From the IMG/VR virus record IMGVR_UViG_3300035698_005189, positions 34,095 to 98,094 of that record: a stretch of DNA of 64,000 nucleotides; one strand, written 5' to 3'. A model generated the notes under the pieces. The model did not search any database. It saw nothing but the letters and a program-made list of their open reading frames with translations, and had not been told where the DNA came from. Positions 1 through 64,000 of the stretch are shown here, piece after piece. Positions within the stretch are counted from its first letter, which is position 1. The number at the start of each line of letters is the position of its first letter. The DNA comes from a virus. The translations under genes were made by a program, and so were the position numbers.

Positions 1-268
1 GTAGGGTGTATCGTCCTCCGGAGCCTTCGACGACCAGCCGGTCACCCTTGCGGGACAGGGTGGGCTCGTTCAGGGCCTTTACCATCTTGGCCAGGGTCGC
101 ACAGTCCACGGCGGCGCTGACGGTTGCTGCCTCGCACGGGATGCGGACGCCTGACTCCACGTTCTGGGCGACGATGTGACCGTCTCCCAATACCGCGCAG
201 TTCAGGCCGTTGTCGGGTCGGCTGGCGGCGTACTTGCCGGCCACACCGAGAGCAGAGTTGAGGTCCAT
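1..268 (-). CDS. dnaN: DNA polymerase III beta clamp-like protein, N-terminal part (runs off window start)
   Basis: Not in ORF track (no stop in window). Manual translation: MDLNSALGVAGKYAASRPDNGLNCAVLGDGHIVAQNVESGVRIPCEAATVSAAVDCATLAKMVKALNEPTLSRKGDRLVVEGSGGRYTL, matching the pattern of the DnaN first domain; GGAG 6 nt upstream of the ATG. Confidence 0.65.
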   Translation of the reverse strand, partial: MDLNSALGVAGKYAASRPDNGLNCAVLGDGHIVAQNVESGVRIPCEAATVSAAVDCATLAKMVKALNEPTLSRKGDRLVVEGSGGRYTL

Positions 269-349
269 GCAGATCTCCATGGAGTTGCCGGGGGCCTGTG
301 TCGTCGCGCGTGGGGTCGGCGGTCACCTCGTCACCATAACCCAGAACGA

Positions 350-386
350 GCCAAGGCCCGGGAGCGATGTGCTCCCGGGCCTTGGC
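350..386 (-). terminator. Perfect 16-bp hairpin, probable terminator
   Basis: GCCAAGGCCCGGGAGC-gatgt-GCTCCCGGGCCTTGGC; followed on minus strand by TCGTTCT; intergenic. Confidence 0.65.
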
Positions 387-397
387 GGTGGTCTGTG

Positions 398-475
398 CTA
401 TCCTTCCTCGTCATCATCCATGTCCTCGAACTCGTCGCGCTGCAGGTCGGTGCCAGCGATGATGTCGGCAAACAC
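398..475 (-). CDS. Possible 25-aa acidic peptide
   Basis: GTG-start MFADIIAGTDLQRDEFEDMDDDEEG, GC3-rich codons, directly before the hairpin; weak RBS. Confidence 0.3.
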   Translation of the reverse strand: MFADIIAGTDLQRDEFEDMDDDEEG

Positions 476-550
476 CCTGACTCTTGGGCGGCTCCCCGGC
501 GGTGTAACCCGTCGTGACGCGCACCCGACTCGTACGCGTCTCCAAAAGGT

Positions 551-883
551 TTAGGCGGCGTGGACGTTGATGATCTTGCGGCCCTTCACGTCGACGAGGT
601 CGGTGATGGCGTTGACACTGGCCAGCGCGAGGTGGTCACTGTCCTGGTCGGCGTCCACGAGGCCGATGGTCAGGAGGATGTTCATGGCCACGAAGTCTAC
701 GAGGTCGCACTCTTCTTCGACGATGACCCACTCACCGAAGACACCCGTCTCGAGGTCGGCGCGGCGTACGCGGATGTAGCCAGACCACTCGTCGTCTTTG
801 TTGTCGTCGAAGCGCTCGATGAGGATGCGGGTGGCGTCAATTTCGAGGGTCTCGGTGGGCAGGGCGGCTGCGGTCTCTGGCAT
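551..883 (-). CDS. Acidic hypothetical protein (first gene after promoter element 1)
   Basis: 110 aa, D/E rich, GGAG RBS. Confidence 0.75.
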   Translation of the reverse strand: MPETAAALPTETLEIDATRILIERFDDNKDDEWSGYIRVRRADLETGVFGEWVIVEEECDLVDFVAMNILLTIGLVDADQDSDHLALASVNAITDLVDVKGRKIINVHAA

Positions 884-928
884 AACGACTCCGTGATGGT
901 TGGCGGCGGGACACTCCCGCCTTCACCA

Positions 929-968
929 ATATAGGGAGTGCGCCCAGCTACGCCGTGATCATTCGTCT
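929..968 (-). promoter_or_regulatory. Repeated promoter-like element, copy 1 (TGATCRCGG-N10-CGCACTCCCTATAT)
   Basis: 38/40 identical to 7180..7219; core also at 43082..43114; followed by hairpin 905..921. Confidence 0.75.
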
Positions 969-1286
969 CATGTTTTCTGCAGCGTGCCCAGCTATTCGTC
1001 TTAGGGCAGTCTCCAGGTCCATGTCCCCGGCCCGGACCTCGTCGGCCAGCACCTCGACCCAGGCATCCAGCGCACCCAGCTCCACGACAGGCGGGGGAGG
1101 GGGGACGCCCAGCCAGAGGGCGAGGCCGTTCGCTACCTCTACGTCGTCGGTGGCCTTGGCGTAGGCGCGGAGTGCGACGACGGCAGCGGGGTCCCTGCCC
1201 GGCACCAGCACGAAGGCCTCCCGATCACCCAGCGGGCCCCGGTGGTGGTGGACTACGCTGAACTTACCAGCGAGCCAGCCGCTCAA
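948..1286 (-). CDS. Phage hypothetical protein
   Basis: FVLxPxRDPAAxxALRAYA motif typical of small phage proteins; coupled to the upstream gene. Confidence 0.7.
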   Translation of the reverse strand: MSGWLAGKFSVVHHHRGPLGDREAFVLVPGRDPAAVVALRAYAKATDDVEVANGLALWLGVPPPPPVVELGALDAWVEVLADEVRAGDMDLETALRRIAGHAAENMRRMITA

Positions 1287-1924
1287 GGGAGGACCTGTAC
1301 GAAGCCGGCTGCCTCAGCTGCAAAGAGGGCGCGGAGGATACCGGACTCGATGAGGTCCACGACCTCGGGCGGGTAGCCCAGCAGCGTGATCTGGGTGTTG
1401 GGTCCGACGGGCGTCACGATCGGCGGGGGCACAATGAGGGCCTCTGCCGGGGTGTCGTCGGCCAGGACCGCCACAGGCTCCGACTTCGAGGCGGCCTTGT
1501 GGGTCGTCTGCTTGGGGAGCCACTCCTGACGACGGATGGACTCGGGGAGGCGGGGCGGGGGCCAGTTGGCTGGCGTGGTCTGGCCCCAGCACTCGGCCGG
1601 TGTCTCGTCGTAGGGACCGTAGGCGTTGAAGAGGGCGATCCAGCGTACGCGAAGCCGAGCTTCGCCCGTGCCCACGGTACCCCACCACGTCGCCCCATCC
1701 GACTTCCGCTTCCTGAACAGGCGGAAGCGCCCGGGCGACGCGTCGGCCCGGGTGATGGCGCTCCGAAGGGTCTTGTGCCAGCGGTCGGCTGGGACGCGGG
1801 CCAGGTAGCGCATCGCTTCGGTGGCTTCCTCGGTCGTGGCGTCGTCACCCCTGACTGGGAGGCCCCGTACCTCAGCGAAGGTCAGGGCGACGTAGCGATC
1901 GGTTTCTACCTTCTTGCGGGCCAT
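1283..1924 (-). CDS. Hypothetical protein
   Basis: 213 aa, GAGGTG RBS. Confidence 0.7.
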   Translation of the reverse strand: MARKKVETDRYVALTFAEVRGLPVRGDDATTEEATEAMRYLARVPADRWHKTLRSAITRADASPGRFRLFRKRKSDGATWWGTVGTGEARLRVRWIALFNAYGPYDETPAECWGQTTPANWPPPRLPESIRRQEWLPKQTTHKAASKSEPVAVLADDTPAEALIVPPPIVTPVGPNTQITLLGYPPEVVDLIESGILRALFAAEAAGFVQVLP

Positions 1925-1951
1925 GGCTCACCTCTGCAGTGTAGTCGCCGC

Positions 1952-2302
1952 TCAGCCGTCTGCTGGCTTCGTCATGTAGCCCCGGAGCATTTCCCGGGGG
2001 TCGGATAGTACAGATCCGCCCTCGCCTGTGGTAACGGTCACGATCGGCACACCAAGGGCAGCACCGGCTCCGTGCAGCGCCGCGATCCCGTCGGGTGAGC
2101 CATTGCCGATCTCTGGAACGAGCACGGCTCGCAGTTTACCCTTTTCCGCAGCCCGTCGGCATAGCTCCCCAGCCTCGGAGGCTGTCGTCAAGGTACAAGG
2201 GCTCTCCATGACCCACCCTGTGCTGTCCTTAGACAGCACAGAGGCGATGAGGCCGATGCGGGCGGGGATGGCTCCAATCCAAAAGTCAGTAGGGAGCGTC
2301 AT
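1952..2302 (-). CDS. Hypothetical protein
   Basis: 116 aa, ATGA-coupled. Confidence 0.65.
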   Translation of the reverse strand: MTLPTDFWIGAIPARIGLIASVLSKDSTGWVMESPCTLTTASEAGELCRRAAEKGKLRAVLVPEIGNGSPDGIAALHGAGAALGVPIVTVTTGEGGSVLSDPREMLRGYMTKPADG

Positions 2303-2802
2303 GGCTTCCTCGGCTTTCGACCGCGTGGCTTGCGGTCGTACGGGCGTTCCCGATGGGGGTGGACCTTCTCACGGCGGAGGCGGGGAGCAAGCTCGGCGTC
2401 GGCTGTGTCCCAGCATCGCTGGCCTGCCGGTGCCTTGCACGTCGGGCAGTCGTAGGCTGACCGGCGGGCGTCCCACTGGAGATCGTGGGCCTCGAGGTAG
2501 CCCAGAGCCTCTGCGATAGCGGAGTGTATGTCCCGCACCACGAGGCTGCTGGCTGTGACGATCATCGGCTTCCACGGGGCCTCTGTGGTCACGACCACTG
2601 GAACCCCCGTCGCGTAGGCAGCAGCCGCAAGGCACTCGCCGTAGGCGTTCGTCGGGCCGACCAGGATCACCTGGGCTGCGCGCATGGCCAGGATCTGGTC
2701 GTCGAGGGTTGGCTCGCAGCAGGGGCGGCCCATATACCCGGCCAGCTCGAGTGCCTCGTGGGCTAAGTCAGGCACGTTGCCGATGTCGAGGAAGTGAGCC
2801 AT
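2299..2802 (-). CDS. Nucleoside 2-deoxyribosyltransferase-like fold protein with C-terminal zinc finger
   Basis: DQILAMRAAQVILV...GECLAAAAYATGVPVVV resembles NDT core; CPTCKAPAGQRC...HxxR finger. Confidence 0.5.
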   Translation of the reverse strand: MAHFLDIGNVPDLAHEALELAGYMGRPCCEPTLDDQILAMRAAQVILVGPTNAYGECLAAAAYATGVPVVVTTEAPWKPMIVTASSLVVRDIHSAIAEALGYLEAHDLQWDARRSAYDCPTCKAPAGQRCWDTADAELAPRLRREKVHPHRERPYDRKPRGRKPRKP

Positions 2803-3371
2803 TATCGTCTCCCGAGATACTTGAGCATCCGCGTCTGCAGGTCGACGGGGCGGAGGGTCGGCTCCGGGTGGCCGCAGACAGGGCAGCGACGGTCAGCGAT
2901 ACGGCCCGAGGGGGTGGAGTCGCTCTCGTCAGCGCGGGGGTAGGGGTGGGCTGGGCGGCTGCATACCGCGCAACGGGGGCCGAGAGCCTCCCGCTTTGGC
3001 TGTGCCGCCTTCTGGGGCGTAGCGGCTCCCGCCTGGGTGAAGACTCGGGCACCGTCCCAGGTCGCGGGGAGGCCCTGCGGGATATCGGTCGCAGCTGGGA
3101 CTACTGCCACGACGACGTCGGCCTTGGCTGGCTTCGTGGCCTCCAGGATAGCGACCTTCCAGTCATCCTCGGTGAACGGGTATGAGACGGAGACGACGCG
3201 CCCCCGCGTAGCCAGCTCGAGGCCGACATCGGTGGGCGTCACGGAGGCTGTCGGGTCCTCCACCTCGTCGCACACGATGAGGGTCAGGGCGGCCTCGGCA
3301 TCCTCGTGGTCCGACGGCTCTCCGCCGACCAGCCAGGCGAAGACCTCCAGGTAGTCGGTAATTGTCCTCAT
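2802..3371 (-). CDS. Hypothetical protein with C-terminal Zn ribbon
   Basis: CAVC...CPVC; coupled at both ends. Confidence 0.65.
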   Translation of the reverse strand: MRTITDYLEVFAWLVGGEPSDHEDAEAALTLIVCDEVEDPTASVTPTDVGLELATRGRVVSVSYPFTEDDWKVAILEATKPAKADVVVAVVPAATDIPQGLPATWDGARVFTQAGAATPQKAAQPKREALGPRCAVCSRPAHPYPRADESDSTPSGRIADRRCPVCGHPEPTLRPVDLQTRMLKYLGRR

Positions 3372-4072
3372 GATCGTCTCCCAAGAAGGTGCTCAATATC
3401 CATGATGCTGAGGCCTGAGCCTCTGAGTCGGGCTTCCGTGACCATACCAGACACCTGCAGCTCACGATTACCGAGGGTGACGTCCCACGCGAGGCCGACG
3501 TTGTGCCTAATCACGCACAGGGCGATAGTCGGGCGGCTGGCCGGTAGTCGCAGGCTGCGCTCAACGGACGGATGACTCGCACCGACCAGGGTGGCGTACA
3601 CCCGGATGGCCCGCAGGGCGTCTTCGTCTGTGAGCGAGACCAGGCGAACCGGGCGTGCGGCTGTGGGCTTCTCAGCGAGCTTCGCCTCCAGCTCCCGCTC
3701 CTTCTTACGAAAGGCAGCCATGACGACCTTCTGCTGGCTGTCCACCCGCGAGCGGTCCCGGGCGGCCTTGTCGAAGGCCTTGTTGGCGGCGCGCAGGGCG
3801 GTCCGGGAGTCCTCCAGCTCAACCTCGGTCTCGCGCCAGCCCTTGGCTACGTCGGCTGTGCGCTTCTTCTGGTCGTGTAGTTCGGTCCGGAGGGCTGTGA
3901 CGGCAGCCTCCCTGGTGGCGTCTGCGCTCGGAGGGAAGTCGGGAACATCCGTGTCGTCAGGGACCGGGTCCTCGTCGGCCCGCGGTGCTCGGTTCCTGCG
4001 GCGGGCCTCCATAAAGGCATCGTCGCCAGCGGTGGACCAGGGACGGGGGCCCGGGCGTGGAGGGTTGGTCAT
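3368..4072 (-). CDS. Coiled-coil hypothetical protein
   Basis: Central heptad-like charged helix; ATGA overlaps. Confidence 0.7.
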   Translation of the reverse strand: MTNPPRPGPRPWSTAGDDAFMEARRRNRAPRADEDPVPDDTDVPDFPPSADATREAAVTALRTELHDQKKRTADVAKGWRETEVELEDSRTALRAANKAFDKAARDRSRVDSQQKVVMAAFRKKERELEAKLAEKPTAARPVRLVSLTDEDALRAIRVYATLVGASHPSVERSLRLPASRPTIALCVIRHNVGLAWDVTLGNRELQVSGMVTEARLRGSGLSIMDIEHLLGRRS

Positions 4073-4467
4073 GCGATCATCCCGGCCGCGATCATCCTGG
4101 CCACGGCGTAGGTGGTGTCGTCTTTCCAGGCAGCCCCGGAGGGCGCAAGGAGTTCGGGGTTAGGGAGGGCGGGGACGAGGTCGGACGCGTACCACCACTG
4201 GGTGAACGGCCGGCCGTTGGGGCTGACCAGGGGCCGGTGCTTTACGAGGTACTCCGTCTCGCCCGGGCCTATCGGGTGGCGGACACTGACGACCACTCCC
4301 GCCCGGGAATCGCCCAGGCCAGGTGCGTGGCCATCCCGACCGGCAAAGCGACGAATCCGCATGAGCTGAGACGCGGTCCCCTCTGTCGTGGCCTCTTCCC
4401 ACAGGGCGGCCCGGAGGCAGACTTTCTCGCCTTCTACGAACTTGCACATAGCGGAACGATCACCCAC
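4069..4467 (-). CDS. Hypothetical protein
   Basis: 132 aa, GGAGGTG RBS. Confidence 0.6.
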   Translation of the reverse strand: MGDRSAMCKFVEGEKVCLRAALWEEATTEGTASQLMRIRRFAGRDGHAPGLGDSRAGVVVSVRHPIGPGETEYLVKHRPLVSPNGRPFTQWWYASDLVPALPNPELLAPSGAAWKDDTTYAVARMIAAGMIA

Positions 4468-4516
4468 AGGACACCTCCTGTCCGGTTAGTCGCTGGTAGA
4501 CGCCCTGGGCTGGTCG

Positions 4517-4777
4517 TCACCGACGGCGTTTACGAGGCCTCATGCAGGACATATCGGCTACCGTGTTGCCCCGCTCGGACTTGCCGGGGACGTTGATCCC
4601 GAGGTCGGCGCAGTGCTCCCGTGCCCACCAGCCCTGAACGAGTAGGCAGCTGGGGCCGTCGAAGCCGATGATGACCGAGCGGGGGACGAAGACGGCCTTC
4701 CCGTCGAGCAGGCGCATCTTGCGCGACTTGACTCGTTCCTCGAGGATAGGGGTATCGGGGTCGAGTTGAACTCTCAT
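4517..4777 (-). CDS. Small phage hypothetical protein
   Basis: ATG at 4777 overlaps upstream stop (ATGA); FVPRSVI...LLVQGWWA pattern. Confidence 0.6.
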   Translation of the reverse strand: MRVQLDPDTPILEERVKSRKMRLLDGKAVFVPRSVIIGFDGPSCLLVQGWWAREHCADLGINVPGKSERGNTVADMSCMRPRKRRR

Positions 4778-5013
4778 CGCATCCTTCCATCTGTGCAGAT
4801 CCCGGGAGAGGCGCAGAGGCGTCGTGTCGTCAGGCAGCAGTCCCCGTTGACGTAGTAGACACACTCGGTCGCTGGGGCGCCGACGGGCTCGGCTTCAACG
4901 AGAACGCGCCCTACCTCGCAGATCTCGGTGAGATCGCAGGGTAAGGCGCGCAGGGCGGACCGGGAGCAGGCGCAGAGCCCGTTCGGTCGCCGATAGAGGC
5001 AGGCAGCCGTCAT
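4774..5013 (-). CDS. Cys-rich 79-aa protein
   Basis: 3' part of ORF 4774..5250; two CxY-x3-4-GxC...C...C halves; fills the gap between coupled genes. Confidence 0.55.
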   Translation of the reverse strand: MTAACLYRRPNGLCACSRSALRALPCDLTEICEVGRVLVEAEPVGAPATECVYYVNGDCCLTTRRLCASPGICTDGRMR

Positions 5014-5014
5014 G

Positions 5015-5686
5015 TCAGCAGCCCACGACGTAAGCGATGAGCCACGCAGCGAGGGCCAGACAAGTGAAGACCAGGGCGGCTCCCGCTGACTGGAGCCGGG
5101 ACTCGGGGCTGCGGGGGTGGATAGGCTGGGGGTCGTCGTCAGGTCCCTCGGTCGGCCAGACTTCGCACAGGTCCACGACCTCCGGAGGGATGCGGTCGGG
5201 TACTGGGAGGTCGTCGGGACGCCCGACTCCCTTGTAGTTGTAGTTCCCATGCCGCACAGCCGAGTCGCAGGCTGCGTGGGCGGCGTTGAAGGCGGGGTGC
5301 TCGCGCTCGGCCTCAGCGCAGGGGGTGCAGATCTCGGACCCGTCGAAGAAGGAGCCGGTCGTGGTACGGGCGGCGTTGCGACAGGTCCCGCAGGTGCCGG
5401 TGTAGTCCATCGGCTCGATGGCGGGGGCGTTGAGCCCGAGCATCCAGGCTGCGGAGAGATGAGTCATGGTCTCGGGTCGGCCGCCTTGGGGATTCCAGAC
5501 CACGAGGCCCGGGTGCTCCGGGTCGTAGACCAGGAGCCCGGTGAGGCCGCCAAGCCGTACCACGATGCGGTCGGAACAGTCGGGGTCCACAGCCAGGCTG
5601 ACGGCGCGGAGGGCCATACCTTCGTAGACGGTCGAGCAGCCAGAGGACTGGACACGGAAGGAGTCGGCGAGGGAGCGTCGGTTCAT
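5015..5686 (-). CDS. Hypothetical protein with CxxC..CxxC domain and C-terminal TM helix
   Basis: CGTC...SFFDGSEICTPC...GNYNYKGVG motif; hydrophobic C-terminus AALVFTCLALAAWLIAYVV. Confidence 0.7.
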   Translation of the reverse strand: MNRRSLADSFRVQSSGCSTVYEGMALRAVSLAVDPDCSDRIVVRLGGLTGLLVYDPEHPGLVVWNPQGGRPETMTHLSAAWMLGLNAPAIEPMDYTGTCGTCRNAARTTTGSFFDGSEICTPCAEAEREHPAFNAAHAACDSAVRHGNYNYKGVGRPDDLPVPDRIPPEVVDLCEVWPTEGPDDDPQPIHPRSPESRLQSAGAALVFTCLALAAWLIAYVVGC

Positions 5687-5700
5687 GCGGGATCTCCTGT

Positions 5701-5724
5701 GCCCCCTCCGTCGTCGGAGGGGGC
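5701..5724. terminator. 10-bp GC hairpin
   Basis: GCCCCCTCCG-tcgt-CGGAGGGGGC, intergenic; no U-tract. Confidence 0.4.
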
Positions 5725-5740
5725 GGGGGTGTAGTCGTGG

Positions 5741-6229
5741 TTAGTACTCGCCGCTGTGGTGGCCGTACTCGTCGGGGTCTTCGATGCTGCAGCCCATCGT
5801 GTCGTTGTAGGCAGCGCAGCCGCCACCCATCCCCGCCATCATGGCGTTCTCGCGCCGGTCGTTGGCGTCGTCGATGCTGTCCTGCTCGTCATCGGTGAGC
5901 CAGAAGCCGAAGTCGGACCCGTCTCCCTCGTGGGTGCCGAAGCGGATGCCCTCGATCTCGTAGGTCCGTAGGATATCGTCGATGAGGTCGGACACCGTCT
6001 CCAGGTCCCACTCGGTATCGGTGGCCTTGGAGCGCTCCACGCCGCCGAGGATGGCCTGGCACGCGGCCTGGAAGCCGACGAGGTAGGGGGTGTCGGCCTT
6101 CGGGGTCCAGGTGCAGGCTTCGAGGAGGTTGGTGGCTCCCGTGACGTAGGCAGCCAGGACGGCCGCTTGGCGAAGGTCACCGTGCGACACGGTACCGATG
6201 ATGTTGAGGGTAGATCCGTGGGTGGTCAT
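5741..6229 (-). CDS. Conserved phage hypothetical protein
   Basis: GTVSHGDLR...FGTHEGDGSDFGFW motif; start re-assigned to ATG 6229. Confidence 0.7.
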   Translation of the reverse strand: MTTHGSTLNIIGTVSHGDLRQAAVLAAYVTGATNLLEACTWTPKADTPYLVGFQAACQAILGGVERSKATDTEWDLETVSDLIDDILRTYEIEGIRFGTHEGDGSDFGFWLTDDEQDSIDDANDRRENAMMAGMGGGCAAYNDTMGCSIEDPDEYGHHSGEY

Positions 6230-6230
6230 G

Positions 6231-6575
6231 TCAGGCTCCAGGCGCGGCTGGTGGGGTGTTTCGGAGGTCTTCGGGGAGGATGGCGCGGTAGGCGTCACGC
6301 GCCGACTCGTCGGGGCGGAGGTTGGCGGCTTCGCGGAGGGAGGGGATGTGGTCCCGTAGGTACGAAGCGACGGTAGCCGCCTCGATGAGCTTCAGCGACT
6401 CCGAAGACTGCGGCGCGTAGGCCCGACCCGTCTGCTCGGCCTGCTCGGCGGCCTTGCTCAGGCCGTCGGCCAGGTTGCGGGCGCAGTTGATGAAGTCGTT
6501 AACGGCGCGGGTGTGTGTCCGCTCGGCGGAGATGACTGCCTGCAGTAGGTAGGCTCGGGACTGAAAGGCGTTCAT
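6231..6575 (-). CDS. Hypothetical protein
   Basis: 114 aa, AAGGA RBS. Confidence 0.7.
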   Translation of the reverse strand: MNAFQSRAYLLQAVISAERTHTRAVNDFINCARNLADGLSKAAEQAEQTGRAYAPQSSESLKLIEAATVASYLRDHIPSLREAANLRPDESARDAYRAILPEDLRNTPPAAPGA

Positions 6576-6576
6576 G

Positions 6577-6894
6577 TCAGGTTCCTTGAGAGTCGTAGGG
6601 GCGGGGGAAGTTGATGGCGTCTGCGGACCACGCGACGAGCTGGGCAGCCGTCATGCGGGGACCGTCAAAGGACAGGCGGAGGTCAGGGCCGACGTCGAGC
6701 TTGAAGGTGAAGTCGCTGGTGATTCCGCCGACGTTGCCCCGGGGCGGACCCCAGCGGAGGATGTGGACGGCTCCGTTGATCGTGCCCCGGGCGTACTCGC
6801 GACCCTCGGTGTCGTACGCCATGACCTCACGCTCCCGACCGCAGCGGTAGTGGCGGCCGACGGACGGGGAGACGAGGTGGTTGGTGGTGCCCAT
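6577..6894 (-). CDS. Hypothetical protein
   Basis: 105 aa; TAATG overlap. Confidence 0.6.
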   Translation of the reverse strand: MGTTNHLVSPSVGRHYRCGREREVMAYDTEGREYARGTINGAVHILRWGPPRGNVGGITSDFTFKLDVGPDLRLSFDGPRMTAAQLVAWSADAINFPRPYDSQGT

Positions 6895-7133
6895 TAGACT
6901 GCCTGGGGGTTGACGGTGGTTTCGAGGGTGATCTTGTGGCTGGTCACGGAGGCCTCACCGGCTGCGGCGGGGCGAGCGTCCTGCAGTGCGATGGCTGCCT
7001 CGCAGTGCCCGATGAGGGTTCCGAGGTAGACGTCGGTGAAGACGAAGGCACCGTCGCCGTGGTCGTTGATGTCTTCAGAGACGGAGAGGCACTCGGCGGC
7101 GAGGGCGCGCATGGCGGCAGTGAGGTTGGACAC
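6894..7133 (-). CDS. Hypothetical protein (first gene after promoter element 2)
   Basis: GTG 7133 with GGAG RBS. Confidence 0.65.
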   Translation of the reverse strand: MSNLTAAMRALAAECLSVSEDINDHGDGAFVFTDVYLGTLIGHCEAAIALQDARPAAAGEASVTSHKITLETTVNPQAV

Positions 7134-7179
7134 GGTGACTCCAGTCGGTTGGTGACGAGGAGAGTCCTCGTCTTCAACG

Positions 7180-7219
7180 ATATAGGGAGTGCGCCAGGCT
7201 ACGCCGTGATCATTCGTCT
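7180..7219 (-). promoter_or_regulatory. Repeated promoter-like element, copy 2
   Basis: Near-identical to 929..968; followed by hairpin 7154..7172. Confidence 0.75.
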
Positions 7220-7986
7220 TCGATAAGTCCCCGGACACCCCCACCTACGGCCTTTTTATCGCTGTGCAGGGCCAGGCTCCTTCCGGCCTCGTACGCGTCT
7301 TGATTCCACCCGTCTCCGGAGCCGAACCCACGACCTGAACCGGCGCTGAAGGTGTAGTTTGAGTCGACCCACTCGCTGACCTTTGCGCGGCGGTCGAGGA
7401 CGAGGGCGTAGTCTTCAGCGTGGTCGCGCTTGACTTCACGAGTCAGCTCCGTGAACTTCGACTCGAGGCCAACCACCGCTGTCTCACGGTACTCGTGGCT
7501 GGCGTCCCGTCTACGACTGGGATCAAAGAACCGCCCAGCGCGGAGGGTGTCTACTTCGAGGTCGAATACATACGAACGAGCCAGGGTATCGATCTGCGCG
7601 GCACAGATCCCGTACAGCTCCTTAGCCATATGGGTATCGGACTGGTGGCCGTGAAACTTCCAGATCGGGGTCCCTTCGTGGTACGACGCCCGTAGGCCGA
7701 CGTAGTCCGATACCGCCTGGGCGAGGGAACGCTTCCACCCTGACGTAGTGCGATACCGCTTCCTGCGCTCTTCTCGCGTGGACAGACACAGCCCGTCAAA
7801 CCTAAGGGTCAGGCTGATCAGCGGGTCGGTGGAGAGATCCAACGAGTCGACGTCGTGCTGCGATACCGCGTGCTCCAGCATCATCTCCATGGCCCGGCGG
7901 GCAGCCTGCTCCGCTTCGTTACCCTCGGAGCCGCCAGCGAGTGCCTGCAGCTTCTTGATCCGAGTCAATACCTTCTGCGACTTCAT
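7210..7986 (-). CDS. DUF2786 domain protein
   Basis: N-terminal KVLTRIKKLQALA...NEAEQAARRAMEMMLEH signature; C-terminal AYEAGR. Confidence 0.85.
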   Translation of the reverse strand: MKSQKVLTRIKKLQALAGGSEGNEAEQAARRAMEMMLEHAVSQHDVDSLDLSTDPLISLTLRFDGLCLSTREERRKRYRTTSGWKRSLAQAVSDYVGLRASYHEGTPIWKFHGHQSDTHMAKELYGICAAQIDTLARSYVFDLEVDTLRAGRFFDPSRRRDASHEYRETAVVGLESKFTELTREVKRDHAEDYALVLDRRAKVSEWVDSNYTFSAGSGRGFGSGDGWNQDAYEAGRSLALHSDKKAVGGGVRGLIEDE

Positions 7987-7987
7987 A

Positions 7988-8974
7988 TCAGTCCTCCTCG
8001 CCGATTGCTGTGGCGGCGTCGAACCAGTCGCGCGTCCGCATGAGCTGCCTCATCGTCGCACGCCTCTTGTTGATCTGTTTATGGAGCCTCGCGTACAGTG
8101 TCGCGTCGAAGTATTCGCCGACGCTGCTCCGTACCATGTCAACGGTGTCGTCTGGTGAGAGGGCGTCAAGCTCCCACGCGTCCTCGACGCCGAACCGCTC
8201 GCAGTACTTGTCGAAGTCGGCCGACGTCTGCTTTGCTGGGAACGGAGGGAGGTCGCGCTCGAGCGCCTGCTCCAGCGTGATGCCGATCCGCCTGAACTCC
8301 AGGGGGAAGGGTCGCTCACTGAGGCCCATGAACGTCCTGACGGTCCGCTCCGCTGTCTCCGGGATTCTGATCCCTGTCGGGTCGTGGTCGCCGAAGTACA
8401 AGACGACGGAACGCTTCGCCATGCCCCGATGGAAGGCACCGGCTGAGTCCCGCCATCCGGCTTCGTTGTCGATCCCATGTATGCGACCAGCCCCGACGAG
8501 CCACTCGTATAGCGAGGCATGGGACGGGTCCCCTCGGCACGAGAAGCACGACACACCCAGTTCACGACATACGGGCTCAAAGACCCCGGCCAAAGCGTCT
8601 TTCTCGAACCAGACAGAGACGTGAACCGGCTGACCGAACCACATATCGCGGTGAAGGTACTTATCTGGGAGTCGCTTCACGGCTTCAGCTGCACGGATCA
8701 GGGCGTTGTCTACCTTCGTGTCGCAGCGCGTAGCCACGCCGGGGCGGACGTATCGTGTCCTGTCTACGAGGGCGTTGAGCGGGAACCCGCCACGGAGCCT
8801 CTCCCGGGACAGGACGACCTTGAAGCGTTCGTACACTGCCCCGTCGGAGGGTACGAGCTTCCTGACCACAGCCTGGTAGTATAGGCCTCGAAGGGTGAGA
8901 CTCCATCCGCGTGCCCGGTACTCCGCGCAGACGCGGTGAGCTATCTCAAGGACGCGTTCAGTCGGGATCGTCAT
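7988..8974 (-). CDS. Winged-helix + TOPRIM protein (TopoVI-A/Spo11-like fold)
   Basis: LTLRGLYYQ, VWFEKDAL, YFGDHDPTG, WELDAL motifs. Confidence 0.8.
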   Translation of the reverse strand: MTIPTERVLEIAHRVCAEYRARGWSLTLRGLYYQAVVRKLVPSDGAVYERFKVVLSRERLRGGFPLNALVDRTRYVRPGVATRCDTKVDNALIRAAEAVKRLPDKYLHRDMWFGQPVHVSVWFEKDALAGVFEPVCRELGVSCFSCRGDPSHASLYEWLVGAGRIHGIDNEAGWRDSAGAFHRGMAKRSVVLYFGDHDPTGIRIPETAERTVRTFMGLSERPFPLEFRRIGITLEQALERDLPPFPAKQTSADFDKYCERFGVEDAWELDALSPDDTVDMVRSSVGEYFDATLYARLHKQINKRRATMRQLMRTRDWFDAATAIGEED

Positions 8975-9893
8975 CTTTGGTGACCTCGGCTACGACGCGA
9001 GCGGCGGCCTCATCGGCTGCAGCCTCCAGCATCGCGGAGAGGCGCTTGGCGTCCTCACTCAGTCGCTGAGCCCAGTTCTGGGCTCGTTGTACTACAGGAA
9101 TAGCTACGGCTGAGTCACCAGCGGCTCGTGTTTCGAGCCAGCGACGGAAGGCCCAGGCCTCAGGTTGTGCCTGCCCCATGGCTTCAGCGACGGCTTCAAC
9201 CAGGAGGGCGGTGCGCTCGTGTTCCCGGCTGGACCGGTCCCGGCGATTGTCTACCGCATCTTGAACAGCCCGACCCAAGACCTTCTCAGCGAAGGCTACC
9301 AGTCCGTCCTCGTCAATCGCCGCCCCAGCCAGGAGCCAGGAGGCCTTGCGCGGCACTGGCTTCGTCTCGCCGTGCAGGCCTGACCAGCCGGAAGCACGAC
9401 GGGCCACCGCGGCCAGGGTCTCACGGGGGACGGTGGAGCCGACGTCCCGCTGGGTGGCGTGCTTCTTGATGACGAGGCCACCACGGTTGAGCACCAGGAG
9501 CCCCCAGCCCTCTGGGACCTCGGAGATGTCGTTGACGACGCCCGGACCTACGGCGAACCAGCACTCGTCGCACATCTCCCTCATGAGGGCGCGCTTCTCG
9601 GGCTGGCGCAGCTCCCTGGTGAAGTCGCCACGCGATCTCTTGATCTCGTAGCCGATCATGCGGCCTCGGACAGCGCTCCAGCAGTGGATGGCCAGCACAT
9701 CCCACGACCGACTGGTCAGGCGGCCTTGGCCGGTGCCCGGAACGAACTCATCGAAGACGGCCCACTCACCGCGCTCCTGAGGGTGCCTGCCCCGTAGGAG
9801 GCCCCGTATGGCTCCCGTGCAGTCCACGGGCGGCCAGGGGTTTTTTGGGAGGCTCTTGTTTTTGACTGGGGGAGGGGGGACGGCCTTACCCAT
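8958..9893 (-). CDS. MmcB-like PD-(D/E)XK nuclease family protein
   Basis: WDVLAI...GYEIKRSRGDFTRELRQPEK...EVPEGWGLL; start at ATG 9893. Confidence 0.75.
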   Translation of the reverse strand: MGKAVPPPPVKNKSLPKNPWPPVDCTGAIRGLLRGRHPQERGEWAVFDEFVPGTGQGRLTSRSWDVLAIHCWSAVRGRMIGYEIKRSRGDFTRELRQPEKRALMREMCDECWFAVGPGVVNDISEVPEGWGLLVLNRGGLVIKKHATQRDVGSTVPRETLAAVARRASGWSGLHGETKPVPRKASWLLAGAAIDEDGLVAFAEKVLGRAVQDAVDNRRDRSSREHERTALLVEAVAEAMGQAQPEAWAFRRWLETRAAGDSAVAIPVVQRAQNWAQRLSEDAKRLSAMLEAAADEAAARVVAEVTKDDDPD

Positions 9894-11166
9894 GGAGATC
9901 TCCCCACCAGCTGACCACGTCGCCTGCGATAGCCTCGCCGACCTGGACACAGACAGCGTTGCCGGTCCCAGCGAGTCGGTCCTGGCGGTCGAGGGTGTCC
10001 TCGGGTCCGCCCCAGGTGGACAGGCTGGGAATGTCAGCCCAGGCCCGGGAGGGCGCATCGGCCATCGACTCGCCCTCGGCGGCGGTCCAGCCTTGCGGGA
10101 ACCCCATGAGCCACTCGTTGTAGGAGGGCTGCATGATCCCGCCGTCGTCTGGGAGCTTCGAGGGCTTGCGCTGGGCCTCCAGAAGCTGAGGGCCGGCTCC
10201 GCCGAGTCGTGGGTCCAGGTAGACGCCCCGCTCAGCGATCTTGCGGGCCGTCCGGTGACAGGTCTCGGTCATCACGAATGACCACAGACGACGGGCCTCA
10301 GCGAGCATGGCCGGGTAGTCCGGGAGCTTGGCCTTGCGGACGGCCTCAGCGATCTTCTGGACGTGGTAGGCATGGCCTGCCGTCGTCAGGCTCAGGTAGT
10401 TGTAGGCCTCGAAGCTGAATCGTCCGAAGGCGGTCGGCGTCGGGATGCCGTTGTGGTACGCGACGACGGAGGCAGCCTCGTGGGCCGGGAGTGAGGTCAG
10501 GGCTCCCTTCTCCCGGATCAGCCACCACGGATCGCACGCGTGCTTCGGGGTCGGGTGGAGTACTCGGCAGGTCGTCAGGACCCCCGACTCCCAGCGACCA
10601 GCCAGGGGCCAGTTGCCGTGGCGGCCCGGGATGGCTGATGTCTGGTGAGACACCTCCCAGACGGGAGGGAGGCCACGCTGGCGACCGATGAGGAAGATCC
10701 TGACCCGCTGGTGGGGTCCGCCCACAGCCGACACGGACAGGGGCTGCCATTCTACATCGTAGCCGTTGTCGTCGAAGGTGGTGAGGACGGCCTCGAGGGT
10801 CCGGCCCGAGTCATGCGCCACGATGGCGAACGGGTTCTCAGCCACAATAGCTGTCGCGCCCAGGGACCGGCCCAGTCGGATGTAGTCCCCCCAGAGCCAG
10901 CGCTCGTCATCCTGGCCCTTGCGGGGCCCGGCGTTGCTGACGGGCTGACACGGTGGGCCGCCTGAGAGGATGTCGCACTCCCCAAGGTCGGCTGCCGTGA
11001 CCTTGGTCACGTCGGGGAAGCGGACCACATCGGGCCAGTGCCGTCCGAGCACACGACGAGGGTAGTCGCCCAGCTCGATAAAGGCCGTATGCGACCCGCC
11101 TGCGCGATGCCAGCCCAGGGCGAGGCCACCGACGCCAGCGAACGACTCTACTACGCGGGGCTTCAT
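9886..11166 (-). CDS. DNA (cytosine-5) methyltransferase
   Basis: FAGVGG (I), GGPPCQ (IV), AENP (VI), HQRVRIF (VIII), GNAV (X); ATG 11166 coupled. Confidence 0.9.
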   Translation of the reverse strand: MKPRVVESFAGVGGLALGWHRAGGSHTAFIELGDYPRRVLGRHWPDVVRFPDVTKVTAADLGECDILSGGPPCQPVSNAGPRKGQDDERWLWGDYIRLGRSLGATAIVAENPFAIVAHDSGRTLEAVLTTFDDNGYDVEWQPLSVSAVGGPHQRVRIFLIGRQRGLPPVWEVSHQTSAIPGRHGNWPLAGRWESGVLTTCRVLHPTPKHACDPWWLIREKGALTSLPAHEAASVVAYHNGIPTPTAFGRFSFEAYNYLSLTTAGHAYHVQKIAEAVRKAKLPDYPAMLAEARRLWSFVMTETCHRTARKIAERGVYLDPRLGGAGPQLLEAQRKPSKLPDDGGIMQPSYNEWLMGFPQGWTAAEGESMADAPSRAWADIPSLSTWGGPEDTLDRQDRLAGTGNAVCVQVGEAIAGDVVSWWGDLHG

Positions 11167-11444
11167 GCGACAGCGTGCATGTCGAAGTCGAGAAGGGCCT
11201 CTCCCGGGACATCCTCTGCCATGCGGTCGGGCCCGATCCAGGCCTCCACAGCGACGAGGGTCTCTTCGCTGCCGCCAGTAGCTCCGGAGGTGGGGAGGGC
11301 GCCGTCGCCCGACTCCCCACCACGCAGCCACCAGCGGGAGTCGCCCTTGGCCTGCGCGTGACCGAGCATGAGCCGCTGTGGGCCTGGCTCCACGCCGAGG
11401 GAGCGTGCGATACGTCGGAGGCGGAGTTGATAGTCGTTGAGCAT
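11163..11444 (-). CDS. Hypothetical protein
   Basis: 93 aa, AGGAG RBS. Confidence 0.65.
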   Translation of the reverse strand: MLNDYQLRLRRIARSLGVEPGPQRLMLGHAQAKGDSRWWLRGGESGDGALPTSGATGGSEETLVAVEAWIGPDRMAEDVPGEALLDFDMHAVA

Positions 11445-11452
11445 GGAGTCTC

Positions 11453-12064
11453 CTACCAGAATACGAGGCGGCCGGGCGGGCTGATCCAGGAGGCGCTGAC
11501 CTCACCCGGGTACGGGAGCAGCAGTCGCGCTGCGTGAACAAGGTCCAGTCGGTGGCGGTGCCTGAGTTCCTCTGGGTGGTAGCAGAGCACGGGGCTCTCG
11601 CCTACAACCGCAGACCGGCTTTCGCTCACGTAGAGGTGCTGGACCTGTGCGGGGTCCTGGCCAATATCGCGCTGGGTGGTCCGGGCGGTGGAGTGAGCGA
11701 TCAGGGTAGTGTCGGCGTCAATTCGGGCGGCGGCGAAGTTGGCAGCGCACGTCAACGGAGCGAAGGTCTCACATACGAGCACCGTGAGGCCACGGCGAAG
11801 GCACCGGACCCCCATCTCCCAGGCCGTCCGACCGGCCATACAGGCAGCGAAGGGTAGCTTGCCAAGGTCGCCTTCCTGCGGGGAGGCACCAATCGGCCAG
11901 TCTGTGCGAATACCGATAGGCCCAGGGCAGCGATACCGGTTGGCCTCACGCCAAATCTCCTGCACAAGGTCGCCCTCGTCGGTCACCTCGTGCTGGCGGG
12001 CGCACAGGCGCGGGCCCATGGCAGCGACGTTGGCCCGGTGGCGGTCGATCTTGCGCCAGATCAT
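11453..12064 (-). CDS. Hypothetical protein
   Basis: ATGA-coupled start at 12064. Confidence 0.6.
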   Translation of the reverse strand: MIWRKIDRHRANVAAMGPRLCARQHEVTDEGDLVQEIWREANRYRCPGPIGIRTDWPIGASPQEGDLGKLPFAACMAGRTAWEMGVRCLRRGLTVLVCETFAPLTCAANFAAARIDADTTLIAHSTARTTQRDIGQDPAQVQHLYVSESRSAVVGESPVLCYHPEELRHRHRLDLVHAARLLLPYPGEVSASWISPPGRLVFW

Positions 12065-12768
12065 GGCTTCTTCGGGTTGACGTACTCGTCTACCTGGAGC
12101 CACATTCCCTCCTGGGCCGTGTCGACAGGCGGAGAATCGACAGGCTTTGTATCGTCGTAGAGCTTGTCCGTGAGGTCCTTAGCAAAGGCCGCCGATGGCT
12201 CTTCGTGCTTGCAGCCCGGGTACAGGCACTCATCCCCATACGGGTAGGCGGAGCACATCGATGGGCGGTCATCGTAGATGGTGCAGAGGCTACCGTCGTG
12301 GTGGCGACAGGTGTACCAGTGCCGATGGGGGGCCGCAGCCTTCCCGTCGGACTGGACGTCCGACCACTCGAGGTAGATGACCATCTCAGCGATCTGGTGG
12401 ATGTCCCGCCGTGGCCGGAAGGGGTGGTCGATGCCGGCTACACTCGTCCAGGTGTCGGGGTAGTCCGTGCCATCGCCATGGGCTGCAGCGAAGGCAGCCA
12501 GGTCGTCGGGGCTGAGTTCGAGGTTGAACCGCTTGCAGCAGGCACCGTTGCAGCCACCCGTAGGCGACGGCGCGGGTGTGGCCTCCGGGACCAGCTGGAT
12601 GAGGCCAAGGGGGTCGTCTGGGTCGAGCTTGGCCAGCCCGGCTGTCGTGTCCGGGTCGGTGCAGACGACCATGGCTTCGCCGGCCATCACAGCTCGGCTG
12701 TCCTCGTCGTTCAGAACCACCGTGTCGCCCTCAACACCTTCAAACGATACTTCGATGGTGCGGGTCAT
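12061..12768 (-). CDS. YkgJ/CxxCxxCC family metal-binding protein
   Basis: CNGACC...CRH...CTIYDDRPSMCSAYP. Confidence 0.85.
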   Translation of the reverse strand: MTRTIEVSFEGVEGDTVVLNDEDSRAVMAGEAMVVCTDPDTTAGLAKLDPDDPLGLIQLVPEATPAPSPTGGCNGACCKRFNLELSPDDLAAFAAAHGDGTDYPDTWTSVAGIDHPFRPRRDIHQIAEMVIYLEWSDVQSDGKAAAPHRHWYTCRHHDGSLCTIYDDRPSMCSAYPYGDECLYPGCKHEEPSAAFAKDLTDKLYDDTKPVDSPPVDTAQEGMWLQVDEYVNPKKP

Positions 12769-13112
12769 TCGCCGACCCTCTGGGCGGAGTACTCGGGGAC
12801 AGACCGGCCTGCTACGGCGTACTCGATCCAGGGACCTTCCTCGTCGTCTTCGGACAGCTTCCGGAGTCGGATGTGGGCGTCGCTGCCGCCTACGATGTCG
12901 TAGTCCCCTTGGGCGTCCTCTTCCTCAGCCCACCGTTCGGCGACTGCAGACGGGTCGCTCCCGTGGACCGTAGTACAGTCCTCCCACTCGGGATCGGGGG
13001 TGGGCTTACGATCTGGGTCGTAGTTCCAGTCGCGCTGGATCTCCCAGACGATACAGGGGCAGGCAGTGAGGCCCTTGTACTGGCCACAGCGACCGCAGAA
13101 ATTGTCACTCAT
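12765..13112 (-). CDS. Hypothetical protein with N-terminal CxxC/CxC
   Basis: 115 aa, coupled. Confidence 0.65.
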   Translation of the reverse strand: MSDNFCGRCGQYKGLTACPCIVWEIQRDWNYDPDRKPTPDPEWEDCTTVHGSDPSAVAERWAEEEDAQGDYDIVGGSDAHIRLRKLSEDDEEGPWIEYAVAGRSVPEYSAQRVGE

Positions 13113-13324
13113 GGAGCACTCCTAATAGCGAGTGGTGCGTGTCTTACTGCGTGGACGTAGATGGCAGCCACCCAGACGACCCCGGACTTATTGGGGATGG
13201 CCGGGGCGTTGAGGTCAGGCACGACCACGAACGAGCAACCAAAGGCGAACCCACCGCCACCCAGCCAGCCGTACCAGGCCTCTTGGTCCGATACGCCGCG
13301 CGAGATCTTGACCCGGATTCGCAT
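13109..13324 (-). CDS. Hypothetical protein
   Basis: TAATG-coupled start at 13324. Confidence 0.5.
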   Translation of the reverse strand: MRIRVKISRGVSDQEAWYGWLGGGGFAFGCSFVVVPDLNAPAIPNKSGVVWVAAIYVHAVRHAPLAIRSAP

Positions 13325-13893
13325 TAGATGCGGGCCTGGCGGCGGACGCAAGGGACACCAGCCTTCTTGACGAGGTCGAGGACTTCGTCGGGTGTTTCGT
13401 GGACCCGCCAGACGTGGTCGTCAACGGGGTACGCCTCTCGGAACAAGTCGTTGTCTCCGGGTTCGGCTACCTGTAGCCAGCGCGGTCCCTGCCAGACGAA
13501 GGTGGAGCCGTGGTGGAGGTCGTCGTGCTCAGCCTTGGCGGAGGCGATGACGTCCTCCATGAGGGCATCCCACGCAGTCTGCTCGGACTCGAGGCAGTCG
13601 TGGGCGTAGGCCCGGACGGCAGCCTCGTGCGCCCTATGGGAGTTGGCTATGGCGTCGTATTCGTCCCGCGTGACCGTCTGCTCAGGGGAGCGGCTCAGAC
13701 GGTCGTCTGGGACTTCGGTATTAGCCCGATCAAAGTGCTTCGCGCTGGGGTGAGTCGGTCGTACCCCGTGCTTCGGGTGCTTGATCGGCACCACGAACCG
13801 GACTGGGTCGGCCGGCTCGAAGGAGATCGTGCCCGCCTGGACATGGAAGGCGACAGGACCTGTGCGCGGGCCTCGGTGGAGTTCGATCAGCAT
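13324..13893 (-). CDS. Hypothetical protein, FlbD-like termini
   Basis: MLIELHR... and VHETPDEVLDLV ends. Confidence 0.6.
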   Translation of the reverse strand: MLIELHRGPRTGPVAFHVQAGTISFEPADPVRFVVPIKHPKHGVRPTHPSAKHFDRANTEVPDDRLSRSPEQTVTRDEYDAIANSHRAHEAAVRAYAHDCLESEQTAWDALMEDVIASAKAEHDDLHHGSTFVWQGPRWLQVAEPGDNDLFREAYPVDDHVWRVHETPDEVLDLVKKAGVPCVRRQARI

Positions 13894-13956
13894 GACAGCC
13901 TTGGGGTCGGGGTCGGGCCCCCTGATCGTCGCCCCTCCCGACCCCGGTCCTGTCGC

Positions 13957-14697
13957 CTACAGTGCGTTGGCTCGCGCCTCGAGACGTTCCCTCGTGATGG
14001 GCCCGACGATACCGTCTACCTGCAGTCCCTCGTGTCTCTGGAAGGCTTGGACGTTCGCATAGCCGAGGGCGGTGAGGGCAGCCGTCACCTGGGCCTGGGT
14101 GACCAGGGCGACGCCGATCTCACGGTGAGAGTCGGCTGCCTCGACCATGGCGCGGAGGGTGTCGCCTGGGCAGGCGGGCTTGCCGAGGGCGTAGTGGCCG
14201 GTGTACTCGAACTCCGGGCCCCACAGCTCTCGCACAGCCAGGAACACAGAGGCGACGGCGCGCATCTGGGCTGCGGTGGGCTCCGAGGCGGGGTGGTTGT
14301 CGCTCGTGAAGTCACCGACGACGAGCACAGCCAGGAAGTCTGCGTTCTCATCCCCGGCCCGGGTGCGAGTGCCCTGGCTCCAGGTGGCTACGTCCAGGTC
14401 GTGGCAGAGGACGACCTGACCTTCGTCGGTGACAGCCAGGGTGTAGAGGATGCCGGGGGCTCCACCCCCGCTCGTGGGGACGTGGCACTCGTCGCTGACG
14501 TGGTAGTCAGCGATGGCCTGGACCCGACTGACTCCGCCGGACCGCCCTGCGCTGTGGTGCAGGCACAGGCCTGCGATGGCGTCGGGGGCGCGCTCTGCGA
14601 AGCGCCTGGTGGGATGAGTCGGGAAGCTGCCCCGACGATCGAGGACAGCGAGACCCTGACGGACCAGAGCCTCAGCGAGCTGGATGGTGGTGGGCAT
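13957..14697 (-). CDS. Endolysin: N-acetylmuramoyl-L-alanine amidase (Amidase_2) + PG-binding domain
   Basis: LHHSAG, GHY...ACPG Zn ligands; C-terminal FQRHEGLQVDGIVGPITRERL; AGGAGG RBS before ATG 14697. Confidence 0.88.
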   Translation of the reverse strand: MPTTIQLAEALVRQGLAVLDRRGSFPTHPTRRFAERAPDAIAGLCLHHSAGRSGGVSRVQAIADYHVSDECHVPTSGGGAPGILYTLAVTDEGQVVLCHDLDVATWSQGTRTRAGDENADFLAVLVVGDFTSDNHPASEPTAAQMRAVASVFLAVRELWGPEFEYTGHYALGKPACPGDTLRAMVEAADSHREIGVALVTQAQVTAALTALGYANVQAFQRHEGLQVDGIVGPITRERLEARANAL

Positions 14698-14726
14698 GGG
14701 GAGCCTCCTGTCTGGGGTTCGGTCGT

Positions 14727-14735
14727 AGGTTACCA
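14727..14735 (-). promoter_or_regulatory. Possible extended -10 promoter of endolysin
   Basis: TG-G-TAACCT about 30 nt upstream of the start, in an intergenic gap. Confidence 0.35.
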
Positions 14736-14922
14736 CGGCAGCCACCGATCGTGCCAGTGGCCTGACGTACGAACGCCCCCTTCGAGGCAGGGGGCTAACG
14801 GCGTTCGTCGCCGACGCGATGCTGTGCGGTCTGTACATGCGGGAGCGTCTGCCCCCGGAGGGCCGACCAACCGGCTCCCAGGATTACTGGTCAGGGGTCG
14901 CGTGCCCCGTCAAGGATGGCCC

Positions 14923-15078
14923 TCAGTCGTAAAATGGGTCGTAGCTGCCGCCGACAAGGGCCTCTCGCTTGGCGGTGGCCTCGTGCTTCTGGGCGATCCG
15001 GGCCAGGGTCTCGGCGACTGCCTCGACACGATCGAGTTTCTCTTGTACTTCGCGGAGGCGATCGTGGTGGTCACTCAT
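14923..15078 (-). CDS. 51-aa coiled-coil peptide
   Basis: MSDHHDRLREVQEKLDRVEAVAETLARIAQKH...; below ORF-track cutoff; AAGGA RBS. Confidence 0.55.
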   Translation of the reverse strand: MSDHHDRLREVQEKLDRVEAVAETLARIAQKHEATAKREALVGGSYDPFYD

Positions 15079-15151
15079 CGGGGTTGTCCTTGGACTCGAA
15101 TAGGCTGAAGAGGTTGAGGGCGATGATCAGGATGACGAGGACAGTCTTCAT
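15071..15151 (-). CDS. 26-aa single-TM peptide
   Basis: MKTVLVILIIALNLFSLFESKDNPDE; GAGG RBS. Confidence 0.45.
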   Translation of the reverse strand: MKTVLVILIIALNLFSLFESKDNPDE

Positions 15152-15162
15152 CGCTCGGTCCC

Positions 15163-15519
15163 TCACAGGGCCCACGCGGTAAACATGCGTCGCTCGCGTG
15201 GAGTCAGGGTGAGGGCCTTGCGCTCCGCGTGGGAGGGGTGGTAGGCGTCGAAGTCGGTCACCGACCTGTCGAGGGCCTCCCGGCAGGCGCGGGCTGCGTG
15301 GGCCGCCGCGATACGGACCTCCGCCTCACGGAGGGCGCGGTTGGTGGCTTCGTCGGCGAACACGGCCTCATCGACATGCTCAGCCAGCACCTTGTCGGGG
15401 TCGGCCTTGGGCTTGGGCCGGCGGATGCCACAGCGCTGCGCGTAGGCCTGTCGCTTGCGAATGGGTGCCAGGGCTGCCTCACGGCGGGCCTTGGAGCGAC
15501 GTCGGCTGGTCTTACCCAC
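15163..15519 (-). CDS. Basic hypothetical protein
   Basis: 118 aa, overlaps upstream stop. Confidence 0.6.
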   Translation of the reverse strand: MGKTSRRRSKARREAALAPIRKRQAYAQRCGIRRPKPKADPDKVLAEHVDEAVFADEATNRALREAEVRIAAAHAARACREALDRSVTDFDAYHPSHAERKALTLTPRERRMFTAWAL

Positions 15520-15955
15520 GAGGCACCGCCGGGGCGGGGTACTCGCCCAGCTTCAGCGACACAGCCCAGAGGATGTACTCCCCGCGCAGTGGGATGCCCT
15601 TCGCCGACTTCTCCCCGGTGAGGGCGCGGCGGTTGCCGACCAGCCAGTACTCGAAGCGATCACGGTAGACAGCGACGTCTACCGACCCCATCTCGCTTTC
15701 GAGTTGGGCCGGACCCACGAGCGTCCCCAGTGGGAGGCTGTTCATGTCGGCTACGGTCTTACGAGTGTTTACGGCGCGGCGCTCGTCGACTCCACGCCTG
15801 AAGGGACCCATCCGCATTTCTACGACGCGGCCATCGTGGCGACCCCAGACTTCCTTCGTGGGGCTGGAGAGCTGGGTGTCCATGGTGGGGCGTCGCACTG
15901 GTGCAGGGGGAGGTGCGGAACGGGCGGGCGGGGGCGGGGGAGGTGGATGGTTCAC
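15512..15955 (-). CDS. Hypothetical protein with N-terminal Pro7 tag
   Basis: MNHPPPPPPPAR...; AGGA RBS. Confidence 0.65.
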   Translation of the reverse strand: MNHPPPPPPPARSAPPPAPVRRPTMDTQLSSPTKEVWGRHDGRVVEMRMGPFRRGVDERRAVNTRKTVADMNSLPLGTLVGPAQLESEMGSVDVAVYRDRFEYWLVGNRRALTGEKSAKGIPLRGEYILWAVSLKLGEYPAPAVPRG

Positions 15956-15963
15956 GATTCGTC

Positions 15964-16539
15964 CTATACGGTGAGGGAGAGGCCCTTACGACGAAGGAGG
16001 CCGAGGCGGGCGTTGCAGGCTGCGCGACCGCACCCAGGGACTCCGATCAGGCCACCATCGGCAGGCGGGTCGCAAGGGAGGGTCTGCTGTGGCGGCCCCT
16101 CGAGGATGACGTCTTCGGCGGCGGTCCACCGGGCACGAGGGGCGGGGACCGGCACACCAGCGAGGGCGGCATCCATGGCGCACACGATAGACGCCGTCTC
16201 GGTAACGAGGTCAGCAAAGTCGGCCTCGGTCTTCACCGTCCAAATTTGCTTGACCGTGGTGGAGAGGCCGCGCACCTTCACGGTCATGGACACCGAGTCG
16301 CCATTGATGGACCGGACTCCGTCGACCCCCACGACGTACCAGCCCCAGGGGAGGCGCTTGACGATCTGGCTCGAGGCCCGGCTCGCCAGGTCAGCGACGG
16401 CGTGGCGGTAGCGTCGGCCCGTGTCCTGGTTGGAGTACTCGGCCTCCCTGAGCTGCCGACGGAGGTCAGCGACATTCGGGGACTGCGGGGACTGCTGCGG
16501 GGCACTGATGAGGGCCAGGGCGGCGACGAGGCTGAGCAT
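15964..16539 (-). CDS. Hypothetical protein, hydrophobic N-terminus, Myb-like C-terminal motif
   Basis: GGAG RBS before ATG 16539; WTAAEDVIL...GRAACNARL. Confidence 0.6.
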   Translation of the reverse strand: MLSLVAALALISAPQQSPQSPNVADLRRQLREAEYSNQDTGRRYRHAVADLASRASSQIVKRLPWGWYVVGVDGVRSINGDSVSMTVKVRGLSTTVKQIWTVKTEADFADLVTETASIVCAMDAALAGVPVPAPRARWTAAEDVILEGPPQQTLPCDPPADGGLIGVPGCGRAACNARLGLLRRKGLSLTV

Positions 16540-16592
16540 GGTTTCTCCGTGCTGGCCTGAGTAGTCGCCCGGAGCCCCGTGCGTCCTGTCGT

Positions 16593-16841
16593 CTACTCGA
16601 ACCACTTGAGCGCCAGGGACTCTTCGCTGAGCTGTGAGCACACCAGGCACAGCCGATGGCCGTCTCCCCAGCAGTCGCCGTGGCCAGCGACCCCGGCCTC
16701 GTACCGGGAGCACTCGTCCTCAGCCGTGGGATTGGCGACGTGGTGCTCTCGCCCGGGCTTTCCTGGGGGCGGCTCCACGCGTGCCTTGGCCTTGGCGACG
16801 AGATCGGTCGCCCGGGCGCGGATACGGTCACGCAGACCCAC
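16593..16841 (-). CDS. Small Cys-containing hypothetical protein
   Basis: 82 aa. Confidence 0.55.
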   Translation of the reverse strand: MGLRDRIRARATDLVAKAKARVEPPPGKPGREHHVANPTAEDECSRYEAGVAGHGDCWGDGHRLCLVCSQLSEESLALKWFE

Positions 16842-17235
16842 TACACCCTCGCCTTGCGGTAGCCCGCGTCGTCATCCCATGCGGCTCCGATGGGTGTGCC
16901 TTCGCCTTCCTGTGCAGCGTCGTACGCGGCGAAGATCTTGGCGGCAGCCTTCTCGACAGAGACCTCCGTGATTGCCTGGTGTTGGGTGACGTAGCAGCAT
17001 TTACCGTCGACGCGTCGTGTCACCGTGTATATCGCTGCCACAGGGCCGAACGAAGCCGAGTAGGCGTGGTCAACACCGATCCAGACCTGACCACGAGGCG
17101 GGGTGTCCCCGTAGCCGGTCCCGAGTGTCGGGTCGGGCCCGGGCTCACCCATAGCTGGGACGATGTCGGGGGTAGTCTCCATCATCCGTCGGATGTCTTC
17201 GGGGTCGAAGAAAGGACCTTGGTCAGCCAGCTCAT
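16841..17235 (-). CDS. Hypothetical protein (apparent 1-nt deletion near 5' end)
   Basis: ATGA-coupled ATG 17235 joins ORF 16841..17185 if one G is restored (AAG G[G]T CCT). Confidence 0.5.
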
Positions 17236-17482
17236 GAGCGACTCCCCGGCAGTGCGAGCTTCATGCGGAGGATATGGGCCTGAGCCAGCAGGTCACCAAG
17301 CTCCAGCATGACGACGGGATTGGCCCGGTTGGGGATCGTGCCGCCGCCGGGCAGGGTGTGGCTGTAGATGCTGGCTCGCTTGGCCTTTGACAGCTGGCCG
17401 TCCCGTGCGATCTGGGCAAGGGCCTCGGCGCGGAGTGTCTCGGTCGGGACTGCTGACAGGTCATGTCTGCGATAGGAGTCAT
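17232..17482 (-). CDS. Hypothetical protein (apparent 1-nt deletion)
   Basis: MTPIADM-[D]LSAVPTETLRAEALAQIARDG...; span is 3n-1. Confidence 0.55.
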
Positions 17483-17484
17483 GG

Positions 17485-18675
17485 TCACCTCACGCTACCA
17501 TCGTCGCGCTCCCAAGACCGCTTGCGGGCCGACTCGAACCTCTGTCGCACGAGCGCCATGAGGTCCAGACCTTCCGCCTCTGCCATCCCCAGCAGGACGA
17601 TTGCTACGTCGGCCAGTTCGTCGGGCAGGTGCCCACGGGTGGACGGGCGGATATCCTGGTCGGTCTTGAGCACCACACGAGCAACCTCGCCGCACTCCTC
17701 GGCCAGGCACAACGCCTGCTGCAGCCTGGTCGGCTTGCCGAAGGTGGTGTCGCGCCACATCATGATCTCATGCTGGAGGGATACATTGTCGCTGACTGGG
17801 GGAGTTGGTACGAGCGTAGTCTCAGCCACCACAGCGATACAGCCATCCGGTATCTCTACAACCGGGATCTGCGGCGGAGCGACCACGACTACGCAGCCTC
17901 CGCTGTCCCCAGCGACCTCCCTCGGGGCGGGGCGGTGAGCGACAGGCCGGTTGAGCCAGACGACTTCGACCTTGTCGGGCGGGGGCCCGGGCTTCTCTCC
18001 GATACCAGCCGCCAGCCGCATCTTGTGCCACACCGGCCAGTCGACCTTGATCCGGGTGATACCAGACCGCAGCCCGCGCCGGACGATACCGCAGGCACCG
18101 GCCTCTTCGGCCACGACACGCCGGATGGTGCTGTCTCCGATACCGAATCGCTCCCGCAGGGCTACACGGCTTCCGGCGGTCAGAGCAGCGGGGTCGCGCA
18201 GGAGCACGGCACGCACTCGGCCCCGGGCTGCCTTGGTGGCGGGGGCCTCCCCTCGGGTGCCTCTGGGCTTCCCGCGCTTGGGGGTGGCGCGTGGGGCAGG
18301 CTTGGCCTTCCGGGCGGCCTTGGGCTTTACAGGAGCCTCCTGCTTTGCCTTCTTGGCGCGTGGGGCGCGTGGCTGGACGGGTGGAGCCCGCTTGGGACCG
18401 ACCAGGACCCGCTCACAGGCGGCGTTGAAGCGACCGACGTCATACGACAGCACCTCGACTGGGACGTAGGCCTTCTTGGCTGCCTGGCTCCAGCGCTCCA
18501 TCGTGGTCTGTGGGAGGTCGGGCGAGATCAAGACAGCCCGTAGTCCCTTGGTGACACCGACTGGAGCCATGCGGCCACGGATCAAGTCGGGCTTGACCTG
18601 TCGCTCAGCCAGCTTCGGCATCCACTCCCAGGGGACGTGGGAAACAAGCAGGACACGGGTCGGCTGGGCGCTCAT
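17485..18675 (-). CDS. Multidomain protein with C-terminal MazG-like NTP pyrophosphohydrolase domain
   Basis: LAEECGEVAR...DELADV; K/R/P-rich linker in N-terminal half. Confidence 0.8.
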   Translation of the reverse strand: MSAQPTRVLLVSHVPWEWMPKLAERQVKPDLIRGRMAPVGVTKGLRAVLISPDLPQTTMERWSQAAKKAYVPVEVLSYDVGRFNAACERVLVGPKRAPPVQPRAPRAKKAKQEAPVKPKAARKAKPAPRATPKRGKPRGTRGEAPATKAARGRVRAVLLRDPAALTAGSRVALRERFGIGDSTIRRVVAEEAGACGIVRRGLRSGITRIKVDWPVWHKMRLAAGIGEKPGPPPDKVEVVWLNRPVAHRPAPREVAGDSGGCVVVVAPPQIPVVEIPDGCIAVVAETTLVPTPPVSDNVSLQHEIMMWRDTTFGKPTRLQQALCLAEECGEVARVVLKTDQDIRPSTRGHLPDELADVAIVLLGMAEAEGLDLMALVRQRFESARKRSWERDDGSVR

Positions 18676-19181
18676 CGCTGCCTCCGGAGGGCGCGACGGA
18701 GTCGGGTCATCCCACGGGCGATGGTTTGGTGTAGGGCGAGCCGAGCCTCGAGGTCGGCTACGCGGGTCCGGCAGGCATACTCGGACACGACCAGCCGCGG
18801 GACAGCCGCCTCGGCCACCTTGGCTCGTGCGACTGCCGTGTCTACAATAGTTTCGGCGGCATCGAACCGGGTTGCGTCTTGCGCCTCCAATGCCGCGATA
18901 TCAGCCACGAACCTATCCGAAGCGGCTCGGCTTTCAGCAAGCTCGGTCGTCAGCTCCTCCACCAGAAGCGCAGCCTCGGTAGCCCGCATGTTGGCAGCGA
19001 CCCGCAACCGCTCGAGGGACTGGAGGCAACCATCGTCCGGGTCCGGTGCGCCGGCTTTGACGAACCAGACGACTGCGGTGTCGGTGAAGCCGACAGCGTC
19101 ACTCAGTCGCCCGGCGGTGGCAGCGGTCAGCGCTGACTGCAGGAAGCCGATGGCCTCCCGGATGGGCTCGTCTGCTGCCAT
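18672..19181 (-). CDS. Coiled-coil hypothetical protein
   Basis: 169 aa, AGGAG RBS. Confidence 0.7.
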   Translation of the reverse strand: MAADEPIREAIGFLQSALTAATAGRLSDAVGFTDTAVVWFVKAGAPDPDDGCLQSLERLRVAANMRATEAALLVEELTTELAESRAASDRFVADIAALEAQDATRFDAAETIVDTAVARAKVAEAAVPRLVVSEYACRTRVADLEARLALHQTIARGMTRLRRALRRQR

Positions 19182-19189
19182 ATCGGCTC

Positions 19190-19630
19190 CTACTGGCCGT
19201 AGCCGGTGTCGGGCTGGCCGTGGGGGTAGAGGTCGGGCTCGAGGCCCATAGGTGCTGCGTCGCCGCTGGCGGGCCCGGTGTCCTCGGGGACGTGGGGCGG
19301 TGGCTCGTGGAGAGGGCCGCCGATGATGAGAGGCACCGGACCCGTGCGGACGGGCGCACCACCGACCGGAGCGATGGGCTGGTCTGCGAGGGTACGGGGC
19401 TCCACGAGGTCTTCGAGTTCAGGCAGGACACCTGCGTCGCCCAGGCTGGTCACGAACGAAGCGATGGCCTGGCCAGGTGTGGTCTGTCCACCGACGCCAC
19501 CGACACCGGTTCCGATCAGGAAGGTGATGAGCAGCTGAATGAGCCGCATCCACCAGTCGCGCTTGGCGCGTCGGTCGGCGTACTCCAGCCGGGCGATGTC
19601 GAGGTCTTCGTGGTCGTGGGTCTTGGTCAT
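19190..19630 (-). CDS. Single-TM membrane protein
   Basis: GGAGG RBS before ATG 19630; WWMRLIQLLITFLIGTGVGG; acidic/Pro tail. Confidence 0.65.
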   Translation of the reverse strand: MTKTHDHEDLDIARLEYADRRAKRDWWMRLIQLLITFLIGTGVGGVGGQTTPGQAIASFVTSLGDAGVLPELEDLVEPRTLADQPIAPVGGAPVRTGPVPLIIGGPLHEPPPHVPEDTGPASGDAAPMGLEPDLYPHGQPDTGYGQ

Positions 19631-19688
19631 GCTGTCCTCCAGGGGCGGCAGGATCACTCCGCCGCCGTGGCTCATATGGCTCCAGACC

Positions 19689-19697
19689 ATAGTATCA
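19689..19697 (-). promoter_or_regulatory. Possible extended -10 promoter
   Basis: TG-A-TACTAT followed by a GC hairpin upstream of the TM gene. Confidence 0.4.
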
Positions 19698-20183
19698 CGA
19701 CCCCGACGGTCGGGCCCCGACTGGGAGGTTGCTGGGGGCGGGAGCGACCGGCAGCTCTTCGAAGGGGCTCGGGCAGGGCGGGTTGGTATGGGCTGGGCCG
19801 GGAGGCGGGGCGAGCACAACCAGCTGGTTGTCGTCCCCGACCGTCCGGACCTCCCGCGTCCCGGTGAGTAGGGACGCGATGACCAGCAAGAGCGCACCTT
19901 CGATGTCGGCCGCCGTAGCGTGCGCGGTCGTGTCGGCCAAGCCGGACTCGAGCCTCTTCCAGCTCTCGGCCCCGATGCCGTCCAGGCCGACCATCTTCTC
20001 GATGATTACGCCGTTGCCTCGGACGGAGGTACCTGTGACCACGCGGTAGCGGTCGTCGTCGCCGTAGGACCGCTCGACCGCGATCTCGAGGACTGCTTGG
20101 GGTCTGCGTAGGTCGCGCCCGTGGTATCGCTGGTTCGTAGCGAATCGGATGGTGGTAGGCGTACTTTGGGGGTGGCGAGGCAT
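19695..20183 (-). CDS. Hypothetical protein
   Basis: 162 aa, GGAG RBS. Confidence 0.65.
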   Translation of the reverse strand: MPRHPQSTPTTIRFATNQRYHGRDLRRPQAVLEIAVERSYGDDDRYRVVTGTSVRGNGVIIEKMVGLDGIGAESWKRLESGLADTTAHATAADIEGALLLVIASLLTGTREVRTVGDDNQLVVLAPPPGPAHTNPPCPSPFEELPVAPAPSNLPVGARPSGS

Positions 20184-20192
20184 GTCGGCTCC

Positions 20193-20381
20193 CTACAGGC
20201 AGTCGCGGTCGGGACAGGGGATGGCGATCTGGGGGTCTTCGGTGATGTCCACGACCACATCATCCTCGATGAGGTCCCAGTGCGGGACGAAGCCGGTGTC
20301 GGCGGTGTCGGTCGTGGTGCCTGTGTCGGTGTCGCCGCAGGCGACCACGAGGGACAGGGTGAGGGCGATGATGCGGGTCAT
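20193..20381 (-). CDS. Small lipoprotein
   Basis: MTRIIALTLSLVVAC signal with lipobox-like Cys, followed by GDTDTGTTTDTADTG. Confidence 0.7.
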   Translation of the reverse strand: MTRIIALTLSLVVACGDTDTGTTTDTADTGFVPHWDLIEDDVVVDITEDPQIAIPCPDRDCL

Positions 20382-20611
20382 GTCGGCTCCTGGGAAAAGG
20401 GCGATCGGTCCCGCACCCAAGGCGCACCATCAGGAGTCGTTTACCGACGCCGGGCGGGCGGGGGACCTCTCACACAGGGTCTGTCGCTTGTCGCCGTGGA
20501 GGTCTGCTCGCGCGTGAGGGGCTGCGGGGGACTCGCCCCAGACCCGCCCCCTCGTGCATCGCATTCCGATAACACGAGTCGCTGGCCTACGACCCCCTCC
20601 CAGTCATCCCC

Positions 20612-21301
20612 TCAGAACGGGTCGCCATCGGGTCCCACTGGCGGGGCCAGCCATCGCTCGCCATTGCCCCCAGCCGACGCCGACTCCCGTCGGTCCTGCT
20701 CCAGCAGCCACCGACCCACTGGGGACGCCGCTGTAGCGAATCGCGTTAGGTCCACGACCCAACCCGATCGGAATGTGGCGCTCACGCGGCCACTCGGCAA
20801 CGTCCTGCCGACTCGTACCCCAAAGGGGCACGCGGCTGGGCTGCACTCCAGGCGATCCAGTGCAGCACGAACACGGGGGGCGACCGAGTCCCACAGCCCG
20901 TCAGGGTCCCTGCCCTCATCATCCAGGTCCAGCATGAGCCTGACGTTGGATGAAGTGAGGGCCTGCATGGTTATCGCAGCCGCAGCTCGTGCTACGCCTG
21001 TCGTGCTCTGGGGTCTGCTGGGGGTACTCATCTGCGTGTCCTCGAGGGAAGGGGCGCGTATTTCGCGGACCACTACCGGGTATTTCCACATCGGTCGTTC
21101 GTATGGTGGGCCGCCGTGCTCGACGACGTCGGCGAATAGCCTGGCTTCCACGTCGTCACCCACCTCACAGGCCCCGGGCGGGATCGGGTCGGTGGGCCTG
21201 GCCAGGAACATGATGCCGGAGTAGTCGTCATACCACCAGCGAGGGCGCGGCCGAACGGCACCCATCGGCACAGCCCGGTCGTGCGACTCAAAACGCCTCA
21301 C
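20612..21301 (-). CDS. Hypothetical protein
   Basis: GTGA-coupled start at 21301. Confidence 0.5.
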   Translation of the reverse strand: MRRFESHDRAVPMGAVRPRPRWWYDDYSGIMFLARPTDPIPPGACEVGDDVEARLFADVVEHGGPPYERPMWKYPVVVREIRAPSLEDTQMSTPSRPQSTTGVARAAAAITMQALTSSNVRLMLDLDDEGRDPDGLWDSVAPRVRAALDRLECSPAACPFGVRVGRTLPSGRVSATFRSGWVVDLTRFATAASPVGRWLLEQDRRESASAGGNGERWLAPPVGPDGDPF

Positions 21302-21639
21302 CCGTGCTCCGCCTGCCACTTCCAAAGGCGATCATATGCCTCGGTCACGGCTGGGCCGCACGGGATGGCCTTGTGGGTCGTGGCGGGGGCGTCGTCGAGT
21401 AACTTCGCGTCGCCGACCTTCTGGGTCGTCTGGAGGGCGGACCACAGCTGCCGGGCGACTACGACGCTGCGGCTGCCGTTGCCAGCCGATAGCGTGAGAA
21501 CCCAGGTACCCGGCCGACCCGACTCGAACCAACCTGGACCGCAGACCAGGAAGGTCGCCTTGGTCCCCTGGTACCAGCGACCTGGGATCAGCACGACACC
21601 CTTGTAGGATGTGGGGTGCTTGGGGGTCCGGTACCTCAT
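21298..21639 (-). CDS. Hypothetical protein
   Basis: ATGA-coupled start at 21639. Confidence 0.6.
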   Translation of the reverse strand: MRYRTPKHPTSYKGVVLIPGRWYQGTKATFLVCGPGWFESGRPGTWVLTLSAGNGSRSVVVARQLWSALQTTQKVGDAKLLDDAPATTHKAIPCGPAVTEAYDRLWKWQAEHG

Positions 21640-21941
21640 GCTGACATTCCTGCAAGGATATAGCGGAGGATGACTGCCTTCGCCGTCGCTATGTCGGTAT
21701 CGCCTGTCTCGGCCAGTCGGTATCCGAGTCGGGCGTGGGTGATAGCCAAGGTGTCGCTGTCCCACGGGCGGCGGTGGTCTACACAGGCGACAGCCTTATG
21801 TAGGCGACCAGCCCTGCCCTGCTGTGGGGCAGGGATGCTGCCTGAGTAGACCGCGTAGGCGGAGTCGGACACCAGCGCTGCTCGCACGACCTTCTCCAGT
21901 GCGGGGGTGAGGTGTGGTGGTGGTGCTACGGCTTTCGCCAT
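21636..21941 (-). CDS. Hypothetical protein
   Basis: GGAGG RBS. Confidence 0.65.
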   Translation of the reverse strand: MAKAVAPPPHLTPALEKVVRAALVSDSAYAVYSGSIPAPQQGRAGRLHKAVACVDHRRPWDSDTLAITHARLGYRLAETGDTDIATAKAVILRYILAGMSA

Positions 21942-22351
21942 GGGTGCCTCCAGTCGACTGTCGGGTTGCAGTACTTCGGCCAGTCGTCGTACATCGACTC
22001 GGTGCCGGGGCCGATCGTGGGTAGGTCCAGTCCAAACTTAGGCAGGGGACGTCGCAGGTTCCCGTCGAGCAGCGACAGGATGGTTGAGGCGACGACGTTG
22101 GTGGCGGCCAGCCTGCGCTCTTCCTCGGTGTCCCCGGGTGGCGGTTCGTCTACTGCGTAATGATGGGCGATCATGGCCACGAGACGAAGGAAGTCCTCCC
22201 GAGGCGTGACGACCTCCGGGAGGACTGGTAGGGTAGGCTTGGCGACCGGTAGGGGCGGCGGGCTTGGTGGGGCGGGCGCTGCCCATACCGGAGGCGGAGG
22301 ACCTACGCTGGGTCGGGATCGGGAAGGTGGGGGCGGAGGTGCGCTACGCAT
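21926..22351 (-). CDS. Hypothetical protein with Pro-rich N-terminus
   Basis: MRSAPPPPPSR...; AGGAG RBS. Confidence 0.65.
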   Translation of the reverse strand: MRSAPPPPPSRSRPSVGPPPPVWAAPAPPSPPPLPVAKPTLPVLPEVVTPREDFLRLVAMIAHHYAVDEPPPGDTEEERRLAATNVVASTILSLLDGNLRRPLPKFGLDLPTIGPGTESMYDDWPKYCNPTVDWRHPWRKP

Positions 22352-23145
22352 GGGGGCTCCTGGGGCTCACCCTCTTCGTCGCCGCCGGGGGCTGGGGGCG
22401 TGTCGCCCCATCCCGTCTTCAGGGGCTGGTGATGGAAGCACATCGGCGGCGGCGGGTCGTCGGATGCGTGGGCCGCCACGACGAGGCCCGTACCCTTGGC
22501 GTCCAATTCGACCGTTGACCACGAATACTGCGGCAGACGGAACCGCGTCTCGAGGAAGGCGATCACGGCCTTCTCTTCGGCCTCCAGCATGGTGGTCGCG
22601 GTGTCACCCACGAGGGCATCCATCGCTCCCGGCGTCAGGAGGGATGGGTCCACGGCCAGGCCGATCTGCCGGTAGGCAGCTCTCGCGTACGACTCCACCA
22701 GGCGATGGCCAGTGAGCGGGTCCCGGTAGGGGTCATCCCACTCGGCCAGGTGCAGGACGGGGACGCCGACGCTCGTGGCGTAGGCTACCTCGTGCTGCAG
22801 GCCTTCGCTCGAGTGTAGAGGCGCTCCCTGCCAGAACTGATCGGCCAGGCCGATGAGGACTTCGTCATCCTTGAGCCAGTCGATGGCGGGGCGATCTGGG
22901 ATGAGTCCACCTTCGACCACGAGGTCGGTGTGAATCCACGACAAGACGACGTAGCCGGCGTTGATGGCCAGGCCGACGAGGCTCAGGTAGCGACCGACGT
23001 TCCGGTCATGATCCCCCCACTCCGGGATGCCGTCGCCGCGCAGGGGGTGGCCGATGTACACGGTCGGCTTGCGGAGCCGCTTGCGTAGGGTCTTGGGCTC
23101 TTCGTCTTCGGCGGTGGTCGGGTCGGGGATGACTTCGGTCTGCAT
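22303..23145 (-). CDS. DUF4406/DUF1937-like (NDT-fold) protein
   Basis: VYIGHPLRG...SSEGLQHEVAYATSVGVPV. Confidence 0.7.
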   Translation of the reverse strand: MQTEVIPDPTTAEDEEPKTLRKRLRKPTVYIGHPLRGDGIPEWGDHDRNVGRYLSLVGLAINAGYVVLSWIHTDLVVEGGLIPDRPAIDWLKDDEVLIGLADQFWQGAPLHSSEGLQHEVAYATSVGVPVLHLAEWDDPYRDPLTGHRLVESYARAAYRQIGLAVDPSLLTPGAMDALVGDTATTMLEAEEKAVIAFLETRFRLPQYSWSTVELDAKGTGLVVAAHASDDPPPPMCFHHQPLKTGWGDTPPAPGGDEEGEPQEPPCVAHLRPHLPDPDPA

Positions 23146-23150
23146 GGGGG

Positions 23151-24014
23151 CTACCTCGGGGGTGGTCCGGATCTGGTGGGGGTCACTGACTCTGTCGCTT
23201 CGAACCACGTTGGTCTCATCGATGGGCGGTTCGTGGTGAGCCATTCGGTCTGCTGCTTCGAGAAAGTTCGCTTTTGTCCACGTCGCTCACTGTCGAGGTT
23301 GGTCTCGTACCAGCCCGGACCCATGAGGGAGGCCAGGGGTCGCGCTTCCGATATCAGCACGACAGCCCCGCGTGAGGACCACACCAGGAGGCACTCCCGG
23401 AGGTCCTCGGCGTAGATGTTATTCGCGTAGCCGGTCGTGTCCCGGTAGCTGGGGTCGGCGAATACCACGAAGCCACTGCAGTCGGCTGGGATCGGGACGT
23501 CAATACCCGATGTATGGAAGGCGCGCACAGGCACCGACCACTTACGAAGCCGAGTGACCAGCTTCCGTGCTGTCGGGCCGTGGGCGTTGAACCCGCTCTC
23601 GGGCTGCCCGGCCCTGAACGACCTGGAGGCGCACAGGAGCCACCGGGCGGCTGCCTCCGTACGCAGGTCGAGGTCGGGCGAGGTCAGGTCGTCGTATCCG
23701 ATGGTGTTGAGGCGCAGCCAGAGGGGCTTTGGTTCCTCATCGCCCCAGGAGCGGATCAGGGTAGCGACCGCGTCGACTCCGCCGGCTGTGCCGAGGATGT
23801 CGTGGACTGCGCCCCAAGGGCCGGGGTCGCTCAGCCAGATCTCGTCGGCCCCGAGGCCGGACCGTAGGCCTGCGACGGCGAAGATGGGGTCGGCGTAGCT
23901 GCGCTTCCCGCCCATATACGAGATGGGCGGGTTGGCTTTGCCTCCGCCGTCGAGTCGCTCAGCCAGGGCGGCACTGCCGGCGCACATCTCAAACCATACG
24001 AGAGGGCGCTTCAT
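23151..24014 (-). CDS. Dam-like DNA adenine methyltransferase, rearranged motif order
   Basis: FEMCAGSAA precedes PPISYMGGK; catalytic FADPSY; C-terminal EWLTTN. Confidence 0.75.
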   Translation of the reverse strand: MKRPLVWFEMCAGSAALAERLDGGGKANPPISYMGGKRSYADPIFAVAGLRSGLGADEIWLSDPGPWGAVHDILGTAGGVDAVATLIRSWGDEEPKPLWLRLNTIGYDDLTSPDLDLRTEAAARWLLCASRSFRAGQPESGFNAHGPTARKLVTRLRKWSVPVRAFHTSGIDVPIPADCSGFVVFADPSYRDTTGYANNIYAEDLRECLLVWSSRGAVVLISEARPLASLMGPGWYETNLDSERRGQKRTFSKQQTEWLTTNRPSMRPTWFEATESVTPTRSGPPPR

Positions 24015-24883
24015 CGCTTCTTCCTGTGGGTCATGTCTACGACCGTGGGACGGGGCGGGGGACCGACGGGAGCCCCAGCACCAGGCTCAGCGAAGCGAGC
24101 CACGATGGACGAGTCGGCTACGGCAGATACGCGGGCGTTGGCACGATCGGCCCACCACGGGCGGATCTCGGAGCCCAGCACCGACATACCACAGCGACTG
24201 GCTCCCGCGAGTAGGGCACCCGTCCCGCTATGCGGGTCGATGCAGAGGGCCCCAGGCGTCCCGTACCGGGTCGCAACCCACTCCGCGAGCCAGACCGGCT
24301 TCTCCCCTGAGAGGCGGTCCTCACCGTCTGGGGCACCCGGGCAGCGCAGTCTGGCTGAGGGTGGCGCGGTGGGTCCCTCGAGGAAGTTGTGGCCCTCACG
24401 ATGCATCCCCATCCAGTTGAACTTGGACTTCGCCCCGTCACGCCTGACCACGATGGCGATCTGCACACCTGACAGGGGGCGGGCCCGGCGGAGGGTTGGG
24501 GCTGGGTTGGTGACGTGCCACGCCAGGAAGTAGGCGTCGGTCGTACGGGGGTCGGCCTTGGCTACGGCGATAATCTGGGAGAACTGGACGTCGGAGCACC
24601 AGATCACGGCATGGCCTCCCGGCGTCAGGACGCGCAGCCACTCGTTGAGGTGAGGCCGGAAGTCGTACGGGGCTACGTCGTAGCACCCTCCGCCCATTAC
24701 GGCCTTCCCGCCGTGAGTCGACTTCGCCTTCGCTGAGGCTGTGTTGGAGCCGAAGGCATCGATGACCAAGGCGGACGTGTCGAGGTTGTAGGGGACGTCC
24801 ACGCTCACGAGATGGACCGAGCCATCGTCGAGGGTCGGGTACAGCACCTCGAGTGCATCACCAGCCAGGATTCGACGACTCAT
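24011..24883 (-). CDS. N4/N6 DNA methyltransferase (beta class)
   Basis: GDALEVL, DVPYN, EKPVWL, IDPHSGTG, GSEI. Confidence 0.85.
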   Translation of the reverse strand: MSRRILAGDALEVLYPTLDDGSVHLVSVDVPYNLDTSALVIDAFGSNTASAKAKSTHGGKAVMGGGCYDVAPYDFRPHLNEWLRVLTPGGHAVIWCSDVQFSQIIAVAKADPRTTDAYFLAWHVTNPAPTLRRARPLSGVQIAIVVRRDGAKSKFNWMGMHREGHNFLEGPTAPPSARLRCPGAPDGEDRLSGEKPVWLAEWVATRYGTPGALCIDPHSGTGALLAGASRCGMSVLGSEIRPWWADRANARVSAVADSSIVARFAEPGAGAPVGPPPRPTVVDMTHRKKR

Positions 24884-25110
24884 GCTGGACTCCCGAAGCG
24901 GGCGGCGGTGCAGGCCTTGGCCGCCAGCTCGACGGTGACGACGTCGGCAGGAGACCCTTCGCGCTTGGCGACACGGGCCTGGGCGGCCAAGACTCTACGG
25001 ACTCGCCAGGGCAGTGAGGCGGCTGCCTCACCGACAAGGTCGTCGGCGTGGGACTCTGACGGTAGGGCCCTCAACGCGACACAGACAGGGCAGGTACACT
25101 GGGGGCTCAT
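24880..25110 (-). CDS. Small hypothetical protein
   Basis: 76 aa, CxCxxC, coupled both ends. Confidence 0.55.
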   Translation of the reverse strand: MSPQCTCPVCVALRALPSESHADDLVGEAAASLPWRVRRVLAAQARVAKREGSPADVVTVELAAKACTAARFGSPA

Positions 25111-25802
25111 TTTTCCTCCACGGCGACAGCGGTCGCCACGGTAACGGGGGCTGCGACGGCTCGCTTGGCGGCAATCTGGCGGGCGAGGGCTGTGTACTCG
25201 GCCTCCTCGAGAAGGTCGGGGACGGCGGGGCCCAGGGACCCTGTACCTGTCGCGGTTGCCGCCGCAGGTGCTGCCGCCTGCGCGGCGGTAGCGGCGGCTG
25301 CGGTGGCATCCGAGATCCGCTGTCGCTTGTCCGACCGATGCTTGTCCAGCCGGATCATAGCCGAAGCCATGCCCTCGAAGGTATTCGCCCCGACGGCGTC
25401 TTCGCCGGTCATCCTCTTCAGGCCCTCAGCCCAAATCGTATTCAGCTTGTCCAGCTCATCCAGCTCACGACCGACCGCGTCGCTGGCGGCGTAGGCGAGG
25501 ACGCGCCCCTGGATGTGCCTCCAGTGCGCTGCCCGGCGGTCAGGCCATCCGTCCCGGGTCGCCCTCTCAGCCGTACGGGGCAGGCTGATGACGTCCTTAG
25601 CTAATGCCGACTCGGGCCCGTCGATGCGGGTGGACTCCCACGCCTGCCGGATCGTTATGTCCGGGTCCTGCATGTAGGCCAAGAAGACAGCCATCACGGC
25701 TCGCTGTCCTGGCTTGCCTCCCCGCATGTCGATGACCGCGACCCCGCGCTCGAGTACTGTACGCGGGGGTGGGGGCGGGGGCGGGGTATGTCGCCGCCCC
25801 AC
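25107..25802 (-). CDS. Helical hypothetical protein (possible HTH) with Pro7 tag
   Basis: GTG 25802 after GGAGG; MGRRHTPPPPPPPR; RDGWPDRR motif. Confidence 0.6.
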   Translation of the reverse strand: MGRRHTPPPPPPPRTVLERGVAVIDMRGGKPGQRAVMAVFLAYMQDPDITIRQAWESTRIDGPESALAKDVISLPRTAERATRDGWPDRRAAHWRHIQGRVLAYAASDAVGRELDELDKLNTIWAEGLKRMTGEDAVGANTFEGMASAMIRLDKHRSDKRQRISDATAAAATAAQAAAPAAATATGTGSLGPAVPDLLEEAEYTALARQIAAKRAVAAPVTVATAVAVEEK

Positions 25803-25803
25803 G

Positions 25804-26493
25804 CTACCTCCGGACCGGGGGCGGGGGTGCGCGGTGTCGCTTGGGTCCGGTGAGCCACTCACGACCGAGGACGTTGATGGGGTTGCCCTTGGTGACTCGG
25901 TTGAACACCTGGCGCTGCTTCTCGCGGAGGTCGGTGAGGCGGAGGGTCCCGGCCCTGAGCTTGGCTTCGTCTATGACGACGGCCGCCACAGCCACGGCAT
26001 CGCAGAGGTCCTCTGCGACCGAGGGGTGGAGGTCAGCCAGGAGTGTCCGATCTGGGAAGTAGCGCACGGTCGCCTCCCGCATGTCGGGCTTGTCCGCGTT
26101 GGCGTTGTCGGCGACGTACATCTTGACTGATGAGGGGTCGATCGTCCTGAAGGGCCTGGAGGCCTTGTGGAGTGCCAGGCGACCGGCTCCGCCAATCTCA
26201 CCAGACTCGTGACCACGACCCGAGCCGAAGGAGTAGCCCTCCAGCCCGTAGAAGTCGGCCTCGGCGGCGGGGACCGCCACAGCCAGCCACGTCTCCACAC
26301 CCAGCAGTCGGTCCACGCCCCACTGCTCCTTGTCCTTTGTCGTACGCAGGAGGCGAGTTACCCTCCCGCCTCCCTTCTTCACAGCCGCCTGCGTCAGCGA
26401 GTAGGCCCACCAGTCAACCAGTAGGCCTGTGTGATAGTCCACGACAGCGATGGCTCCGTGGTTGGGGGATACGTCGAGTCCAGCTACCCTCAT
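25804..26493 (-). CDS. ruvC: RuvC-like Holliday junction resolvase
   Basis: GLDVS, LEGYSFG, PSSVK...ADK, DLCDAVAVA. Confidence 0.85.
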   Translation of the reverse strand: MRVAGLDVSPNHGAIAVVDYHTGLLVDWWAYSLTQAAVKKGGGRVTRLLRTTKDKEQWGVDRLLGVETWLAVAVPAAEADFYGLEGYSFGSGRGHESGEIGGAGRLALHKASRPFRTIDPSSVKMYVADNANADKPDMREATVRYFPDRTLLADLHPSVAEDLCDAVAVAAVVIDEAKLRAGTLRLTDLREKQRQVFNRVTKGNPINVLGREWLTGPKRHRAPPPPVRR

Positions 26494-28355
26494 GAGACAG
26501 TCTCCTCGACGACGGTAGAGTCGTCTTCTCCACGGGTCACTCTCACCGACCTGGGCATGGAGGCCGACAGTCGGGGGTCATGGTCTACGACAACGACGTC
26601 GGCCACACCGACCGCTGCGATAGCAGCGGCTACGGAGGACTTACCGGCCTCATCGAGCCCGGAGAATACTTCCTCGTCAAGGACAAGAAGCGAAAGGGGC
26701 GACGCCCCGAGGGCTGAGAAGGCCCCGGCCACGGCCAGGTCGGCAGCCAGGTTGACCCGCCGCCGCTCGCCGCCGGACAGCGCCATGAGGGCGCACTCTT
26801 CCGGCTTCCCGCTCCTGAGATCAGTGACCACAGTCCGGATCTCGTCTTTCTGGGCTCCGCGTGCGGTCTTGCGGGTGGCGGGGAATGCGATCTCGAAGGC
26901 CCCATCGGACAGGGCGACGAGCCATCGGTTGGCGTCCGTAGCGATGGCCGACAAGGCGGCCTCGGACAGGTGAGCCCTGACGCCCTTAGGGCCCAAGGCA
27001 GCTTCCCATCCGGCGGCAGTGTCGCGTGCGCGTCTGGCCTGGCTGGCGGCGTAGGCGACCTGAACCAGGAGGCGCTCATCTCCGCGCAGCTTGGCCTCGG
27101 CGTCGCTAACCAGGCCGGTGTACGGGTTCTCGGCTACCTCGGCGTCAGCCAGGGTCCTGCGGGCTGTCGTCAGGGCGGCGTCGGCCAGGGCGACGGTGGA
27201 GGCTTCCGGGCGGGAGAGGGCCCGCAGCTGGGTGCTGTGGGCGACTGTCTCAACGCGCAGCCACTCGAGCGCGGAGTCCCGGGTGGCGACTGCGTCGGTG
27301 TGATAGGCCTTCAGGGCAAGGCACGCTTCGGCCTGGGTCGCCTGGGCGGTGCGCTCGGTGGCGAGTTCGGTAGCCAGGTGGCCATCGGCCCGGACCGACT
27401 CACCGCAGGTCGGGCACGGGTCCCCGACCTTGACGGCAGCCAGCTTCGCCACGGCAGCGACGTGGGCCCGGGAGGTGGCGGCTGCGATCCCGTGAGCCCG
27501 GGAGGCTTCGTTAACTGCGTCGTCGTAGGGTTGCCGGTTCAGTGACGGGGCCTCGGCCTCCTTGGCGAGAATCGCCGCAGCCAGGGTCTTGCCGGCTGCG
27601 TCGGTCGCGTGGGCAGCTGCCAGGACAGCCTCGCAGGCAAGGACAGCAGAGAGGGCTTCGGCTACCCTGGTGTCCCGTCCCTCGGCCCACGAATCGGCTC
27701 TGGCACGGATGGCGTTGACATCGGACGCCTCCACGCGGGCCCGTACGCCTCTCTCGCGCTCACCCAGGATGGCTGCCTGGCCTTCGTGCGACTTGCGGGC
27801 CTTGGAAGCTGCAGCCCGGTAGGGCTCCAGGCGCTCGGCCCCGCTGACGGCATCCACGATCTCGCGCTTCTTGGCGTCGGTCGCCTCAGCAAACGACCAC
27901 GGATCTCCCTGACCACGGAGGACGGTCCTGCAGAAGACTTCGTGTGTCCCGATCATGGCGATAAGCCCAGCCTCACCACCAGGCATCGGCTCCCATGTCT
28001 TGCCGTCCTGAGAGGCCTCGTAGATCGCTTCCTCGGCCTTCCGACCACGGCCCCGGGTCCTGGTCACCTGCAGCAACCAGTCGCCGTCGCGCATGATGAC
28101 TGCGACACAGCAAGACTTGGACCCACGACGAATCACGGAGGCACCCGACGCGCAGGACGTACCAGACCCCATCCGCTCAGGCGCTGCCTTGCCGTAAAGG
28201 CACCAGGCGAGGGCCTTGCTCGCCATCGTTGACTTGCCGGCCCCGTTCGGGCCTGTGACGGCCACCGGACCACGACCCCCGAGGGTCAGGGTCTGCGTAC
28301 CGGCTACAGGTCCGAAGTCGGTAACCTCTACGCTTTCCAGGGTCAGTCGCTTCAT
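26490..28355 (-). CDS. sbcC: SbcC/Rad50-like SMC ATPase
   Basis: GPNGAGKST, coiled coils, CPTC hook, LSGGE, VLDEE, VDH. Confidence 0.92.
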   Translation of the reverse strand: MKRLTLESVEVTDFGPVAGTQTLTLGGRGPVAVTGPNGAGKSTMASKALAWCLYGKAAPERMGSGTSCASGASVIRRGSKSCCVAVIMRDGDWLLQVTRTRGRGRKAEEAIYEASQDGKTWEPMPGGEAGLIAMIGTHEVFCRTVLRGQGDPWSFAEATDAKKREIVDAVSGAERLEPYRAAASKARKSHEGQAAILGERERGVRARVEASDVNAIRARADSWAEGRDTRVAEALSAVLACEAVLAAAHATDAAGKTLAAAILAKEAEAPSLNRQPYDDAVNEASRAHGIAAATSRAHVAAVAKLAAVKVGDPCPTCGESVRADGHLATELATERTAQATQAEACLALKAYHTDAVATRDSALEWLRVETVAHSTQLRALSRPEASTVALADAALTTARRTLADAEVAENPYTGLVSDAEAKLRGDERLLVQVAYAASQARRARDTAAGWEAALGPKGVRAHLSEAALSAIATDANRWLVALSDGAFEIAFPATRKTARGAQKDEIRTVVTDLRSGKPEECALMALSGGERRRVNLAADLAVAGAFSALGASPLSLLVLDEEVFSGLDEAGKSSVAAAIAAVGVADVVVVDHDPRLSASMPRSVRVTRGEDDSTVVEETVS

Positions 28356-29350
28356 GGTCCGGCCTCCGTCATCCCGAGTTCGTCTGCGGCGTAGGCGAGC
28401 ATGTCTGCCGGGTCGACCTGCAGCGGGTCGGGGCCGTGGGTCCTGAGCACCCATCGGATGGCAGCCTCTTCGGGGGTGTCGCCGCGCTCGACGACGCCCC
28501 GGCTGGAGCCGGTGGCGGCTGCGGTGAGGATTGGGACCCCAGCCAGGCCGGCATCGGCTATGGTCTTCGCGTGGACGTCGGCCTCCTTCCGGGTGGCCGT
28601 GGTCACTACCCTGACCTTGTCGCCCTCGCGCACCCAGTCTGGTCGCACGGGGGCTCCGTCATCCGGGTTCCATCGGATCGTGCAGTGCCTTGGGGCTCCG
28701 ATATCACCGAAGGCGACACGGCTGGGGGCGGACCCGAGGGCGGTGTCCGGCGTCACGACCAGGAACCCCTTGGTGTGGCCCTCTTCGGCAAAGGTCCGCT
28801 CGTAGGGTGAGCCGCAGTAGACGACGCGACCGACATTCTGGGGGGCGTGGTAGTGGCCAGCGATAACAACGCCCTTGGGGACGACGTCGCCCGTAGTGTC
28901 CCGCCGAGCCGAGTTCTGGTAGGCACCCCTGAAGGCTGCGTGGGTCCAGGTCAGCGGGTGAGGTGAGAGGGGTAGGGAGTCGCGGGCGGCAGCGAAGCCG
29001 CCAGCACCGGGCCACGGAACCATCGCCCCGACCTCCGTCTCTACGGGCGCGGTTACGACCGTGACTCTGGGACCGGAGAGCAAGGTCAGCGGGGTACCCC
29101 CGCAGGGAGCGATGTCGTGGTTCCCGGTCACGAGCCAGACGTGCCCAGGCCAGTCCCGCAGGCACTCGACAAGGGCGAAGACCGTGGGAACGTGCAGGGT
29201 GTCGGCCTGGTCGAAGATGTCGCCGCAGACCACGAGGTCGGCCCCGTCGAATGTCTGGGCGTGGGCCCGCATGACGCGGAAGGCCTCGACGACCCAGCCG
29301 ATAGTCATCGGGGTGACGTGAAGGTCGGCTGTGCCGAATACGTGGCGCAT
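28352..29350 (-). CDS. sbcD: SbcD/Mre11-like metallophosphoesterase nuclease
   Basis: ADLH, GDIFD, GNHD, GHYH, YCGSP. Confidence 0.92.
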   Translation of the reverse strand: MRHVFGTADLHVTPMTIGWVVEAFRVMRAHAQTFDGADLVVCGDIFDQADTLHVPTVFALVECLRDWPGHVWLVTGNHDIAPCGGTPLTLLSGPRVTVVTAPVETEVGAMVPWPGAGGFAAARDSLPLSPHPLTWTHAAFRGAYQNSARRDTTGDVVPKGVVIAGHYHAPQNVGRVVYCGSPYERTFAEEGHTKGFLVVTPDTALGSAPSRVAFGDIGAPRHCTIRWNPDDGAPVRPDWVREGDKVRVVTTATRKEADVHAKTIADAGLAGVPILTAAATGSSRGVVERGDTPEEAAIRWVLRTHGPDPLQVDPADMLAYAADELGMTEAGP

Positions 29351-29352
29351 AG

Positions 29353-30798
29353 TCACCTCGCCTCGAGGTAGAGGCCCCGGAGGGTCAGCCACAGCCGGGG
29401 GTCCTCAGACATGAGATTCGAGAGGGCGGTCCAGCCTCGGAATGACCGATTCGCTGCGCCCAGGATGGAGGGGTCTGTGAAGCTCGACCAGCCACCGCCG
29501 ACCCGGATGATTCCGCGCATCTTGAGGTCTTCGTATACAGCCCAGGCGTTGTCGGCACCACGACCGAAGATCAGGCCATACTTTTCGGTATGGAATGGCG
29601 ACTCGACCTTGTTCTTGGGAATCCTGATACGGACGATCTGCCCCATAGGTACGGGGTGGCTATCCTTGGCCGAGCCGGGAGGCAGGACTTCGCCGATCTT
29701 GTCAACCTCGATCCGGACGGTCGAGTGATACTTGATGCCGCCTCCGCCGTAGGTCTCGGACGAAGGCCCGTAGGTGTTGCGGCCCATCTTGATCGTCTCA
29801 TAGCGCTGGTTGACGAGCACAAAGGCGATAGCCTCATCATCGATCAGCTGGATGAGGCGTCGCAGGTTGGATCGGATGACCTTGGCAGCGGCTGCCGGGT
29901 GGACGTCGCGCGCCGAGCCCTCCAGCTCCTTCTCCGTGGGGGTGCCAGCGACAGAGTCCCAGGTGATGACCACCGGACGGTCGGCGGCTACAGCGAGTTC
30001 ATTCTCCCGCCCAGAGTTCCAATCCGACAGCGCGTCGGCCTTGTCTGCGGCGGTGTCGCCATACAGGATGACGGGGCGCAGCATCTCCCGGGTCAGGTTG
30101 TCCCTGATCCCGGATACCTGCATCCCTTCGTTTCGCTGAAACTGGACAAGGGCGGCAGACTGCTCACGACTCCACTTGGCGAAGGTGAACGAGGCGACCG
30201 TCTTGGGCTTGCCCTTGGGGTCGGCCGGGGGCTCGATGATCTTGTGTATGTAGGTCTGGGGCTTGCCTGGCTTGAGGCCTGCCCTCGCCATGGCAGCGAT
30301 CCAGGCGCGACAGTTGAGGTCGGCCAGCTGACGGGCCAGGACCTCGACCTCGTCAAACATCGACTCGACGGTGCGACCACCGACCCAGATCATCGAGTGA
30401 TCGAGGATGCCAAGGGTCCTCATGTAGGGGCGGGAGCGACCACGCTCACAGTCGGCCAGGACCGCCAGACCGCCGTCGGCCTGACACTGAGCCATAATCT
30501 GGTCGGCCATCGTGGACTTGCCTGCCCCGAACCAGCCAGAGATCTCGGTCACACGACCGAGGGGGATACCGGGGACCCCGAGAGCCCGGTCCAGTGCGAT
30601 GTTCCGGGTACCGACGAACCCACGCGGAGAGCCCAGGGTCTCGGACATATCCAGAGTTGTCGCCTGGTCCTCACCAAAGGCCTCCCGGAGGCTGGCAGCG
30701 ATGGACCTTGCCAGGGGGTCTACCCGCCGCTTGGGGGCAGCTGGTCGTGCTGCCTTAGATGGGCGCGGCGGGGCTGGCGGGGGTGGCGGTCGGGTCAA
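29353..30798 (-). CDS. recA: RecA/UvsX-like recombinase with ~115-aa insertion
   Basis: GRVTEISGWFGAGKST, WDSVA, VNQ, TYGGGGIKYHSTVRI, KNKVESPF. Confidence 0.92.
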   Translation of the reverse strand: MTRPPPPPAPPRPSKAARPAAPKRRVDPLARSIAASLREAFGEDQATTLDMSETLGSPRGFVGTRNIALDRALGVPGIPLGRVTEISGWFGAGKSTMADQIMAQCQADGGLAVLADCERGRSRPYMRTLGILDHSMIWVGGRTVESMFDEVEVLARQLADLNCRAWIAAMARAGLKPGKPQTYIHKIIEPPADPKGKPKTVASFTFAKWSREQSAALVQFQRNEGMQVSGIRDNLTREMLRPVILYGDTAADKADALSDWNSGRENELAVAADRPVVITWDSVAGTPTEKELEGSARDVHPAAAAKVIRSNLRRLIQLIDDEAIAFVLVNQRYETIKMGRNTYGPSSETYGGGGIKYHSTVRIEVDKIGEVLPPGSAKDSHPVPMGQIVRIRIPKNKVESPFHTEKYGLIFGRGADNAWAVYEDLKMRGIIRVGGGWSSFTDPSILGAANRSFRGWTALSNLMSEDPRLWLTLRGLYLEAR

Positions 30799-30953
30799 GC
30801 ATCACCTCTGATCTCTGCGATAAGGACCTCACGCTCGGCTTCCGTGAGGGCTGGAGGTCCTGGCCTCTCTGGCGACACGGCCTGGCAGGCGGTGGCCTCC
30901 GGACAGGGCCCGCAGGCTCTGTCGTCGGGCCACCACCTACCGAAGCACCTCAG
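30795..30953 (-). CDS. 52-aa Cys4 (putative Zn-binding) protein, CTG start
   Basis: xRCFGRWWPDDRACGPCPEATACQ...; CTGA overlap with ssb stop and TTGA overlap with recA start. Confidence 0.55.
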   Translation of the reverse strand: MRCFGRWWPDDRACGPCPEATACQAVSPERPGPPALTEAEREVLIAEIRGDA

Positions 30954-32494
30954 AAGGGCATGTCGCCGCCCGGAGGGACCGGGGGGCCGCTCGCACCTCC
31001 CGCAGCCGGCGGGGCGGGCGGACCGGGTCGCGCTGGGGCGGCGGGTGGACCCGACGACGGAGCGGCTGGCGGTCCTGGGGGAGCCGCCCGGGCGGGCGGG
31101 GCGGGAGGCCCGGCGGGAGCCACGGGCGGCGTGGGGGGACCGGCTGCCACGGGAGGCGGGGTCGGGGGCGGGGCTGGCTTGCTCCGGGCCACGAGCGCGT
31201 CGATGGCGGCCTTGACGTTCGGCACGCTGGCGGCGGGAGCCCAGTCGGCCATCCCATCGGCCCAGACGAGGTTGGGGGCGTCGGGGGCGTCGAGCACCTG
31301 GGCTGCGATAGCGCCGGCCGACTGGTCGGTCTGCGCGTCACCCAGCCCAGCGAAGTGGTAGAGCTGCTCGGTCTCGGCGGGGGCAGGGGGACCCTCTGGT
31401 GCGTAGCCACCGCCTGGCGCGTAGCCCGGGGGACCGTTGGCGAGGGGAGCCGTGGGCGCGGGTCGCTGAGCATTGACAGCGGCAGCGATCTCGGGCACGG
31501 TACCGGCGTCGACCCAGCCAGCCATCCCATCCGTCCAGACGGTGTGGGTCGCTCCCTCGGCCGAGCCCAGGACGATGCGCGCCACACCGACGGGGTCGAG
31601 GCCGTCGAACTTGCCTCCGGTGCCGTTGTAGTGGTAGGTCACGACCGATGCCGGGGGCGCGGCTGCGGGCGGTGGGCCTGCGGCGGGACGATGGGGCGTG
31701 GCGGGCGGGGGTGCCCCGGCGTCACCCATGCTGGGGCCGGTGCCTCTGGGGTCGAGCTTCCGGGCGGCGGTGGTCAGCGCGGTTGGGTCGGCCGCCTTGA
31801 CCAGCGACGACAGCTCGAGGGCTGCCTGCAGGATGGGCAGGTAGGCGTCGTCGAGGCGGCTGGAGTCGCTGCCTTCGGTGACCGCGTATTTGACGTCCAT
31901 CGCACGAGCACCGGTCTTCTCGACCTCGATCAGGATGTCGCGTCCGCTCTGGTAGTCCTCGATAGGTCCCTTGGCGACACAGATCCGGATCAGCCCGGCC
32001 TGGACGGTGGGCGAGTAGCCCATCACCTTGGGAGCCACGACCCAGCCGCCCTGCCCGTCTTCGGTCCAGTGAGACTGCGGGTTGTCGAGGTCGATGACGT
32101 TGCAGTACAGGCGACCGCGTGCTCCGATCTCCTTGGCGACGGCTTCGTAGTCGGTCCGCTTGGCCGCGAAAAGCTCACGGCGGAGGGCGCAGATAGGGCA
32201 GACCTTGGGGGCGGCGCGGTTGTCGTGGTCATCGGGGCAGGGCAGGTTCTGGAGGGCCCCGTCGATCTTGACCTTGTGGACGTAGGTACTCACCCAGAAC
32301 TTCGCCTCCGGGTTCGCTGTGTCGGGTGCTCCGTCGGACCCCTGCGGGAGGCGGGGGATGACGCGGACGCGGTTCGTGGTTCGCTGTCCCTTGCTGGCGG
32401 GGCGCTTGAACTCGAACCACGAGAAGTCGCCTCCGCCGCCTCCGCCGCCTCGCTGGGCAAGGCGCTCTTGTTCCTGTTCGTAGACACTGGACAT
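30950..32494 (-). CDS. ssb: gp32-like ssDNA-binding protein with two GYF_2-like domains
   Basis: NRVRVIP, H..CP..CPIC Zn site, RLYCNVID, GRDILI; two VWxDGMxxWxxAxxVP repeats; Pro-rich linkers; C-terminal DMPF. Confidence 0.85.
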   Translation of the reverse strand: MSSVYEQEQERLAQRGGGGGGGDFSWFEFKRPASKGQRTTNRVRVIPRLPQGSDGAPDTANPEAKFWVSTYVHKVKIDGALQNLPCPDDHDNRAAPKVCPICALRRELFAAKRTDYEAVAKEIGARGRLYCNVIDLDNPQSHWTEDGQGGWVVAPKVMGYSPTVQAGLIRICVAKGPIEDYQSGRDILIEVEKTGARAMDVKYAVTEGSDSSRLDDAYLPILQAALELSSLVKAADPTALTTAARKLDPRGTGPSMGDAGAPPPATPHRPAAGPPPAAAPPASVVTYHYNGTGGKFDGLDPVGVARIVLGSAEGATHTVWTDGMAGWVDAGTVPEIAAAVNAQRPAPTAPLANGPPGYAPGGGYAPEGPPAPAETEQLYHFAGLGDAQTDQSAGAIAAQVLDAPDAPNLVWADGMADWAPAASVPNVKAAIDALVARSKPAPPPTPPPVAAGPPTPPVAPAGPPAPPARAAPPGPPAAPSSGPPAAPARPGPPAPPAAGGASGPPVPPGGDMPF

Positions 32495-32496
32495 CG

Positions 32497-33171
32497 TTAG
32501 CTCCTGGGCTTCGGGGTTGGGGGTGGCGGCGGGCCGCCGGAAGTGCGGGCGGGGATGGGGGACCGGGGCTTCGCAGCCACCTCGTCCTCGAGGTCCGGCA
32601 GGGTGTCTGTTGTCCCGCCGTGGTAGGTGGCATCCTCGTCGCCACCGGGGGCGGGGGTGTCATCGCGGGGGGCCGCTCCACCTGAGCCGCCGGTACCCGA
32701 CCAGGACTGGATCGCCCAGCGCCGAGCGCGGGCGGCCTCGAGGGCACCGTACACGACCTCCCAGGCCTCCGTGGTCTTCGCCTTGAGGCCATAGTGGGTG
32801 CGATACTCGGGCAGGGAGCGAACGTACTTCTCCGAGGCCGATACCGCTGGGCACTTCGCCTTCGGCCCGGTGGCGCAGTCGAAGCCAGCGTTGACCGCCA
32901 TCTCGATGTCGTTGGTCAGGTCGTGGATGAGCGAGTCGCGCCAGATCCGGTAGTCGACGTCAGCCATCTCCTTGTCGCGGGCGGCGGCAGCCACCAGCCG
33001 GGCCAGTTCGCTGACCAGTTGTGGGGTCCGGTCGCCCTCGTGGTCGTGCAGCTCCGGGCTGATAGCGACCAGGGTAGCCAGGTAGGCTCCGGTGTACTCC
33101 CGCTCGCGCACGACGACGGGGGGCATTTCGATGAGGCCTGCAACCAGCAGACGGTGTGGGACTCGGCTCAT
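32497..33171 (-). CDS. UvsY-like recombination mediator (putative)
   Basis: Long helical protein between pol and ssb; EKYVRSLPEY...GALEAARAR pattern. Confidence 0.5.
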   Translation of the reverse strand: MSRVPHRLLVAGLIEMPPVVVREREYTGAYLATLVAISPELHDHEGDRTPQLVSELARLVAAAARDKEMADVDYRIWRDSLIHDLTNDIEMAVNAGFDCATGPKAKCPAVSASEKYVRSLPEYRTHYGLKAKTTEAWEVVYGALEAARARRWAIQSWSGTGGSGGAAPRDDTPAPGGDEDATYHGGTTDTLPDLEDEVAAKPRSPIPARTSGGPPPPPTPKPRS

Positions 33172-35231
33172 AGGGCGATCTCCTTCTTGTCGGCCCACGA
33201 AGTTGTAGTGACCGACGGCTTAGCGATAATCGGGGTACGGCCAAAGCGACCCACGAAGGGCTCTTCCATATGACGCATAGTCCCGTAGGCGACTGTCTTT
33301 ACGTCCTCGAGGGCGCAGTCAACGTGAATCTCATCGTGAACGGTGCCCGTCGGCTTGCCCCGGAGGGTCCCGGCCTTGTTGGCGAGCCACATCCCGACGA
33401 TAGCATAGCGGGTCAGCTCACCGGCGGCTCCCTGGATTAGGGACGCGAAGGCCTCCCGGATGGCTGCCCCAGCGGCTCCGCGTGGGGGCCAGCCGACGTT
33501 AGCGACATGCCGCTTGCGGCCAGTCCAGTTGACGAAGAAGGGGCCCTTGCCGTCGCCACGGTCCATCCTGAGCATGGACTCCACCAGGCGCTTCTTGGTC
33601 GCGTGGACCTCGGGATTCGCCCTCTCGTACCTGTCGAGGTAGTCGCGGGCCTGGGCCTCGGTCAGCATGAGGTCGGGGTTGGCCTGCAGTCCTGGGGGAC
33701 CCATCCCGTATGGGACGCCGAAGTTGATCGGCTTGGCGCAGGGTCGCTTGGCCTTCATCACAGCCGGGTCCCGCAGGGCCTCTGGCCACATCGCCCCAGC
33801 AACGTCCCGATGGATATCGGCTTCCGTCTCACCGGCCCTCATGAGGATGTAGCCGTCGTAGTCCACACCATTCGCGCAGTAGTAGTCGTAGGCAGGCGAG
33901 GCGTAGGCCTGCTGGAGGATCTTGCCGTCGGTATGATGCCCAAGGACCCGCAGCTCCACCTGGGAGTAGTCGCACAGGACGCGAGCACGACCGGGCTCGA
34001 TGTAGAAGGCTCGCCTGACGGCAGGACCCATGACAGGATGGCGGTTCGGTAGGTTGTGGAGTGTCGGGTCGGCTTCAGCGAAGCGACCCGTACGGGTACC
34101 AGCCTGCCTGACTGTGGTATGGACACGACCGTCAGCCCCTGCGTACCAGGCCAGCCCCTTGGTGTAGGTGGTCCTGACTCGCTGTCGGATCTTCCATTCA
34201 GCCAGCTCAGCGATGCTGGGGTGTACGTCCCGCATCATGAGAAGAGCGCCCTTGTCGACCGACGGGAGCTTCGCCTTGCCCTTGGTGCGCTTCTTGACGG
34301 GGGCCTTCAGATGGTTGTAGAGCAAGTCGCGGATGGCGTTGTCGTTCGACCAGTCGAGGTTGACCCCGAATCCCTGCCGCAGGAGGGCACCCCGGCGGGC
34401 GAGGTCGTCGTCAAGTTCATTAGCGAAGCGGTGCAGGTAGTCGACGTCCAGCGCCTGGCCCTCGTATTCGAGGTCGGCCAGCGCCCGTACCAGCAGCATT
34501 TCGTTGGCGTACAGAATGAGTCGCTTACGCTCCCAGGACTCACCGAGACCCATGGCCTCCCGGCGCTGGTGTCGGTCGAGTAGCAGGGCGTGGGCGACGT
34601 CCCGGCAGGCGTACTCAGCCTCGATGCCGACTGGTACCTCGGAGTGACCGAAGGCTGACAGGTACGACTGGATGCCGCGCTCGGTGTCATCCTTGTAGAG
34701 GGTCATTCGTCTCGACTTGGCCAGGTCTCGCAGGACACCCTCGACGCCCGACTTCGACTCGTAGGGGTCCCATGGGGAGATCTGCGCCTGGGCCGCCAGC
34801 GATTCGAGGTTGATTAGGCGCTCTTCGTAGATCAGGTGCCCCTGGATCATCGAGTCGTGGATAGCGGCTTCGTCGGGCATTGGGTGGCCAGCGGCCCGGG
34901 CCATGTTGAGGTCGAACTTGATGTTCTGGCCGACCAGCTCTTCGGCTCCCTCGAGGGCGTCGTCGAATGCCTCCCAGGCGGTTGTCGGGTTGGCCTGGAC
35001 GTCGCAGGTACGGTGCCCGAAGGGGACGTACCACGCCCGATGTGAGCCGTCGTCTTCAAGGAACCCGAGGGAGTAGCCGATTGGGCGGTCGCCGTTGGCG
35101 TACCGGAGGCCGGTGGTCTCGAAGTCGACTCCGCGCTTCCGGTGGCGAACGAGAGAAGCCACCATCGTAGCCAGTTGGGCTCCGGTGGTGGCGAGTTGAT
35201 GCCTCTGGTCGAGGTGGGCAGGGATGATCAC
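33168..35231 (-). CDS. polA: DNA polymerase family A with 3'-5' exonuclease
   Basis: DFETTG, NIKFD, YACRD; DYSQVELR (A), KPINFGVPYG (B), VHDEI (C); GTGA-coupled start. Confidence 0.95.
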   Translation of the reverse strand: MIIPAHLDQRHQLATTGAQLATMVASLVRHRKRGVDFETTGLRYANGDRPIGYSLGFLEDDGSHRAWYVPFGHRTCDVQANPTTAWEAFDDALEGAEELVGQNIKFDLNMARAAGHPMPDEAAIHDSMIQGHLIYEERLINLESLAAQAQISPWDPYESKSGVEGVLRDLAKSRRMTLYKDDTERGIQSYLSAFGHSEVPVGIEAEYACRDVAHALLLDRHQRREAMGLGESWERKRLILYANEMLLVRALADLEYEGQALDVDYLHRFANELDDDLARRGALLRQGFGVNLDWSNDNAIRDLLYNHLKAPVKKRTKGKAKLPSVDKGALLMMRDVHPSIAELAEWKIRQRVRTTYTKGLAWYAGADGRVHTTVRQAGTRTGRFAEADPTLHNLPNRHPVMGPAVRRAFYIEPGRARVLCDYSQVELRVLGHHTDGKILQQAYASPAYDYYCANGVDYDGYILMRAGETEADIHRDVAGAMWPEALRDPAVMKAKRPCAKPINFGVPYGMGPPGLQANPDLMLTEAQARDYLDRYERANPEVHATKKRLVESMLRMDRGDGKGPFFVNWTGRKRHVANVGWPPRGAAGAAIREAFASLIQGAAGELTRYAIVGMWLANKAGTLRGKPTGTVHDEIHVDCALEDVKTVAYGTMRHMEEPFVGRFGRTPIIAKPSVTTTSWADKKEIAL

Positions 35232-35593
35232 GCTGCGCCAGAAGCAGCGACACCCGCCCACGCGGCGAGCTGCCGACCGTAGGCGGGATCTGTCAGGGCT
35301 GAGGCGAGGTGGTCTGGCGTGACCTCCACGATACCAGCCCTCCCAGTGAGCGCTCCGACAAGGTGGACTGTCACTCCGTTGGCCACGAGCAAGACCTCTG
35401 CGACCGGCTCCCATCCGTCGCCGACGTCACCGAAGACGGAGAGGCTGAAGCCGTGGGGGGCCGGCAGGACTCGCGTCGTGTCGGGGGTCCGGGGGTCGCC
35501 CGTCTCCCGTCGCAGGTCAACCACAGTCACAGGTCGCGCCCTGACGTCAACACGATCAGGGGGGACTTCTCCGTAGCGGGTTTCACCGAACAC
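35228..35593 (-). CDS. Hypothetical protein
   Basis: GTG after GGAGG. Confidence 0.55.
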   Translation of the reverse strand: MFGETRYGEVPPDRVDVRARPVTVVDLRRETGDPRTPDTTRVLPAPHGFSLSVFGDVGDGWEPVAEVLLVANGVTVHLVGALTGRAGIVEVTPDHLASALTDPAYGRQLAAWAGVAASGAA

Positions 35594-35876
35594 GACGCCT
35601 CCTCGCTCGCAGCCCAAAGAAACGGCTGCCGCTGAGATACCTGTCGCCGGTGACTGCGTAGGTCACCTCGGATAGAGTCCGTACTCGACGACCCTCCCAC
35701 TGAAACCGCCACCAGCCATTTTTAACGACTGCGGCGGCGGTGTACTTGCCCTGGGTCCGGGGAGGCCTGATGATCGTCACCTCAACGAGGCGGCCCTTCC
35801 AGACGCGGCGGAGGACGGTTCCGAACGGGAGGTCTCGGGGGCGCAGGTCGACTGGGGGGCGCAGGGGGCCTGACAT
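35583..35876 (-). CDS. DUF2924 domain protein
   Basis: GTVLRRVWKGRLVEV...FQWEGRRVRTLSEVTYAVTG...SGSRFFGL; AAGGAG RBS. Confidence 0.85.
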   Translation of the reverse strand: MSGPLRPPVDLRPRDLPFGTVLRRVWKGRLVEVTIIRPPRTQGKYTAAAVVKNGWWRFQWEGRRVRTLSEVTYAVTGDRYLSGSRFFGLRARRRRVR

Positions 35877-36186
35877 TCGTACTCCTTTCCGGGCAGGTCG
35901 CACCACGGCGGCTACGCCACGACCCAGCGATGTAGTCCTGGTTCGCGTCCGACCACGCAGCCACAGCCTCCGAGTGAGAGCGACACAGGTAGGCTCCACT
36001 CTTATCGTGATACCCACAGCCGGCGCAGGTCGACTCCGCCTTCGGCCAGGAGGTCGAGGACGGGGTGGCCTTACGATAGCATGGCGGGGCGGGGACTGAC
36101 CTCTTAGCCGATGACCTACGGGGGGCCGGTGGCGGCGGCGTGGCGGGCGGAGCCCTGCGGGGCGGGGGAGGCGGGGGAGGCCTCAC
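35782..36186 (-). CDS. Pro-rich Cys-containing protein
   Basis: GTGA-coupled; MRPPPPPPPRR...CY...CAGC...C; overlaps DUF2924 gene by 95 nt. Confidence 0.5.
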   Translation of the reverse strand: MRPPPPPPPRRAPPATPPPPAPRRSSAKRSVPAPPCYRKATPSSTSWPKAESTCAGCGYHDKSGAYLCRSHSEAVAAWSDANQDYIAGSWRSRRGATCPERSTNVRPPAPPSRPAPPRPPVRNRPPPRLEGPPR

Positions 36187-36617
36187 GAGCCACGCGTCGG
36201 GGGAGGCGGGGGCCTCCGGACAGGGGATGGCGGGGCCTTCCGGGCGGGCGGGGCTGGTGGTGTCCGCTCGGGGTCGCCAAGGCGGGCCTCGACGACGTGG
36301 GCGGGGACTCCGCAGGGCGGACCTGCCTTGCCACTCCGGAGCAATCCAACGTAGCGACCGTCGCCGGACCAGCACGAGGGAGAATGGACGCAGCCTCCGC
36401 AGAAGTCATCCGCCGGGTCGTAGTCCTGTCGGTAGCAGGACGGGAGCCCCTCGACCCCGGACTCGCGCCCACGGATCAGGAGGATGTTTCGCGCACCCAG
36501 CTCGGACATTCCCTCGTAGTCGGCTTCGTCGATGCCGGCTTCGTCGAGTTCGGCGCGGGTCCCGTCGGTGATGGGTACGGCGGCCAGAGATGACAGATCA
36601 GCCTTCGAGTTCTTCAC
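36183..36617 (-). CDS. Hypothetical Cys4 protein with Pro5 C-terminal tag
   Basis: SCYRQDYDPADDFCGGCVHSPSC; GGAGG RBS. Confidence 0.7.
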   Translation of the reverse strand: MKNSKADLSSLAAVPITDGTRAELDEAGIDEADYEGMSELGARNILLIRGRESGVEGLPSCYRQDYDPADDFCGGCVHSPSCWSGDGRYVGLLRSGKAGPPCGVPAHVVEARLGDPERTPPAPPARKAPPSPVRRPPPPPTRGS

Positions 36618-37272
36618 GGTCGTAATCCTCCACGCCTACTTCGGCGGCCTGGGTGATGGAAGCGATCCCGAGGGACCGCAGATGGGAGACGGCGGCTTCC
36701 TTGGCGTGGGTGAGCCGCGCCGAGACCCGCCGGTAAGCGGGGGAGCTGGGCCGGTCGTGTATGCCGACCATCCGAGCGATGGCGGTGGCAGGCACTTCTT
36801 CAACGTAGCGCAGGTGGAGCAAGGCGAAGGCAGCGGGCGGGAGGTTGCGGCGGAGGGCGTAGACGAGACCCTCGCAGGCGGCCTCAAACTCAGACTCTTC
36901 AGCCGTCTCGTCGCCACGGGCAGGGGTCGGGTCCACAACGTCGACCGGAGTCTCGGTCCCGTCGGGGGCTTTCTGCGTGGTCCCACGGTCGGACTCGGGT
37001 CGGCCTGCGGCCTGAGTCGCCCGGACGATGGTCAAGAAGCGCCGTTTGGCCACGGTCGCCAAGAGGGCGTCGGTGGGGAGCCTGCCGACGGCGGCGTACT
37101 CACGCCGGGACGCCACCAGGATCGCTTCCATGATCTCGGCCTCGACGTCTGTCGCGTCCATCCCGACGCGATGGGGGTGCCACACGCGCCGGGAGAGGAT
37201 GCGGGCCGACGACTGCCACGCCACCAGGACCTCTGTCTCGCCTGGGGCGGGGTTCCTGTCTTCTGGCCTCAT
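36598..37272 (-). CDS. Phage sigma-70/ECF-like sigma factor
   Basis: Region-2-like DATDVEAEIMEAIL...VAKRRFLTIVR; region-4-like LPPAAFALLHLRYVEEVPATAIARMVG...RLTHAK. Confidence 0.75.
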   Translation of the reverse strand: MRPEDRNPAPGETEVLVAWQSSARILSRRVWHPHRVGMDATDVEAEIMEAILVASRREYAAVGRLPTDALLATVAKRRFLTIVRATQAAGRPESDRGTTQKAPDGTETPVDVVDPTPARGDETAEESEFEAACEGLVYALRRNLPPAAFALLHLRYVEEVPATAIARMVGIHDRPSSPAYRRVSARLTHAKEAAVSHLRSLGIASITQAAEVGVEDYDREELEG

Positions 37273-39671
37273 CGCTGCCTCCTTCCACCTGTGAGCAATT
37301 CCACCACGCGACCAAGCAGGCATCCGGTCAGGTCGCCTGCGTTGGGGATTCCGATGTAGCCAGTCGTGGCCCGCGTCCCGTCGCCTTCGACTTCCGGGTA
37401 CAGCTCCGCAAACTTCGCTGCGTTGCTCGGGTGGCCGGCGTCGCCGACGCCAAAGCCATAGACCTCGATCCCGGCCTCGGACACCTGCCTGACGACTTCG
37501 GGGAGGTACCAGTTCTCTGCGATGTGATCGTCTGCGCCACACGGCTCTCCGTCTGAGATGACGATCAGGACAACGCGACGGTTGTGACCTCCCGCCACGG
37601 CGGCTGCCTTGGCTGCCCAGAGGACAGCCTCGCCGTCGAGGTTCTGACAGTAACCCGTGGCTGAGCCGATGGCGTCTCCGTTGTCGGTACGACCTGGGGC
37701 GGCGACATGCACGCTCATACGAAGGGGCCAGGTCTGGCGACTCCACCGCAGCCGCCCGTTCTCCTTGGGGTTGGACCCCAAGCCGACCCCTAACTCGGTC
37801 GTGTGCCCGAGCACCATATGGTCGATGTTGGCGGCACGCAGGGCGTCGTGCAGCTGCTTGGCGGTCCAGACGGCATGACTCATGGGGGTGTCAGGGCTAC
37901 TGCAGTCGCCCATGGAGCCAGAGCAGTCGATGAGGATACCCACGAACGCAGTCTCGCCGCGTGCGGTGGTCGTCTCGGTGTACTCAGCCAGCCCACCGGA
38001 CGCAAGGCTACCAAGGGACTCAACGTCGAGTTCGTCTCCGTCGTTGAGTCCACGCAGGGTGATGGTCCGGCGGGAGTCGACCAGGGCGGATCGGACGCGA
38101 TCAGTCAGCTGACGCGACCCGGCCCCGAAGAAGTCACTCAGAACGGACAGCACCTTCGCCCCGGCGGTCCTGGCGTCGAGATCCTTGTGTGGCTCCACGA
38201 CGACGTCGAGGGCGGCCGACTTGGGGTCAATGGTGTAGATCATAGCGCCTTGCTCTTCGGCCATTTTGCCCAGGATGATCTCGTCATCTTCCTTGGGGGG
38301 CTGTGGGGTCTCGGTCAGAGCCTCCTTGGCGGCCTCACGGGTTTCGTCTGAGACGGGCTCATCGGACTCGTCCTCTGCGTCGTCACCGGCCTCGGACTCA
38401 TCGGACTCATCCTCTGCTTCGTCACCGTCCTCGGACTCATCGGAGCCTTCGGATTCGTCACCGTCAGCTTCCTCGGAGCCTTCGCCTTCTTCAGATGTGC
38501 CGGTGTCCTCGGACACACCTTGCTCGTCGCCCTCAACGGGGTCGCCGTCTTCGTCACTGGCCTCGGACTCGTCGGGGTCCCCGGCCTCGTCACCAGCCTC
38601 GGACTCATCGGAGTCTTCGGACTCTTCGCCTTCCTCGGGCTCGCCGTCCTCACCACCATCCTCGGACTCATCGGAGTCTTCGGACTCTTCGCCTTCCTCG
38701 GGCTCGCCGTCCTCACCACCATCCTCGGACTCACCGGGCTCGCCGTCCTCGTCCTCGGCGTCGTCACCAGCCTCGGGCTCATCGGACTCATCCTCTGCTT
38801 CGTCACCGTCCTCGGACTCATCGGAGCCTTCGGATTCGTCACCCTCGGGGTCGGCGTCTTCTTCGGACTCATCGGACTCGTCCTGCTCATCTCCCTCGTC
38901 GGAGGCCTCGGACTCGTCACCGTCCTCGGAGTCTTCGCCCTCACCTTCTTCGTCCTCATCGGACTCGGCGGAGTCTTCGTCTTCTTCGGGCTCTTCGTCT
39001 TCTTCGGGCTCGGGGGGAGGGGGCGGCTCGGCCAGCTCTTCGAGGCGGATGTAGGTCGCCAGGGCAGCGCTGTAGGCGTCGTGGACCGTGACAGCCGCCA
39101 GGCCTCGAGCGACCTCAGGCTGGATGGCATCCCAGATGGGCCTGATATCCTGGTGGACTCCGTCATCGCTCAGCTGACCACGACCCACGCGGGTCACGCA
39201 CTGCACCAGGGCAGCGATCTGGCCGGCGCGACCTGGGTCGGTCGGGGCCCCGCGTCCGGTCTTCTCGAAGATGTAGGCGTTCTTGTCGTCGAGGTGAGGG
39301 GCTGCGCCCGGGTACTCGAGGACCCACAGGCGTTCGATGCGGAGGTCTTCGTACCCGTTGAAGATCATATGGACGGCGTTAGCGACCTTGACGCCACGCT
39401 CGGCTGCCAGATCCTTGCTGCGGGACACACAGGCGTCGCCTGTGAGCTTGGCGTGGGCAGTCTCGTGGTCGAGAAGGCCGCGCCAGGCGTTGACCACACG
39501 GGGGTCGGACGGCTCACCGACGAAGGTCGGCAGGGCGATCTGGTTGGTGGTCGGGTTGTACTTGGCCCGGGTACCGCCGACAGCGACAGTGACGTCCGAG
39601 CGACCCAGGAGGGTTCGGACGGTGCGCTCGGCGGCATTCTCGAGGAGGTAGGTGCGTCGGTTGGTTCTCAC
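37269..39671 (-). CDS. cobT: CobT-like VWA protein with long acidic linker
   Basis: HETAH, NGYEDLRIE; MIDAS DCSGS, NLDGEA, VISDGEP. Confidence 0.85.
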   Translation of the reverse strand: MRTNRRTYLLENAAERTVRTLLGRSDVTVAVGGTRAKYNPTTNQIALPTFVGEPSDPRVVNAWRGLLDHETAHAKLTGDACVSRSKDLAAERGVKVANAVHMIFNGYEDLRIERLWVLEYPGAAPHLDDKNAYIFEKTGRGAPTDPGRAGQIAALVQCVTRVGRGQLSDDGVHQDIRPIWDAIQPEVARGLAAVTVHDAYSAALATYIRLEELAEPPPPPEPEEDEEPEEDEDSAESDEDEEGEGEDSEDGDESEASDEGDEQDESDESEEDADPEGDESEGSDESEDGDEAEDESDEPEAGDDAEDEDGEPGESEDGGEDGEPEEGEESEDSDESEDGGEDGEPEEGEESEDSDESEAGDEAGDPDESEASDEDGDPVEGDEQGVSEDTGTSEEGEGSEEADGDESEGSDESEDGDEAEDESDESEAGDDAEDESDEPVSDETREAAKEALTETPQPPKEDDEIILGKMAEEQGAMIYTIDPKSAALDVVVEPHKDLDARTAGAKVLSVLSDFFGAGSRQLTDRVRSALVDSRRTITLRGLNDGDELDVESLGSLASGGLAEYTETTTARGETAFVGILIDCSGSMGDCSSPDTPMSHAVWTAKQLHDALRAANIDHMVLGHTTELGVGLGSNPKENGRLRWSRQTWPLRMSVHVAAPGRTDNGDAIGSATGYCQNLDGEAVLWAAKAAAVAGGHNRRVVLIVISDGEPCGADDHIAENWYLPEVVRQVSEAGIEVYGFGVGDAGHPSNAAKFAELYPEVEGDGTRATTGYIGIPNAGDLTGCLLGRVVELLTGGRRQR
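38397..38843. repeat. Intragenic direct repeats encoding the acidic linker
   Basis: 63-bp unit x2.2 at 38597..38733; 66-bp duplication at 38397..38462 and 38778..38843. Confidence 0.9.
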
Positions 39672-39674
39672 AAG

Positions 39675-40265
39675 TCACTTCCTGGCTGCGTTGCGGCGGC
39701 GGAGGTAGGCGGCGTCATCGTCTTCGAAGGCTGGGACGTCGAGGTCGGGGGGCGGGGGGCCACCCTCGACCATGGGCGGCCGGTCGAAGGCATCGCACTT
39801 GCCGGAGGTGTGGGGGCCACCGCAGATCGAGCAGATGGGGCGAGGCGGGTTGCGCGACTTAGGCCCAACCGGCTCCACGCGGCTGCCGCCGATACCGTCG
39901 CTGACCTTGGCGTCGACCATCTTGGCAGCCTCGGCCCGGGCGAACTTGATGGCGGACTGACGGAGCAGGAAGTCGTGGTCGTGGCGAGCCCAGGTACCGG
40001 CGTAGCAGCCCGGATCACTGTAGCCGGCACCATCGGCGTCGTCGCTACAACCCGACCCGGTGAAGATCCAGTCAGCGACCTGAGCGAAGGTGCAGGGCTG
40101 GGTGGGCGTGGTGCCGTAGCTCTTCTCTTCGCCGGCGAACCAGTAGACCAGATAGGCCGACTCACGCTCGAGGACGACGGAAACCACGACCTGATTATCG
40201 AGGCCGATCACACGGTTGACGAAACACACAGCGGTAGCGTCAAGGGGTAGCCGAGTGACTCTCAT
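39675..40265 (-). CDS. Hypothetical protein with Zn knuckle
   Basis: CSICGGPHTSGKC; GGAGG RBS. Confidence 0.65.
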   Translation of the reverse strand: MRVTRLPLDATAVCFVNRVIGLDNQVVVSVVLERESAYLVYWFAGEEKSYGTTPTQPCTFAQVADWIFTGSGCSDDADGAGYSDPGCYAGTWARHDHDFLLRQSAIKFARAEAAKMVDAKVSDGIGGSRVEPVGPKSRNPPRPICSICGGPHTSGKCDAFDRPPMVEGGPPPPDLDVPAFEDDDAAYLRRRNAARK

Positions 40266-40266
40266 A

Positions 40267-41256
40267 TCATCCTCCAGCGAACAGGCGGCGGATCACTTCC
40301 GACGCGGCGGTACGCTCCTGCTCGGAGCGAATACGGTTGAGAAAGGCGTACTGTGCGGACTCGAGGACCCAAGCGGCCGAGGCCGTGTAGGTCCCGCCAC
40401 TGACGACGCCGATGGTGGCGGGCCCAGAAGCGACCCGGCGGCCCCAGTCAATGAGGGTACGGAACGACACACCACCAGACACCTGACCGCCACCTCGGAT
40501 GCGTTGGGCGACACGAATGAGGCCCTCCGCGTCCAGGTTGTGGAGGGCCGGCACTACGCCGGTAAGGGCGACAAGCTCGGAGTCGTTGTCGAGGTAGTCG
40601 ACCTGGAGGGTGGTCCCGAAGCGGTCGAGCATCGCTTCATTCGCGTCGGGGCTGGTCCCGGAGTACAGGTAGCGGTCGTTCTCCTGCCCCGCGCCGAGCA
40701 CGTTGTCGGTAGCGAATACCCGGAAGTCAGGATGACGATTGGCGTAGCGGACGGGGTCGGCATCCTCGAGCAGGACAGCACCGTCGGCCTCGAGGATGGG
40801 GAAAAGGCTCAGGGCGACATGCGGGGTCGCACCAGACAGCTCGTCGAGGACAAGCCACGCTCCCTCTTCCATCGCACGGGTGACGGGCCCGGGGACGAAC
40901 GTCGTGGCTCCGTCGGCGGCTGCCCGCTGGCCCTTGAGCTGCCGAACCGTCGTACCTACGTTCAGGTTCACGCGGTATACTGGGATATCGCAGCGAGCGG
41001 CAATCTGGAGGACGAGGGAGGTCTTACCCGACCCCTTGGGTCCAGCCAGCAGGACCGGCATGGGGGAGCCGTTGTCGTGTGGCCACGCGGACCATGCGAT
41101 CTCACGAACCAGCTTCTCACGAAAGACGTAGCCGGGGTCGATGGTCGGTACCTGGGGCGTGCGACCACCGGGGCGGCGGTGGAGGATGACGTCGATGTCT
41201 GGGATGGTGACGTGCGACGAGCGAGCCGGTGGAGGCGGGGGAGGTGTTCGGGTCAT
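40267..41256 (-). CDS. cobS: CobS/MoxR-family AAA+ ATPase
   Basis: GPKGSGKT, LVLDE, FATDN, AMLDRF. Confidence 0.9.
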   Translation of the reverse strand: MTRTPPPPPPARSSHVTIPDIDVILHRRPGGRTPQVPTIDPGYVFREKLVREIAWSAWPHDNGSPMPVLLAGPKGSGKTSLVLQIAARCDIPVYRVNLNVGTTVRQLKGQRAAADGATTFVPGPVTRAMEEGAWLVLDELSGATPHVALSLFPILEADGAVLLEDADPVRYANRHPDFRVFATDNVLGAGQENDRYLYSGTSPDANEAMLDRFGTTLQVDYLDNDSELVALTGVVPALHNLDAEGLIRVAQRIRGGGQVSGGVSFRTLIDWGRRVASGPATIGVVSGGTYTASAAWVLESAQYAFLNRIRSEQERTAASEVIRRLFAGG

Positions 41257-41297
41257 AGGTGGCTCCTGATGGTGAGCGGGTTCGTACTGTCACGAAG

Positions 41298-41319
41298 GCC
41301 CCGGGGACAGCCCCGGGGC
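41298..41319. terminator. 9-bp GC hairpin
   Basis: GCCCCGGGG-acag-CCCCGGGGC, intergenic; no U-tract. Confidence 0.35.
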
Positions 41320-41335
41320 TAACGTCACAAGACGA

Positions 41336-42091
41336 CTACGCGGCGTCGAACTCGGCGTTGAGGGCGGCGGCCTTGGCGATGAGGCCACCAGGCCCGTAGA
41401 CGCGGTTGCTGGCGGCCTTCCGGAGCCAGCCTTCCTTCTCGTAGAAGCGGATGGGTCCCTTCGCGGATGCGACGAAGGCGTCCAGGCGCTTGAAGAACTC
41501 CCAGCCGCCGAGTGCCTCCCACTTCGCCGTCGAGACGGACCGCAGACGAAGCCGGACACCGTCGCAGACGTGGTCGAGGTCCTGGGCGTGGTCGGGGTGC
41601 TCCTGCAGCCAGTCCACGCGAGCGGCACGGGCGCGGGCCTTGGTGATGGCGCGGCGGAGGGCCGTCAGGGCTTCCTCAGCCGTGCCGGCCCCACGCACCA
41701 CGATGCCGTAGGTTTCGATGCAGTGGCTGCCGGTCCAGTGGTCACGACCGCCAGCGATATTGGCCAGCTTGAACTCGAAGCGGATGTGCGCATGGCCACA
41801 CAGCTGGCAGGAGACGTCTTCGCCACGGTGATCGTTGATGCACTCGGGGTCGGCCTCGTATTCGGACAGTGCCTGGGCGGCCAGGTCCTCATCCACGGTC
41901 GCGTAGATGTATTCGAGGTGAGCTGGCTCCAGGCGGTCGAGCTGCCAGTCCACGTCGGCCAAGCCGTCGATGACGATCCGCAGCTCGTCGGAGCAGCAGG
42001 CCGCGTAGCGGATCAGGTTGAGGGTGACGCGCCGGTGATGGGCGGGGGCCGTGTCGCTGACGACTGGGGGCACGGGGGGAACTGAGGTCAT
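41336..42091 (-). CDS. Phage hypothetical protein with CxxCG...GSxCI motif
   Basis: CQLCGHAHIRFEF...TGSHCI; AGGAG RBS before ATG 42091. Confidence 0.75.
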   Translation of the reverse strand: MTSVPPVPPVVSDTAPAHHRRVTLNLIRYAACCSDELRIVIDGLADVDWQLDRLEPAHLEYIYATVDEDLAAQALSEYEADPECINDHRGEDVSCQLCGHAHIRFEFKLANIAGGRDHWTGSHCIETYGIVVRGAGTAEEALTALRRAITKARARAARVDWLQEHPDHAQDLDHVCDGVRLRLRSVSTAKWEALGGWEFFKRLDAFVASAKGPIRFYEKEGWLRKAASNRVYGPGGLIAKAAALNAEFDAA

Positions 42092-42176
42092 GGGTACTCC
42101 TGACAAAGAGGCCCCGGGGAGCGATCCACGAGGCCTCCGGATGGCGGCTGGTTGACGATGGGCTGGGCGGTAGGGC

Positions 42177-42997
42177 CTAGGGCACCTCGGGGGCTGCGGG
42201 GGCGTCACCGGCGACGGCGGCGGCGAGGCAGGTCGCACCGAACCAGCGGGTGATGACGGTTCGATGGCCTGCGGTGCCGACCAGCTCGGTGAACATGGCG
42301 TTGCTGTTCGCCCAGACGGTGCCGACCTTCAGCGCGGGGCGGTTGCCCTCGAACTCGACCAGGGTGAAGGTGTAGTCTTCGTTGATCTGGATGGCGTAGC
42401 TGCACTTACCCCACTCACCACGATGGTTCTTGGTGGCGCGCAGGATGGAGCCGGCGGGCGGGGTGCCCTTGGGGATGCGCGGGGTCTTGGGCTCGAGGGC
42501 CTTGGCAGCCTTGGCGGCGTCGCGTTCGGCCTTCTTGGCGGCGGCGGCGGCTGCCTTCTCGGCCTTCAGGGCGGCGACCTTCTTGGCCTTGGCCTCGGCC
42601 TTCTCGGCGACCTTGGCAGCCTTGGCGGCGGCGGCGTCGACGACGGGGGCTTCGGGCCCGGTGGCGGCGGGGGTGGCGTTGGCGACGGGGGCTTCGGGTT
42701 CGATGAGGCCGCCGTGGGGGATGGAGACGAAGTTCTTCAGCCAGGTGAGGTAGTCGGCGTCGGCGTCGAGGTGCTCGACCGTGCCGGTCATGTCGATCTT
42801 CTCACCGAGGAGGAAGAGGTCGTCGTTGCGGCCTTCGGCGTCGATCTGGACGATGCGAGTGCCCTTATTGCCGGCGCTGTGCTCTACGGACTTGGGGACG
42901 AGGCTGGCAGGCCCCTTGAGGGTCAGCTTGACCTGGGTGCGTCGTCGACGATGACGGTGGCGAAGGCGATGAGGGTGAGGGTAGTGGCTCGCGCCAT
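42177..42997 (-). CDS. Ala/Lys-rich putative DNA-binding protein with DUF2924/RAMA-like C-terminus (apparent 1-nt deletion near 42940)
   Basis: TAAGGAG RBS at ATG 42997; joins ORF 42177..42791 on restoring one G; AKAAKVAEKAEAKAKK tract; PPAGSILRAT...ITRWFG. Confidence 0.65.
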
Positions 42998-43081
42998 GAT
43001 GGACTCCTTAGAGTGCCTGGGGTTGGGGGTCGGTCGTACGGGGGGACTGTCGCCACTGCGGCGACTGGTCCTCTCTCGTAG

Positions 43082-43114
43082 ATATAGGGAGTGCGGTGAG
43101 ATTGTCCGCGATCA
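43082..43114 (-). promoter_or_regulatory. Repeated promoter-like element, copy 3
   Basis: TGATCGCGG-N10-CGCACTCCCTATAT, same spacing as copies 1 and 2; hairpin 43049..43065 downstream. Confidence 0.7.
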
Positions 43115-44263
43115 AGTCGTATTAGGGCGAATATTCCCGAGAGGTAGGACTACAGGGGGTGAAGGCCTCCGGGCAGGGCCTGATCGTGGGCGGGGAGGAA
43201 CCCGTAACCCGACCTCACCGGTCTCGGCCTCCCCCGCAAGACGCCGTGCGACAGCCTCACCCAGAGAGGCAGGGTCGTCTCCGTCCTGAAGGTGAGCGAC
43301 CCGGACAGCCACGAGACCCTCCAGGGTAGCGGCGGCGAGCTTGGCTCCAGCGCGACCAGCCGCGTCTCCGTCGAACATGACGACCACCTCCGCCACGCCG
43401 GACCCAGCAATGAGGCCCGCCTGGGCTTCCGACAGACGACCACCCTGGACGGGGACGAACCCGGGCCCACCGACTACAGCGTCGAGAGGACCCTCGACGA
43501 CGATAGCCATACCGCCCGGCTCGAGAAGGTGGAGGCCCGGGAGGACCGACTCCGACCCGGCGCAGCCCAACGTGGGAGGCAGGCCCCACTTATCATGCAG
43601 ACAGGTGCAGTCATCCTGGTGTGAGTCGTCGCGGCAGGGCCGGGGGAGGTTCACGATCTTCGCCTTGGCCTCGGTCGTGGCCCGGGCAGCCCAGAAGACA
43701 AAGCGCCTGGTCGGGTCCCACGCAGGCACCACGATGCGGGAGCGCAGGAGGGCGTCGGCCAGGGTGCCGGACCCGTCGCCCAGGCAGGCGCCGACACCGA
43801 AAGCCTCGGCATTCGCGCGCGACACACCCCTGAAGGTGAGATATGCGATGGCCCACGAGGGTAGATTGTCCCAGCCCCAGACCATGCCGGGCGGCTGAGG
43901 TGCTTCCGGGAGCCTCCAGAATCTCCCCTGGCCGCGTGCGGGTCCCTCGAGCGGGGACTGCGGGCCCAGGTCCGCCCCGGTACCCCAGGAGGCTACTACG
44001 GCCTCCGCCGCAGATCCGCCCAGCCCGAGGGTGACAGCGACGAGCACCGTCGGCCGCCATCCCCTCAGTCCGCAGGCGACACTCCAGCACTGCCACGCTC
44101 GTCTGGAGACGTTTACAGCCAGCTTGTCCCGTCCACACGACGGGCAGACGCACGTCCACTCGGACCCGGACCGGGACACCACGACAAGCTCAGCCGAGAC
44201 CCAGTCCTCGAATCGCATGGCGCGCTCGGCGGTGGACATATCGACCGGGCGGGCCTTCCTCAC
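43112..44263 (-). CDS. dnaG: DNA primase (Zn finger + TOPRIM)
   Basis: CPSC...QCWSVAC; VVEGPLD, FDGDAAG, DPA. Confidence 0.88.
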   Translation of the reverse strand: MRKARPVDMSTAERAMRFEDWVSAELVVVSRSGSEWTCVCPSCGRDKLAVNVSRRAWQCWSVACGLRGWRPTVLVAVTLGLGGSAAEAVVASWGTGADLGPQSPLEGPARGQGRFWRLPEAPQPPGMVWGWDNLPSWAIAYLTFRGVSRANAEAFGVGACLGDGSGTLADALLRSRIVVPAWDPTRRFVFWAARATTEAKAKIVNLPRPCRDDSHQDDCTCLHDKWGLPPTLGCAGSESVLPGLHLLEPGGMAIVVEGPLDAVVGGPGFVPVQGGRLSEAQAGLIAGSGVAEVVVMFDGDAAGRAGAKLAAATLEGLVAVRVAHLQDGDDPASLGEAVARRLAGEAETGEVGLRVPPRPRSGPARRPSPPVVLPLGNIRPNTT

Positions 44264-45636
44264 GCGTAGGCTCCTGGGTCGTCTGGGTCATCTCGCTTGG
44301 TGCCTGGCATGGAGGCCTCTTCGCACGGCACACCGAAGTCGGAGAAGGCTCCGCGCTCGTAGCCTGTGCGGACCTTGATGAGACGACCGTCCTCTGAGTC
44401 GCGGTACTTCCCAAGGTAGACACGGGCCTCTTGTCGCTGCTTTTCCTCGATGGTCCGGTTGATCGTCACGATGGCGTCAGCCACGCGGACCTTCTCATAG
44501 CAGTCGGCTACGTCACGCGGGCGGAGGACGTGTTCGCGGTCGTCTGCGCCCTTGTCGGGTCGGACGGCCTGGGACGGGGAGCAGACGGCGTAGCCACGAT
44601 GGCCCCGGTACTCGACCCGATCGGACAGGGCCTTCAGCTGCCTAAACCCATTCTTCTGGATCTCGACGGGTCGCTCGCCTGGGGCGTGGAGTAGGTCCCC
44701 ATAGTCCACGACGATAAGCTCCGGGACCCAGCCGAAGGATTGGCGTAGGTCCGATAGCTCACCCAGAAGGTCATCATAGGTGACGCGCCAGGCGTCACGG
44801 TCACCGAAGCCACGAGTGACGAGGTTCGTCCTCAGGATCTGGTACTCACGGCGCATCCGAGCCACGACGTCGTCTTCGAAGTGCCCGCGTCGGACCTCCT
44901 GATACATCGAGTCAGCGAATCGGGCCTCGTAGCGGTCCTCAGTCTTGCTGCGGCCACCCTCGAGGACGAAGTGGAGCACCCGACGCCGCAGGCGGGCCCC
45001 GACGAAGCCGCGCTGGACACACCAGAACGTCTTGCCGATACCTGAGTAGGCCAGGGGGACTTCCAGCTCGCCCCGGTGGAGGCCCCCGTTCATGGCGTCG
45101 TCGAGCAGTGACACACCAGACGGGAATGTATCGCCGCCTGTGTCGGTGTAGACGCGTCGCTCCTGGCGGTCGTCAAACTCCTCGAAGAACCAGCCACGGT
45201 CAGCCGTCTCCAGCTGGATATTCGTCATCTCGGATATTCGGGTCTGCATGGTGGCGGCTGCGGCATCGACCTCGCCACGGTTCCAGGCGGTCCGTGCCTC
45301 TTCGAACCCCATGGCGAACACCTGTCGTCGTGCCCACTCGAGCACCTGGGCCCCAGCGTAGGCGTCCTCACGCACATCGGCTGCCGTCAGGATGGCGGCG
45401 GCTCCCGCCCGGGCGGGGTCGCCATCGGCGAGGCGGGCCGCCTCTGTCTCGAGGGCGACAGGCCCAAGCTCAGCCGTCACGATGACCCGCCAGGCCCAGG
45501 CACTGGACGGGTCGGTGAACCCGAGCTGACCGGCGTCGTGGAAGCGACGCACAATCCCTCTCAGGCCTGGATCGTCCATGCAGGCCCTCACGAGGACCCG
45601 CTGGAACGACGTGCCGAACTCGGGGGCCCCGATCAC
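44260..45636 (-). CDS. dnaB: DnaB-like replicative helicase
   Basis: AYSGIGKT, VLE, IVVDYGD, SQ, GKYRD. Confidence 0.9.
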   Translation of the reverse strand: MIGAPEFGTSFQRVLVRACMDDPGLRGIVRRFHDAGQLGFTDPSSAWAWRVIVTAELGPVALETEAARLADGDPARAGAAAILTAADVREDAYAGAQVLEWARRQVFAMGFEEARTAWNRGEVDAAAATMQTRISEMTNIQLETADRGWFFEEFDDRQERRVYTDTGGDTFPSGVSLLDDAMNGGLHRGELEVPLAYSGIGKTFWCVQRGFVGARLRRRVLHFVLEGGRSKTEDRYEARFADSMYQEVRRGHFEDDVVARMRREYQILRTNLVTRGFGDRDAWRVTYDDLLGELSDLRQSFGWVPELIVVDYGDLLHAPGERPVEIQKNGFRQLKALSDRVEYRGHRGYAVCSPSQAVRPDKGADDREHVLRPRDVADCYEKVRVADAIVTINRTIEEKQRQEARVYLGKYRDSEDGRLIKVRTGYERGAFSDFGVPCEEASMPGTKRDDPDDPGAYA

Positions 45637-46097
45637 ACGTCGACGCGGGGCGCGAAGAATCTGCGGACAGCGACTGTAGCGGCGTCTTCTTCGGGACCGA
45701 AGACTTCGATCTCACCATCCCGGTCGTAGGGGATGGTGACGACAATCGCCCTGGAAGCCATCTCCGTGATCATGGCTGCGGCTGCCGCCATGACAGCCTC
45801 CTGCGTCGGGGGGCGGGCGATCTCGCTCATCACTACGATGGGGACGTTGGCCACCTGTGACGGCCAGACCACGAGGCCGAAGTGGTCGGGGCGGTCGTTG
45901 TCCCCTCCGAGGCCGTCCAGCCACGCGCAGCGGAAGGTGGAGCACGGGGCCGTCCTGGTGGAGTAGCTGCGACACTTGCCGCCGGCACTCTTGGGATGGG
46001 CTGCCAGGGGGCAGGGCTCTCGTCCTGACTTCACGCCGGGCACTGTGATCACATCGCAGCAGGCACCGCAGCCGCCACAGGTTCTGATCTCTGACAT
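45633..46097 (-). CDS. CxxCxxCC (YkgJ-like) protein
   Basis: CGGCGACC...CRSY...CSTFRCAWL...RPD. Confidence 0.8.
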   Translation of the reverse strand: MSEIRTCGGCGACCDVITVPGVKSGREPCPLAAHPKSAGGKCRSYSTRTAPCSTFRCAWLDGLGGDNDRPDHFGLVVWPSQVANVPIVVMSEIARPPTQEAVMAAAAAMITEMASRAIVVTIPYDRDGEIEVFGPEEDAATVAVRRFFAPRVDV

Positions 46098-46108
46098 ACT
46101 CGTCTCCG

Positions 46109-46576
46109 TTACCGGCAGCGGGCCCTTTCAGGGCACGATCGGCAGTGTTTGCTCAGCGGGTTGAATCCGAGGGTGAGCGTGACGGCTGACAGCCGACATA
46201 GGGTCCGGTCGCTGACGTAGGCAGCCTTGGCTGCCTCAGCCAGAGGCCTGAGCTTGCCGCCGGGACCGGTGGGCTCGATCTCCACCGTCTCGCCGAGGGC
46301 TTCGTCGCCAGCGGTGCGTGCCTGCTTGTCGTCTCCGAAGGTCCTGAACTTCTCGAGGAACTTCGGAGACCACAGGGTCTTGACCGGTATCCTGAAGCGA
46401 TAACCGATCGCGTCGTGACGAGCCATGACCCAGCGCACAGGGTCGACCCCAGCCGCCTCGGCCTTGGTCAGGAACGTAGAGACGAACCTGGACAGGCCTG
46501 CCGTCAAGCGAGCCGGGCGGACGCCGCAGCGCGACGTCACCCGGTTGTACTCCTTGACGAAGGCGGCTGGTGTCAC
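46109..46576 (-). CDS. Hypothetical protein with C-terminal Cys cluster
   Basis: 155 aa; HCRSCPERARC. Confidence 0.7.
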   Translation of the reverse strand: MTPAAFVKEYNRVTSRCGVRPARLTAGLSRFVSTFLTKAEAAGVDPVRWVMARHDAIGYRFRIPVKTLWSPKFLEKFRTFGDDKQARTAGDEALGETVEIEPTGPGGKLRPLAEAAKAAYVSDRTLCRLSAVTLTLGFNPLSKHCRSCPERARCR

Positions 46577-47226
46577 GACTGGCTGGCCTGGCCTGCGTGG
46601 GTGGCCTGGCCTTCAGGGGGCTGCGGGCGGGGGCTGTCTTCGGTGAGCCCTTTCATGAGGGCGACCTCGGCCTCATAGTCCTCGACCTCAACACTGCCGC
46701 CGACGAACAAGGTCAGGTCGGCATACTCCGGGAGGGGCGTGACGTTCAGACCAACACAGGCGGCCTCGTACGAGGCCAGGATGGTCTGCAGGGTCCCGAG
46801 AAGCGGACCACGGCAGCCGATAAGGAGCGGGCGGAGGCGAAGCAGAAGGAACCCGTGCCCACGACGAGCCCAGTAGTCGGCCAGACCGTCGGCCGTCAGC
46901 TCTGGGCCGCCGTCCCAGACGATGACGTTGTCGCCGCTGGAGGGACGGGGGAGGCCCCTGCTCTCGATGGGCGGGATCACTCCGACCTCCACGGCTGCGT
47001 CGAGGATGTCGGACAGAGCCTGATCCATCGTGTTTCCGGTGGTCTTCTGCACGGCGACTCTCAGGTGAGCCATCCCGTCTTCGCCAAGTTTCGCCTTCCA
47101 GTATTCTACGGACACGTCGGCCTCCAGGCCTTGGGGGAAGTGGTACGTCGCCGTCGGCCCTACTGCGCTGCCTTCTCCAACCAGCCAAGCATGTCGCCAC
47201 CGTTGATGACCTCGGACTCGAAGCAC
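46573..47226 (-). CDS. Hypothetical protein (start uncertain)
   Basis: ORF fills the gap between helicase and next gene. Confidence 0.55.
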   Translation of the reverse strand: MLRVRGHQRWRHAWLVGEGSAVGPTATYHFPQGLEADVSVEYWKAKLGEDGMAHLRVAVQKTTGNTMDQALSDILDAAVEVGVIPPIESRGLPRPSSGDNVIVWDGGPELTADGLADYWARRGHGFLLLRLRPLLIGCRGPLLGTLQTILASYEAACVGLNVTPLPEYADLTLFVGGSVEVEDYEAEVALMKGLTEDSPRPQPPEGQATHAGQASQS

Positions 47227-48761
47227 TTCTCCTGGCGGTACAGGCTGAGTCGCTCAGCCGCGTGCCGGGTCAGTTGATCGTGGTGGTCATCCGCAAAGTC
47301 GACCACGATCCCAGCCTCCTTGCCTTCCGACACGGTGAGCACCCGGAAGTAGTCCTGTACGACCCGAATCCGACTGCGACCGCCAGCAGCGTAGACCATC
47401 CCATCGGCGGCTGGGATGTCCCGGCCCTCACCGATCACTGAGGTTCCGATCACGACTGAGACCTTATGGGCCTGGAGGTCCAGGAGCGCCTGGGTAGCTG
47501 CTTTGTTGTCGCGTCCATCCACAGCCACCGCCCCGGGGATGGCTCGCGCCAGCGCCTCGGCATGGAGGACCTCCCGGCACAGGACCAGGACTCGTCGCCC
47601 GGCCTTGGACATGGCGTAGGCTGCGTCAGCGATGAGGCCGTTTCGCCCAGCATGGTTGACCACGCCGAGCCGGTAGGCCTCGTTGCCGCTGGCATCGGAC
47701 CAGCCGCCGACCCGGACCATGGCTACCTTGGCTGGCGTGACGAAGCCGAGGTCGACCATGTCGGACACAGAGCGCCGGTAGGCAGTGCGCCCGATAACGC
47801 TCCGCATGAGAAGGTCGAGGCCGTCGTCTCTGTAGTTGGTCCCTGTGAGGCCAAGCCGATACCGGGCGGTGGCGGCTGCCATGGCGACGTCGCGCCAGGT
47901 GTTCGACGCGCCGTGGTGGAACTCGTCAAACACCAGGACCTGGCGGGCCCTGATCCCGGCCATCCCGGGACATGCGATGCGGCGGCCTCGCTTGTCCTTG
48001 CCCGGGCGTCGGCCAGCTGCCGTCTGGGGTGTGGCGACCCAGATATCGGCTGCGTCGAGCTTCCGCTGAGCCACGGCGCTCTTCGCTCCGCCGCCGGTGA
48101 CCCTTACGATCTTAGCGTCTGGGAGCACCTCGGACAAGGCGATGACGGTCTGGCCTGCCAGGCCCACCGTGGGTGCGATCCAGAGGGTCGGGAGGCCGAG
48201 CCTACCGACGAAGGCCGCGCCGATACGAGTCTTGCCTGACCTGGGTGGGAGGTCCACCGTCCCGCGTCCTGTGATCATCACTGAGTCAACGGCTTCGGCC
48301 TGGTACGGTCGGAGGGGGACCGGGGGGCCGTACTGACCCGGACGGAGGGCGACGTCTTCTCGCTCGTCGATGATCTGGGTGGTCGAGTACATCTGATGGT
48401 CAATCGCCCTGACAACGTGCTTGAGTAGCCCTGTGGGGAACACACCGTCTACGCCGACCATCGTTTTCCAGCCGTCCCACAGGCCTGGGGAGCGCAGGAC
48501 CGATTCGAGCTGCGCGGGTGTGAGACCCTCAAACTGTGTATCGTGCATGATGGCTGCAACGTCTGGATCGCCTTCCAAGGCCAGGATGTCCTGGGCGGTG
48601 CCGTGGCGGCGATGCGTAGAGAAGAAACCCTTGATGGCGGCCTGGACCTGGCGGGGTGGCCGATCCTCCGCCCGGTACGACACAAACTCCCTGACGACGT
48701 CCAGGGTTGCCCGGGTACACTCCAGCCGGCTGGTGGCGTTGCCGACCCTGACGGTAGTCAT
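47160..48761 (-). CDS. uvsW: UvsW-like superfamily 2 helicase
   Basis: LRPYQ, PPRSGKT, DEFHH, GLTGT, GEGRDIP. Confidence 0.9.
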   Translation of the reverse strand: MTTVRVGNATSRLECTRATLDVVREFVSYRAEDRPPRQVQAAIKGFFSTHRRHGTAQDILALEGDPDVAAIMHDTQFEGLTPAQLESVLRSPGLWDGWKTMVGVDGVFPTGLLKHVVRAIDHQMYSTTQIIDEREDVALRPGQYGPPVPLRPYQAEAVDSVMITGRGTVDLPPRSGKTRIGAAFVGRLGLPTLWIAPTVGLAGQTVIALSEVLPDAKIVRVTGGGAKSAVAQRKLDAADIWVATPQTAAGRRPGKDKRGRRIACPGMAGIRARQVLVFDEFHHGASNTWRDVAMAAATARYRLGLTGTNYRDDGLDLLMRSVIGRTAYRRSVSDMVDLGFVTPAKVAMVRVGGWSDASGNEAYRLGVVNHAGRNGLIADAAYAMSKAGRRVLVLCREVLHAEALARAIPGAVAVDGRDNKAATQALLDLQAHKVSVVIGTSVIGEGRDIPAADGMVYAAGGRSRIRVVQDYFRVLTVSEGKEAGIVVDFADDHHDQLTRHAAERLSLYRQEKCFESEVINGGDMLGWLEKAAQ

Positions 48762-48762
48762 G

Positions 48763-49218
48763 TCAGATCCTGGGGGTCGTGTCAGCGACACGGCCCTCGG
48801 GGATAAGACTTGTCTTATCCCGGTTGTCTGTTCCTCTTGTCTGTTCCCACCTGACAGCGCTGTCCCTCGTACGAATGTCAGGACTGTCCCCTATACGACG
48901 TGAGATGGGGGTCAGGATCGCATATTGCTGCCTGATCTGGCTAACATGGTGGGCCTCTTTTAGGATGAGGTCGGCTGCCTCGAGTTCAGCCAGGGCACGC
49001 GACACCGACCGTTCTGAGATGCGGGCATCCTTGGCCAGGGTGGTCCGCTTTGGGTCGCATCGTCCAGTCTTCCAGTTGAAGTGCCCCATGAGTGCGATCA
49101 GGGTGAGGATGCCGCTACGACTGAGGGCGGAGAACTCGGGGGAGCCGGTGACGCACTGACGTAGGATGGCGAAGCGGTCATCTGGCGGAAGGTCGCGCCT
49201 GATATCGAACTGGTGCAT
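48763..49218 (-). CDS. Winged-helix (HTH_36-like) protein
   Basis: HFNWKTGRCDPKRTTLAKDARISERSVSRALAELEAADLI. Confidence 0.8.
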   Translation of the reverse strand: MHQFDIRRDLPPDDRFAILRQCVTGSPEFSALSRSGILTLIALMGHFNWKTGRCDPKRTTLAKDARISERSVSRALAELEAADLILKEAHHVSQIRQQYAILTPISRRIGDSPDIRTRDSAVRWEQTRGTDNRDKTSLIPEGRVADTTPRI

Positions 49219-49503
49219 TTACGCCTCTACAACCAGGGAGGTCATCTCGGTGCTTCTGATGAGTCCGACTGCTGTCGCCTCAGTCATGCCGGCTACGGTC
49301 TCTTCGGGGGTCAGCCCAGTCTCACGAGCCAGGTCGGTCCAGGTCGTCTGGATCTCACCTGTGCCCGGGTCCACCGCCCAGCGGACGAAGATGTAGACGA
49401 GCAGTCCCTCGCGGGACAGCCCGATAAACGCTTGCGACTCGAGCACTTCGGCGTAGATCAAGACGAAGCGCATACCCGGGAGGACGTTCTGGGCAGCGGA
49501 CAT
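49219..49503 (-). CDS. Winged-helix protein
   Basis: LSREGLLVY...TGEIQTTWTDLARETGLTPEET...GLI. Confidence 0.7.
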   Translation of the reverse strand: MSAAQNVLPGMRFVLIYAEVLESQAFIGLSREGLLVYIFVRWAVDPGTGEIQTTWTDLARETGLTPEETVAGMTEATAVGLIRSTEMTSLVVEA

Positions 49504-49508
49504 GGCTC

Positions 49509-49545
49509 ACCTCCAGGCCGGTCTGTCGCCAGCCGTCCTGGAGGT
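49509..49545 (-). promoter_or_regulatory. Hairpin sequestering the RBS of the first replication-module gene
   Basis: ACCTCCAGG...CCTGGAGGT stem; the GGAGGT SD of ATG 49503 is in the stem. Confidence 0.45.
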
Positions 49546-49554
49546 TGCCTCGTC

Positions 49555-49797
49555 TCAGTCCTCGTCGAACAAGTCGACGGCGGTCGCCAGGCCGATGCGG
49601 AAGCCGGTCTGAGCCAGGCGATGCATCTCTTCGGCAGTCACCTGCAGGTCGGACACGGCCACCAAGATCTCTTCGGCGTAGGCCTTGAGGGCTTCGCGGA
49701 GGTCGACGCGCTCGGCTTCGGAGAGCTGCGGGCGGCGGATGCGGATGCGCTTCAGGAGGTTGCGGATCGGGGTCTTGCGATTCTTGTCTTTCGACAT
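49555..49797 (-). CDS. Hypothetical protein
   Basis: 80 aa, GGAG RBS. Confidence 0.7.
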   Translation of the reverse strand: MSKDKNRKTPIRNLLKRIRIRRPQLSEAERVDLREALKAYAEEILVAVSDLQVTAEEMHRLAQTGFRIGLATAVDLFDED

Positions 49798-49830
49798 GGA
49801 GGCTCCATGGGTTGGGTGGTCGGTCAGGGG

Positions 49831-51201
49831 TCAGGCGGGGCCAAGCTCGGCAGTAGCGAATACCACGATGCCGCCATAGATGACAGGCCCGTTTCCGTCG
49901 ACGGTGCCTTCGGACCGGAGGATCAGGCGGTGGTCGTAGGTGTTGTCAGGGCTCTCGTGGCTGATGATCAGGGTATCGAGGTCAGGTAGGACAGCAGGCC
50001 CCAGCTGGTTCCCGCCGTTGATGATCCCGGTCGCGTGCGTCACCCAGACACCCGCGAAGGCGGTGTTGCCGACCCGGTACTGGTAGGACCAGACGATTCG
50101 GTTAGCCGCGTTGATCTCGGCGGCTACTGTCTGCTGGTTCCAGGCAATAACGATAGCCGTAACGTAGGCGTCGGAGTCGTCGAACGAATACTGCCCGAAG
50201 ATGGTGTTGAAGTCGAGGATCAGGTCAGGCCCGGCGGCGTCACCAGCCTCGTAGCCGAGGTAGGCTGGGGCGGTCCCGTCGTTATTCGGCCCGAAGCGAA
50301 CCGTGTGGCCGTTGGTGGAGTAGCGGTCCCACTGGAGCTGAGCGAAGGTCCAGCGCTTGGGAACCGCCTTGTCGACGTCGAACTCCGGGAAGTCGCCGAT
50401 GATGCAGCCTGCACTGAAGGTCGGCTGGGAGCCGTGCGGGTCTACGGTGTCGGCGGCGTGCACGGCGTAATCTTGCAGCGTGTAGAGAGGCAGCTCGTAC
50501 CACTGATGTCCTGAGCCGATAATCGCAGCCAGCTGGGTGCGGACGGCCTGCACCCAGGTATGGAGGTCCTTGACTCCGTTCAGCGTACGAGTGAAGGAGC
50601 GGTCGGTGCCTCCGCCCCACTCCGCTGGGTAGCCGGCGGTGGAGTCGCCCTCGAAGAACAAGTAGCCGCCTGGGACGATGGCCGAGACTGCGGCCCCGTT
50701 CCAGGTGAAAGTGCCAGTCGCAATCCACTCAGCGCCGGGCGTGGCGACTTCGGCCCGCACATCCCACGCAGCGACGTACCTGGTGTCCGTGGACGTCGGC
50801 ACCTCAGCGCTGAGGGTGTCATTCCATACGACCCGGCTGCCGACATCGCCAGCGGTGAACGACGGGCGGACCCAGACGCTATAGGCGGCAGCCGGCCGAC
50901 CAGTCATGTCGACGATCTGGCTGGCCTGGCCCTCAAGGCCGAACAAGGTCCCGCGCTCGATGGTGCCGTCATCGAGGACATCCGACGTGCAGCCGACTCC
51001 CGCTGTGACCTGGACCTCGGCTGGGTTGGCCGTGGCGGCGCAGACGAAGACACCCATGAGTCGGGAGTTGTCGCCTCCATACAGGAAGGCGCGAATAGCC
51101 GACCTCGTCTCGGACCTGGCTCCTGACTGGATGGCCAGGACGTCTGGGCGGTCGAGGCGCTCGCCAGGGATGAGTCGGACGCGATCTCTTGGGGTAGCCA
51201 C
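49831..51201 (-). CDS. Tail fibre / baseplate-attached protein
   Basis: Last large gene of the baseplate block; beta-rich; H...DPHG motif. Confidence 0.6.
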   Translation of the reverse strand: MATPRDRVRLIPGERLDRPDVLAIQSGARSETRSAIRAFLYGGDNSRLMGVFVCAATANPAEVQVTAGVGCTSDVLDDGTIERGTLFGLEGQASQIVDMTGRPAAAYSVWVRPSFTAGDVGSRVVWNDTLSAEVPTSTDTRYVAAWDVRAEVATPGAEWIATGTFTWNGAAVSAIVPGGYLFFEGDSTAGYPAEWGGGTDRSFTRTLNGVKDLHTWVQAVRTQLAAIIGSGHQWYELPLYTLQDYAVHAADTVDPHGSQPTFSAGCIIGDFPEFDVDKAVPKRWTFAQLQWDRYSTNGHTVRFGPNNDGTAPAYLGYEAGDAAGPDLILDFNTIFGQYSFDDSDAYVTAIVIAWNQQTVAAEINAANRIVWSYQYRVGNTAFAGVWVTHATGIINGGNQLGPAVLPDLDTLIISHESPDNTYDHRLILRSEGTVDGNGPVIYGGIVVFATAELGPA

Positions 51202-51210
51202 TGTGGACTC

Positions 51211-53031
51211 CTACGGCATGACGATGGCGAGCACACCGGCGACAGTGAGAAGGTCAAGGACCTCCTGCACTCCAGCGGCGGGATCGTACAGGTAGAGAGG
51301 ACCCGGGTCGGCCCCGGCCTCACCGGCGTCGGCCATGATCTCGGCTGACGGGGTGGTCGTGTAGTCGACCAGGACGTTGACAGGGAGAGGGACCTTGGTC
51401 GTGAGTGTCAGTCCAGCGACAGAGACCCTTAGCACGGCGGCTGTGCTCGACGCACTCGGGAAGTCCGGGCGCAGGGTCCAGCCGACACCAGGACTGGACG
51501 AGAATACCGCGCCGGTCAGCCTGACTTCGTAGTCGGAGATGACCTCAGCGACAGGGTAGGTACCGGCACCGGGGCCTGTTAGGATTACGACGGTGTGGCC
51601 TACCATCCAGCTTCTGAATATGTCGTATTCCGCCGTCAGGACGTCCGGATCGCCTACGTTGGTGCTCCCGGTCTCTACAGGCCGACCAAGGTAGGCATCC
51701 GTGAGGCCGTATACCTCCAAGATCTCCCACGTCTGGACCCCGCCGATGGTCACCCAGCCACCGACGTCGCTGGCTACCCACTCGCCTGTAGGCGAGATGA
51801 GGACTGTCGGCCGGATGGCGAGTGTATAGACGGTGAAGCCGTAGGATGTGTAGTTGGTGGCGGCCCGGGTAGGGTCGGCCGCGTCCCAGATCCCGTAGAC
51901 CACAGAAGGCGCATGAGCGATATCGACTGTGACTATGGATGTGCGGGGCTGGGATTCGCCGCCGACGAGGTAGCCCCGACCCGACGGGGCTGCGCCACTC
52001 GAGGCGGTGGAGCGGACGAAGACCCTGGAGGGGTAGGTGACTGGATCTTCGTAGAGTTCGTAATTTCCTACCCCCAGAAGGGCGTCGAGAACCTTCGTAA
52101 TCCCGTACACGGTGCCTGCGTCGGCGAAGGCCATCGCCATGATGATGAGCCGGTAGGTTGGGTCACCAACCCCTGCTGGGCGATTCAGGCCGTAGTTGCG
52201 GCCGATGACGTCCAGGTCTACGCCTTCGGCGTGAGCGACGAGGAACGACAGCCGGACAAGGTCGAGATCTGTCCGGGTGCGGGACACGTCCAAGCACGAC
52301 GCACCAGCCACGATGGCGATAGGGAACCCAGCAAGCCCTGTCTCTGAGTCCACCAGCCCCGTGAGGGTGGTTGCGGTGCGCCCGGAGTAGGCTCCCACGC
52401 GCCCAGAGACTGCCACCAGCCCAGAGTTGGGCCATCGGTGGGTACCGAGGACCGGGAGCGTTGAGACGCCAGCCAGGAGGTCTGAGGACGTTATCGTCAT
52501 CATCGCGCCCGAGGTCGCGTCGATCTCGTCTGCGATGGCTGACAGGAGGCTACCCAGTAGTCCCACCTCACCGACCGTAGCCACTTCGTCTTCTACGCGG
52601 TACGGACCAGCTGCCCGGGGAGGTGGATGGGCGGATCGCATACCATACAGGCGGGAAGCCCAGGCCCGGGGCACGACGGTAACGGCGGCTGTCGCTGTGA
52701 AGGTGGAGCCGTCTGAGCCGTCTACCCGCAGGTCGTAGGTCCCGGGAGCCACCGGGGGCGACACGAAGTCAGCCTCGAGGCCGTCGGACGTGTAGGCGAC
52801 GTTGCCGGACCCGACCACGCCCGAGTAGCAGGCTACGTCCACGCCCCCGACGATCAAGAAGAACTCGAGGCCAATCCCGGTAGGGAACGACCCCACAGCC
52901 GTAAGTTCCCAGCCTCCGTCGTCGGCGGGCTCACCATCGATGTGGTCGATGGCCAGCGGAGCGGTAGTCGGTCCAGACAGGATGGCGTCCGACAGAAGCT
53001 CTACCGCGTGGAGGGGCGGGAGGGTGAGCAC
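51211..53031 (-). CDS. Baseplate wedge protein with N-terminal Ig-like domain
   Basis: AEGVDLDVIGRNYGLNRP...DPTYR motif; PGTYDLRV Ig-like strand. Confidence 0.7.
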   Translation of the reverse strand: MLTLPPLHAVELLSDAILSGPTTAPLAIDHIDGEPADDGGWELTAVGSFPTGIGLEFFLIVGGVDVACYSGVVGSGNVAYTSDGLEADFVSPPVAPGTYDLRVDGSDGSTFTATAAVTVVPRAWASRLYGMRSAHPPPRAAGPYRVEDEVATVGEVGLLGSLLSAIADEIDATSGAMMTITSSDLLAGVSTLPVLGTHRWPNSGLVAVSGRVGAYSGRTATTLTGLVDSETGLAGFPIAIVAGASCLDVSRTRTDLDLVRLSFLVAHAEGVDLDVIGRNYGLNRPAGVGDPTYRLIIMAMAFADAGTVYGITKVLDALLGVGNYELYEDPVTYPSRVFVRSTASSGAAPSGRGYLVGGESQPRTSIVTVDIAHAPSVVYGIWDAADPTRAATNYTSYGFTVYTLAIRPTVLISPTGEWVASDVGGWVTIGGVQTWEILEVYGLTDAYLGRPVETGSTNVGDPDVLTAEYDIFRSWMVGHTVVILTGPGAGTYPVAEVISDYEVRLTGAVFSSSPGVGWTLRPDFPSASSTAAVLRVSVAGLTLTTKVPLPVNVLVDYTTTPSAEIMADAGEAGADPGPLYLYDPAAGVQEVLDLLTVAGVLAIVMP

Positions 53032-54018
53032 TTAGATCTCCTTGGTGGAGGTGTAGTCGGTGAGACGAAGGCTCCCGTCATAGGTGCCGGTGACGGCATA
53101 CTTCCCGACCGCCAGTGCCCAGGGGGCGGAGTCGGCCAGGAGGTCGGCCTTGGAGTCGTACACCAGGACGATCCCTGCGGTGGGCTGGCCGTCGGCGTTC
53201 CAGGCCGAGTTGACGGCGCGCACGTTCGACTGACGGAGCCCAAGCATCCGCTTGAGGTCGTCACCCAGCGAGCCGCCGGTGTGACCAGCGACCGACTCTT
53301 CCAACATCTCGAACGCGGTCGGGTCGGACCCACTCTGGATGTACAGGAGATCGCCGATGGCGATGCCGCCGGAGATGGCGGCTCCGGTGAGGGTCCTGAT
53401 CTCGAACCCGTTCGGGCCGGCGCTAATGGTCTGGACTCGTACCGGAGTCAGGCGGGGTCCTGGCTGCGACAGGATACCGAAGCGGCCCTCATGGACTGCG
53501 GCCCGGGCGGGGGTGGCGGTGGCGGCGGCGAACTTGAGCCCAGGCACATCGTTGGCGGTGCAGACGTGTTGGTCGGTCACCTCGGAGAACGAGGTTAGGA
53601 GGTGGACTGCGCCCCACTGATCCGAGAAGGTGCTGGCCCCGAGGGTGTAGTCGGCTGGCTTCGCGGAGAAGACCTCATGGGCGGGGTCAAAGGCCAGCTC
53701 GATCGTGATGTACTGGAGGATGGGGGTCACAGCTTCTACGACGTGGAACGTGTAGCCGTCGGCGAAGGAACCAGTGTAGCCCAGCGACCCGCTTGGGATC
53801 AGGTACTCGTACACCCCAGGCAGGTTGACAGCGTCGGGCTCGGTCAGGGCGTTTACGACATAGGCGTTGGCCCAGGAGGCTCCACCAACCGCCAGATACT
53901 TTCCATCGGCGTTGCGGCGGATGGCGACCGTAGGGGCCAGGGCAGGAACTCCAGCGCCTGCTACGACGATGGCAAGTGAGACCTTGATCTTTTTCCATCG
54001 CTGGACTTCGGTAAGCAT
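53032..54018 (-). CDS. Virion structural protein (baseplate region)
   Basis: Position between baseplate J and wedge. Confidence 0.55.
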   Translation of the reverse strand: MLTEVQRWKKIKVSLAIVVAGAGVPALAPTVAIRRNADGKYLAVGGASWANAYVVNALTEPDAVNLPGVYEYLIPSGSLGYTGSFADGYTFHVVEAVTPILQYITIELAFDPAHEVFSAKPADYTLGASTFSDQWGAVHLLTSFSEVTDQHVCTANDVPGLKFAAATATPARAAVHEGRFGILSQPGPRLTPVRVQTISAGPNGFEIRTLTGAAISGGIAIGDLLYIQSGSDPTAFEMLEESVAGHTGGSLGDDLKRMLGLRQSNVRAVNSAWNADGQPTAGIVLVYDSKADLLADSAPWALAVGKYAVTGTYDGSLRLTDYTSTKEI

Positions 54019-55383
54019 TTAGATGACCTCGATGTTAGCGAGCGTGATGCGCGCCAGTTCGCCGTCACCGATGGTCACGTTGGCGGCTGGGGTTGCGAAG
54101 GTGACGTCGTAGACACCAGGGACGGCCTTAGCGAGTCGGATCAGCTCCGACAGGACGATATCGCCGTTGATCCCGAGGCCGTTGATATACCTCGAGATGG
54201 CAGCCGCGACGGCGACCTGAAGGGCGGACAGGTAGTAACCTGTGAGGGGGACAATGGTACACGATACTACCTGCTGGAGGACCACGGGCGGGAGCACGGC
54301 GCAGGCGATGCCGGCGGCCCGGTATCCGGGGTAGTTGGTCGGGTCGGACGGGTCGCCGTCCTCGATCTTCTGGACCTCAGCCAGCAAGCCGACCCACCAG
54401 GAGTATTCGACGTCGACGGCGTCGAGTGCCGTGAGGCCGGCTGGGTAGATCGTGGGGTCGAGCGTGATGAGTGAGCGCGGGCGATAGAGGGTGTAGTCTA
54501 CACCCTCGACCAGAGTCACAGCGTTCACGCGGAAGGTGACCACGGTTCCCGGGACGGTTGGCTTGTTGGCGAATGACATGCGGACCTCGCCGCCGCCGGC
54601 AGCTGCCAGGATCACCTCTGGGGAGCCGTAGTTGTCCTCGACATGCTCGATGGTCCCGGCCCCGTCGTCGACGTAGATATCGAACGACCCGACATACTCG
54701 ACCACCTCAGCCGACACTACCCGCCCGTATCCGTCCAGGCTGGCGAGGAAGGCGGCGTACTTGACGGCTTCGACGACACCCCGGGGGAGGGAGCGCACAT
54801 AGGCCCGGATACGGGATCTGAAGTCGGGGTCCGACTCTTCGTCGAGCCCACCAGTGGCGGCGGTCGGGTTTGTCCCGCCGGTGATACCTGAGATGGGGTC
54901 GATCTCGGTGATGGTGCCAGCGTCGGCGTTGGAGGCCAGCCCTGCCTCTGACGCCACGATACCGACAGGCGCGGTGACAGAGAGACCGGCTACCATGGTG
55001 GCGATAGCCGTCGTTACGAACTCGGCCCCGTCATCCGGAACGCGAACCTTCCAGCCGGCGGGGATATTGATGGTCCCGACGATGCCTGGTCGCGTGAAGG
55101 TGTAGGTGGCGGACGACTCCACAGCCCCAATCCGCTCCACTTCGTCTGGGTTGTAGTCCATCCCACGCTCGTCGAGGTCGTCTCCGACAGCCGTGTCGAT
55201 ATCCCAAGTCCTCTGGAGGCGACCGGCCTGGAAGTTGACGTCGTCGAGTTCTCGGGCAGTAGCGGTGAGGGCGGTGTGAATGCCACCACCTGGCTCGAGG
55301 TCGGTGAGGGTTGACCGGGCCACCACGCGGGAGGCCATTCGTCTGAGGATGCCTGCGTAGGTCTTGGGTTCGAATCGCGACAT
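54019..55383 (-). CDS. Baseplate J/gp47-like protein
   Basis: AVGDDLDERG, GGLDEESDPDFRSR, YINGLGINGD, VPGVYDV. Confidence 0.9.
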   Translation of the reverse strand: MSRFEPKTYAGILRRMASRVVARSTLTDLEPGGGIHTALTATARELDDVNFQAGRLQRTWDIDTAVGDDLDERGMDYNPDEVERIGAVESSATYTFTRPGIVGTINIPAGWKVRVPDDGAEFVTTAIATMVAGLSVTAPVGIVASEAGLASNADAGTITEIDPISGITGGTNPTAATGGLDEESDPDFRSRIRAYVRSLPRGVVEAVKYAAFLASLDGYGRVVSAEVVEYVGSFDIYVDDGAGTIEHVEDNYGSPEVILAAAGGGEVRMSFANKPTVPGTVVTFRVNAVTLVEGVDYTLYRPRSLITLDPTIYPAGLTALDAVDVEYSWWVGLLAEVQKIEDGDPSDPTNYPGYRAAGIACAVLPPVVLQQVVSCTIVPLTGYYLSALQVAVAAAISRYINGLGINGDIVLSELIRLAKAVPGVYDVTFATPAANVTIGDGELARITLANIEVI

Positions 55384-55384
55384 A

Positions 55385-57151
55385 CTAAACCACCGCTGCA
55401 GTGAGGGGAATGGCCACCGCAGACCCGATGGGTATAACGTCCACATCGATGGCGAAGGAGTCAGCGTCGTCGGCCACTGTCACAAGGCCGATCCTCGCTA
55501 CGCGGGGGTCGCCAAGTATGGCCGTTCTGACGTCGAGGGAGAGAGTCGTCCAGAAGGCCTGGCTGGCGATGGCTCCCACCGCTCGGCGGACCCCGAAGGC
55601 TGGAGCCAGCGGCATCGCACCGCGCTCCGTCCAGAGGCGCATCTGGAGGGCCTGGGCCAGGTTGTCGACTCCGGTTGAGAAGGCGACATCCCGGTGGGTC
55701 TTGGGGTCCACCTTGAGGTCGACCTCCGGGCGGCCTGGCCTCGAGCGATGCGTCTCGACGTAGGAGAAGTCCACACCGAGCTGGTCCTGGTCCGGCCCAC
55801 CAGCCCAGGCAACGGAGGCGGCTGGCGTGTCGGAGGTCTTCGGGATGGACAGGGTACTGCCGGGGCCCAGCGTACCGGGTGCGCCGGTGCTGGATATGTA
55901 CGGATACTCGAGCCCGTTCACGATGACCAGCTCGTACCACCGGGCGGCCTCGCCCATCTGGCGGGCAGCTACCGACTGGAGGGTGTCGCCAGCGCGGAGG
56001 GTGTAGCGGAAGGTGGAGCCCCAGGCCGGGTAGTCTCGGCGGGTACCCACAGCCCCAGCCTCGAGCCGGTCGGCGTCGGTGGCGCGGGGCGCGGTGGACT
56101 CCATATCGGCCAGGCTGGTTGATGGACCCGAGAGGGCGGCGGCGGTGAGTTCGGAGGTTGGTGTGGAAGCCGGCCCAGCCTCCGCCCGGTCAAGGGACGC
56201 GATCTCTTCGTCTGTGTTGACCCGGAAGGCTGAGGCTGAGATGATCGCGTCTACCCCGTCTCCCGCGTCCAGGGCGAGCGCCCTGACAGAGGCGAAGGCT
56301 TCGTCATCATCGAGTAGGGCAACGAAGGCGTCGAGGGCGACCTGGGCGTCGGCCAGGAGGTCGCGGATCGAGTCGAGGGTGGAGACGCCGCCGTCGATGA
56401 AGTCCTGCGCCGACGATACGACCTGCTGGCAGAGGGTGAAGACCGTATCCACGGTCGCTACCGCGTATCGGATCTCGCCGAGCACCGCGCTACACTCCTG
56501 TACGAATGAGGCCACCAGGGCGACCCCGAACTGGACCGCAGCCACGGCGTCGGACAGCCAACCCAGGAGAGACGACGCGGGCTCAGGGATCACGATCTTA
56601 TCGGCTTCCCCAATCCCCTTCATATGGAACTCGTACGGATACTGCATCCGACGCGCCGTCTGGCGGTCCACGTTGATGACCTCTGGCACTACGACCCAGT
56701 GATCGTCGGTCTTCAGGTCATGCCAGACAAGGTAGGTGCCGTCCGCTGTGAGCGGGTCGGACTTGAGGCCTGCGTAGGCAAGAAACACGTTGCGGATCAG
56801 GCGTCGGGTCCACCACGGCCCCGACAGGGCTGCGCCTGGTGCGGGCTCTGGCAGGTAGGTCGTGTCGTAGCCGGTCTTCGGCTGGAGACCAAACGTGCCG
56901 GCGACAGAGATCTCGGTCCAGAGCAGGCCGCGTTCCTCAGCAATGACTCCACCCAGCGTAGGGGTGAGGGACTGGCGGAGGACGTGGCTGATGTGGAGGG
57001 ACTCTGGGCCCACTGGGAGGACGAACACGCCTCCACCATCGAGCGGGTTCGGCGTCACGATCTCGAGGGCGTACGGGAACTCCCCGACATACCAGGAGTC
57101 ACCTGTGGCACGGCGTCTGGAGATCTCTCGTACTTGTTCGACGAATCCCAT
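55385..57151 (-). CDS. Tail-tube-initiator-like + LysM + gp25-like baseplate fusion protein
   Basis: LysM YTLRAGDTLQSVAARQMG...WYELVIVNGL; gp25-like GVDNLAQALQMRLWTERG...PAFG...DPRV. Confidence 0.75.
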   Translation of the reverse strand: MGFVEQVREISRRRATGDSWYVGEFPYALEIVTPNPLDGGGVFVLPVGPESLHISHVLRQSLTPTLGGVIAEERGLLWTEISVAGTFGLQPKTGYDTTYLPEPAPGAALSGPWWTRRLIRNVFLAYAGLKSDPLTADGTYLVWHDLKTDDHWVVVPEVINVDRQTARRMQYPYEFHMKGIGEADKIVIPEPASSLLGWLSDAVAAVQFGVALVASFVQECSAVLGEIRYAVATVDTVFTLCQQVVSSAQDFIDGGVSTLDSIRDLLADAQVALDAFVALLDDDEAFASVRALALDAGDGVDAIISASAFRVNTDEEIASLDRAEAGPASTPTSELTAAALSGPSTSLADMESTAPRATDADRLEAGAVGTRRDYPAWGSTFRYTLRAGDTLQSVAARQMGEAARWYELVIVNGLEYPYISSTGAPGTLGPGSTLSIPKTSDTPAASVAWAGGPDQDQLGVDFSYVETHRSRPGRPEVDLKVDPKTHRDVAFSTGVDNLAQALQMRLWTERGAMPLAPAFGVRRAVGAIASQAFWTTLSLDVRTAILGDPRVARIGLVTVADDADSFAIDVDVIPIGSAVAIPLTAAVV

Positions 57152-57173
57152 GAGGTACCACCCGGGTATCGGG

Positions 57174-57808
57174 TCAGAAGCTGTCCATCCCAATATAGCA
57201 GACCCCAATCGACTGTGCGACGGCGTCCTGGCATACGGCATAGGCGATGACTGTCAGTGTATTGACAGTCGGGTAGTTGGCGGCGAGTGTCACCCACGGA
57301 CTCCAGGCACCAAGACCAGCAATACTCACCGGGAGGGCACGGAACCGATACGACGTCACAGCGTCTCCATCGATCTCGATCATGTAGGATGTATTGAAGG
57401 CGGGAGCGATGGAAAGGGCAGCCGTCAGTTGGGCGGCCCCGTCGCCTACGGACGCAGTCAGGTAGGTGTCCGTACCCGACACGAACCTGATGCAGGCGTG
57501 CTCCTGGGTGTACGCCGCTGCCTGTGTCGGGTCGTTGAGGTACCGACCGAACCCGACCCAGTAGGTCGTAACAGTGACATCCCAGAACTTGATCATAGCG
57601 TGGAGACGTGGCCTGACACGACCAGTCACCAGGGGCCAGCCCAGCCGCCAGAGCCCGTCGTGGTCTACCCCACCACCAGCCAGGACCTCTGCGATGGTAT
57701 TCCAGAGCTTCTCAGTCACGTCATCCGATATGAGCTTGTAGCCCGGACCCAGGAAGGTCAGGGCGGCGGTGTGGAGACGACCGGCTACGGTTGGCGAGAG
57801 GCAGCCAT
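57174..57808 (-). CDS. Virion protein (apparent 1-nt deletion near start)
   Basis: ATG 57808 joins ORF 57174..57719 on restoring one C. Confidence 0.55.
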
Positions 57809-58723
57809 GTCTACTCCGACTCTATGCGGTGGAGGCGTACGACGGGAGGCAGTCTGAAGGTCGGTCAGGGCTACGATTGGGAACCCGATAGAGCTGAGGG
57901 ACGGCCCAAGCTCAGCAAGGAAGGCGACCATGGTAGATAGGATATCGGCCTTGACCAGGGCGACCGGGGCTCCGCCTGCCGTCACGGACAACTTAGCAGT
58001 GTCACTGACTTCGATGGTCACAGCCCCCTTGTCGGTGACGGTGAACTGACCGCCATCCGTCTGGATGCCGACTGAGCCGCCGGGTCCTACTACTACGCTC
58101 AGGTGTCCACCGCCGACGGCGACCTCGTCCCCGTCAGCGCCAATCTCACCAGCCGACTGAGCGGACAGGTTGAGTGTGAGGGTGCTATCGTCGGCCACCG
58201 TGATGCGGTTGCCCCTGATCCAGCGCTCGAGGACCGGAAGGTCGGCATCGGTGGACGTCGGCCGCCGCTTGGTCTTGGGGTGTGGCAGCTGGCCCAGGAT
58301 CACAGGCAGCCGGAAGTCGCCTGCCACGAAGCCGACGAGTACGATATCACCGTCCAGATTCACAGCCTGACTGGCCGATGGGCCTGACAGCTCCATGTCA
58401 CGCCCAGACAGGTCGACGGTCGCTGCGCGCGGCTTCCAGGCGGTGTGGTCGTTCAGACCACCCGAACCAGACAGCAGGGGGACGTCGCGTAGGACGGTCC
58501 GGGTGTAGCCTGCTTCGAACACAAGGATGTCGCAGGTTATGCCGGGGTTCGCCGCCTCCGGGATGTCCTTTCGGTCTGGGCGGTCGTCAGGCAGGTAGAC
58601 TGCGATGACCACTCCCCGCAGCATGAGCCCTGTCACGTCACGGGAGCCTCCCTGTGCGGCTCGCCCCTTGGCGTGGTGCGAGAGCGCCTCTGGTGGAGGG
58701 TTGGGGGTGCGGCGGGCCCTCAT
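57785..58723 (-). CDS. Baseplate spike / gpV-like protein
   Basis: GDIVLVGFVAGDFRLPVILG OB-fold motif then beta-repeat; 3' end probably error-affected. Confidence 0.75.
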   Translation of the reverse strand: MRARRTPNPPPEALSHHAKGRAAQGGSRDVTGLMLRGVVIAVYLPDDRPDRKDIPEAANPGITCDILVFEAGYTRTVLRDVPLLSGSGGLNDHTAWKPRAATVDLSGRDMELSGPSASQAVNLDGDIVLVGFVAGDFRLPVILGQLPHPKTKRRPTSTDADLPVLERWIRGNRITVADDSTLTLNLSAQSAGEIGADGDEVAVGGGHLSVVVGPGGSVGIQTDGGQFTVTDKGAVTIEVSDTAKLSVTAGGAPVALVKADILSTMVAFLAELGPSLSSIGFPIVALTDLQTASRRTPPPHRVGVDMAASRQP

Positions 58724-60246
58724 GTCGGCTCACCTTCTACGGCGTAGGTAATGGCCGCCTCGCCCCACTCGATGACGTCGTCTGGCGGCTGCGGGTCGCC
58801 ACCGGAGGACCCGGCGAGGGCGAGGTTGGAGAAGCCAGCCACCTTGGCGGCCAGGTCGCTCAGGAGCGCCACGTCAGGGTATCCCCGACTTACTGAGAGG
58901 GTAGTCGAGCACTCCGGGGTCGGACCGTCAATCATGCTGTGAGACACGCCTTCGACGTAGAAGGTCAGGGAGTACTCGCCTCGTACGCCGTCCTTTTCCG
59001 GGAACCCGGTGTAGCCTGCCGGGGTCGGACCGACGAAGCGGACCCGCTCGCCGATCTGAATGTCGGGCCTCAGCTCGCCTATGTTGATGGACCCGGCCCA
59101 CTGCCGATGGTTCAGTGCGTTCCAGCACACGACAAGGTCAAGCCAGCCCTTGTACTCGAGGCCGAAGCCGACGTTACCGTAGTCCCCGTCGATGTAGACG
59201 GTCTCTTCGACCAGCCGGTGGAGTCCGAAGCGCCTCACGTCGTCGAGGTGAGCGGTCGGGATGTAGATCATATTGGCATCGCCGGCCAGGGCTGTCGCCT
59301 GCGTGCCTGTCAGGGTGACGTGGTTCACGCGGTTGCGCCCCACAGCTACGGAGACGCCTGTCGTAGTCCGCCAGTCCACGACCCTGGTGGGGAGGTTGAA
59401 CCATGGGCCTCCGTCCGGGTCGGTCAGGTTCGGGAACGGCCGCTCGCGCATGACGAGATACAGCTTCCTGACGCGGGGGTCCCGGCTGTGTACGACAAAC
59501 ATCTCGTTGAGCACCGGGTTCCGCCAGGTGTCAGCCAGGGTCCAGAGGTTCGCGTCACCAGGCTCGAAGAGGCCTGGGTTGTCCACGAGCCCCTTGAGCG
59601 TCCCGACACCAGTCTCCCAGTCCATGAGCTGATGCCAGAACTCAACCGATTCGCCGACCAGGGTGGGCGGGATCTCCCACAGGCCGCCGAGGTTACGAAC
59701 ACTGGGGAGCCCTCCGGTGAGGCCCTTCATGAGGGCCACGACGAGGCAGTCGGGCGTGCCGGCGGGAGCCCCCAGGACGTCGATCATGTCACGCCCCGAG
59801 ATGTTATCGGCTACGGGGTCGGCGGGGTTGAAGTAGACTGGAGTATCCTCGAGGACCGCTGCACCATCACGTCCTGAGATCAGGACACCGGTCGTACCGG
59901 CGCCTGTCCCACCTGGGGCCAGGGTGACTGAGACGTCGTCGACCATGCCGATGGTGAGGCAAGTCTGATGGCCGTTCTTGTCGACGTCCACTGTCGCCCA
60001 ATCGCCCTGCTTTACGGCGTCCGACCAGGCCCCCCCTCGGGCGTCCCCAGCCGAGACCCGGGGGCCTTCCATCGTGACCGACCACTGGCCGGATGGGCTC
60101 AGTATCGACTTCGAGGCGGAGATGGCTGTCACGCCGGAGGACGGGGGCCTCCCGGCCTGACGCTCGTACGTCTTGATCCTCCTGGCGTCCCAGGTGTGGA
60201 ACTCCACGAGGGGGATGGTCGTATTTGACCGGCGGGAGCCGCTCAT
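58720..60246 (-). CDS. Baseplate hub protein
   Basis: Follows TMP; ISGRD...L, RFGL, RPDIQIGER, FYVEGVSH...TTLSVSRG. Confidence 0.75.
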   Translation of the reverse strand: MSGSRRSNTTIPLVEFHTWDARRIKTYERQAGRPPSSGVTAISASKSILSPSGQWSVTMEGPRVSAGDARGGAWSDAVKQGDWATVDVDKNGHQTCLTIGMVDDVSVTLAPGGTGAGTTGVLISGRDGAAVLEDTPVYFNPADPVADNISGRDMIDVLGAPAGTPDCLVVALMKGLTGGLPSVRNLGGLWEIPPTLVGESVEFWHQLMDWETGVGTLKGLVDNPGLFEPGDANLWTLADTWRNPVLNEMFVVHSRDPRVRKLYLVMRERPFPNLTDPDGGPWFNLPTRVVDWRTTTGVSVAVGRNRVNHVTLTGTQATALAGDANMIYIPTAHLDDVRRFGLHRLVEETVYIDGDYGNVGFGLEYKGWLDLVVCWNALNHRQWAGSINIGELRPDIQIGERVRFVGPTPAGYTGFPEKDGVRGEYSLTFYVEGVSHSMIDGPTPECSTTLSVSRGYPDVALLSDLAAKVAGFSNLALAGSSGGDPQPPDDVIEWGEAAITYAVEGEPT

Positions 60247-62108
60247 TTCCCACGCTTCCAGTCCCACGCGCTGGCTGTCGCTGCGTCGAGGCCGGCTGTG
60301 AACTCGTCCAGGCTGTCTGTGACCTTACGAAGCACAGGCCCACCGAGGTTGTCGAAGGTGGCAGCCATGTTGTTAGTCGTACGCTCGAGGGCTTGCATGG
60401 ACCCGGCCATCTTGGCCCCGATCGCGGCCCGCTCGCCCTCGATCACGGCTTCAGCGACCTTGGACCCTCCCTCGGCTGCCTGGAGCCTACGACCGGCGTC
60501 AACCGTCTGCTGGCGGGTTAGCGATAGCGGCGCACCGATGTTCTGACCGAGGGCGGTACCCAGGTCGGCCCCTTCGACCTGACCCAGGTCGACACCAAGC
60601 TTGGAGTAGACTCGCTGCCGAACGTAGGACTGCTTCTCGCGCGACATACTGTCGAGCCCGAGGCCCTTGTCGAACTCACCCATGAGGCTGGCCGCGAAGC
60701 CAGGGTCCTGCAGGTCGTATGCTGCCTTGTAGTAGGACTCGGGGTCGGCGGGGTCCCAGCCTGCGGCCCGCATGAGGCGGAGTCGCATGGGGTCGGAGCC
60801 CCCTCCGCCTCGAGCCATGTCGCCGGCACCAGCCCCGAACTGCGATACGATAGTCCCGACCCGACGAGCCTGGATCACTCCGCCTGACAGCTTGTTTTCA
60901 GCCCCCAGGTACGCCTCGAGATCGAACGTACCACCACGAGCCGCCGTGGAGGCTACGGAGTCCGTGATAGACGAAAGGTAGTCTACGAGCACAGAACCGT
61001 TTAGGCCCCGCATAACGGCCCGACCGATGACATCGGCGGTTTCGTCTGCGTTGCCTTCGTTCCCGGCCCAACCCAGCTGACCCGAGAGCCTGGCGGTCGC
61101 GTCACCGCCGATCCCGAACACGTTCTTGGCTGCGAGGCCGTACTCAAAGGCCTGGGTACCGATCGGCCCGGCGTAAGCCTGCGACATGGAGGACGCCTGC
61201 GCCATCGCTTCGACAGGACTGAGGCCGAAGCCGGCCCCCATCTGGGTGTACGATCTCAGGTCAGCTGGGCGGGTATACTGCGCGGCCTTTCCCGGGTCCC
61301 ACTCGTACCCGGCCTGGGCGCTGGTGGCCTTGACCGTCAGCGGCCCGCCAGACGTCGGCGCTGCCCGTGGGGGCGCTCGCTTGGTCAGCTGGCCGAAGAT
61401 GAGTTCATCTATGACCTGTTCGGCGTGGGCGAGGCCGCCCAAGAATCCGGAGGCCTTGGGTCCTCCAGGCGACCACCTCTCCGGGGGTTTAGCTCCGAGG
61501 GCGTAGTACTCATCTGAGGTCAGCGACTCGCTGCCCCGGCGAAAGCTACCCGGGGTCGCCTCTGATAGCTGACGTCGTCTGAATCCTACGGTGTTGGTTC
61601 CCAGGAAGGGTACGGCGTCCATCGCTGCCGACTGGTAGCCCAGGTGCGACGAGTAGGTGCCGGCTGCCGCCAGCATGGACCCTGCCGCCGCAAGGCCGAT
61701 GACAGGGACGGCCCGCATGGACATAGCGACAGCGTCCATACCAGGCATCGGGGCCTGAGGCATCGGGCCACCACCGCCACCACCGCCACCGGCGCTGCCC
61801 CCGCCGCCACCGCCACGGCTACTACCCCCAGGACCGCCTGGGCTGCCGCCAGGACCCTCTCCAATTTTGCCAGCCTCCAGACCACCGACCCGGGACCACC
61901 CGGCAGCCACGCGATCGAGTGACAGGGCCAGCCGGTCGACCTCTGCGGTGAGGTCGCGCACGAAGGAGCGGAGGCCCCTGGCCTGGTCCTCGAAGTTCCG
62001 GACGGTATCGGGAGCGAGAGCCGACTTGACGGCTTGATCGAGGTCACCGACCTCCCGAGCGTTCACTCGGACGGTCATGGTGGTGTCGATATTCTGCTGT
62101 CCAGCCAC
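60243..62108 (-). CDS. Tape measure protein
   Basis: Follows chaperones; Ala/Gly-rich helical; 621 aa. Confidence 0.7.
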   Translation of the reverse strand: MAGQQNIDTTMTVRVNAREVGDLDQAVKSALAPDTVRNFEDQARGLRSFVRDLTAEVDRLALSLDRVAAGWSRVGGLEAGKIGEGPGGSPGGPGGSSRGGGGGGSAGGGGGGGGPMPQAPMPGMDAVAMSMRAVPVIGLAAAGSMLAAAGTYSSHLGYQSAAMDAVPFLGTNTVGFRRRQLSEATPGSFRRGSESLTSDEYYALGAKPPERWSPGGPKASGFLGGLAHAEQVIDELIFGQLTKRAPPRAAPTSGGPLTVKATSAQAGYEWDPGKAAQYTRPADLRSYTQMGAGFGLSPVEAMAQASSMSQAYAGPIGTQAFEYGLAAKNVFGIGGDATARLSGQLGWAGNEGNADETADVIGRAVMRGLNGSVLVDYLSSITDSVASTAARGGTFDLEAYLGAENKLSGGVIQARRVGTIVSQFGAGAGDMARGGGGSDPMRLRLMRAAGWDPADPESYYKAAYDLQDPGFAASLMGEFDKGLGLDSMSREKQSYVRQRVYSKLGVDLGQVEGADLGTALGQNIGAPLSLTRQQTVDAGRRLQAAEGGSKVAEAVIEGERAAIGAKMAGSMQALERTTNNMAATFDNLGGPVLRKVTDSLDEFTAGLDAATASAWDWKRGK

Positions 62109-62111
62109 GGG

Positions 62112-62406
62112 TCACCTCGCGTCGAAGTCCGGGGTCTCGCCCCGGGCGATGGCTGCTTCCCACTCGTCTGCGATGGGATCTCCCGTAGCTACAGGCCCGT
62201 CGTCTACGTCGGCTGACTCATGCCTACTGGAGAAGGCGTCCAGGGCATCCCCGCCGTGAACGAGAAGGGCCGTGAGGACGTGTTGGGAGTAGTGCTCGGG
62301 AGGACGAGGCAGCTGGCCCGTCCTGGCGAGGACCATGGCGTCAGCCAGCCCCAGGGGCGTCTCCACCTCCGCTATCGCTATCACTCTTAGCGGGCGGGCT
62401 GTGAAA
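62112..62406 (-). CDS. Tail assembly chaperone extension (likely frameshift product)
   Basis: +1 frame relative to the chaperone, open from just upstream of TTT-CAC; TGDPIADEWE motif. Confidence 0.55.
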
Positions 62407-62850
62407 CCGCTCTTCGTGAGCGGTCACCTCCTCGTAGACCGCGTAGACGAGTCCGACGTCCCTGAAGGTATGGAGGTCCTTGGCCCAGGGCGGTGCCTCA
62501 TCGACGGCGACAGCCAGGTGTGCCTGGATCTCGGCAAGCTGGACCGTGGCCGCGTCGAGAGCCGATACGGGGGTGTTCCCGAGCATACGAGCACGAGTGA
62601 GGCCGACCTTGACACGATCCTGGATCGTGAGGATGTGGCAGCGGAAGCGACCATCCCACCGGTGCCCACGAGGGTCGGTGTAGCTGAGGTCCCACGAGTG
62701 CGAACTCGTGATGTCGCTGCCTCCACTGGCATCGGCTTCGGGGCCCCAAGGAGCCTCGGCCGCCAAGGCGGCTGCGGCCGGGGCGACTGGTTCGACGACA
62801 ATAGCGCCTGTGGGGGATGCCTTGGAGGCTCCCGGTCCGATTCCTGACAT
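62341..62850 (-). CDS. Tail assembly chaperone
   Basis: Between tube and TMP; AGGAGG RBS. Confidence 0.75.
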   Translation of the reverse strand: MSGIGPGASKASPTGAIVVEPVAPAAAALAAEAPWGPEADASGGSDITSSHSWDLSYTDPRGHRWDGRFRCHILTIQDRVKVGLTRARMLGNTPVSALDAATVQLAEIQAHLAVAVDEAPPWAKDLHTFRDVGLVYAVYEEVTAHEERFHSPPAKSDSDSGGGDAPGAG

Positions 62851-62860
62851 AGGGACCTCC

Positions 62861-63304
62861 TTACGAGATGTCGGACTCGTCGCGCGCCCGGATGGCGACG
62901 AAGGTCACGTTCTGGCCGACGACACCACGGGCGTTGATCTGCACGCTCTGCTCGGAGATCCGGACGGCCTCGATGTTGGCAACGATCTTACCTGTGTGGC
63001 TGTCCTCGAGGGTGGCGGAAAGCTCACCCGTATTGAGGATATTCGTCAGGTGCGTCTCTGGGCTCGTGCCCTGCTTGGCCAGGAACCCCTGGCTCTTGAG
63101 GGTCGTGCCCACGATACGCACCAGCTGCGCGGTGAGGCTGACCCGGTATCCGACAGGTGCGTGCTCGAAGGTCTGGATATTGTCGAGGACATCGATCGGC
63201 TGGTAGTCGATGGACTCCTGCATCGTGACGCCAGTCGCGTAGCCACACTTGACTCCGTCGATCGAGAAGCGGGCACGACACCCGGTGAAGACGTTGCCGG
63301 CCAT
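62861..63304 (-). CDS. Tail tube protein
   Basis: VFTGCRA..IDG..GYATGV...EHAPVGY...NVTFVA; follows sheath. Confidence 0.85.
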   Translation of the reverse strand: MAGNVFTGCRARFSIDGVKCGYATGVTMQESIDYQPIDVLDNIQTFEHAPVGYRVSLTAQLVRIVGTTLKSQGFLAKQGTSPETHLTNILNTGELSATLEDSHTGKIVANIEAVRISEQSVQINARGVVGQNVTFVAIRARDESDIS

Positions 63305-63319
63305 GGAGGCCTCCTACGA

Positions 63320-64000
63320 CTACGCGGCAGCGCTGAGGCTGACGGTGACGAGGTGAAGGGTGGTCTTGACGAAGTTGACGGGGGTCGCGGGTGCGATCTC
63401 CGCGTCCACGGTGAGGACATCGGCGTCGAGGGTGATGGTGATGTTCCGCCACGCGACGATGGCTCCGGAGTCGATCAGGAGGCCGAGCTTGGCGACAGCC
63501 ACACCAAGCGCCGCGTTCAGGGTGCCAGCGAAGCCGGTCTTGCCGACAGCGGATTCGAGGGCGGTCCTGAGTTCGAAGATGGCGAAGTTGGCTGCCTGGT
63601 TGGTCGACGCCTCGACGTAGGCGAGGTTGTCATCGATCAGGTGGGTCGTGATGTTGCGGAGCCACCTGTGGCCGACGTTCGGGACGTACTCGAGGACACA
63701 GAGCCCGGCCTGGATCAGGGCGTCGCCATCCTCTACGACAGTGTAGGACGAGTCGCCCTCTACGTCGACGAGATTCGGGTACTTGAAGGTCAGGGGCGTG
63801 CCGACCAGCGGAGCGCCTGCCTGCATACCTGCGGCGAGGCAGGCAGTGAAGGGAGGCGGGAACGACTCGGACACCCCATCGGTGTTGTAGCGGACCGTGT
63901 TCTGGATCAAGAGGCGGGCGTGCCTCGTGTTGAGCGCCTGCGCCAGGGTCTTCGCGTCTGCGAAGGTTGTGGCGGCGGGGGCTCCGAGAACGACGTCACG
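63320..64000 (-). CDS. Contractile tail sheath protein, C-terminal part
   Basis: Frame open to window end; LIQAGL, RNITT...E.S, PATPVNFV. Confidence 0.88.
   Translation of the reverse strand, partial: RDVVLGAPAATTFADAKTLAQALNTRHARLLIQNTVRYNTDGVSESFPPPFTACLAAGMQAGAPLVGTPLTFKYPNLVDVEGDSSYTVVEDGDALIQAGLCVLEYVPNVGHRWLRNITTHLIDDNLAYVEASTNQAANFAIFELRTALESAVGKTGFAGTLNAALGVAVAKLGLLIDSGAIVAWRNITITLDADVLTVDAEIAPATPVNFVKTTLHLVTVSLSAAA

Follow-up and report, generated by a model that had tools for sequence, protein, structure and literature searches.

The window, i.e. the whole 64,000-nucleotide stretch of DNA that was analyzed, comes from a 98-kb phage genome of 66% GC that belongs to a family of uncultured phages with genomes of ~100 kb. 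Near its middle lies the gene of a single-stranded DNA-binding protein (SSB, 514 amino acids, positions 30950–32494), which sits next to genes of a RecA/UvsX-like recombinase (481 amino acids, 29353–30798) and a UvsY-like protein (224 amino acids, 32497–33171). The two neighbors of the SSB and a number of other proteins carry a short run of prolines (a tag) at one of their termini. The SSB gene and all tagged genes described here are on the minus strand.

The SSB consists of a gp32-fold Zn-binding core (residues 1–250), Pro/Ala linkers, two GYF_2 domains and an 83-residue Pro-rich tail. The protein matches phrog_1192 (6.5e-8) and scores 17.3 bits against the gp32-type profile PF08804, below the cut-off of 26.8; orthologs score 39.9 and 31.1 bits. 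The AF2 model of the core (pLDDT > 90) matches RB69 and T4 gp32 (2a1k, E 5.9e-9, and 1gpc, E 1.7e-8) with a TM-score (by target) of about 0.6 and Foldseek E values from 6e-9 to 1e-5. The residues of a His/Cys3 zinc site, H73, C86, C99 and C102, do not vary across 16 sequences. The SSB thus shares with T4 and RB69 gp32 the fold of its Zn-binding core as well as its genomic company (PolA, UvsY-like and UvsX-like proteins). However, where T4 gp32 has an acidic tail, the SSBs of this phage and its relatives have a slightly basic tail that is rich in Pro, along with one or two GYF_2 domains.

GYF_2 domain 1, the proposed reader of the tags, comprises residues 284–340 (31475–31645), and domain 2, a duplication that is 34% identical to domain 1 (alignment A4), comprises residues 376–431 (31202–31369). 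The earlier note had read two GYF_2-like domains into the SSB, and the profile check agrees: the protein matches PF14237 in two stretches with 32.9 bits (cut-off 25.8), and the domain is modeled as a GYF fold. In a six-frame PF14237 search, which also matches domain 2, single domains score 22–23.6 bits, which is under the cut-off when each is taken alone, and one ortholog domain reaches 28.7 bits. The AF2 model of domain 1 (pLDDT 90.6) has a β-β-α-β-α order, and its best Foldseek match in the PDB, albeit a weak one, is the GYF domain of GltJ (7z3c; probability 0.80, structural E 0.37, Z 3.1; sequence E 0.33). The GYF domains of CD2BP2, GIGYF, Smy2 and Arabidopsis proteins are also matched (Z 2.7–4.2), and the nearest structural clusters in the Atlas all carry PF14237 (TM 0.63–0.79). 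Although each of these structural matches is weak, jointly they are consistent with a predicted GYF fold. The conserved aromatic positions (Y/W10, Y12, H40, W43 and W50 of A4) map on or beside β-strands of the model. No SH3_1, SH3_3 or WW domain was found in the genome, in which GYF_2 is the only recognizable proline-motif-binding module.

In the recombinase (PF00154, 4.4e-31; phrog_97, 1.9e-46), the tag is a run of five prolines (30775–30789) within the N-terminus MTRPPPPPAPPR. Translation starts at 30798 with TTG, not ATG, which follows the Shine–Dalgarno (SD) sequence GAGGTGA and is the sole start codon in frame. An N-terminal Pro/Lys/Arg motif is retained in about 70 RecA orthologs, which begin with M-x-[KR]-x-PPxPP or PPPP followed by K/R. 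In the clade of related phages, this protein is 470–490 residues long, as opposed to 395 residues in the outgroup G004, and contains a clade-specific insert of roughly 115 residues.

The UvsY-like protein ends in a five-proline tag (32518–32532) that is placed past a linker of variable length. The PPPPP is invariant in nine aligned orthologs that are ~35% identical and in 13/13 orthologs of a wider set, which spans 54–68% GC and in which synonymous codons vary. The name of this protein is a structural lead, suggested by an Atlas neighbor cluster of predicted structures that is 82% UvsY (TM 0.54/0.69). The gene lies beside those of the SSB and the UvsX-like protein; Pfam and PHROG profile searches gave no match, that to the mediator family PF11056 included. 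A RuvC-like Holliday-junction resolvase (25804–26493; phrog_159, 4.9e-22) has a C-terminal tag of four prolines (25816–25827). Resolvases encoded at the same position in three relatives (G002, L123 and L127) likewise end in a tag, and in short orthologs the tail is missing entirely.

A CobS-like AAA_5 ATPase (40267–41256; PF07728, 1.9e-22, and phrog_249) starts with ATG at 41256, preceded by the SD sequence AGGAG, and has an N-terminal tag of six prolines (41227–41244). Its ortholog in G002 begins with MARKAPPPPAPK, and two further orthologs have weaker basic/Pro N-termini. An MmcB-like nuclease (8958–9893; phrog_5429, 1.8e-17; PF06319, marginal at 22.4 bits with the cut-off at 22) carries an N-terminal tag of four prolines (9867–9878), and its ATG at 9893 overlaps the upstream stop by 8 nt. 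A 144-residue protein (36183–36617) has a C-terminal tag of five prolines (36198–36212), and seven of its orthologs finish in Pro and K/R tails such as KPPKPRKRK. Two proteins bear N-terminal tags of seven prolines. One of them, 231 residues long (25107–25802; tag at 25764–25784), starts with GTG at 25802 behind a strong SD sequence, GGAGGT, and in its orthologs an initial PP(x)P precedes poly-K/R. The other, 147 residues long (15512–15955; tag at 15926–15946), has a putative GTG start at 15955, which is 6 nt past the upstream stop, has a weak SD sequence and is plausible judging from gene packing. The ninth tag, which was not in the list of the earlier note, belongs to a sliding-clamp-like protein of 395 residues (genome positions 33187–34374; phrog_947, 1.2e-18). 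Its N-terminal part occupies positions 1–280 of the window, and its C-terminus, KRKPPPPPPGG, lies about 900 nt outside (genome position 33187), on a tail of roughly 30 residues that is absent in 76 homologs.

The called genes of the 98-kb genome contain 16 runs of at least four prolines, nine of which are no more than 12 residues away from a terminus. As these terminal zones hold 8.3% of all residues, such a bias is improbable by chance (binomial p = 1.3e-6), and in residue shuffles, 1.0 run is expected overall and 0.09 at a terminus. The nine tagged genes, which encode the proteins described above, are found among 59 non-virion genes, and the 48 genes for virion or packaging proteins include none (Fisher p = 0.0035). 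In four of the nine proteins the tag is C-terminal, and several Pro runs fall inside the first ten codons. The consensus of the tags is [KR][KR]x-P4-7-x[KR][KR]; in a catalog of 32 distinct tags with at least four prolines, drawn from all clade genomes, K/R flanks are present in 26 and 28 of the 32 against a background of 12%. Some tags in this genome have just one or two basic residues, and in relatives of lower GC several tags have degraded into Lys-rich PPxP tails. In eight of the nine tags found here, the Pro run is followed by V, A, T or R, and the clamp tag ends in GG.

The tags are thus real, terminal and conserved, and they are selected at the protein level, as judged from the PPPPP of the UvsY-like protein, which is invariant while its synonymous codons vary freely, from the N-terminal motif of the RecA orthologs and from the K/R flanks. 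Like other short linear motifs, they combine a short conserved core with variable low-complexity flanks and have arisen repeatedly. Those of the resolvase and the clamp sit on tails that were added in some lineages only, as expected of motifs that evolve easily. Two statements of the earlier note, that Pro codons are mixed within the tags and that runs of four or more prolines are absent from virion genes, hold on a codon check and for the called virion genes of the window, respectively.

Eight of the eleven tags listed in that note were confirmed and three were not. The open reading frame at 36186 that begins MRPPPPPPPRR is not a gene: its frame has a coding score of −20.9, and it overlaps an ortholog-supported DUF2924 gene (35583–35876) that uses another frame. 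It lies in an apparently non-coding 300-nt gap (35877–36186, minus strand) upstream of the DUF2924 gene, and every frame of this gap has a negative coding score. The start at 22351 (MRSAPPPPPSR) is doubtful, as the gene would then run 49 nt into its upstream neighbor, and the coding score is negative; an alternative GTG start at 22180 drops the tag. The 'Dam-like' open reading frame (23151–24014), which has no PHROG match, ends in SGPPPR and therefore has PPP only.

All clade SSBs that were readable contain one or more GYF_2 domains. The arrangements vary (one domain, two in tandem, or one N-terminal and one C-terminal), with one domain being the most common; among the relatives examined, only the SSB of P0092 has a second domain, which is at its N-terminus. 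Both GYF_2 and tags are absent from the outgroups G004 and G005 as well as from about 100 other UvsX loci. In G005, the SSB has a classical acidic tail in place of GYF_2, the RecA of G004 has a Lys/Ala-rich N-terminal tail at the position of the tag, and the outgroup orthologs examined have no Pro/Lys/Arg tails like those of the clade. The earlier note had stated that tags being equally common in relatives whose SSB lacks GYF_2 would count against a link between the two, and such relatives turn out to have no tags. Because tags and GYF_2 occur together within a single monophyletic clade, their co-occurrence amounts to one evolutionary event, and other clade-specific traits, such as the RecA insert, co-occur with the tags equally well.

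The best reading of these data, to which we assign a probability of about 0.5, is that the GYF_2 domains of the SSB read the terminal tags. The tags would act as short linear motifs, each placed at the far end of a disordered extension of a recombination or replication protein. The SSB, when bound to ssDNA, would display GYF_2 on flexible Pro/Ala linkers and capture the tagged partners, which would concentrate them on ssDNA. The SSB's own Pro-rich tail, with its PPxPP repeats and aromatic tip, probably binds GYF_2 in cis or in trans, and such a contact may result in autoinhibition or cooperativity, with the partners competing against it. The tail of T4 gp32 contacts UvsX, UvsY and Dda (e.g. 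PDB 8gme), which makes the T4 SSB an established recruitment hub, and the tagged set fits such an SSB interactome. On the other hand, neither CobS-like nor MmcB-like proteins count among the classical partners of SSBs. In the hubs of T4 (gp32) and E. coli, the peptide is part of the SSB and the pocket lies in its partners, whereas we propose the reverse here; if true, this is a new route of partner recruitment to DNA in which the usual polarity of the SSB is reversed. That the visible multivalency of the sequences could build a condensate or replication compartment is speculation.

Known GYF domains provide a partial precedent. The GYF domain of Myxococcus GltJ, which is of the bacterial type, binds a proline-rich sequence of AglZ with micromolar affinity via its β-sheet (PMC11135422), where the conserved aromatics of the phage domain also sit. 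Both belong to the same Pfam family type and have no G-Y-F triad. However, GltJ functions in motility as a membrane protein and has a ZnR-linker-GYF switch, whereas the phage domain forms part of an SSB and would read many short terminal tags. Eukaryotic GYF domains (CD2BP2, Smy2, GIGYF) are of the same fold family and bind poly-Pro ligands that, as in the CD2 tail, are flanked by Arg/Lys. The phage tags, however, are without the PPG-hydrophobic core of these ligands, which speaks against the GYF_2 reading: a G and a hydrophobic residue (canonical PPG-hydrophobic or RxxPPGxR) follow the run in only one of the 32 tags (KPPPPPGW of G002). Bacterial GYF domains use a binding surface that is different from that of eukaryotic ones (PMC11135422).

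Four other explanations have to be weighed. The tags might dock onto a conserved protein of the host or onto some other phage module that is specific to the clade, of which the RecA insert is an example, with GYF_2 serving only for SSB self-association via the Pro-rich tail. Bacterial GYF proteins often have Pro-rich stretches of their own next to the domain (PMC2034487), as this SSB does, and co-occurrence cannot part features that are all clade-specific, the length of RecA among them. This explanation is nevertheless a possible but doubtful one, as the genome encodes no further known proline-motif reader, the tagged proteins are of the kinds that typically partner with an SSB, and a clade that ranges from 54 to 72% GC and probably infects diverse hosts favors a reader that travels with the phage. 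It is less likely still that the termini have no specific reader and are flexible basic tails that serve as spacers or bind DNA or RNA electrostatically, comparable to the Lys/Ala-rich tails of nucleoid proteins. Very basic versions in lower-GC relatives (MRRPPAPPKKRKSRKKK or the KPPKPRKRK mentioned above), Lys-rich PPxP tails whose role could simply be nucleic-acid binding, and the tail of G004 RecA in the same place are in line with this idea, but it leaves unexplained the invariant PPPPP of the UvsY-like protein amid variable surroundings, the tags with few basic residues and the absence of such tails in outgroup orthologs.

Runs of three or more prolines stall ribosomes without EF-P, so that tags, several of which are within the first ten codons, could throttle the expression of replication genes. 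We consider this quite improbable given that four of the nine tags are C-terminal, that their K/R flanks are conserved, that they tip disordered extensions and accompany a Pro-binding domain, and that relatives retain weakly stalling PPxP variants. The chance that GC-rich composition, DNA C-tracts or mis-called gene ends gave rise to the tags is negligible. The C-rich coding strand does have many Pro runs in its non-coding frames, and two of the eleven tags listed earlier are frame or start artifacts, but for the core set this origin is refuted by the shuffle and positional nulls, by ortholog-verified termini and by conservation despite varying codons. GC content, named in the earlier note as a possible cause, is excluded: outgroups of 67% and 64.5% GC have no terminal runs, and clade members of 54–57% GC retain them.

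The Pro-rich tail of the SSB (30953–31201) contains six PPxP motifs and ends in an aromatic tip, GGDMPF, which is GGxAF in relatives; the pattern GPPxPPxPxGGxAF is kept at the end of 13 of 14 orthologs. A disordered tail with an aromatic tip is reminiscent of E. coli SSB (DDDIPF) and of the C-terminal Phe of T7 gp2.5, and the phage SSB would similarly serve recombination and repair enzymes as a hub. In contrast to those proteins, the phage SSB has no acidic tail, and its partners carry a conserved motif of their own. Tips of the IPF type are also present on non-SSB proteins in related phages.

The phage record is 98,094 bp long, and the window covers its bases 34095–98094; it has direct terminal repeats, a GC content of 66% and almost every gene on the minus strand. 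Genes were called with a self-trained codon model, and their starts were then refined by SD motifs and gene packing. The codon-usage score is unfit for Pro-rich N-terminal extensions, giving −4.5 even for the ortholog-verified extension of RecA. To check the claimed tags, all runs of at least four prolines were listed in six frames and each terminus was viewed together with its upstream sequence. Eight of the eleven terminal tags proposed in the earlier note were borne out. At N-termini, these are the tags of the RecA/UvsX-like protein (its start, TTG at 30798, is the sole in-frame start and has GAGGTGA upstream), the CobS-like and MmcB-like proteins, a 231-aa protein with a strong SD sequence (GGAGGT), and a 147-aa protein, which was kept in the set with a putative start that is plausible from gene packing. 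At C-termini, they are those of the UvsY-like protein, a 144-aa protein and the RuvC-like resolvase. Three proposals fell away: the ORF beginning with MRPPPPPPPRR at 36186 has a negative coding score and overlaps an ortholog-supported DUF2924 gene (35583–35876) in another frame, the tag at 22351 depends on an unsupported start that would intrude 49 nt into the gene upstream, and the “Dam-like” ORF (23151–24014) carries only PPP and matches no PHROG or family. One tag had been overlooked, that of the sliding-clamp-like protein (phrog_947, C-terminus KRKPPPPPPGG*), whose gene starts inside the window and has its tagged end about 900 nt outside.

Two of these places have further features. The 23151–24014 ORF (287 aa, minus strand) overlaps the start region of a 313-aa gene (22303–23244) by about 94 nt, and the gene caller reported a doubtful plus-strand ORF in its stead. 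The roughly 300 nt between the 144-aa and DUF2924 genes (35877–36182) score negative for coding in every frame and contain several C-rich tracts; in the related locus L005 the two genes are about 60 nt apart by ORF coordinates.

The position of the tags is far from random. Among the 16 runs of at least four prolines in the 107 called genes, nine are no more than 12 residues away from a protein end, a zone that holds only 8.3% of residues (binomial p = 1.3e-6). When residues are shuffled within each protein, 1.0 run is expected, and 0.09 at a terminus. Tagged genes make up 9/59 of the non-virion block and 0/48 of the virion or packaging genes (Fisher p = 0.0035). GC content is not the cause: two high-GC related phages whose SSB lacks GYF_2, G004 (107 kb, complete, 67% GC, RecA 41% identical) and G005 (64.5% GC), have ten and two such runs, respectively, none of them terminal, whereas tags are kept in clade members of only 54–57% GC. 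The internal runs lie in different contexts, as in the CobT/VWA-like protein (37269–39671), where poly-Pro is followed by an acidic run (EPPPPPEPEEDEE, residues ~216–235; EPPPPPPPPPPEEPEESE in the ortholog of clade member G002, 20748–22940). This stretch belongs to another class than the basic terminal tags and perhaps acts as a rigid spacer.

The tags are conserved while their surroundings drift. Nine aligned orthologs of the UvsY-like protein, at about 35% identity, all have the five prolines, behind a linker that differs in both length and sequence; in a wider set, 13 of 13 orthologs are tagged. All four Pro codons are freely used in this tail, in agreement with the mixed codon usage from which the earlier note had argued against simple DNA slippage. 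With the codons changing and the amino acids fixed, a DNA-level motif was rejected. About 70 RecA orthologs (44–65% identity, 470–490 aa) begin with M-x-[KR]-x-PPxPP or PPPP, then K/R and a conserved helix, DPLARALA; the extension is therefore coding and the motif under selection. For the 231-aa and the 144-aa protein, too, the orthologs retain Pro and K/R termini. Resolvases encoded at one and the same genomic position have a C-terminal tag in G000, G002, L123 and L127, and shorter resolvase orthologs stop at the catalytic domain, without a tail. The clamp tail (~30 residues) is missing in 76 homologs. The 32 distinct tags, when pooled, have the consensus [KR][KR]x-P4-7-x[KR][KR], with K/R at most three residues to the left in 26/32 and at most four to the right in 28/32, over a background of 12%. 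In all this the tag behaves as short linear motifs do at the ends of disordered extensions: the core is kept, the flanks vary and gains recur.

The candidate reader belongs to the SSB. This protein, 514 residues long, has a match to phrog_1192 and a weak one to PF08804, for which its orthologs exceed the cut-off. Its core is modelled with pLDDT >90, matches the RB69 and T4 gp32 cores (E 6e-9 and 2e-8) and has an invariant set of His/Cys3 zinc ligands. The two GYF_2 domains that had been read by eye were confirmed by the PF14237 profile, which places them after a Pro/Ala linker (32.9 bits, cut-off 25.8). Domain 1 modelled alone (pLDDT 90.6) finds the bacterial GltJ GYF domain as its best PDB match, followed by several eukaryotic GYF domains, all with the weak scores expected at 60 residues, and its nearest Atlas clusters all carry PF14237. 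Aromatic residues at positions 10 and 12, H40, W43 and W50 are invariant or nearly so and lie on or beside predicted strands. An HMM built from the clade detects GYF_2 in every readable SSB ortholog, mostly as one copy; the present SSB has two in tandem, and the most divergent branch has them at the N-terminus and the C-terminus.

The 83-residue C-terminal tail of the SSB contains six PPxP motifs, and 13 of 14 orthologs end in GPPxPPxPxGGxAF*. The tip (30950–30970) reads GGDMPF* in the present SSB; nearly all relatives (L004–L016) have GGxAF*, and the most divergent has W. The terminal aromatic residue is thus invariant, as in the IPF tip of E. coli SSB and the C-terminal Phe of T7 gp2.5, but the phage SSB lacks the acidic run.

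Every clade member has both the tags and GYF_2 (13 loci from IMG/VR and about 20 from metagenomes, with RecA as little as 44% identical). Neither is present in G004, G005 or about 100 further UvsX/RecA loci, and in the outgroups the orthologs of RecA, SSB and the 231-aa protein carry no tag. Relatives without GYF_2 are thus also without tags, and the pairing withstands the corresponding refutation test of the earlier note; the clade is a single one, however, so that the co-occurrence represents one evolutionary event. Whole-genome tag counts in relatives come from two partial contigs (G001, G002) and 20-kb loci, the clade's metagenomic genomes spanning 96–114 kb. Scanned with the GYF_2 alignment, viral contigs yielded the same clade and no second lineage. 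In a collection of 50,697 records, no cultured phage matched the region or the GYF_2 domain, and SSB matches were confined to the core, in Bacillus SPO1-like phages at ~29%. Word-based homology searches were dominated by low-complexity words (11 matches for SSB, one for the clamp).

The bacterial-type GYF domain of GltJ, which lacks the G-Y-F triad, binds a proline-rich sequence of AglZ with micromolar affinity via its β-sheet, the most conserved surface among prokaryotic GYF domains (PMC11135422), and Pro-rich stretches often flank GYF in bacterial proteins (PMC2034487). Together with the conserved residues near the strands, this makes reading of the tags by the GYF_2 domains of SSB the most economical interpretation in our analysis, with a probability of about 0.5. 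On SSB-coated ssDNA, GYF_2 would capture the tagged enzymes, and the Pro-rich tail of SSB itself would compete with the tags or bridge. The tagged set (UvsX, UvsY-like protein, resolvase, nuclease, clamp) resembles the known partners of gp32 and bacterial SSB. A complex prediction for domain 1 (A2 residues 278–345) and the last 40 residues of the UvsY-like protein (A3 81–120) scored 0.03 against a mark of 0.32 and counts neither way.

Another reader, of host or phage origin, is possible but distinctly less probable. A RecA-internal insert of ~100–115 residues co-occurs with the tags as well as GYF_2 does and is as clade-specific, since RecA (29353–30798) measures 470–490 aa in the clade and 395 aa in G004; SH3_1, SH3_3 and WW domains were searched for in the genome and none is encoded. 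That the tags are unspecific basic tails seems unlikely, and we consider EF-P throttling very improbable. An artefact, which two of the discarded proposals (36186 and 22351) exemplify, is scarcely credible for tags that persist in orthologs. Starting again from GYF_2 as the reader, two such domains, about six PPxP tail ligands and nine tagged enzymes might act on ssDNA as a multivalent, self-assembling network and build a membrane-less replication/recombination compartment. The tag would then sort proteins, letting in those of DNA metabolism and keeping out those of the virion. We regard this extension as unlikely; it is compatible with the multivalency visible in the sequence, its one support.

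SSBs organise replication, recombination and repair through partner recruitment. In all SSBs studied to our knowledge, the SSB provides a tail peptide and each partner an evolved pocket. This logic appears reversed here: a single reader domain would belong to the SSB, and each partner would carry a cheap, easily evolved peptide tag. The parts (SSB hub, GYF domain with proline motif, short linear motifs) are of known kinds; the combination of SSB hub, GYF_2 and terminal tags and the proposed reversal of polarity are new, and no description of an SSB–GYF fusion or of a phage GYF_2 was found in the literature. If the reading is correct, a tail would suffice for a phage to bring new enzymes into its replisome, as the resolvase and clamp suggest. 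It would also be the first proposed function of any viral GYF domain and just the second among GYF domains of bacterial type. The hypothesis is directly testable with peptides and a 60-residue domain, and the terminal +P4-7+ motif is a signature for finding replication-associated proteins among the clade's uncharacterised ORFs.

Great evolutionary plasticity marks the SSB tail in this phage group: the SSB of G004 (L089–L094, 5787–7325) lacks GYF_2 and carries long YAPPP/QQYAPPP repeats, and that of G005 (L100–L104, 49173–50084) has a classical acidic tail. Related phages may, to judge from their C-termini, have a further type of docking motif at protein ends. SSB-Ct-like tips are found in L130 (1430–2137), P0128, G001 (22607–23329) and P0095, the last a distant SSB homolog ending in ...ADDIPF*. 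The UvsY-like protein of a related phage ends in ...PTSDDIPF*, resembling the SSB-Ct tip, a clamp homolog in ...DDNEIPF* and a 240-aa protein in ...DGIPF*.

Follow-up and report, generated by a model that had tools for sequence, protein, structure and literature searches.

The window analysed here, a stretch of 64,000 nucleotides, is part of the complete genome (98,094 bp) of an uncultured phage. At positions 29353..30798 it carries a gene for a RecA-type recombinase of 481 amino acids, which has a TTG start codon and runs as a single reading frame with no interruption (this and all other features described below lie on the minus strand). The gene sits in a replication/recombination module (SSB / RecA / SbcDC / RuvC-like). 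Its upstream neighbour (30950..32494) encodes a gp32-like single-strand DNA-binding protein (SSB) of 514 amino acids, assigned through phrog_1192 (E 6.5e-8), PF14237 (GYF_2, 32.9 bits with a cut-off of 25.8) and PF08804 (gp32, 17.3 bits). GYF_2 occurs in two stretches of this protein, whose Pro-rich tail ends in GGDMPF; the C-terminal aromatic residue of the tail is conserved in relatives. Between the SSB and RecA genes lies a conserved mini reading frame of about 51 codons (30795..30950), with a four-Cys motif and a C-terminal helix, whose TGA stop overlaps the TTG start of RecA. Near its 3' end, 11 codons ahead of the stop, the SSB gene has a C_CCC_CCG site, a putative point of -1 frameshifting that might join the four-Cys domain to the SSB. 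The downstream neighbour (28352..29392) encodes an SbcD/Mre11-like nuclease subunit (phrog_100, E 2.2e-20), and none of the genes neighbouring RecA was recognised as a UvsY-like mediator.

The recombinase itself is laid out as a Pro-rich N-terminal tail, an N-terminal oligomerisation helix, an ATPase core and a C-terminal domain. It matches PF00154 with 108.7 bits (curated cut-off 27) in two stretches that flank an insertion, and the same Pfam family is matched by all 39 aligned members of this RecA family; its best PHROG family is phrog_97, the UvsX-like recombinases (E 1.9e-46). The AF2 model of the full-length protein has a pLDDT of 87.6, and VIA aligned it with E. coli RecA (3cmw, 3cmt and 3cmx) at Z 33.1 over 306-327 residues, spanning the N-terminal domain, core and C-terminal domain, i.e. 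E. coli residues about 1-328. The Walker A motif, or P-loop, GWFGAGKST (residues 88-96; 30511..30537) is aligned with GPESSGKTT of E. coli RecA, and its G93, K94 and T96 are invariant across the 39 family members. The Walker B strand VVITWDS (residues 276-282; 29953..29973) is aligned with VIVVDS, its W280 and D281 being invariant in the family as well. The same is true of E118, the catalytic Glu, of N330 and Q331 in L2, and of K395 and N396, while K397 is conserved in at least 90% of members; N330-Q331 and the K-N-K triplet align to FINQ and VVKNK (K248/K250) of E. coli RecA.

Bacterial RecA proteins (E. coli, M. tuberculosis; 3CMW, 2REB, 1MO5) share with the phage protein the same three domains, Walker A and B, the catalytic Glu, the L2 N-Q pair and the trans-acting lysines of K-N-K, at 24-26% identity and VIA Z scores of 31-33 over about 300-327 residues. 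They differ from it in that it is phage-encoded, has a Pro-rich N-terminal tail of ~26 residues and carries a module of ~118 residues in place of the S135-D139 turn. The T4 UvsX family (phrog_97; 9gbg) likewise consists of phage-encoded RecA-family recombinases found beside a gp32-like SSB; however, similarity to the solved UvsX is far weaker (E 1.6e-6) than to bacterial RecA (1e-26 to 1e-30). Judged by its sequence and its model, this is a gene for a complete RecA of the bacterial type, with all catalytic motifs present.

As R156 of the phage protein corresponds to R134 of the E. coli RecA chains, and V277 to V140, 120 residues (157-276) stand for the five of the E. coli turn S135-D139, a net gain of 115. 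The initial annotation, which had noticed about 115 extra residues before Walker B at 29980..30324, was thus right in this respect; our boundaries for the inserted module, which neither E. coli RecA nor the 387-residue relative P0078 possesses, are 29977..30330 (residues 157-274, 118 residues). The insertion is placed between core helix αE and the Walker B strand, directly before VVITWDS. In the models it is made up of three helices in a PGBD-like bundle, followed through the sequence by a return to the core as strand, helix and strand, and it includes a β-hairpin.

Helix 1 of the bundle (residues 157-172; 30283..30330), delimited by DSSP of both the full-length and the insert-only models, prolongs the RecA core helix αE straight by four turns (model helix 144-172). 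Its W166 is invariant, and N162, A165 and R172 are nearly so. The loop between helices 1 and 2 holds a basic β-hairpin (residues 181-208; 30175..30258) with predicted strands at 181-189 and 199-208. The mean net charge of this loop-plus-hairpin region is +3.8 over 22 members, with K176 invariant and K199 present in 21 of the 22; in two members the hairpin region is neutral or negative, and the insert taken as a whole has a net charge of only about +2.5. Residues 211-240 (30079..30168), which form helices 2 and 3 and the loop between them, were recognised by PF01471 similarity and by hhalign, and include invariant Q221, R232 and D233. The return segment (residues 243-274; 29977..30072) consists, according to DSSP, of a strand, an acidic helix at 250-262 and a second strand; its mean net charge is -3.5, and A272 and D273 are invariant just before the Walker B strand. 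Four invariant residues of the module, W166, W209, R232 and D233, are of a surface type and have no obvious role in a PGBD.

The affinity of this module to the PG_binding_1 (PGBD) fold is seen most directly in structure comparison. When the insert-only AF2 model (pLDDT 96) was compared by VIA with 48,161 chains, ranks 1-18 were all PGBD-type, pro-MMP included, at Z 5.8-9.1 and rmsd 1.5-1.8 Å across 57-59 residues, while the next-ranked match fell to Z 4.0. The best matches were 5nm7 (Z 9.1, rmsd 1.5 Å, 57 residues) and 3bkh (Z 8.6); the alignment passes over the hairpin, its 57 residues lying within the model range 3..85. An independent ESM Atlas model of the insert gave the same picture, with ten of the ten nearest clusters being 100% PF01471. 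At the sequence level, a profile of the insert run against 1.84 billion proteins found, beyond the RecA family, only multi- or tandem-PGBD proteins, and each of the ten non-RecA matches sampled is itself matched by PF01471, with E values of 1e-50 to 1e-195. Domain-by-domain alignments of the insert with canonical PGBD repeats have Q, G-L, T-G, D and T-R in common, and the signature of the second PGBD half, A-V-x-x-F-Q-x-x-x-G-L-x-x-T/D-G-x-x-D/G-x-x-T-x-x-x-L, is present in the insert, with invariant R232 at a hydrophobic position.

Other searches were less responsive. PF01471 scores 18.6 bits (E 0.002) on the insert alone and 15.9 on the whole protein, below the curated cut-off of 23, and its match is restricted to profile positions 32-57, i.e. 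to the segment of helices 2-3; nine of the 39 family members give similarly sub-threshold matches (E <=1), the best at E 2.4e-4. A profile of nine inserts against PDB sequences gave no PGBD and nothing relevant at E <=10, and Foldseek of the insert against PDB and BFVD returned no significant match, the hairpin insertion being probably what defeats it. The hhalign comparison with 129 canonical PGBD repeats reached a probability of 97.6% over 34 columns, but it is circular because the templates came from the insert's own matches. As Pfam is sub-threshold and both the PDB profile and Foldseek are null, it is VIA-align, the Atlas model and the repeat-summed HMM matches that carry the assignment. 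On these models and profiles we consider the scaffold of the insert to be a divergent PG_binding_1-type three-helix bundle. The proposal of the initial annotation that RecA contains a PGBD-like domain is thereby upheld, structure prediction and sequence profiles against PF01471 being in agreement, and the two further segments that it had singled out (RAWIAAMARAG, and that around WSREQSAALVQ) coincide with predicted bundle helices 1 and 2.

The module is not a peculiarity of a single genome. At least 77 metagenomic homologues, 44-65% identical to this RecA, carry the insert in the same architecture, and it is missing from three relatives that are 35-41% identical (P0078, L014 and L106). Mean pairwise identity in the family is 43% for the insert and 62% for the core. 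No cultured phage with the insert was found by tblastn against 50,697 phage records, where the best RecA/UvsX matches are at most 30% identical and align in two pieces without it. A scan of genome contigs from 185,579 species gave no insert-bearing RecA either, and therefore no clue to the host. As far as the sequences tell, one clade of metagenomic phage RecA proteins has long possessed this insert and kept it under constraint. Our literature search found no precedent for a PGBD-type domain inside a recombinase; the eLife paper on conflict systems mentions other PG-binding domains, and the RecA insert is absent from it. RecA is among the most conserved and best-studied proteins. To our knowledge, and inteins aside, its textbook picture does not include a large, structured insertion in the ATPase core.

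The canonical PG-binding motif is D-G-(Pho)2-G-K/N-G/N-T (PMC3352856). In the first PG-binding loop (between α1 and α2), 22 of 22 aligned members have the 28-residue basic β-hairpin instead, and D-G-Pho-Pho-G is found there in none of the 22. The second loop reads (S/T)(G/S)(I/V)-R-D-x-x-(S/T), so that in all members D-G-Pho-Pho-G has lost its D and its last G; it resembles T-G-x-A-D, a variant often seen in the second loop where PGBDs occur in tandem. The initial annotation had described a change of DGxxG to SGIRD, which holds for the second loop, but the alteration of the domain is larger, since the first loop has been replaced altogether. The PG_binding_1 domains of the Burkholderia phage AP3 endolysin (5NM7), phiKZ gp144 (3BKH), SleB (6TCI) and L,D-transpeptidases have the same bundle and share the α2-loop-α3 sequence pattern. 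The insert departs from them in being sub-threshold in Pfam, in its hairpin, in the invariant R-D of its second loop, and in lying inside a cytoplasmic ATPase, whereas they stand at the end of secreted wall enzymes. In a cytoplasmic protein, and having lost one of its two PG-binding loops, the fold would no longer serve cell-wall binding, and we infer that it has almost certainly been re-used for an intracellular job. The initial annotation had put forward protein or DNA contact as a possible role.

What this job might be is suggested by the site of insertion. The N-terminal helix of E. coli RecA has been implicated in the capture of duplex DNA. On the outside of the filament, K6 of this helix is linked by a salt bridge to D139 of the adjoining subunit; the N-terminal domain lies on the filament exterior, and its Lys8, Lys19 and Lys23 have a role in DNA binding (PMC2672939). 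By homology to the D139 turn, and from this literature, the insert should be located where two subunits meet, on the outer face of the filament. Each subunit of the presynaptic filament would then display a rigid bundle with a basic hairpin on the outside, at every subunit junction. We propose that the module is an extra contact arm, because the turn that it replaces carries D139 and lies at this very junction; it may offer DNA a secondary binding surface, helping to capture duplex or to stabilise the filament, and, alternatively or in addition, may brace the N-terminal region of the neighbouring subunit. Taken as a whole, a full RecA with an old, PGBD-derived module that most likely acts as a contact arm towards DNA or the neighbouring subunit is the explanation that we regard as best and as probably correct, the functional part of it being deduced from position and charge.

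The main competing explanation, to which we assign a distinctly smaller but still appreciable chance, is that the module is a protein-protein adaptor that brings another replication or recombination protein onto the filament. The gp32-like SSB, the four-Cys mini-protein (or an SSB extension) encoded immediately upstream, and SbcCD would be candidates for docking; for example, RecA might be loaded in this way onto SSB-coated ssDNA without a mediator of the UvsY/RecO type. That no UvsY-like gene was recognised nearby is consistent with this, as are the tight translational coupling of the SSB, mini-ORF and RecA genes, the conserved aromatic end of the SSB tails and the four invariant module residues without an obvious PGBD role. 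The fold itself is also known to make protein-protein contacts: the pro-domains of proMMP-2 (1CK7/1EAK) and proMMP-9 (8K5V), which are among our fold matches at Z 5.9-6.3, use the same PGBD-type bundle for such contacts and not for peptidoglycan. They are a precedent for re-use of the fold, though they differ in being eukaryotic, extracellular, N-terminal and auto-inhibitory pro-peptides, unrelated to nucleotide-binding proteins.

On the other hand, the neighbouring genes do not follow the insert. The mini-ORF was found at all insert-bearing loci examined and also at those of the insert-less L014 and L106, and mini-ORFs and aromatic SSB tails occur beside insert-less RecAs (L014, L106, L015, L019, L030). 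Because both features adjoin insert-less RecAs too, they do not co-vary with the insert, and the idea that either is specific to it was rejected. Since insert-less relatives keep the same trio of SSB, mini-ORF and RecA, the insert is dispensable for the basic pathway. We found no longer proteins containing the mini-ORF domain, i.e. no natural in-frame fusions with SSB, which is weak evidence. The SSB can be named as a candidate partner of the insert-bearing RecA. The ancestral skill of PGBDs is gripping a short peptide with a free terminal carboxylate, such as the stem peptide of peptidoglycan. It is conceivable, if rather improbable, that the module binds a cytoplasmic ligand with a free carboxylate (the conserved tail of the phage's own gp32-like SSB, ending in ...A/S/P-F-COOH, or muropeptide precursors) and so works as a built-in mediator or switch for loading or regulating the recombinase on SSB-coated DNA.

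Whether the preferred contact arm or an adaptor, the module shows that a domain family normally tied to the envelope has been re-used inside a cytoplasmic, filament-forming ATPase, at a site adjoining the region that work on E. coli RecA has linked to subunit contacts and duplex capture. If it adds a surface for binding DNA or a partner, this clade offers a natural experiment on the tuning of presynaptic filaments; if true, it may also explain how the recombinase is loaded in a phage lineage without a recognisable UvsY/RecO mediator.

A retained wall-related ligand deserves less credit. There is a slight probability that the module binds UDP-MurNAc-pentapeptide or recycled muropeptides in the cytoplasm or, once a holin has acted, the wall itself; the activity or location of the recombinase would thereby be coupled to cell-wall status. 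The second PGBD half (G-L, T/S-G, D, T/S-R) is indeed conserved family-wide and aligns cleanly with canonical repeats. Against this stand the hairpin in place of the first PG-binding loop and the changed D and final G of the second in all members; moreover, there is neither a signal peptide nor a lysis context, and the ATPase that rigidly encloses the domain is one that forms filaments.

The initial annotation had also drawn attention to a likeness between the insert and the phage's own endolysin. This 293-residue protein (13957..14838; phrog_1493, endolysin) consists of an Amidase_2 domain (PF01510, 28.2 bits) and a short C-terminal PG_binding_1 domain (residues 261-286; 13981..14058), which PF01471 matches with 28.7 bits at profile positions 32-57 only. 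The likeness is real: the 21-mers at 30079..30141, within the segment of helices 2-3, and 13981..14043 are identical at 13 of 21 residues without gaps, and this pair scores 30.8 bits (E 4e-5) when RecA is compared with the endolysin by BLASTP. A six-frame search of the whole 98-kb genome with PF01471 gave no match outside the endolysin (30.1 bits) and the insert (18.8 bits, E 1.9e-4), and the resemblance is therefore more than chance. It is not special to this pair of genes, however, being part of an old, clade-wide feature. That the insert or its 21-mer is a recent intragenomic copy, or a product of gene conversion, from the endolysin PGBD might be read from the 13/21 identity, the highest in the family (the endolysin 21-mer is 4-10/21 identical to other members), but we think it very improbable. 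At the nucleotide level only 38 of 63 positions agree, and among the identical residues only 6 of 13 third positions. Nothing in these figures points to a recent copying event, which was rejected on these grounds; in addition, inserts of the same architecture occur in homologues down to 44% identity, and the similarity is limited to generic PF01471 consensus positions.

Mycobacterial RecA inteins are likewise large in-frame insertions in the RecA core. Inteins have Hint splicing blocks, an N-terminal Cys/Ser and a C-terminal His-Asn followed by Cys/Ser/Thr, and are excised. Unlike them, the insert has no splice features, its modelled fold is a PGBD bundle plus hairpin and not Hint, and it remains a conserved part of the mature protein; it begins with QLADL and ends with AADR before PVV, so that no junction residues are present, as the initial annotation had already noted, and an intein was rejected. 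An unrelated linker, degenerate intein, mobile-element remnant or gene-fusion artefact with a chance 21-mer, towards which the sub-threshold Pfam score and the lack of significant Foldseek and PDB sequence-profile matches might point, is the least credible reading of all, being contradicted by the single uninterrupted frame, the at least 77 homologues, the high-confidence models, profile matches exclusively to PGBDs, and VIA fold matches exclusively of PGBD type with a clear gap below, with which the Atlas model agrees. For annotation practice, the case indicates that sub-threshold PG_binding_1 matches in cytoplasmic proteins can reflect true homology, with wall binding not implied.

The ORF at 29353..30798 (minus strand; 481 aa, TTG start) is a real RecA. 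It scores 108.7 bits against Pfam RecA, matched in two stretches, and matches the UvsX-like recombinase family phrog_97. The full-length AF2 model (pLDDT 87.6) superimposes on filament structures of E. coli RecA (Z 33; 306-327 residues aligned), and the alignment runs from the N-terminal helix through the core to the C-terminal domain. Walker A, E118, the Walker B residue D281, N330-Q331 and K395-N396-(K397) hardly vary, if at all, throughout the family, and these conserved motif residues fall on the corresponding positions of E. coli RecA.

The initial annotation placed about 115 extra residues just before Walker B, and this was borne out by alignment to E. coli RecA chains. R156 corresponds to R134 and V277 to V140; therefore, 120 residues replace E. 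coli S135-D139, a net gain of 115, and the insert directly precedes the Walker-B strand. Its occurrence in related phage RecAs, which had been left to be checked, was found to be wide: a search of 5.8 billion proteins returned 77 metagenomic homologues (44-65% identical, about 470-490 aa), all with the insert, while the next relative, P0078 (35% identical, 387 aa), is without it. Scans of IMG/VR and of metagenomes showed the same division, with the insert present at loci L001-L013 and L081-L103 and missing from L014 and L106 (40-41% identical). None was found in cultured phages. Pairwise identity between family members averages 43% for the insert, against 62% for the core and 54% for the C-terminal domain; the insert is thus constrained, yet faster-evolving than the core. 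Its invariant residues are W166, K176, W209, Q221, R232, D233, P242, A272 and D273.

Several lines of modelling and profile comparison support the idea that this module is derived from a PG_binding_1 domain (PGBD, PF01471), as had been proposed. Modelled alone from 22 sequences (pLDDT 96), the insert consists of a helix (2-16), a long β-hairpin (25-33 / 43-52), helices 55-67 and 78-84, a strand (87-89), a helix (94-106) and a strand (113-115); in the full-length model its first helix prolongs core helix αE (144-172). Foldseek gave no significant match to the insert. In an exhaustive VIA-align comparison with 48,161 chains, ranks 1-18 were all of PG_binding_1 type, after which Z falls to 4.0. 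The top match was the AP3 endolysin 5nm7 (Z 9.1, rmsd 1.5 Å, 57 residues), and the others included SltB3, CtpB, phiKZ gp144, SleB, L,D-transpeptidases, a Zn DD-peptidase and proMMP-2/-9; 57-59 residues were aligned within model positions 3..85, the hairpin being skipped. With residues 157-274 of a separate ESM Atlas model of RecA, all ten clusters returned had PF01471 in every member. A nine-sequence insert profile run against 1.84 billion proteins found, beyond the RecA family, only proteins with 3-12 tandem matches, covering profile positions ~52-86, and the ten sampled were all multi-PG_binding_1 wall enzymes. Per-repeat alignments of insert and PGBD have A-V/L, Q, G-L, T-G, D and T-R in common. 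The hhalign probability against 129 PGBD repeats (97.6%, 34 columns) is supportive but not independent, since the templates came from the insert's own matches. PF01471 itself scores the insert below threshold (15.9-18.8 bits, cut-off 23 bits), and when the entire genome was scanned in all six frames, PF01471 signals came up only at the endolysin and at the RecA insert.

The claim that the peptidoglycan-binding residues are altered held, and the change goes further than the second loop noted at first. The published binding motif is D-G-(Pho)2-G-K/N-G/N-T (PMC3352856), and canonical repeats have the consensus D-G-x-F-G-x-x-T in the first loop and T-G-x-A-D-x-x-T in the second. In the RecA insert, by contrast, the first loop is replaced by a 28-residue hairpin and the second reads (S/T)(G/S)(I/V)-R-D-x-x-(S/T), in which R-D never varies. 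Basic charge prevails in the hairpin region (mean +3.8, range 0 to +8), and the return helix is acidic (-3.5).

A special link to the phage's own endolysin did not hold up. The 13/21 identity between 30079..30141 and 13981..14043 is correct, and pairwise BLASTP of RecA against endolysin gives E 4e-5. No other family member comes as close, the rest matching the endolysin 21-mer at 4-10/21. Recent copying was rejected, as the DNA is identical at 38/63 positions and third positions agree in only 6/13 shared residues. From these comparisons we conclude that the similarity reflects generic PGBD homology. The endolysin (13957..14838, minus strand) combines Amidase_2 with a short PGBD matching only the second half of PF01471 (profile positions 32-57), its first helix leading directly into the second without a D-G loop between them. 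Even the genuine wall-binding domain of this phage is thus truncated to a minimal version.

We favour the view that the insert may act as an accessory contact arm. In E. coli RecA, D139, located in the replaced turn, forms a salt bridge to the neighbour's K6 in free and DNA-bound filaments, and the exterior of the filament carries the N-terminal domain, whose lysines have been implicated in binding DNA and capturing duplex (PMC2672939). By homology, the insert should project from the exterior at each subunit junction, next to the N-terminal helix of the neighbour and its Pro-rich, basic N-terminal tail; the basic hairpin may touch DNA, the bundle may touch the neighbour's N-terminal region, or both. 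The main rival is a partner-docking site, for which the SSB, the 4-Cys product encoded upstream or SbcCD are candidates. Retention of muropeptide binding by a domain with both loops changed is unlikely.

The record is complete (98,094 bp, direct terminal repeats, 66% GC), the window being its last 64 kb. The closest GenBank matches in cultured phages are ≤26% identical for DNA polymerase and ≤30% for RecA, the former indicating an uncultured lineage; its relatives were assembled from TARA and other metagenomes (GC 54-68%). Among genomes of 185,579 species, the patterns used found neither a prophage copy nor an insert-bearing RecA. The recA gene belongs to a compact replication/recombination module (22300..35414) whose genes all lie on the minus strand. 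In order, it encodes a DNA polymerase of family A (33168..35414), a 233-aa product without PHROG or Pfam match (32497..33198), a 514-aa gp32-like SSB with GYF_2 domains (30950..32494), the mini-ORF described below, RecA, an SbcD-like nuclease (28352..29392), an SbcC-like protein (26490..28454), a RuvC-like resolvase (25804..26493) and, last, a DNA methyltransferase (24011..24883). Nothing in it was recognised as a UvsY/RecO-like mediator. Nearby on the same strand lie an 800-aa ORF (37269..39671), matching solely phrog_1576 (unknown function), and a 382-aa ORF (36598..37746) without PHROG or Pfam match.

GYF domains bind proline-rich peptides. The SSB carries two GYF_2 stretches (PF14237, 32.9 bits) and a long Pro-rich tail ending GGDMPF; SSBs of relatives all have such tails, closed by an aromatic residue (...GGxAF). 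In the RecA family, the N-terminal tail is Pro-rich and conserved (residues 1-26, 30721..30798, minus strand; PPPPPAPP in the window), and an SSB-RecA contact through GYF domains on this tail is conceivable.

Between the SSB gene and that of RecA lies a conserved mini-ORF of ~51 codons (30795..30950, minus strand), its stop overlapping the RecA start (TTGA/ATGA). Its product combines the Cys motif C(F/Y)GxWWxDDRxCxxC...C with a helix at its C terminus; Pfam gave no match, and a search for longer in-frame proteins containing this domain found none. It occurs in the window and all examined insert-bearing loci (among them L011, L012 and L081-L101), and also at the insert-less L014 and L106. The frame is always -1 relative to SSB, starting at the SSB stop. 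An ATG, GTG or TTG before the Cys motif is absent in 7/16 loci, the window included, and all seven have an in-frame X_XXY_YYZ heptamer within the last 5-18 SSB codons (C_CCC_CCG in the window, 11 codons ahead of the stop); L084 and L014, with their own ATG or GTG, are without it. This arrangement may reflect a programmed -1 frameshift extending SSB, although heptamers of this kind would also turn up by chance in Pro/Gly-rich, high-GC sequence, or else an unusual, non-canonical re-initiation, for which the window has a CTG overlapping the stop.

What the first reader, a model, noticed from the sequence alone, without database searches (positions are those of the whole stretch)
31205..31640. gp32-like SSB fused to tandem GYF_2 (DUF4339)-like domains
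After the Zn-binding SSB core come two ~50-aa repeats, YHYNG...HTVWTDGMAGWVDAGTVPEI (about 31480..31640) and YHFAG...NLVWADGMADWAPAASVPNV (about 31205..31363), matching the GYF_2 consensus VWxxGMxxWxxAxxVPEL. They sit in Pro/Ala linkers and the protein still ends in a bacterial SSB-like tip (DMPF). I know of no described SSB with this architecture. The N-terminal GP motif of the consensus is missing in both, so specificity may differ.
Basis: partly seen in the sequence, partly recalled or inferred. Interest (0 to 1): 0.8.

Follow-up and report, generated by a model that had tools for sequence, protein, structure and literature searches.

The report
Phage SSB carrying two GYF domains
A 98-kb uncultured phage encodes a T4 gp32-type single-stranded-DNA-binding protein in which two proline-recognition (GYF_2) domains take the place of the usual acidic partner-binding tail, probably to dock polyproline-tagged recombination and replication proteins.

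Summary
The ORF at window 30950..32494 (-), 514 aa, lies in a complete 98,094-bp IMG/VR phage genome. It consists of:
- a gp32-fold core with the His/Cys3 zinc site;
- a Pro-rich linker;
- GYF_2 copy 1 (residues 283-344);
- a second linker;
- GYF_2 copy 2 (residues 375-437);
- a 77-residue Pro-rich tail ending GGDMPF.

The core is supported by a family profile match to solved gp32 (E 5e-10) and by Foldseek (probability 1.0). Pfam GYF_2 passes its cut-off. The repeats model as four strands plus two helices, and GYF domains lead an unbiased fold search, though with low Z.

The fusion is a clade trait. 32 of 89 cluster representatives carry a GYF_2 domain; all are metagenomic and none has a functional name. 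Only this protein has two copies in tandem. GYF-less relatives often end in a bacterial DDDIPF-like tip.

The likely mechanism (inferred) is that the GYF_2 domains read proline-rich motifs. In GYF-carrying phages, terminal P4-7 runs sit on the UvsY-like, UvsX/RecA-like, RuvC-like and other replication-module proteins: 26 of 226 genes, against 0 of 259 in GYF-less relatives. The UvsY-like C-terminal run is kept in 7 of 7 orthologues. No binding was tested.

The scan found no GYF-SSB on other DNA. A note on this same genome proposed the same tag network.

The parts
30950..32494 (-). Whole SSB gene, 514 aa plus stop (P0001)
   Evidence: Open frame; AGGAG 6 nt upstream of the ATG; 84 representatives related to the core
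32420..32494 (-). N-terminal helix (residues 4-12) and poly-Gly linker (residues 16-22)
   Evidence: S3, Y5, E8 and the Gly-rich stretch with D23 are conserved among close relatives; helix in the model. A role like the cooperativity peptide of T4 gp32 is inferred only.
31745..32419 (-). gp32-fold ssDNA-binding core, residues 26-250
   Evidence: pLDDT above 90; Foldseek 2a1k, 1gpc and 8gme at probability 1.0, TM-score by target 0.56-0.67; family profile against solved gp32 E 5e-10; PHROG 1192 SSB 6.5e-8
32189..32278 (-). Zinc site H73, C86, C99, C102
   Evidence: H73, C86 and C99 are nearly invariant in 89 sequences; C102 is nearly invariant among the 12 closer homologues. All four align with the His/Cys ligand positions of RB69 gp32.
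31649..31744 (-). Pro/Ala-rich linker 1, residues 251-282
   Evidence: pLDDT 52-57; variable in length among relatives
31463..31648 (-). GYF_2 domain 1, residues 283-344
   Evidence: Own family HMM 8.5e-25; Pfam stretch 22 bits; pLDDT 88-98; strands 287-291, 294-299, 318-320 plus a bridge; helices 301-310 and 334-343; fold hits to GYF domains
31373..31462 (-). Linker 2, residues 345-374, with a doubled Gly-Tyr-Ala-Pro motif
   Evidence: pLDDT below 50; 18-nt tandem at 31391-31426; similar Tyr/Gly motif in orthologues
31184..31372 (-). GYF_2 domain 2, residues 375-437
   Evidence: Own HMM 1e-23; Pfam stretch 23.6 bits; pLDDT about 80 in the full-length model with the same strand/helix order; 39% identical to domain 1
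30953..31183 (-). Pro-rich C-terminal tail, residues 438-514, ending PPGGDMPF
   Evidence: Low pLDDT. 26 of 32 GYF-carrying relatives end in Phe; 30 of 32 have fewer than two acidic residues in the last eight, commonly with a PPGG motif.
32497..33198 (-). Upstream 233-aa protein, candidate UvsY-like mediator, with a C-terminal PPPPP run (32518..32532)
   Evidence: The run of four or more Pro is invariant in 7 of 7 orthologues although the tail around it varies. The UvsY assignment is only a lead from the protein atlas (TM 0.54/0.69); no Pfam or PHROG hit.
29353..30798 (-). UvsX/RecA-like recombinase with an N-terminal PPPPP-A-PP run (30766..30789)
   Evidence: Pfam RecA 4.4e-31, PHROG UvsX-like 1.9e-46. 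N-terminal runs of four or more Pro in 4 of 7 GYF-clade orthologues; the others have shorter Pro/Lys tails.
25804..26493 (-). RuvC-like resolvase with a C-terminal PPPP run flanked by Arg
   Evidence: PHROG 159 4.9e-22; tag
40267..41256 (-). AAA_5 (CobS-like) ATPase with an N-terminal P6 run
   Evidence: Pfam AAA_5 1.9e-22; the orthologue in L005/G001 also has an N-terminal P4 run
25107..25802 (-). 231-aa protein of unknown function with an N-terminal P7 run (counted from the internal start at 25802)
   Evidence: orthologues have N-terminal Pro/Lys-rich tails with PP only
8958..9893 (-). MmcB-like nuclease with an N-terminal PPPP run (counted from the start at 9893)
   Evidence: Pfam MmcB-like 1.1e-4; tag
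15512..15955 (-). 147-aa protein with an N-terminal P7 run
   Evidence: no family match
36183..36617 (-). 144-aa protein with a C-terminal P5 run flanked by Arg
   Evidence: orthologues end in basic tails with PP or PPP

Best explanation
This is the phage's replicative and recombinational single-stranded-DNA-binding protein. It has a gp32-family zinc/OB core (shown by homology and fold). In place of T4 gp32's acidic C-terminal partner-binding domain it has a disordered Pro-rich arm with two bacterial-type GYF_2 domains and a tail ending in Phe (shown). Inferred mechanism: the core coats ssDNA, and each GYF_2 domain binds a short proline-rich motif. The solved GltJ GYF domain of Myxococcus does this with the proline-rich segment of AglZ. 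The most likely ligands are the terminal polyproline runs, usually flanked by Arg or Lys. The first candidate is the C-terminus of the UvsY-like protein encoded just upstream. Others are the N-terminus of the UvsX/RecA-like recombinase just downstream, and the RuvC-like resolvase, a CobS-like ATPase, an MmcB-like nuclease and several small proteins of the same module. The SSB would then be a hub with inverted polarity relative to bacterial SSB: the reader domain sits on the SSB and the short motif on the clients. Two readers on one flexible arm would allow avidity, or two clients at once, for example mediator plus recombinase during filament hand-over.
For: Core identity: the profile of 89 relatives hits RB69 and T4 gp32 structures at E 5e-10 with the His/Cys ligand positions aligned. 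The model has pLDDT above 90 over residues 30-250. Foldseek gives gp32 cores at probability 1.0. PHROG SSB scores 6.5e-8. Orthologues pass the Pfam gp32 cut-off.
GYF_2 identity: Pfam 32.9 bits against 25.8. One orthologue's single domain matches model positions 1-49 at 28.7 bits. V-W-x-x-G-x-x-x-W is invariant in the family. The model has four strands and two helices, as described for GltJ GYF (PMC11135422). The best sequence-profile hit in the PDB is GltJ GYF 7z3c, which is also the best Foldseek hit. Among 48,161 representative chains, U5-52K chain 4bws_C (residues 276-341) is rank 1 (Z 4.9) and U5 snRNP chain 1syx_F rank 3; I take both, from memory, to be the CD2BP2 GYF domain. The chains titled GYF follow at ranks 7, 11, 22 and 33.
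Ligand class: GltJ GYF binds a proline-rich sequence through its beta-sheet, the surface carrying the residues most conserved among bacterial GYF domains (PMC11135422).
Clients: in this genome 11 of 17 runs of four or more Pro are terminal, against 4.8 expected (12 of 5000 simulations reach this), and 10 of the 11 have Arg/Lys flanks. They cluster in the replication/recombination module. Across genomes, 26 of 226 genes in GYF-carrying phages have such a tag, against 0 of 259 in GYF-less relatives with 54-65% GC (Fisher 1e-9). The UvsY-like C-terminal run is invariant in 7 of 7 orthologues at about 40% identity, inside an otherwise variable tail.
Gene order: PolA, UvsY-like, SSB, UvsX-like, SbcD-like, SbcC-like, RuvC-like.
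Against: The fold matches have low absolute Z (3-5), as expected for a domain of about 60 residues. Shorter Pro/Lys-rich tails (PP or PPP) also sit on the RecA-like and CobS-like orthologues of GYF-less relatives, so basic Pro-rich tails do not depend strictly on a GYF reader and could be DNA-binding arms. Two GYF-carrying records (G002, L020) have only one or two runs of four or more Pro. The genomes compared are related, so the Fisher test overstates independence. Genes were called with a home-made caller, and some N-terminal tags depend on the choice of start codon. The ligand motif of bacterial GYF_2 domains is not defined; GltJ GYF does not bind the eukaryotic CD2 peptide.
Confidence: 0.6

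Rival explanations
1. Self-association or autoregulation. The GYF_2 domains bind the SSB's own Pro-rich linkers or its conserved PPGGxxF tail, in cis (closing the protein until ssDNA is bound) or in trans (cooperative filaments or condensates on ssDNA). This is not exclusive of the hub model.
For: Tail chemistry changes together with the GYF domain. GYF-carrying proteins mostly end in a non-acidic Pro/Gly tail with a terminal Phe: 26 of 32 end in Phe and 30 of 32 have fewer than two acidic residues in the last eight. GYF-less relatives often end DDDIPF-like. 11 of 32 GYF-carrying SSBs have a basic-flanked run of four or more Pro downstream of the last GYF. The domains are always embedded in Pro-rich disordered segments.
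Against: This SSB's own arm has no run longer than PPP, while its neighbours carry P5-7 runs. The most conserved tag is on another protein, the UvsY-like one, in 7 of 7 orthologues.
Confidence: 0.25
2. Host capture. The GYF_2 domains bind a proline-rich host protein, for example a host repair, replication or envelope-associated factor, to recruit or sequester it at phage ssDNA.
For: GYF_2 domains are widespread in bacteria as adaptor modules (PMC11135422), so host ligands exist. The sister clade's DDDIPF-like tips suggest that these SSBs engage host SSB partners.
Against: The host is unknown, and no relative was found in 185,579 species genomes. The co-occurrence with phage-encoded tags is explained more simply by phage clients.
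Confidence: 0.08
3. The tags are unrelated to the GYF domains. The terminal basic polyproline runs are DNA-binding arms or act at the ribosome (polyproline stalling that depends on EF-P, used as translational control), and the GYF_2 domains have some other ligand.
For: Pro/Lys tails occur on the same orthologues in GYF-less relatives. From general knowledge, runs of three or more Pro stall ribosomes.
Against: C-terminal as well as N-terminal placement, invariance of the run in the variable UvsY-like tail, and total absence of runs of four or more Pro from terminal positions in 259 genes of GYF-less relatives fit a docking motif better.
Confidence: 0.12
4. The repeats are chance or compositional matches in a GC-rich, Pro/Ala-rich tail and do not fold.
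For: Each Pfam stretch alone is below the cut-off and covers only the C-terminal 20 model positions.
Against: The domain is conserved in 32 relatives. pLDDT is 88-98 for copy 1 and about 80 for copy 2. The pairwise E-value is 1e-10. An orthologue gives a full-length Pfam match. GYF folds top the unbiased fold search.
Confidence: 0.02

Closest known systems
T4 / RB69 gp32 (Pfam PF08804; PDB 1gpc, 2a1k, 8gme)
   Same: Same core fold. The same His/Cys3 zinc site. A short N-terminal peptide before the core. The same genomic company: family A polymerase, UvsX-like and UvsY-like genes, and an SbcCD-like nuclease.
   Different: Only 10-14% identity in the structural alignments. The single sequence is below the Pfam cut-off. 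The acidic C-terminal partner-binding domain is replaced by about 260 residues of Pro-rich arm carrying two GYF_2 domains.
GltJ (AgmX) GYF domain of Myxococcus xanthus, PDB 7z3c (PMC11135422)
   Same: Bacterial-type GYF_2 lacking the eponymous G-Y-F. It shares the W-x-x-G-x-x-D-W motif, a four-strand/two-helix fold and a flexible linker setting. It is the only bacterial GYF with a demonstrated ligand, a proline-rich sequence.
   Different: GltJ is a membrane-anchored motility protein with a zinc-ribbon partner domain. Here the domain is doubled and fused to an SSB in a phage. The sequence match is weak (E 0.17).
Bacterial SSB hub (disordered linker plus DDDIPF tip)
   Same: An ssDNA-binding core followed by a long Pro/Gly-rich disordered linker and a C-terminal Pro-Phe. 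The presumed role is as a recruiting platform for recombination and repair enzymes.
   Different: The core fold differs (gp32 type, not a homotetrameric OB). The tip has one acidic residue instead of three or four. Folded reader domains sit in the linker, so the short motif would be on the clients rather than on the SSB.
Eukaryotic GYF domains (CD2BP2/U5-52K, GIGYF1/2, Smy2)
   Same: Same small fold: U5-52K chain 4bws_C (residues 276-341) is the top hit of the unbiased fold search. These domains recognise proline-rich motifs.
   Different: The canonical G-Y-F signature and the PPG-type binding groove are not conserved. Bacterial GYF uses another surface according to PMC11135422.
T7 gp2.5 C-terminal tail
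   Same: A phage SSB that uses its C-terminal end, with a terminal Phe, to contact replisome partners (from general knowledge).
   Different: Different core family, an acidic tail and no folded adaptor domain.

Membership tests
gp32 family of SSBs (PF08804) | Sequence homology to the family | tested here: met
   The single sequence is sub-threshold (17.3 bits against 26.8, E 0.005). However, the profile of 89 relatives hits solved gp32 at E 5e-10. 25 of 89 relatives match PF08804, best 8e-13. Orthologues P0009, L008 and L010 exceed the cut-off. PHROG 1192 scores 6.5e-8.
gp32 family of SSBs (PF08804) | Core fold: OB-type cleft with a zinc subdomain | tested here: met
   AlphaFold pLDDT above 90 for residues 30-250. 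Foldseek against 2a1k, 1gpc and 8gme gives probability 1.0, TM-score by target 0.56-0.67, E 1e-8 to 7e-7.
gp32 family of SSBs (PF08804) | His + 3 Cys zinc ligands | tested here: met
   H73, C86 and C99 are conserved in at least 90% of 89 sequences and C102 in at least 90% of the 12 closer homologues. All four align with the RB69 gp32 ligand positions.
gp32 family of SSBs (PF08804) | Binds ssDNA cooperatively | not testable with these tools
   Needs a gel-shift or fluorescence titration with purified protein.
T4 gp32 in the strict sense (N-peptide, core, acidic C-domain) | Acidic C-terminal partner-binding domain | tested here: not met
   Residues 251-514 are Pro/Ala/Gly-rich with two GYF_2 domains and only scattered acidic residues. 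This protein is therefore a family member but not a T4-type three-domain gp32.
GYF_2 (PF14237, formerly DUF4339) | Match to the family model above the curated cut-off | tested here: met
   32.9 bits against 25.8, summed over two stretches. Each stretch alone scores 22-24 bits. The single domain of an orthologue matches model positions 1-49 at 28.7 bits. P0009 scores 40.5 bits.
GYF_2 (PF14237, formerly DUF4339) | GYF fold: four-stranded sheet plus two helices | tested here: met
   The secondary-structure order in both copies matches the GltJ GYF description. U5-52K chain 4bws_C (residues 276-341) and U5 snRNP chain 1syx_F rank 1 and 3 of 48,161 chains, and chains titled GYF rank 7, 11, 22 and 33. 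Absolute Z is only 2.7-4.9.
GYF_2 (PF14237, formerly DUF4339) | N-terminal consensus of the model (aromatic-Tyr ... Gly-Pro); a consensus feature, not a requirement | tested here: inconclusive
   The aromatic-His-aromatic start is kept. Gly-Pro is replaced by GT (copy 1) and GL (copy 2) but is kept in most orthologues. The Pfam alignment covers only positions 30-49 here.
GYF_2 (PF14237, formerly DUF4339) | Binds proline-rich sequences | not testable with these tools
   Shown only for GltJ GYF (PMC11135422). Here it is inferred from co-occurring polyproline tags.
Bacterial SSB C-terminal tip (acidic D-D-D-I-P-F) | Terminal hydrophobic-Pro-Phe | tested here: met
   The protein ends M-P-F.
Bacterial SSB C-terminal tip (acidic D-D-D-I-P-F) | Run of acidic residues before the Pro-Phe | tested here: not met
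   One Asp only. 30 of 32 GYF-clade tails have fewer than two acidic residues in the last eight, while 13 GYF-less relatives have the acidic form. The tail is therefore not filed as a bacterial-type tip.

The most novel reading that the evidence does not exclude
These roughly 100-kb phages wire their recombination-dependent replication through a short-motif code. Client recruitment to ssDNA would then be set by tag length and by the number of readers: two readers here, one in most relatives, and N- plus C-terminal readers in P0009 and P0027. This would be an undescribed, portable organising principle for a phage replisome or recombinosome, and the first assigned role for a GYF_2 domain in a virus.
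Probability: 0.4. Interest if true: 0.8.

Novelty: new variant of a known kind. Interest (0 to 1): 0.66.

Why it matters
SSBs are the hubs of DNA replication, recombination and repair. How they recruit partners is known for only a few solutions: the acidic domain of T4 gp32, the acidic Phe-terminated tail of T7 gp2.5, and the DDDIPF tip of bacterial SSB. This protein suggests a further solution, in which a folded proline-motif reader sits on the SSB and short tags sit on the clients. It also gives a concrete, easily testable ligand hypothesis for bacterial-type GYF_2 domains; I found an experimental ligand for only one such domain, GltJ. If confirmed, the tag-reader pair could serve as a small orthogonal recruitment module. 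It could also help annotate unknown phage genes as SSB clients.

Tried and rejected
- tblastn of the SSB and megablast of 12 kb around it against 50,697 phage records gave no match.
It worked with A3.
- Scans with the GYF-less proteins P0040 and P0046, meant to enlarge the control set, found nothing.
- The genome-contig scan found no prophage relative, so there is no host clue. No tRNA gene lies in the window.
The long contigs of P0004, P0006, P0009, P0021 and P0038 could therefore not be examined.
- A word-indexed search with the GYF region alone (residues 280-440) gave no hit at database-wide E-values, so I could not survey the architecture from the GYF side.
- The second structure job modelled copy 1 well but copy 2 poorly, because the alignment depth went to copy 1. 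Evidence for the copy 2 fold therefore rests on the full-length model.
- A profile of the UvsY-like protein against the PDB gave nothing.
- P0043 in the representative search is an immunoglobulin-repeat protein and a false positive.
- A first GC3-based gene filter was too crude and was replaced by a codon-score caller.
- A tree of the 60-residue GYF segments is too weakly resolved to date the duplication.
Full report
WHAT IS THERE

The window is bases 34095-98094 of a 98,094-bp IMG/VR virus record with direct terminal repeats, rated 100% complete, at 66% G+C. The finding lies in the ORF 30950..32494 on the minus strand, which encodes 514 aa. Its ATG follows the stop codon of the upstream gene by two bases and is preceded by AGGAG at a spacing of 6 nt.

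Gene order in the direction of transcription:
- family A DNA polymerase with a 3'-5' exonuclease domain (33168..35414);
- a 233-aa protein (32497..33198);
- the SSB;
- a UvsX/RecA-like recombinase (29353..30798);
- SbcD-like and SbcC-like nuclease subunits;
- a RuvC-like resolvase;
- a DNA methyltransferase.

This is a recombination-dependent replication module.

THE CORE

Pfam gp32 is sub-threshold for the single sequence (17.3 bits, E 0.005). PHROG 1192, "single strand DNA binding protein", scores 6.5e-8.

A full HMMER scan of 1.84 billion representatives with residues 1-250 gave 84 hits at E <= 0.001. One of them, P0043, is an immunoglobulin-repeat false positive.
- A profile of 89 family members matches the solved RB69 and T4 gp32 structures at E 5e-10, with the His and three Cys ligand positions in register.
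- 25 of the 89 match PF08804 individually, best 8e-13, and some pass the cut-off.
- The AlphaFold model has pLDDT above 90 over residues 30-250.
- Foldseek returns only gp32 cores as significant hits, with probability 1.0 and TM-score by target up to 0.67.

A short conserved N-terminal helix and a poly-Gly linker precede the core.

THE REPEATS

Residues 283-344 and 375-437 are homologous to each other: 39% identity, E 1e-10. Pfam GYF_2 passes its gathering score on the sum of the two (32.9 against 25.8). Each copy alone scores 22-24 bits and aligns only to the C-terminal 20 model positions.

Orthologues remove the ambiguity. The single domain in record G002 matches model positions 1-49 at 28.7 bits, and P0009 scores 40.5 bits. 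V-W-x-x-G-x-x-x-W is invariant in the family.

Copy 1 models with pLDDT 88-98 and copy 2 with about 80. Both have the order strand-strand-helix-strand-(strand)-helix. This is the four-strand, two-helix arrangement described for the solved bacterial GYF domain of GltJ (PMC11135422).

Three searches point the same way:
- Foldseek ranks that structure, 7z3c, first, followed by plant, yeast and human GYF domains. E-values are not significant for so small a domain.
- A sequence profile of seven family GYF segments also has 7z3c as its best hit in the PDB, at E 0.17.
- The aligner that does not depend on Foldseek, run over 48,161 representative chains, puts U5-52K chain 4bws_C (residues 276-341) first (Z 4.9, rmsd 3.2 Å, 58 aligned) and U5 snRNP chain 1syx_F third. 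I take both, from memory, to be the CD2BP2 GYF domain. The chains titled GYF (GltJ, GIGYF1, Arabidopsis, Smy2) follow at ranks 7, 11, 22 and 33.

Each line is weak alone. Together with Pfam they settle the assignment.

HOW COMMON THE ARCHITECTURE IS

An HMM built from the family's own GYF segments finds the domain in 32 of the 90 proteins collected. All of these are close relatives of the query core. The few close relatives that lack it are truncated fragments. Pfam itself detects GYF_2 in 19 of 89 at E <= 0.01.

Most members have one domain after the core. P0009 and P0027 have one before and one after the core. Only the query has two in tandem after the core.

All members come from metagenome assemblies in clusters of one to five sequences, and none carries a functional name. 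Several lie on contigs of 86-113 kb. No relative was found in 185,579 prokaryote species genomes or in 50,697 deposited phage genomes. The held literature has no paper combining GYF with a phage SSB. The fusion is therefore a trait of a small clade of uncultured phages of about 100 kb, and it appears to be undescribed.

THE TAIL

The GYF-carrying clade mostly ends in a non-acidic Pro/Gly tail with a terminal Phe. 26 of 32 members end in Phe, and 30 of 32 have fewer than two acidic residues in the last eight. The commonest ending is PPGGxAF.

The GYF-less clade often ends in a DDDIPF-like bacterial tip; 13 members have the acidic form. The query, ending PPGGDMPF, is intermediate.

MECHANISM

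Shown: the anatomy described above.

Established elsewhere: GYF domains are proline-rich-sequence adaptors. The one bacterial GYF studied binds the proline-rich segment of AglZ with micromolar affinity. It does so through its beta-sheet, the surface that carries the residues most conserved among bacterial GYF domains (PMC11135422).

Inferred: the SSB's GYF_2 domains read proline-rich motifs on other proteins.

I looked for candidate ligands. With a codon-score gene caller, the genome has 17-20 runs of four or more Pro. 11 of 17 lie within 12 residues of a terminus or of an internal start, against 4.8 expected (12 of 5000 simulations reach this), and 10 of the 11 are flanked by Arg or Lys.

The terminally tagged proteins lie at window 8958-41256, plus one straddling the window start:
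- UvsY-like protein (C-terminal tag);
- UvsX/RecA-like recombinase (N-terminal tag);
- RuvC-like resolvase (C-terminal tag);
- CobS-like AAA_5 ATPase (N-terminal tag);
- MmcB-like nuclease (N-terminal tag);
- several small proteins of unknown function.

Comparison across genomes:

| Set | Records | G+C | Genes with a terminal tag |
|---|---|---|---|
| GYF-carrying | 6 records or loci | 55-66% | 26 of 226 |
| GYF-less gp32-like SSB relatives | 4 records | 54-65% | 0 of 259 |

Fisher's test gives 1e-9, but the genomes are not phylogenetically independent.

The strongest single item is the protein encoded just upstream of the SSB. In 7 of 7 orthologues, at about 40% identity, a run of four or five Pro followed by Arg or Lys is invariant at the extreme C-terminus of an otherwise unalignable tail. 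That is the signature of a short linear motif. The protein atlas gives a UvsY-like fold as a lead for this protein (TM 0.54/0.69). In T4, UvsY and UvsX are classic gp32 partners (general knowledge).

CAVEATS

- The recombinase and CobS-like orthologues of GYF-less relatives also have Pro/Lys-rich termini, with PP or PPP only.
- Two GYF-carrying records have only one or two long runs.
- Some N-terminal tags depend on start-codon choice.
- No binding was modelled.

The hub model is therefore the best-supported reading, not a demonstrated one. Self-association through the SSB's own Pro-rich tail is a serious rival and is not exclusive of the hub model.

COMPARISON AND VERDICT

The protein is a member of the gp32 family and carries genuine GYF_2 domains. 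It is not a T4-type three-domain gp32, and it lacks the acidic run of a bacterial-type tip.

Functionally it most resembles the bacterial SSB hub (core, disordered linker, terminal Phe), but with folded readers on the SSB. It is a new variant of a known kind. The possible tag-reader network is the more novel element.

I tested it partly and independently, by cross-genome conservation and controls. The scan holds no GYF-SSB on other DNA.

Noticed in passing
P0040-P0090; loci L008:8002-9417 and L010:9728-11110: The GYF-less sister clade of these gp32-fold SSBs often ends in a bacterial-type DDDIPF-like tip. Many members have a Pro-rich extension of about 100 residues before the core. A gp32 fold combined with the bacterial SSB tip suggests these phages tap the host's SSB interactome.
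   Followed up: partly
window 31391-31426 (minus-strand residues about 357-368): There is an 18-nt tandem duplication encoding a doubled Gly-Tyr-Ala-Pro-Gly motif in the linker after GYF_2 copy 1. Orthologues keep a similar Tyr/Gly motif at the same place, so it may be a second short linear motif.
   Followed up: no
window 32497-33198 (-): The 233-aa protein upstream of the SSB has no Pfam or PHROG hit. The protein atlas places its predicted structure near UvsY clusters (TM 0.54/0.69). The atlas record starts at residue 25, but orthologues conserve residues upstream of that.
   Followed up: partly
window 29353-30798 (-), residues about 215-240: The RecA/UvsX-like recombinase (481 aa) matches Pfam RecA in two stretches, with a weak PG_binding_1 hit (E 0.015) between them. 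This suggests an insertion in the ATPase core, as another note of this scan proposed.
   Followed up: no
window 30799-30949: A 151-nt gap separates the SSB stop from the recombinase start, in an otherwise tightly packed operon. I did not examine it.
   Followed up: no
P0009 and P0027: Two relatives carry an extra GYF_2 domain at the very N-terminus, before the core. These two domains are 67% identical to each other. This is a second route to two readers per SSB.
   Followed up: partly
window 37269-41256 (-): A CobT-like VWA protein (800 aa) and a CobS-like AAA_5 ATPase (329 aa) lie next to each other in the replication module. The ATPase has an N-terminal P6 tag. The VWA protein has an internal Pro run flanked by acidic residues, conserved in G001.
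   Followed up: no
genome positions upstream of the window (window -12834..-10723, -): The 703-aa sigma-like protein has two internal basic-flanked Pro runs (P4 and P6). These are the only long runs in the virion/early half of the genome, apart from the C-terminal P6 tag of the 395-aa protein at window -907..280.
   Followed up: no
P0043: A 3688-aa protein listed among the core's hits (E 1.9e-15, 13 stretches) is an immunoglobulin-repeat protein. It is a false positive of the single-sequence search and was excluded.
   Followed up: yes
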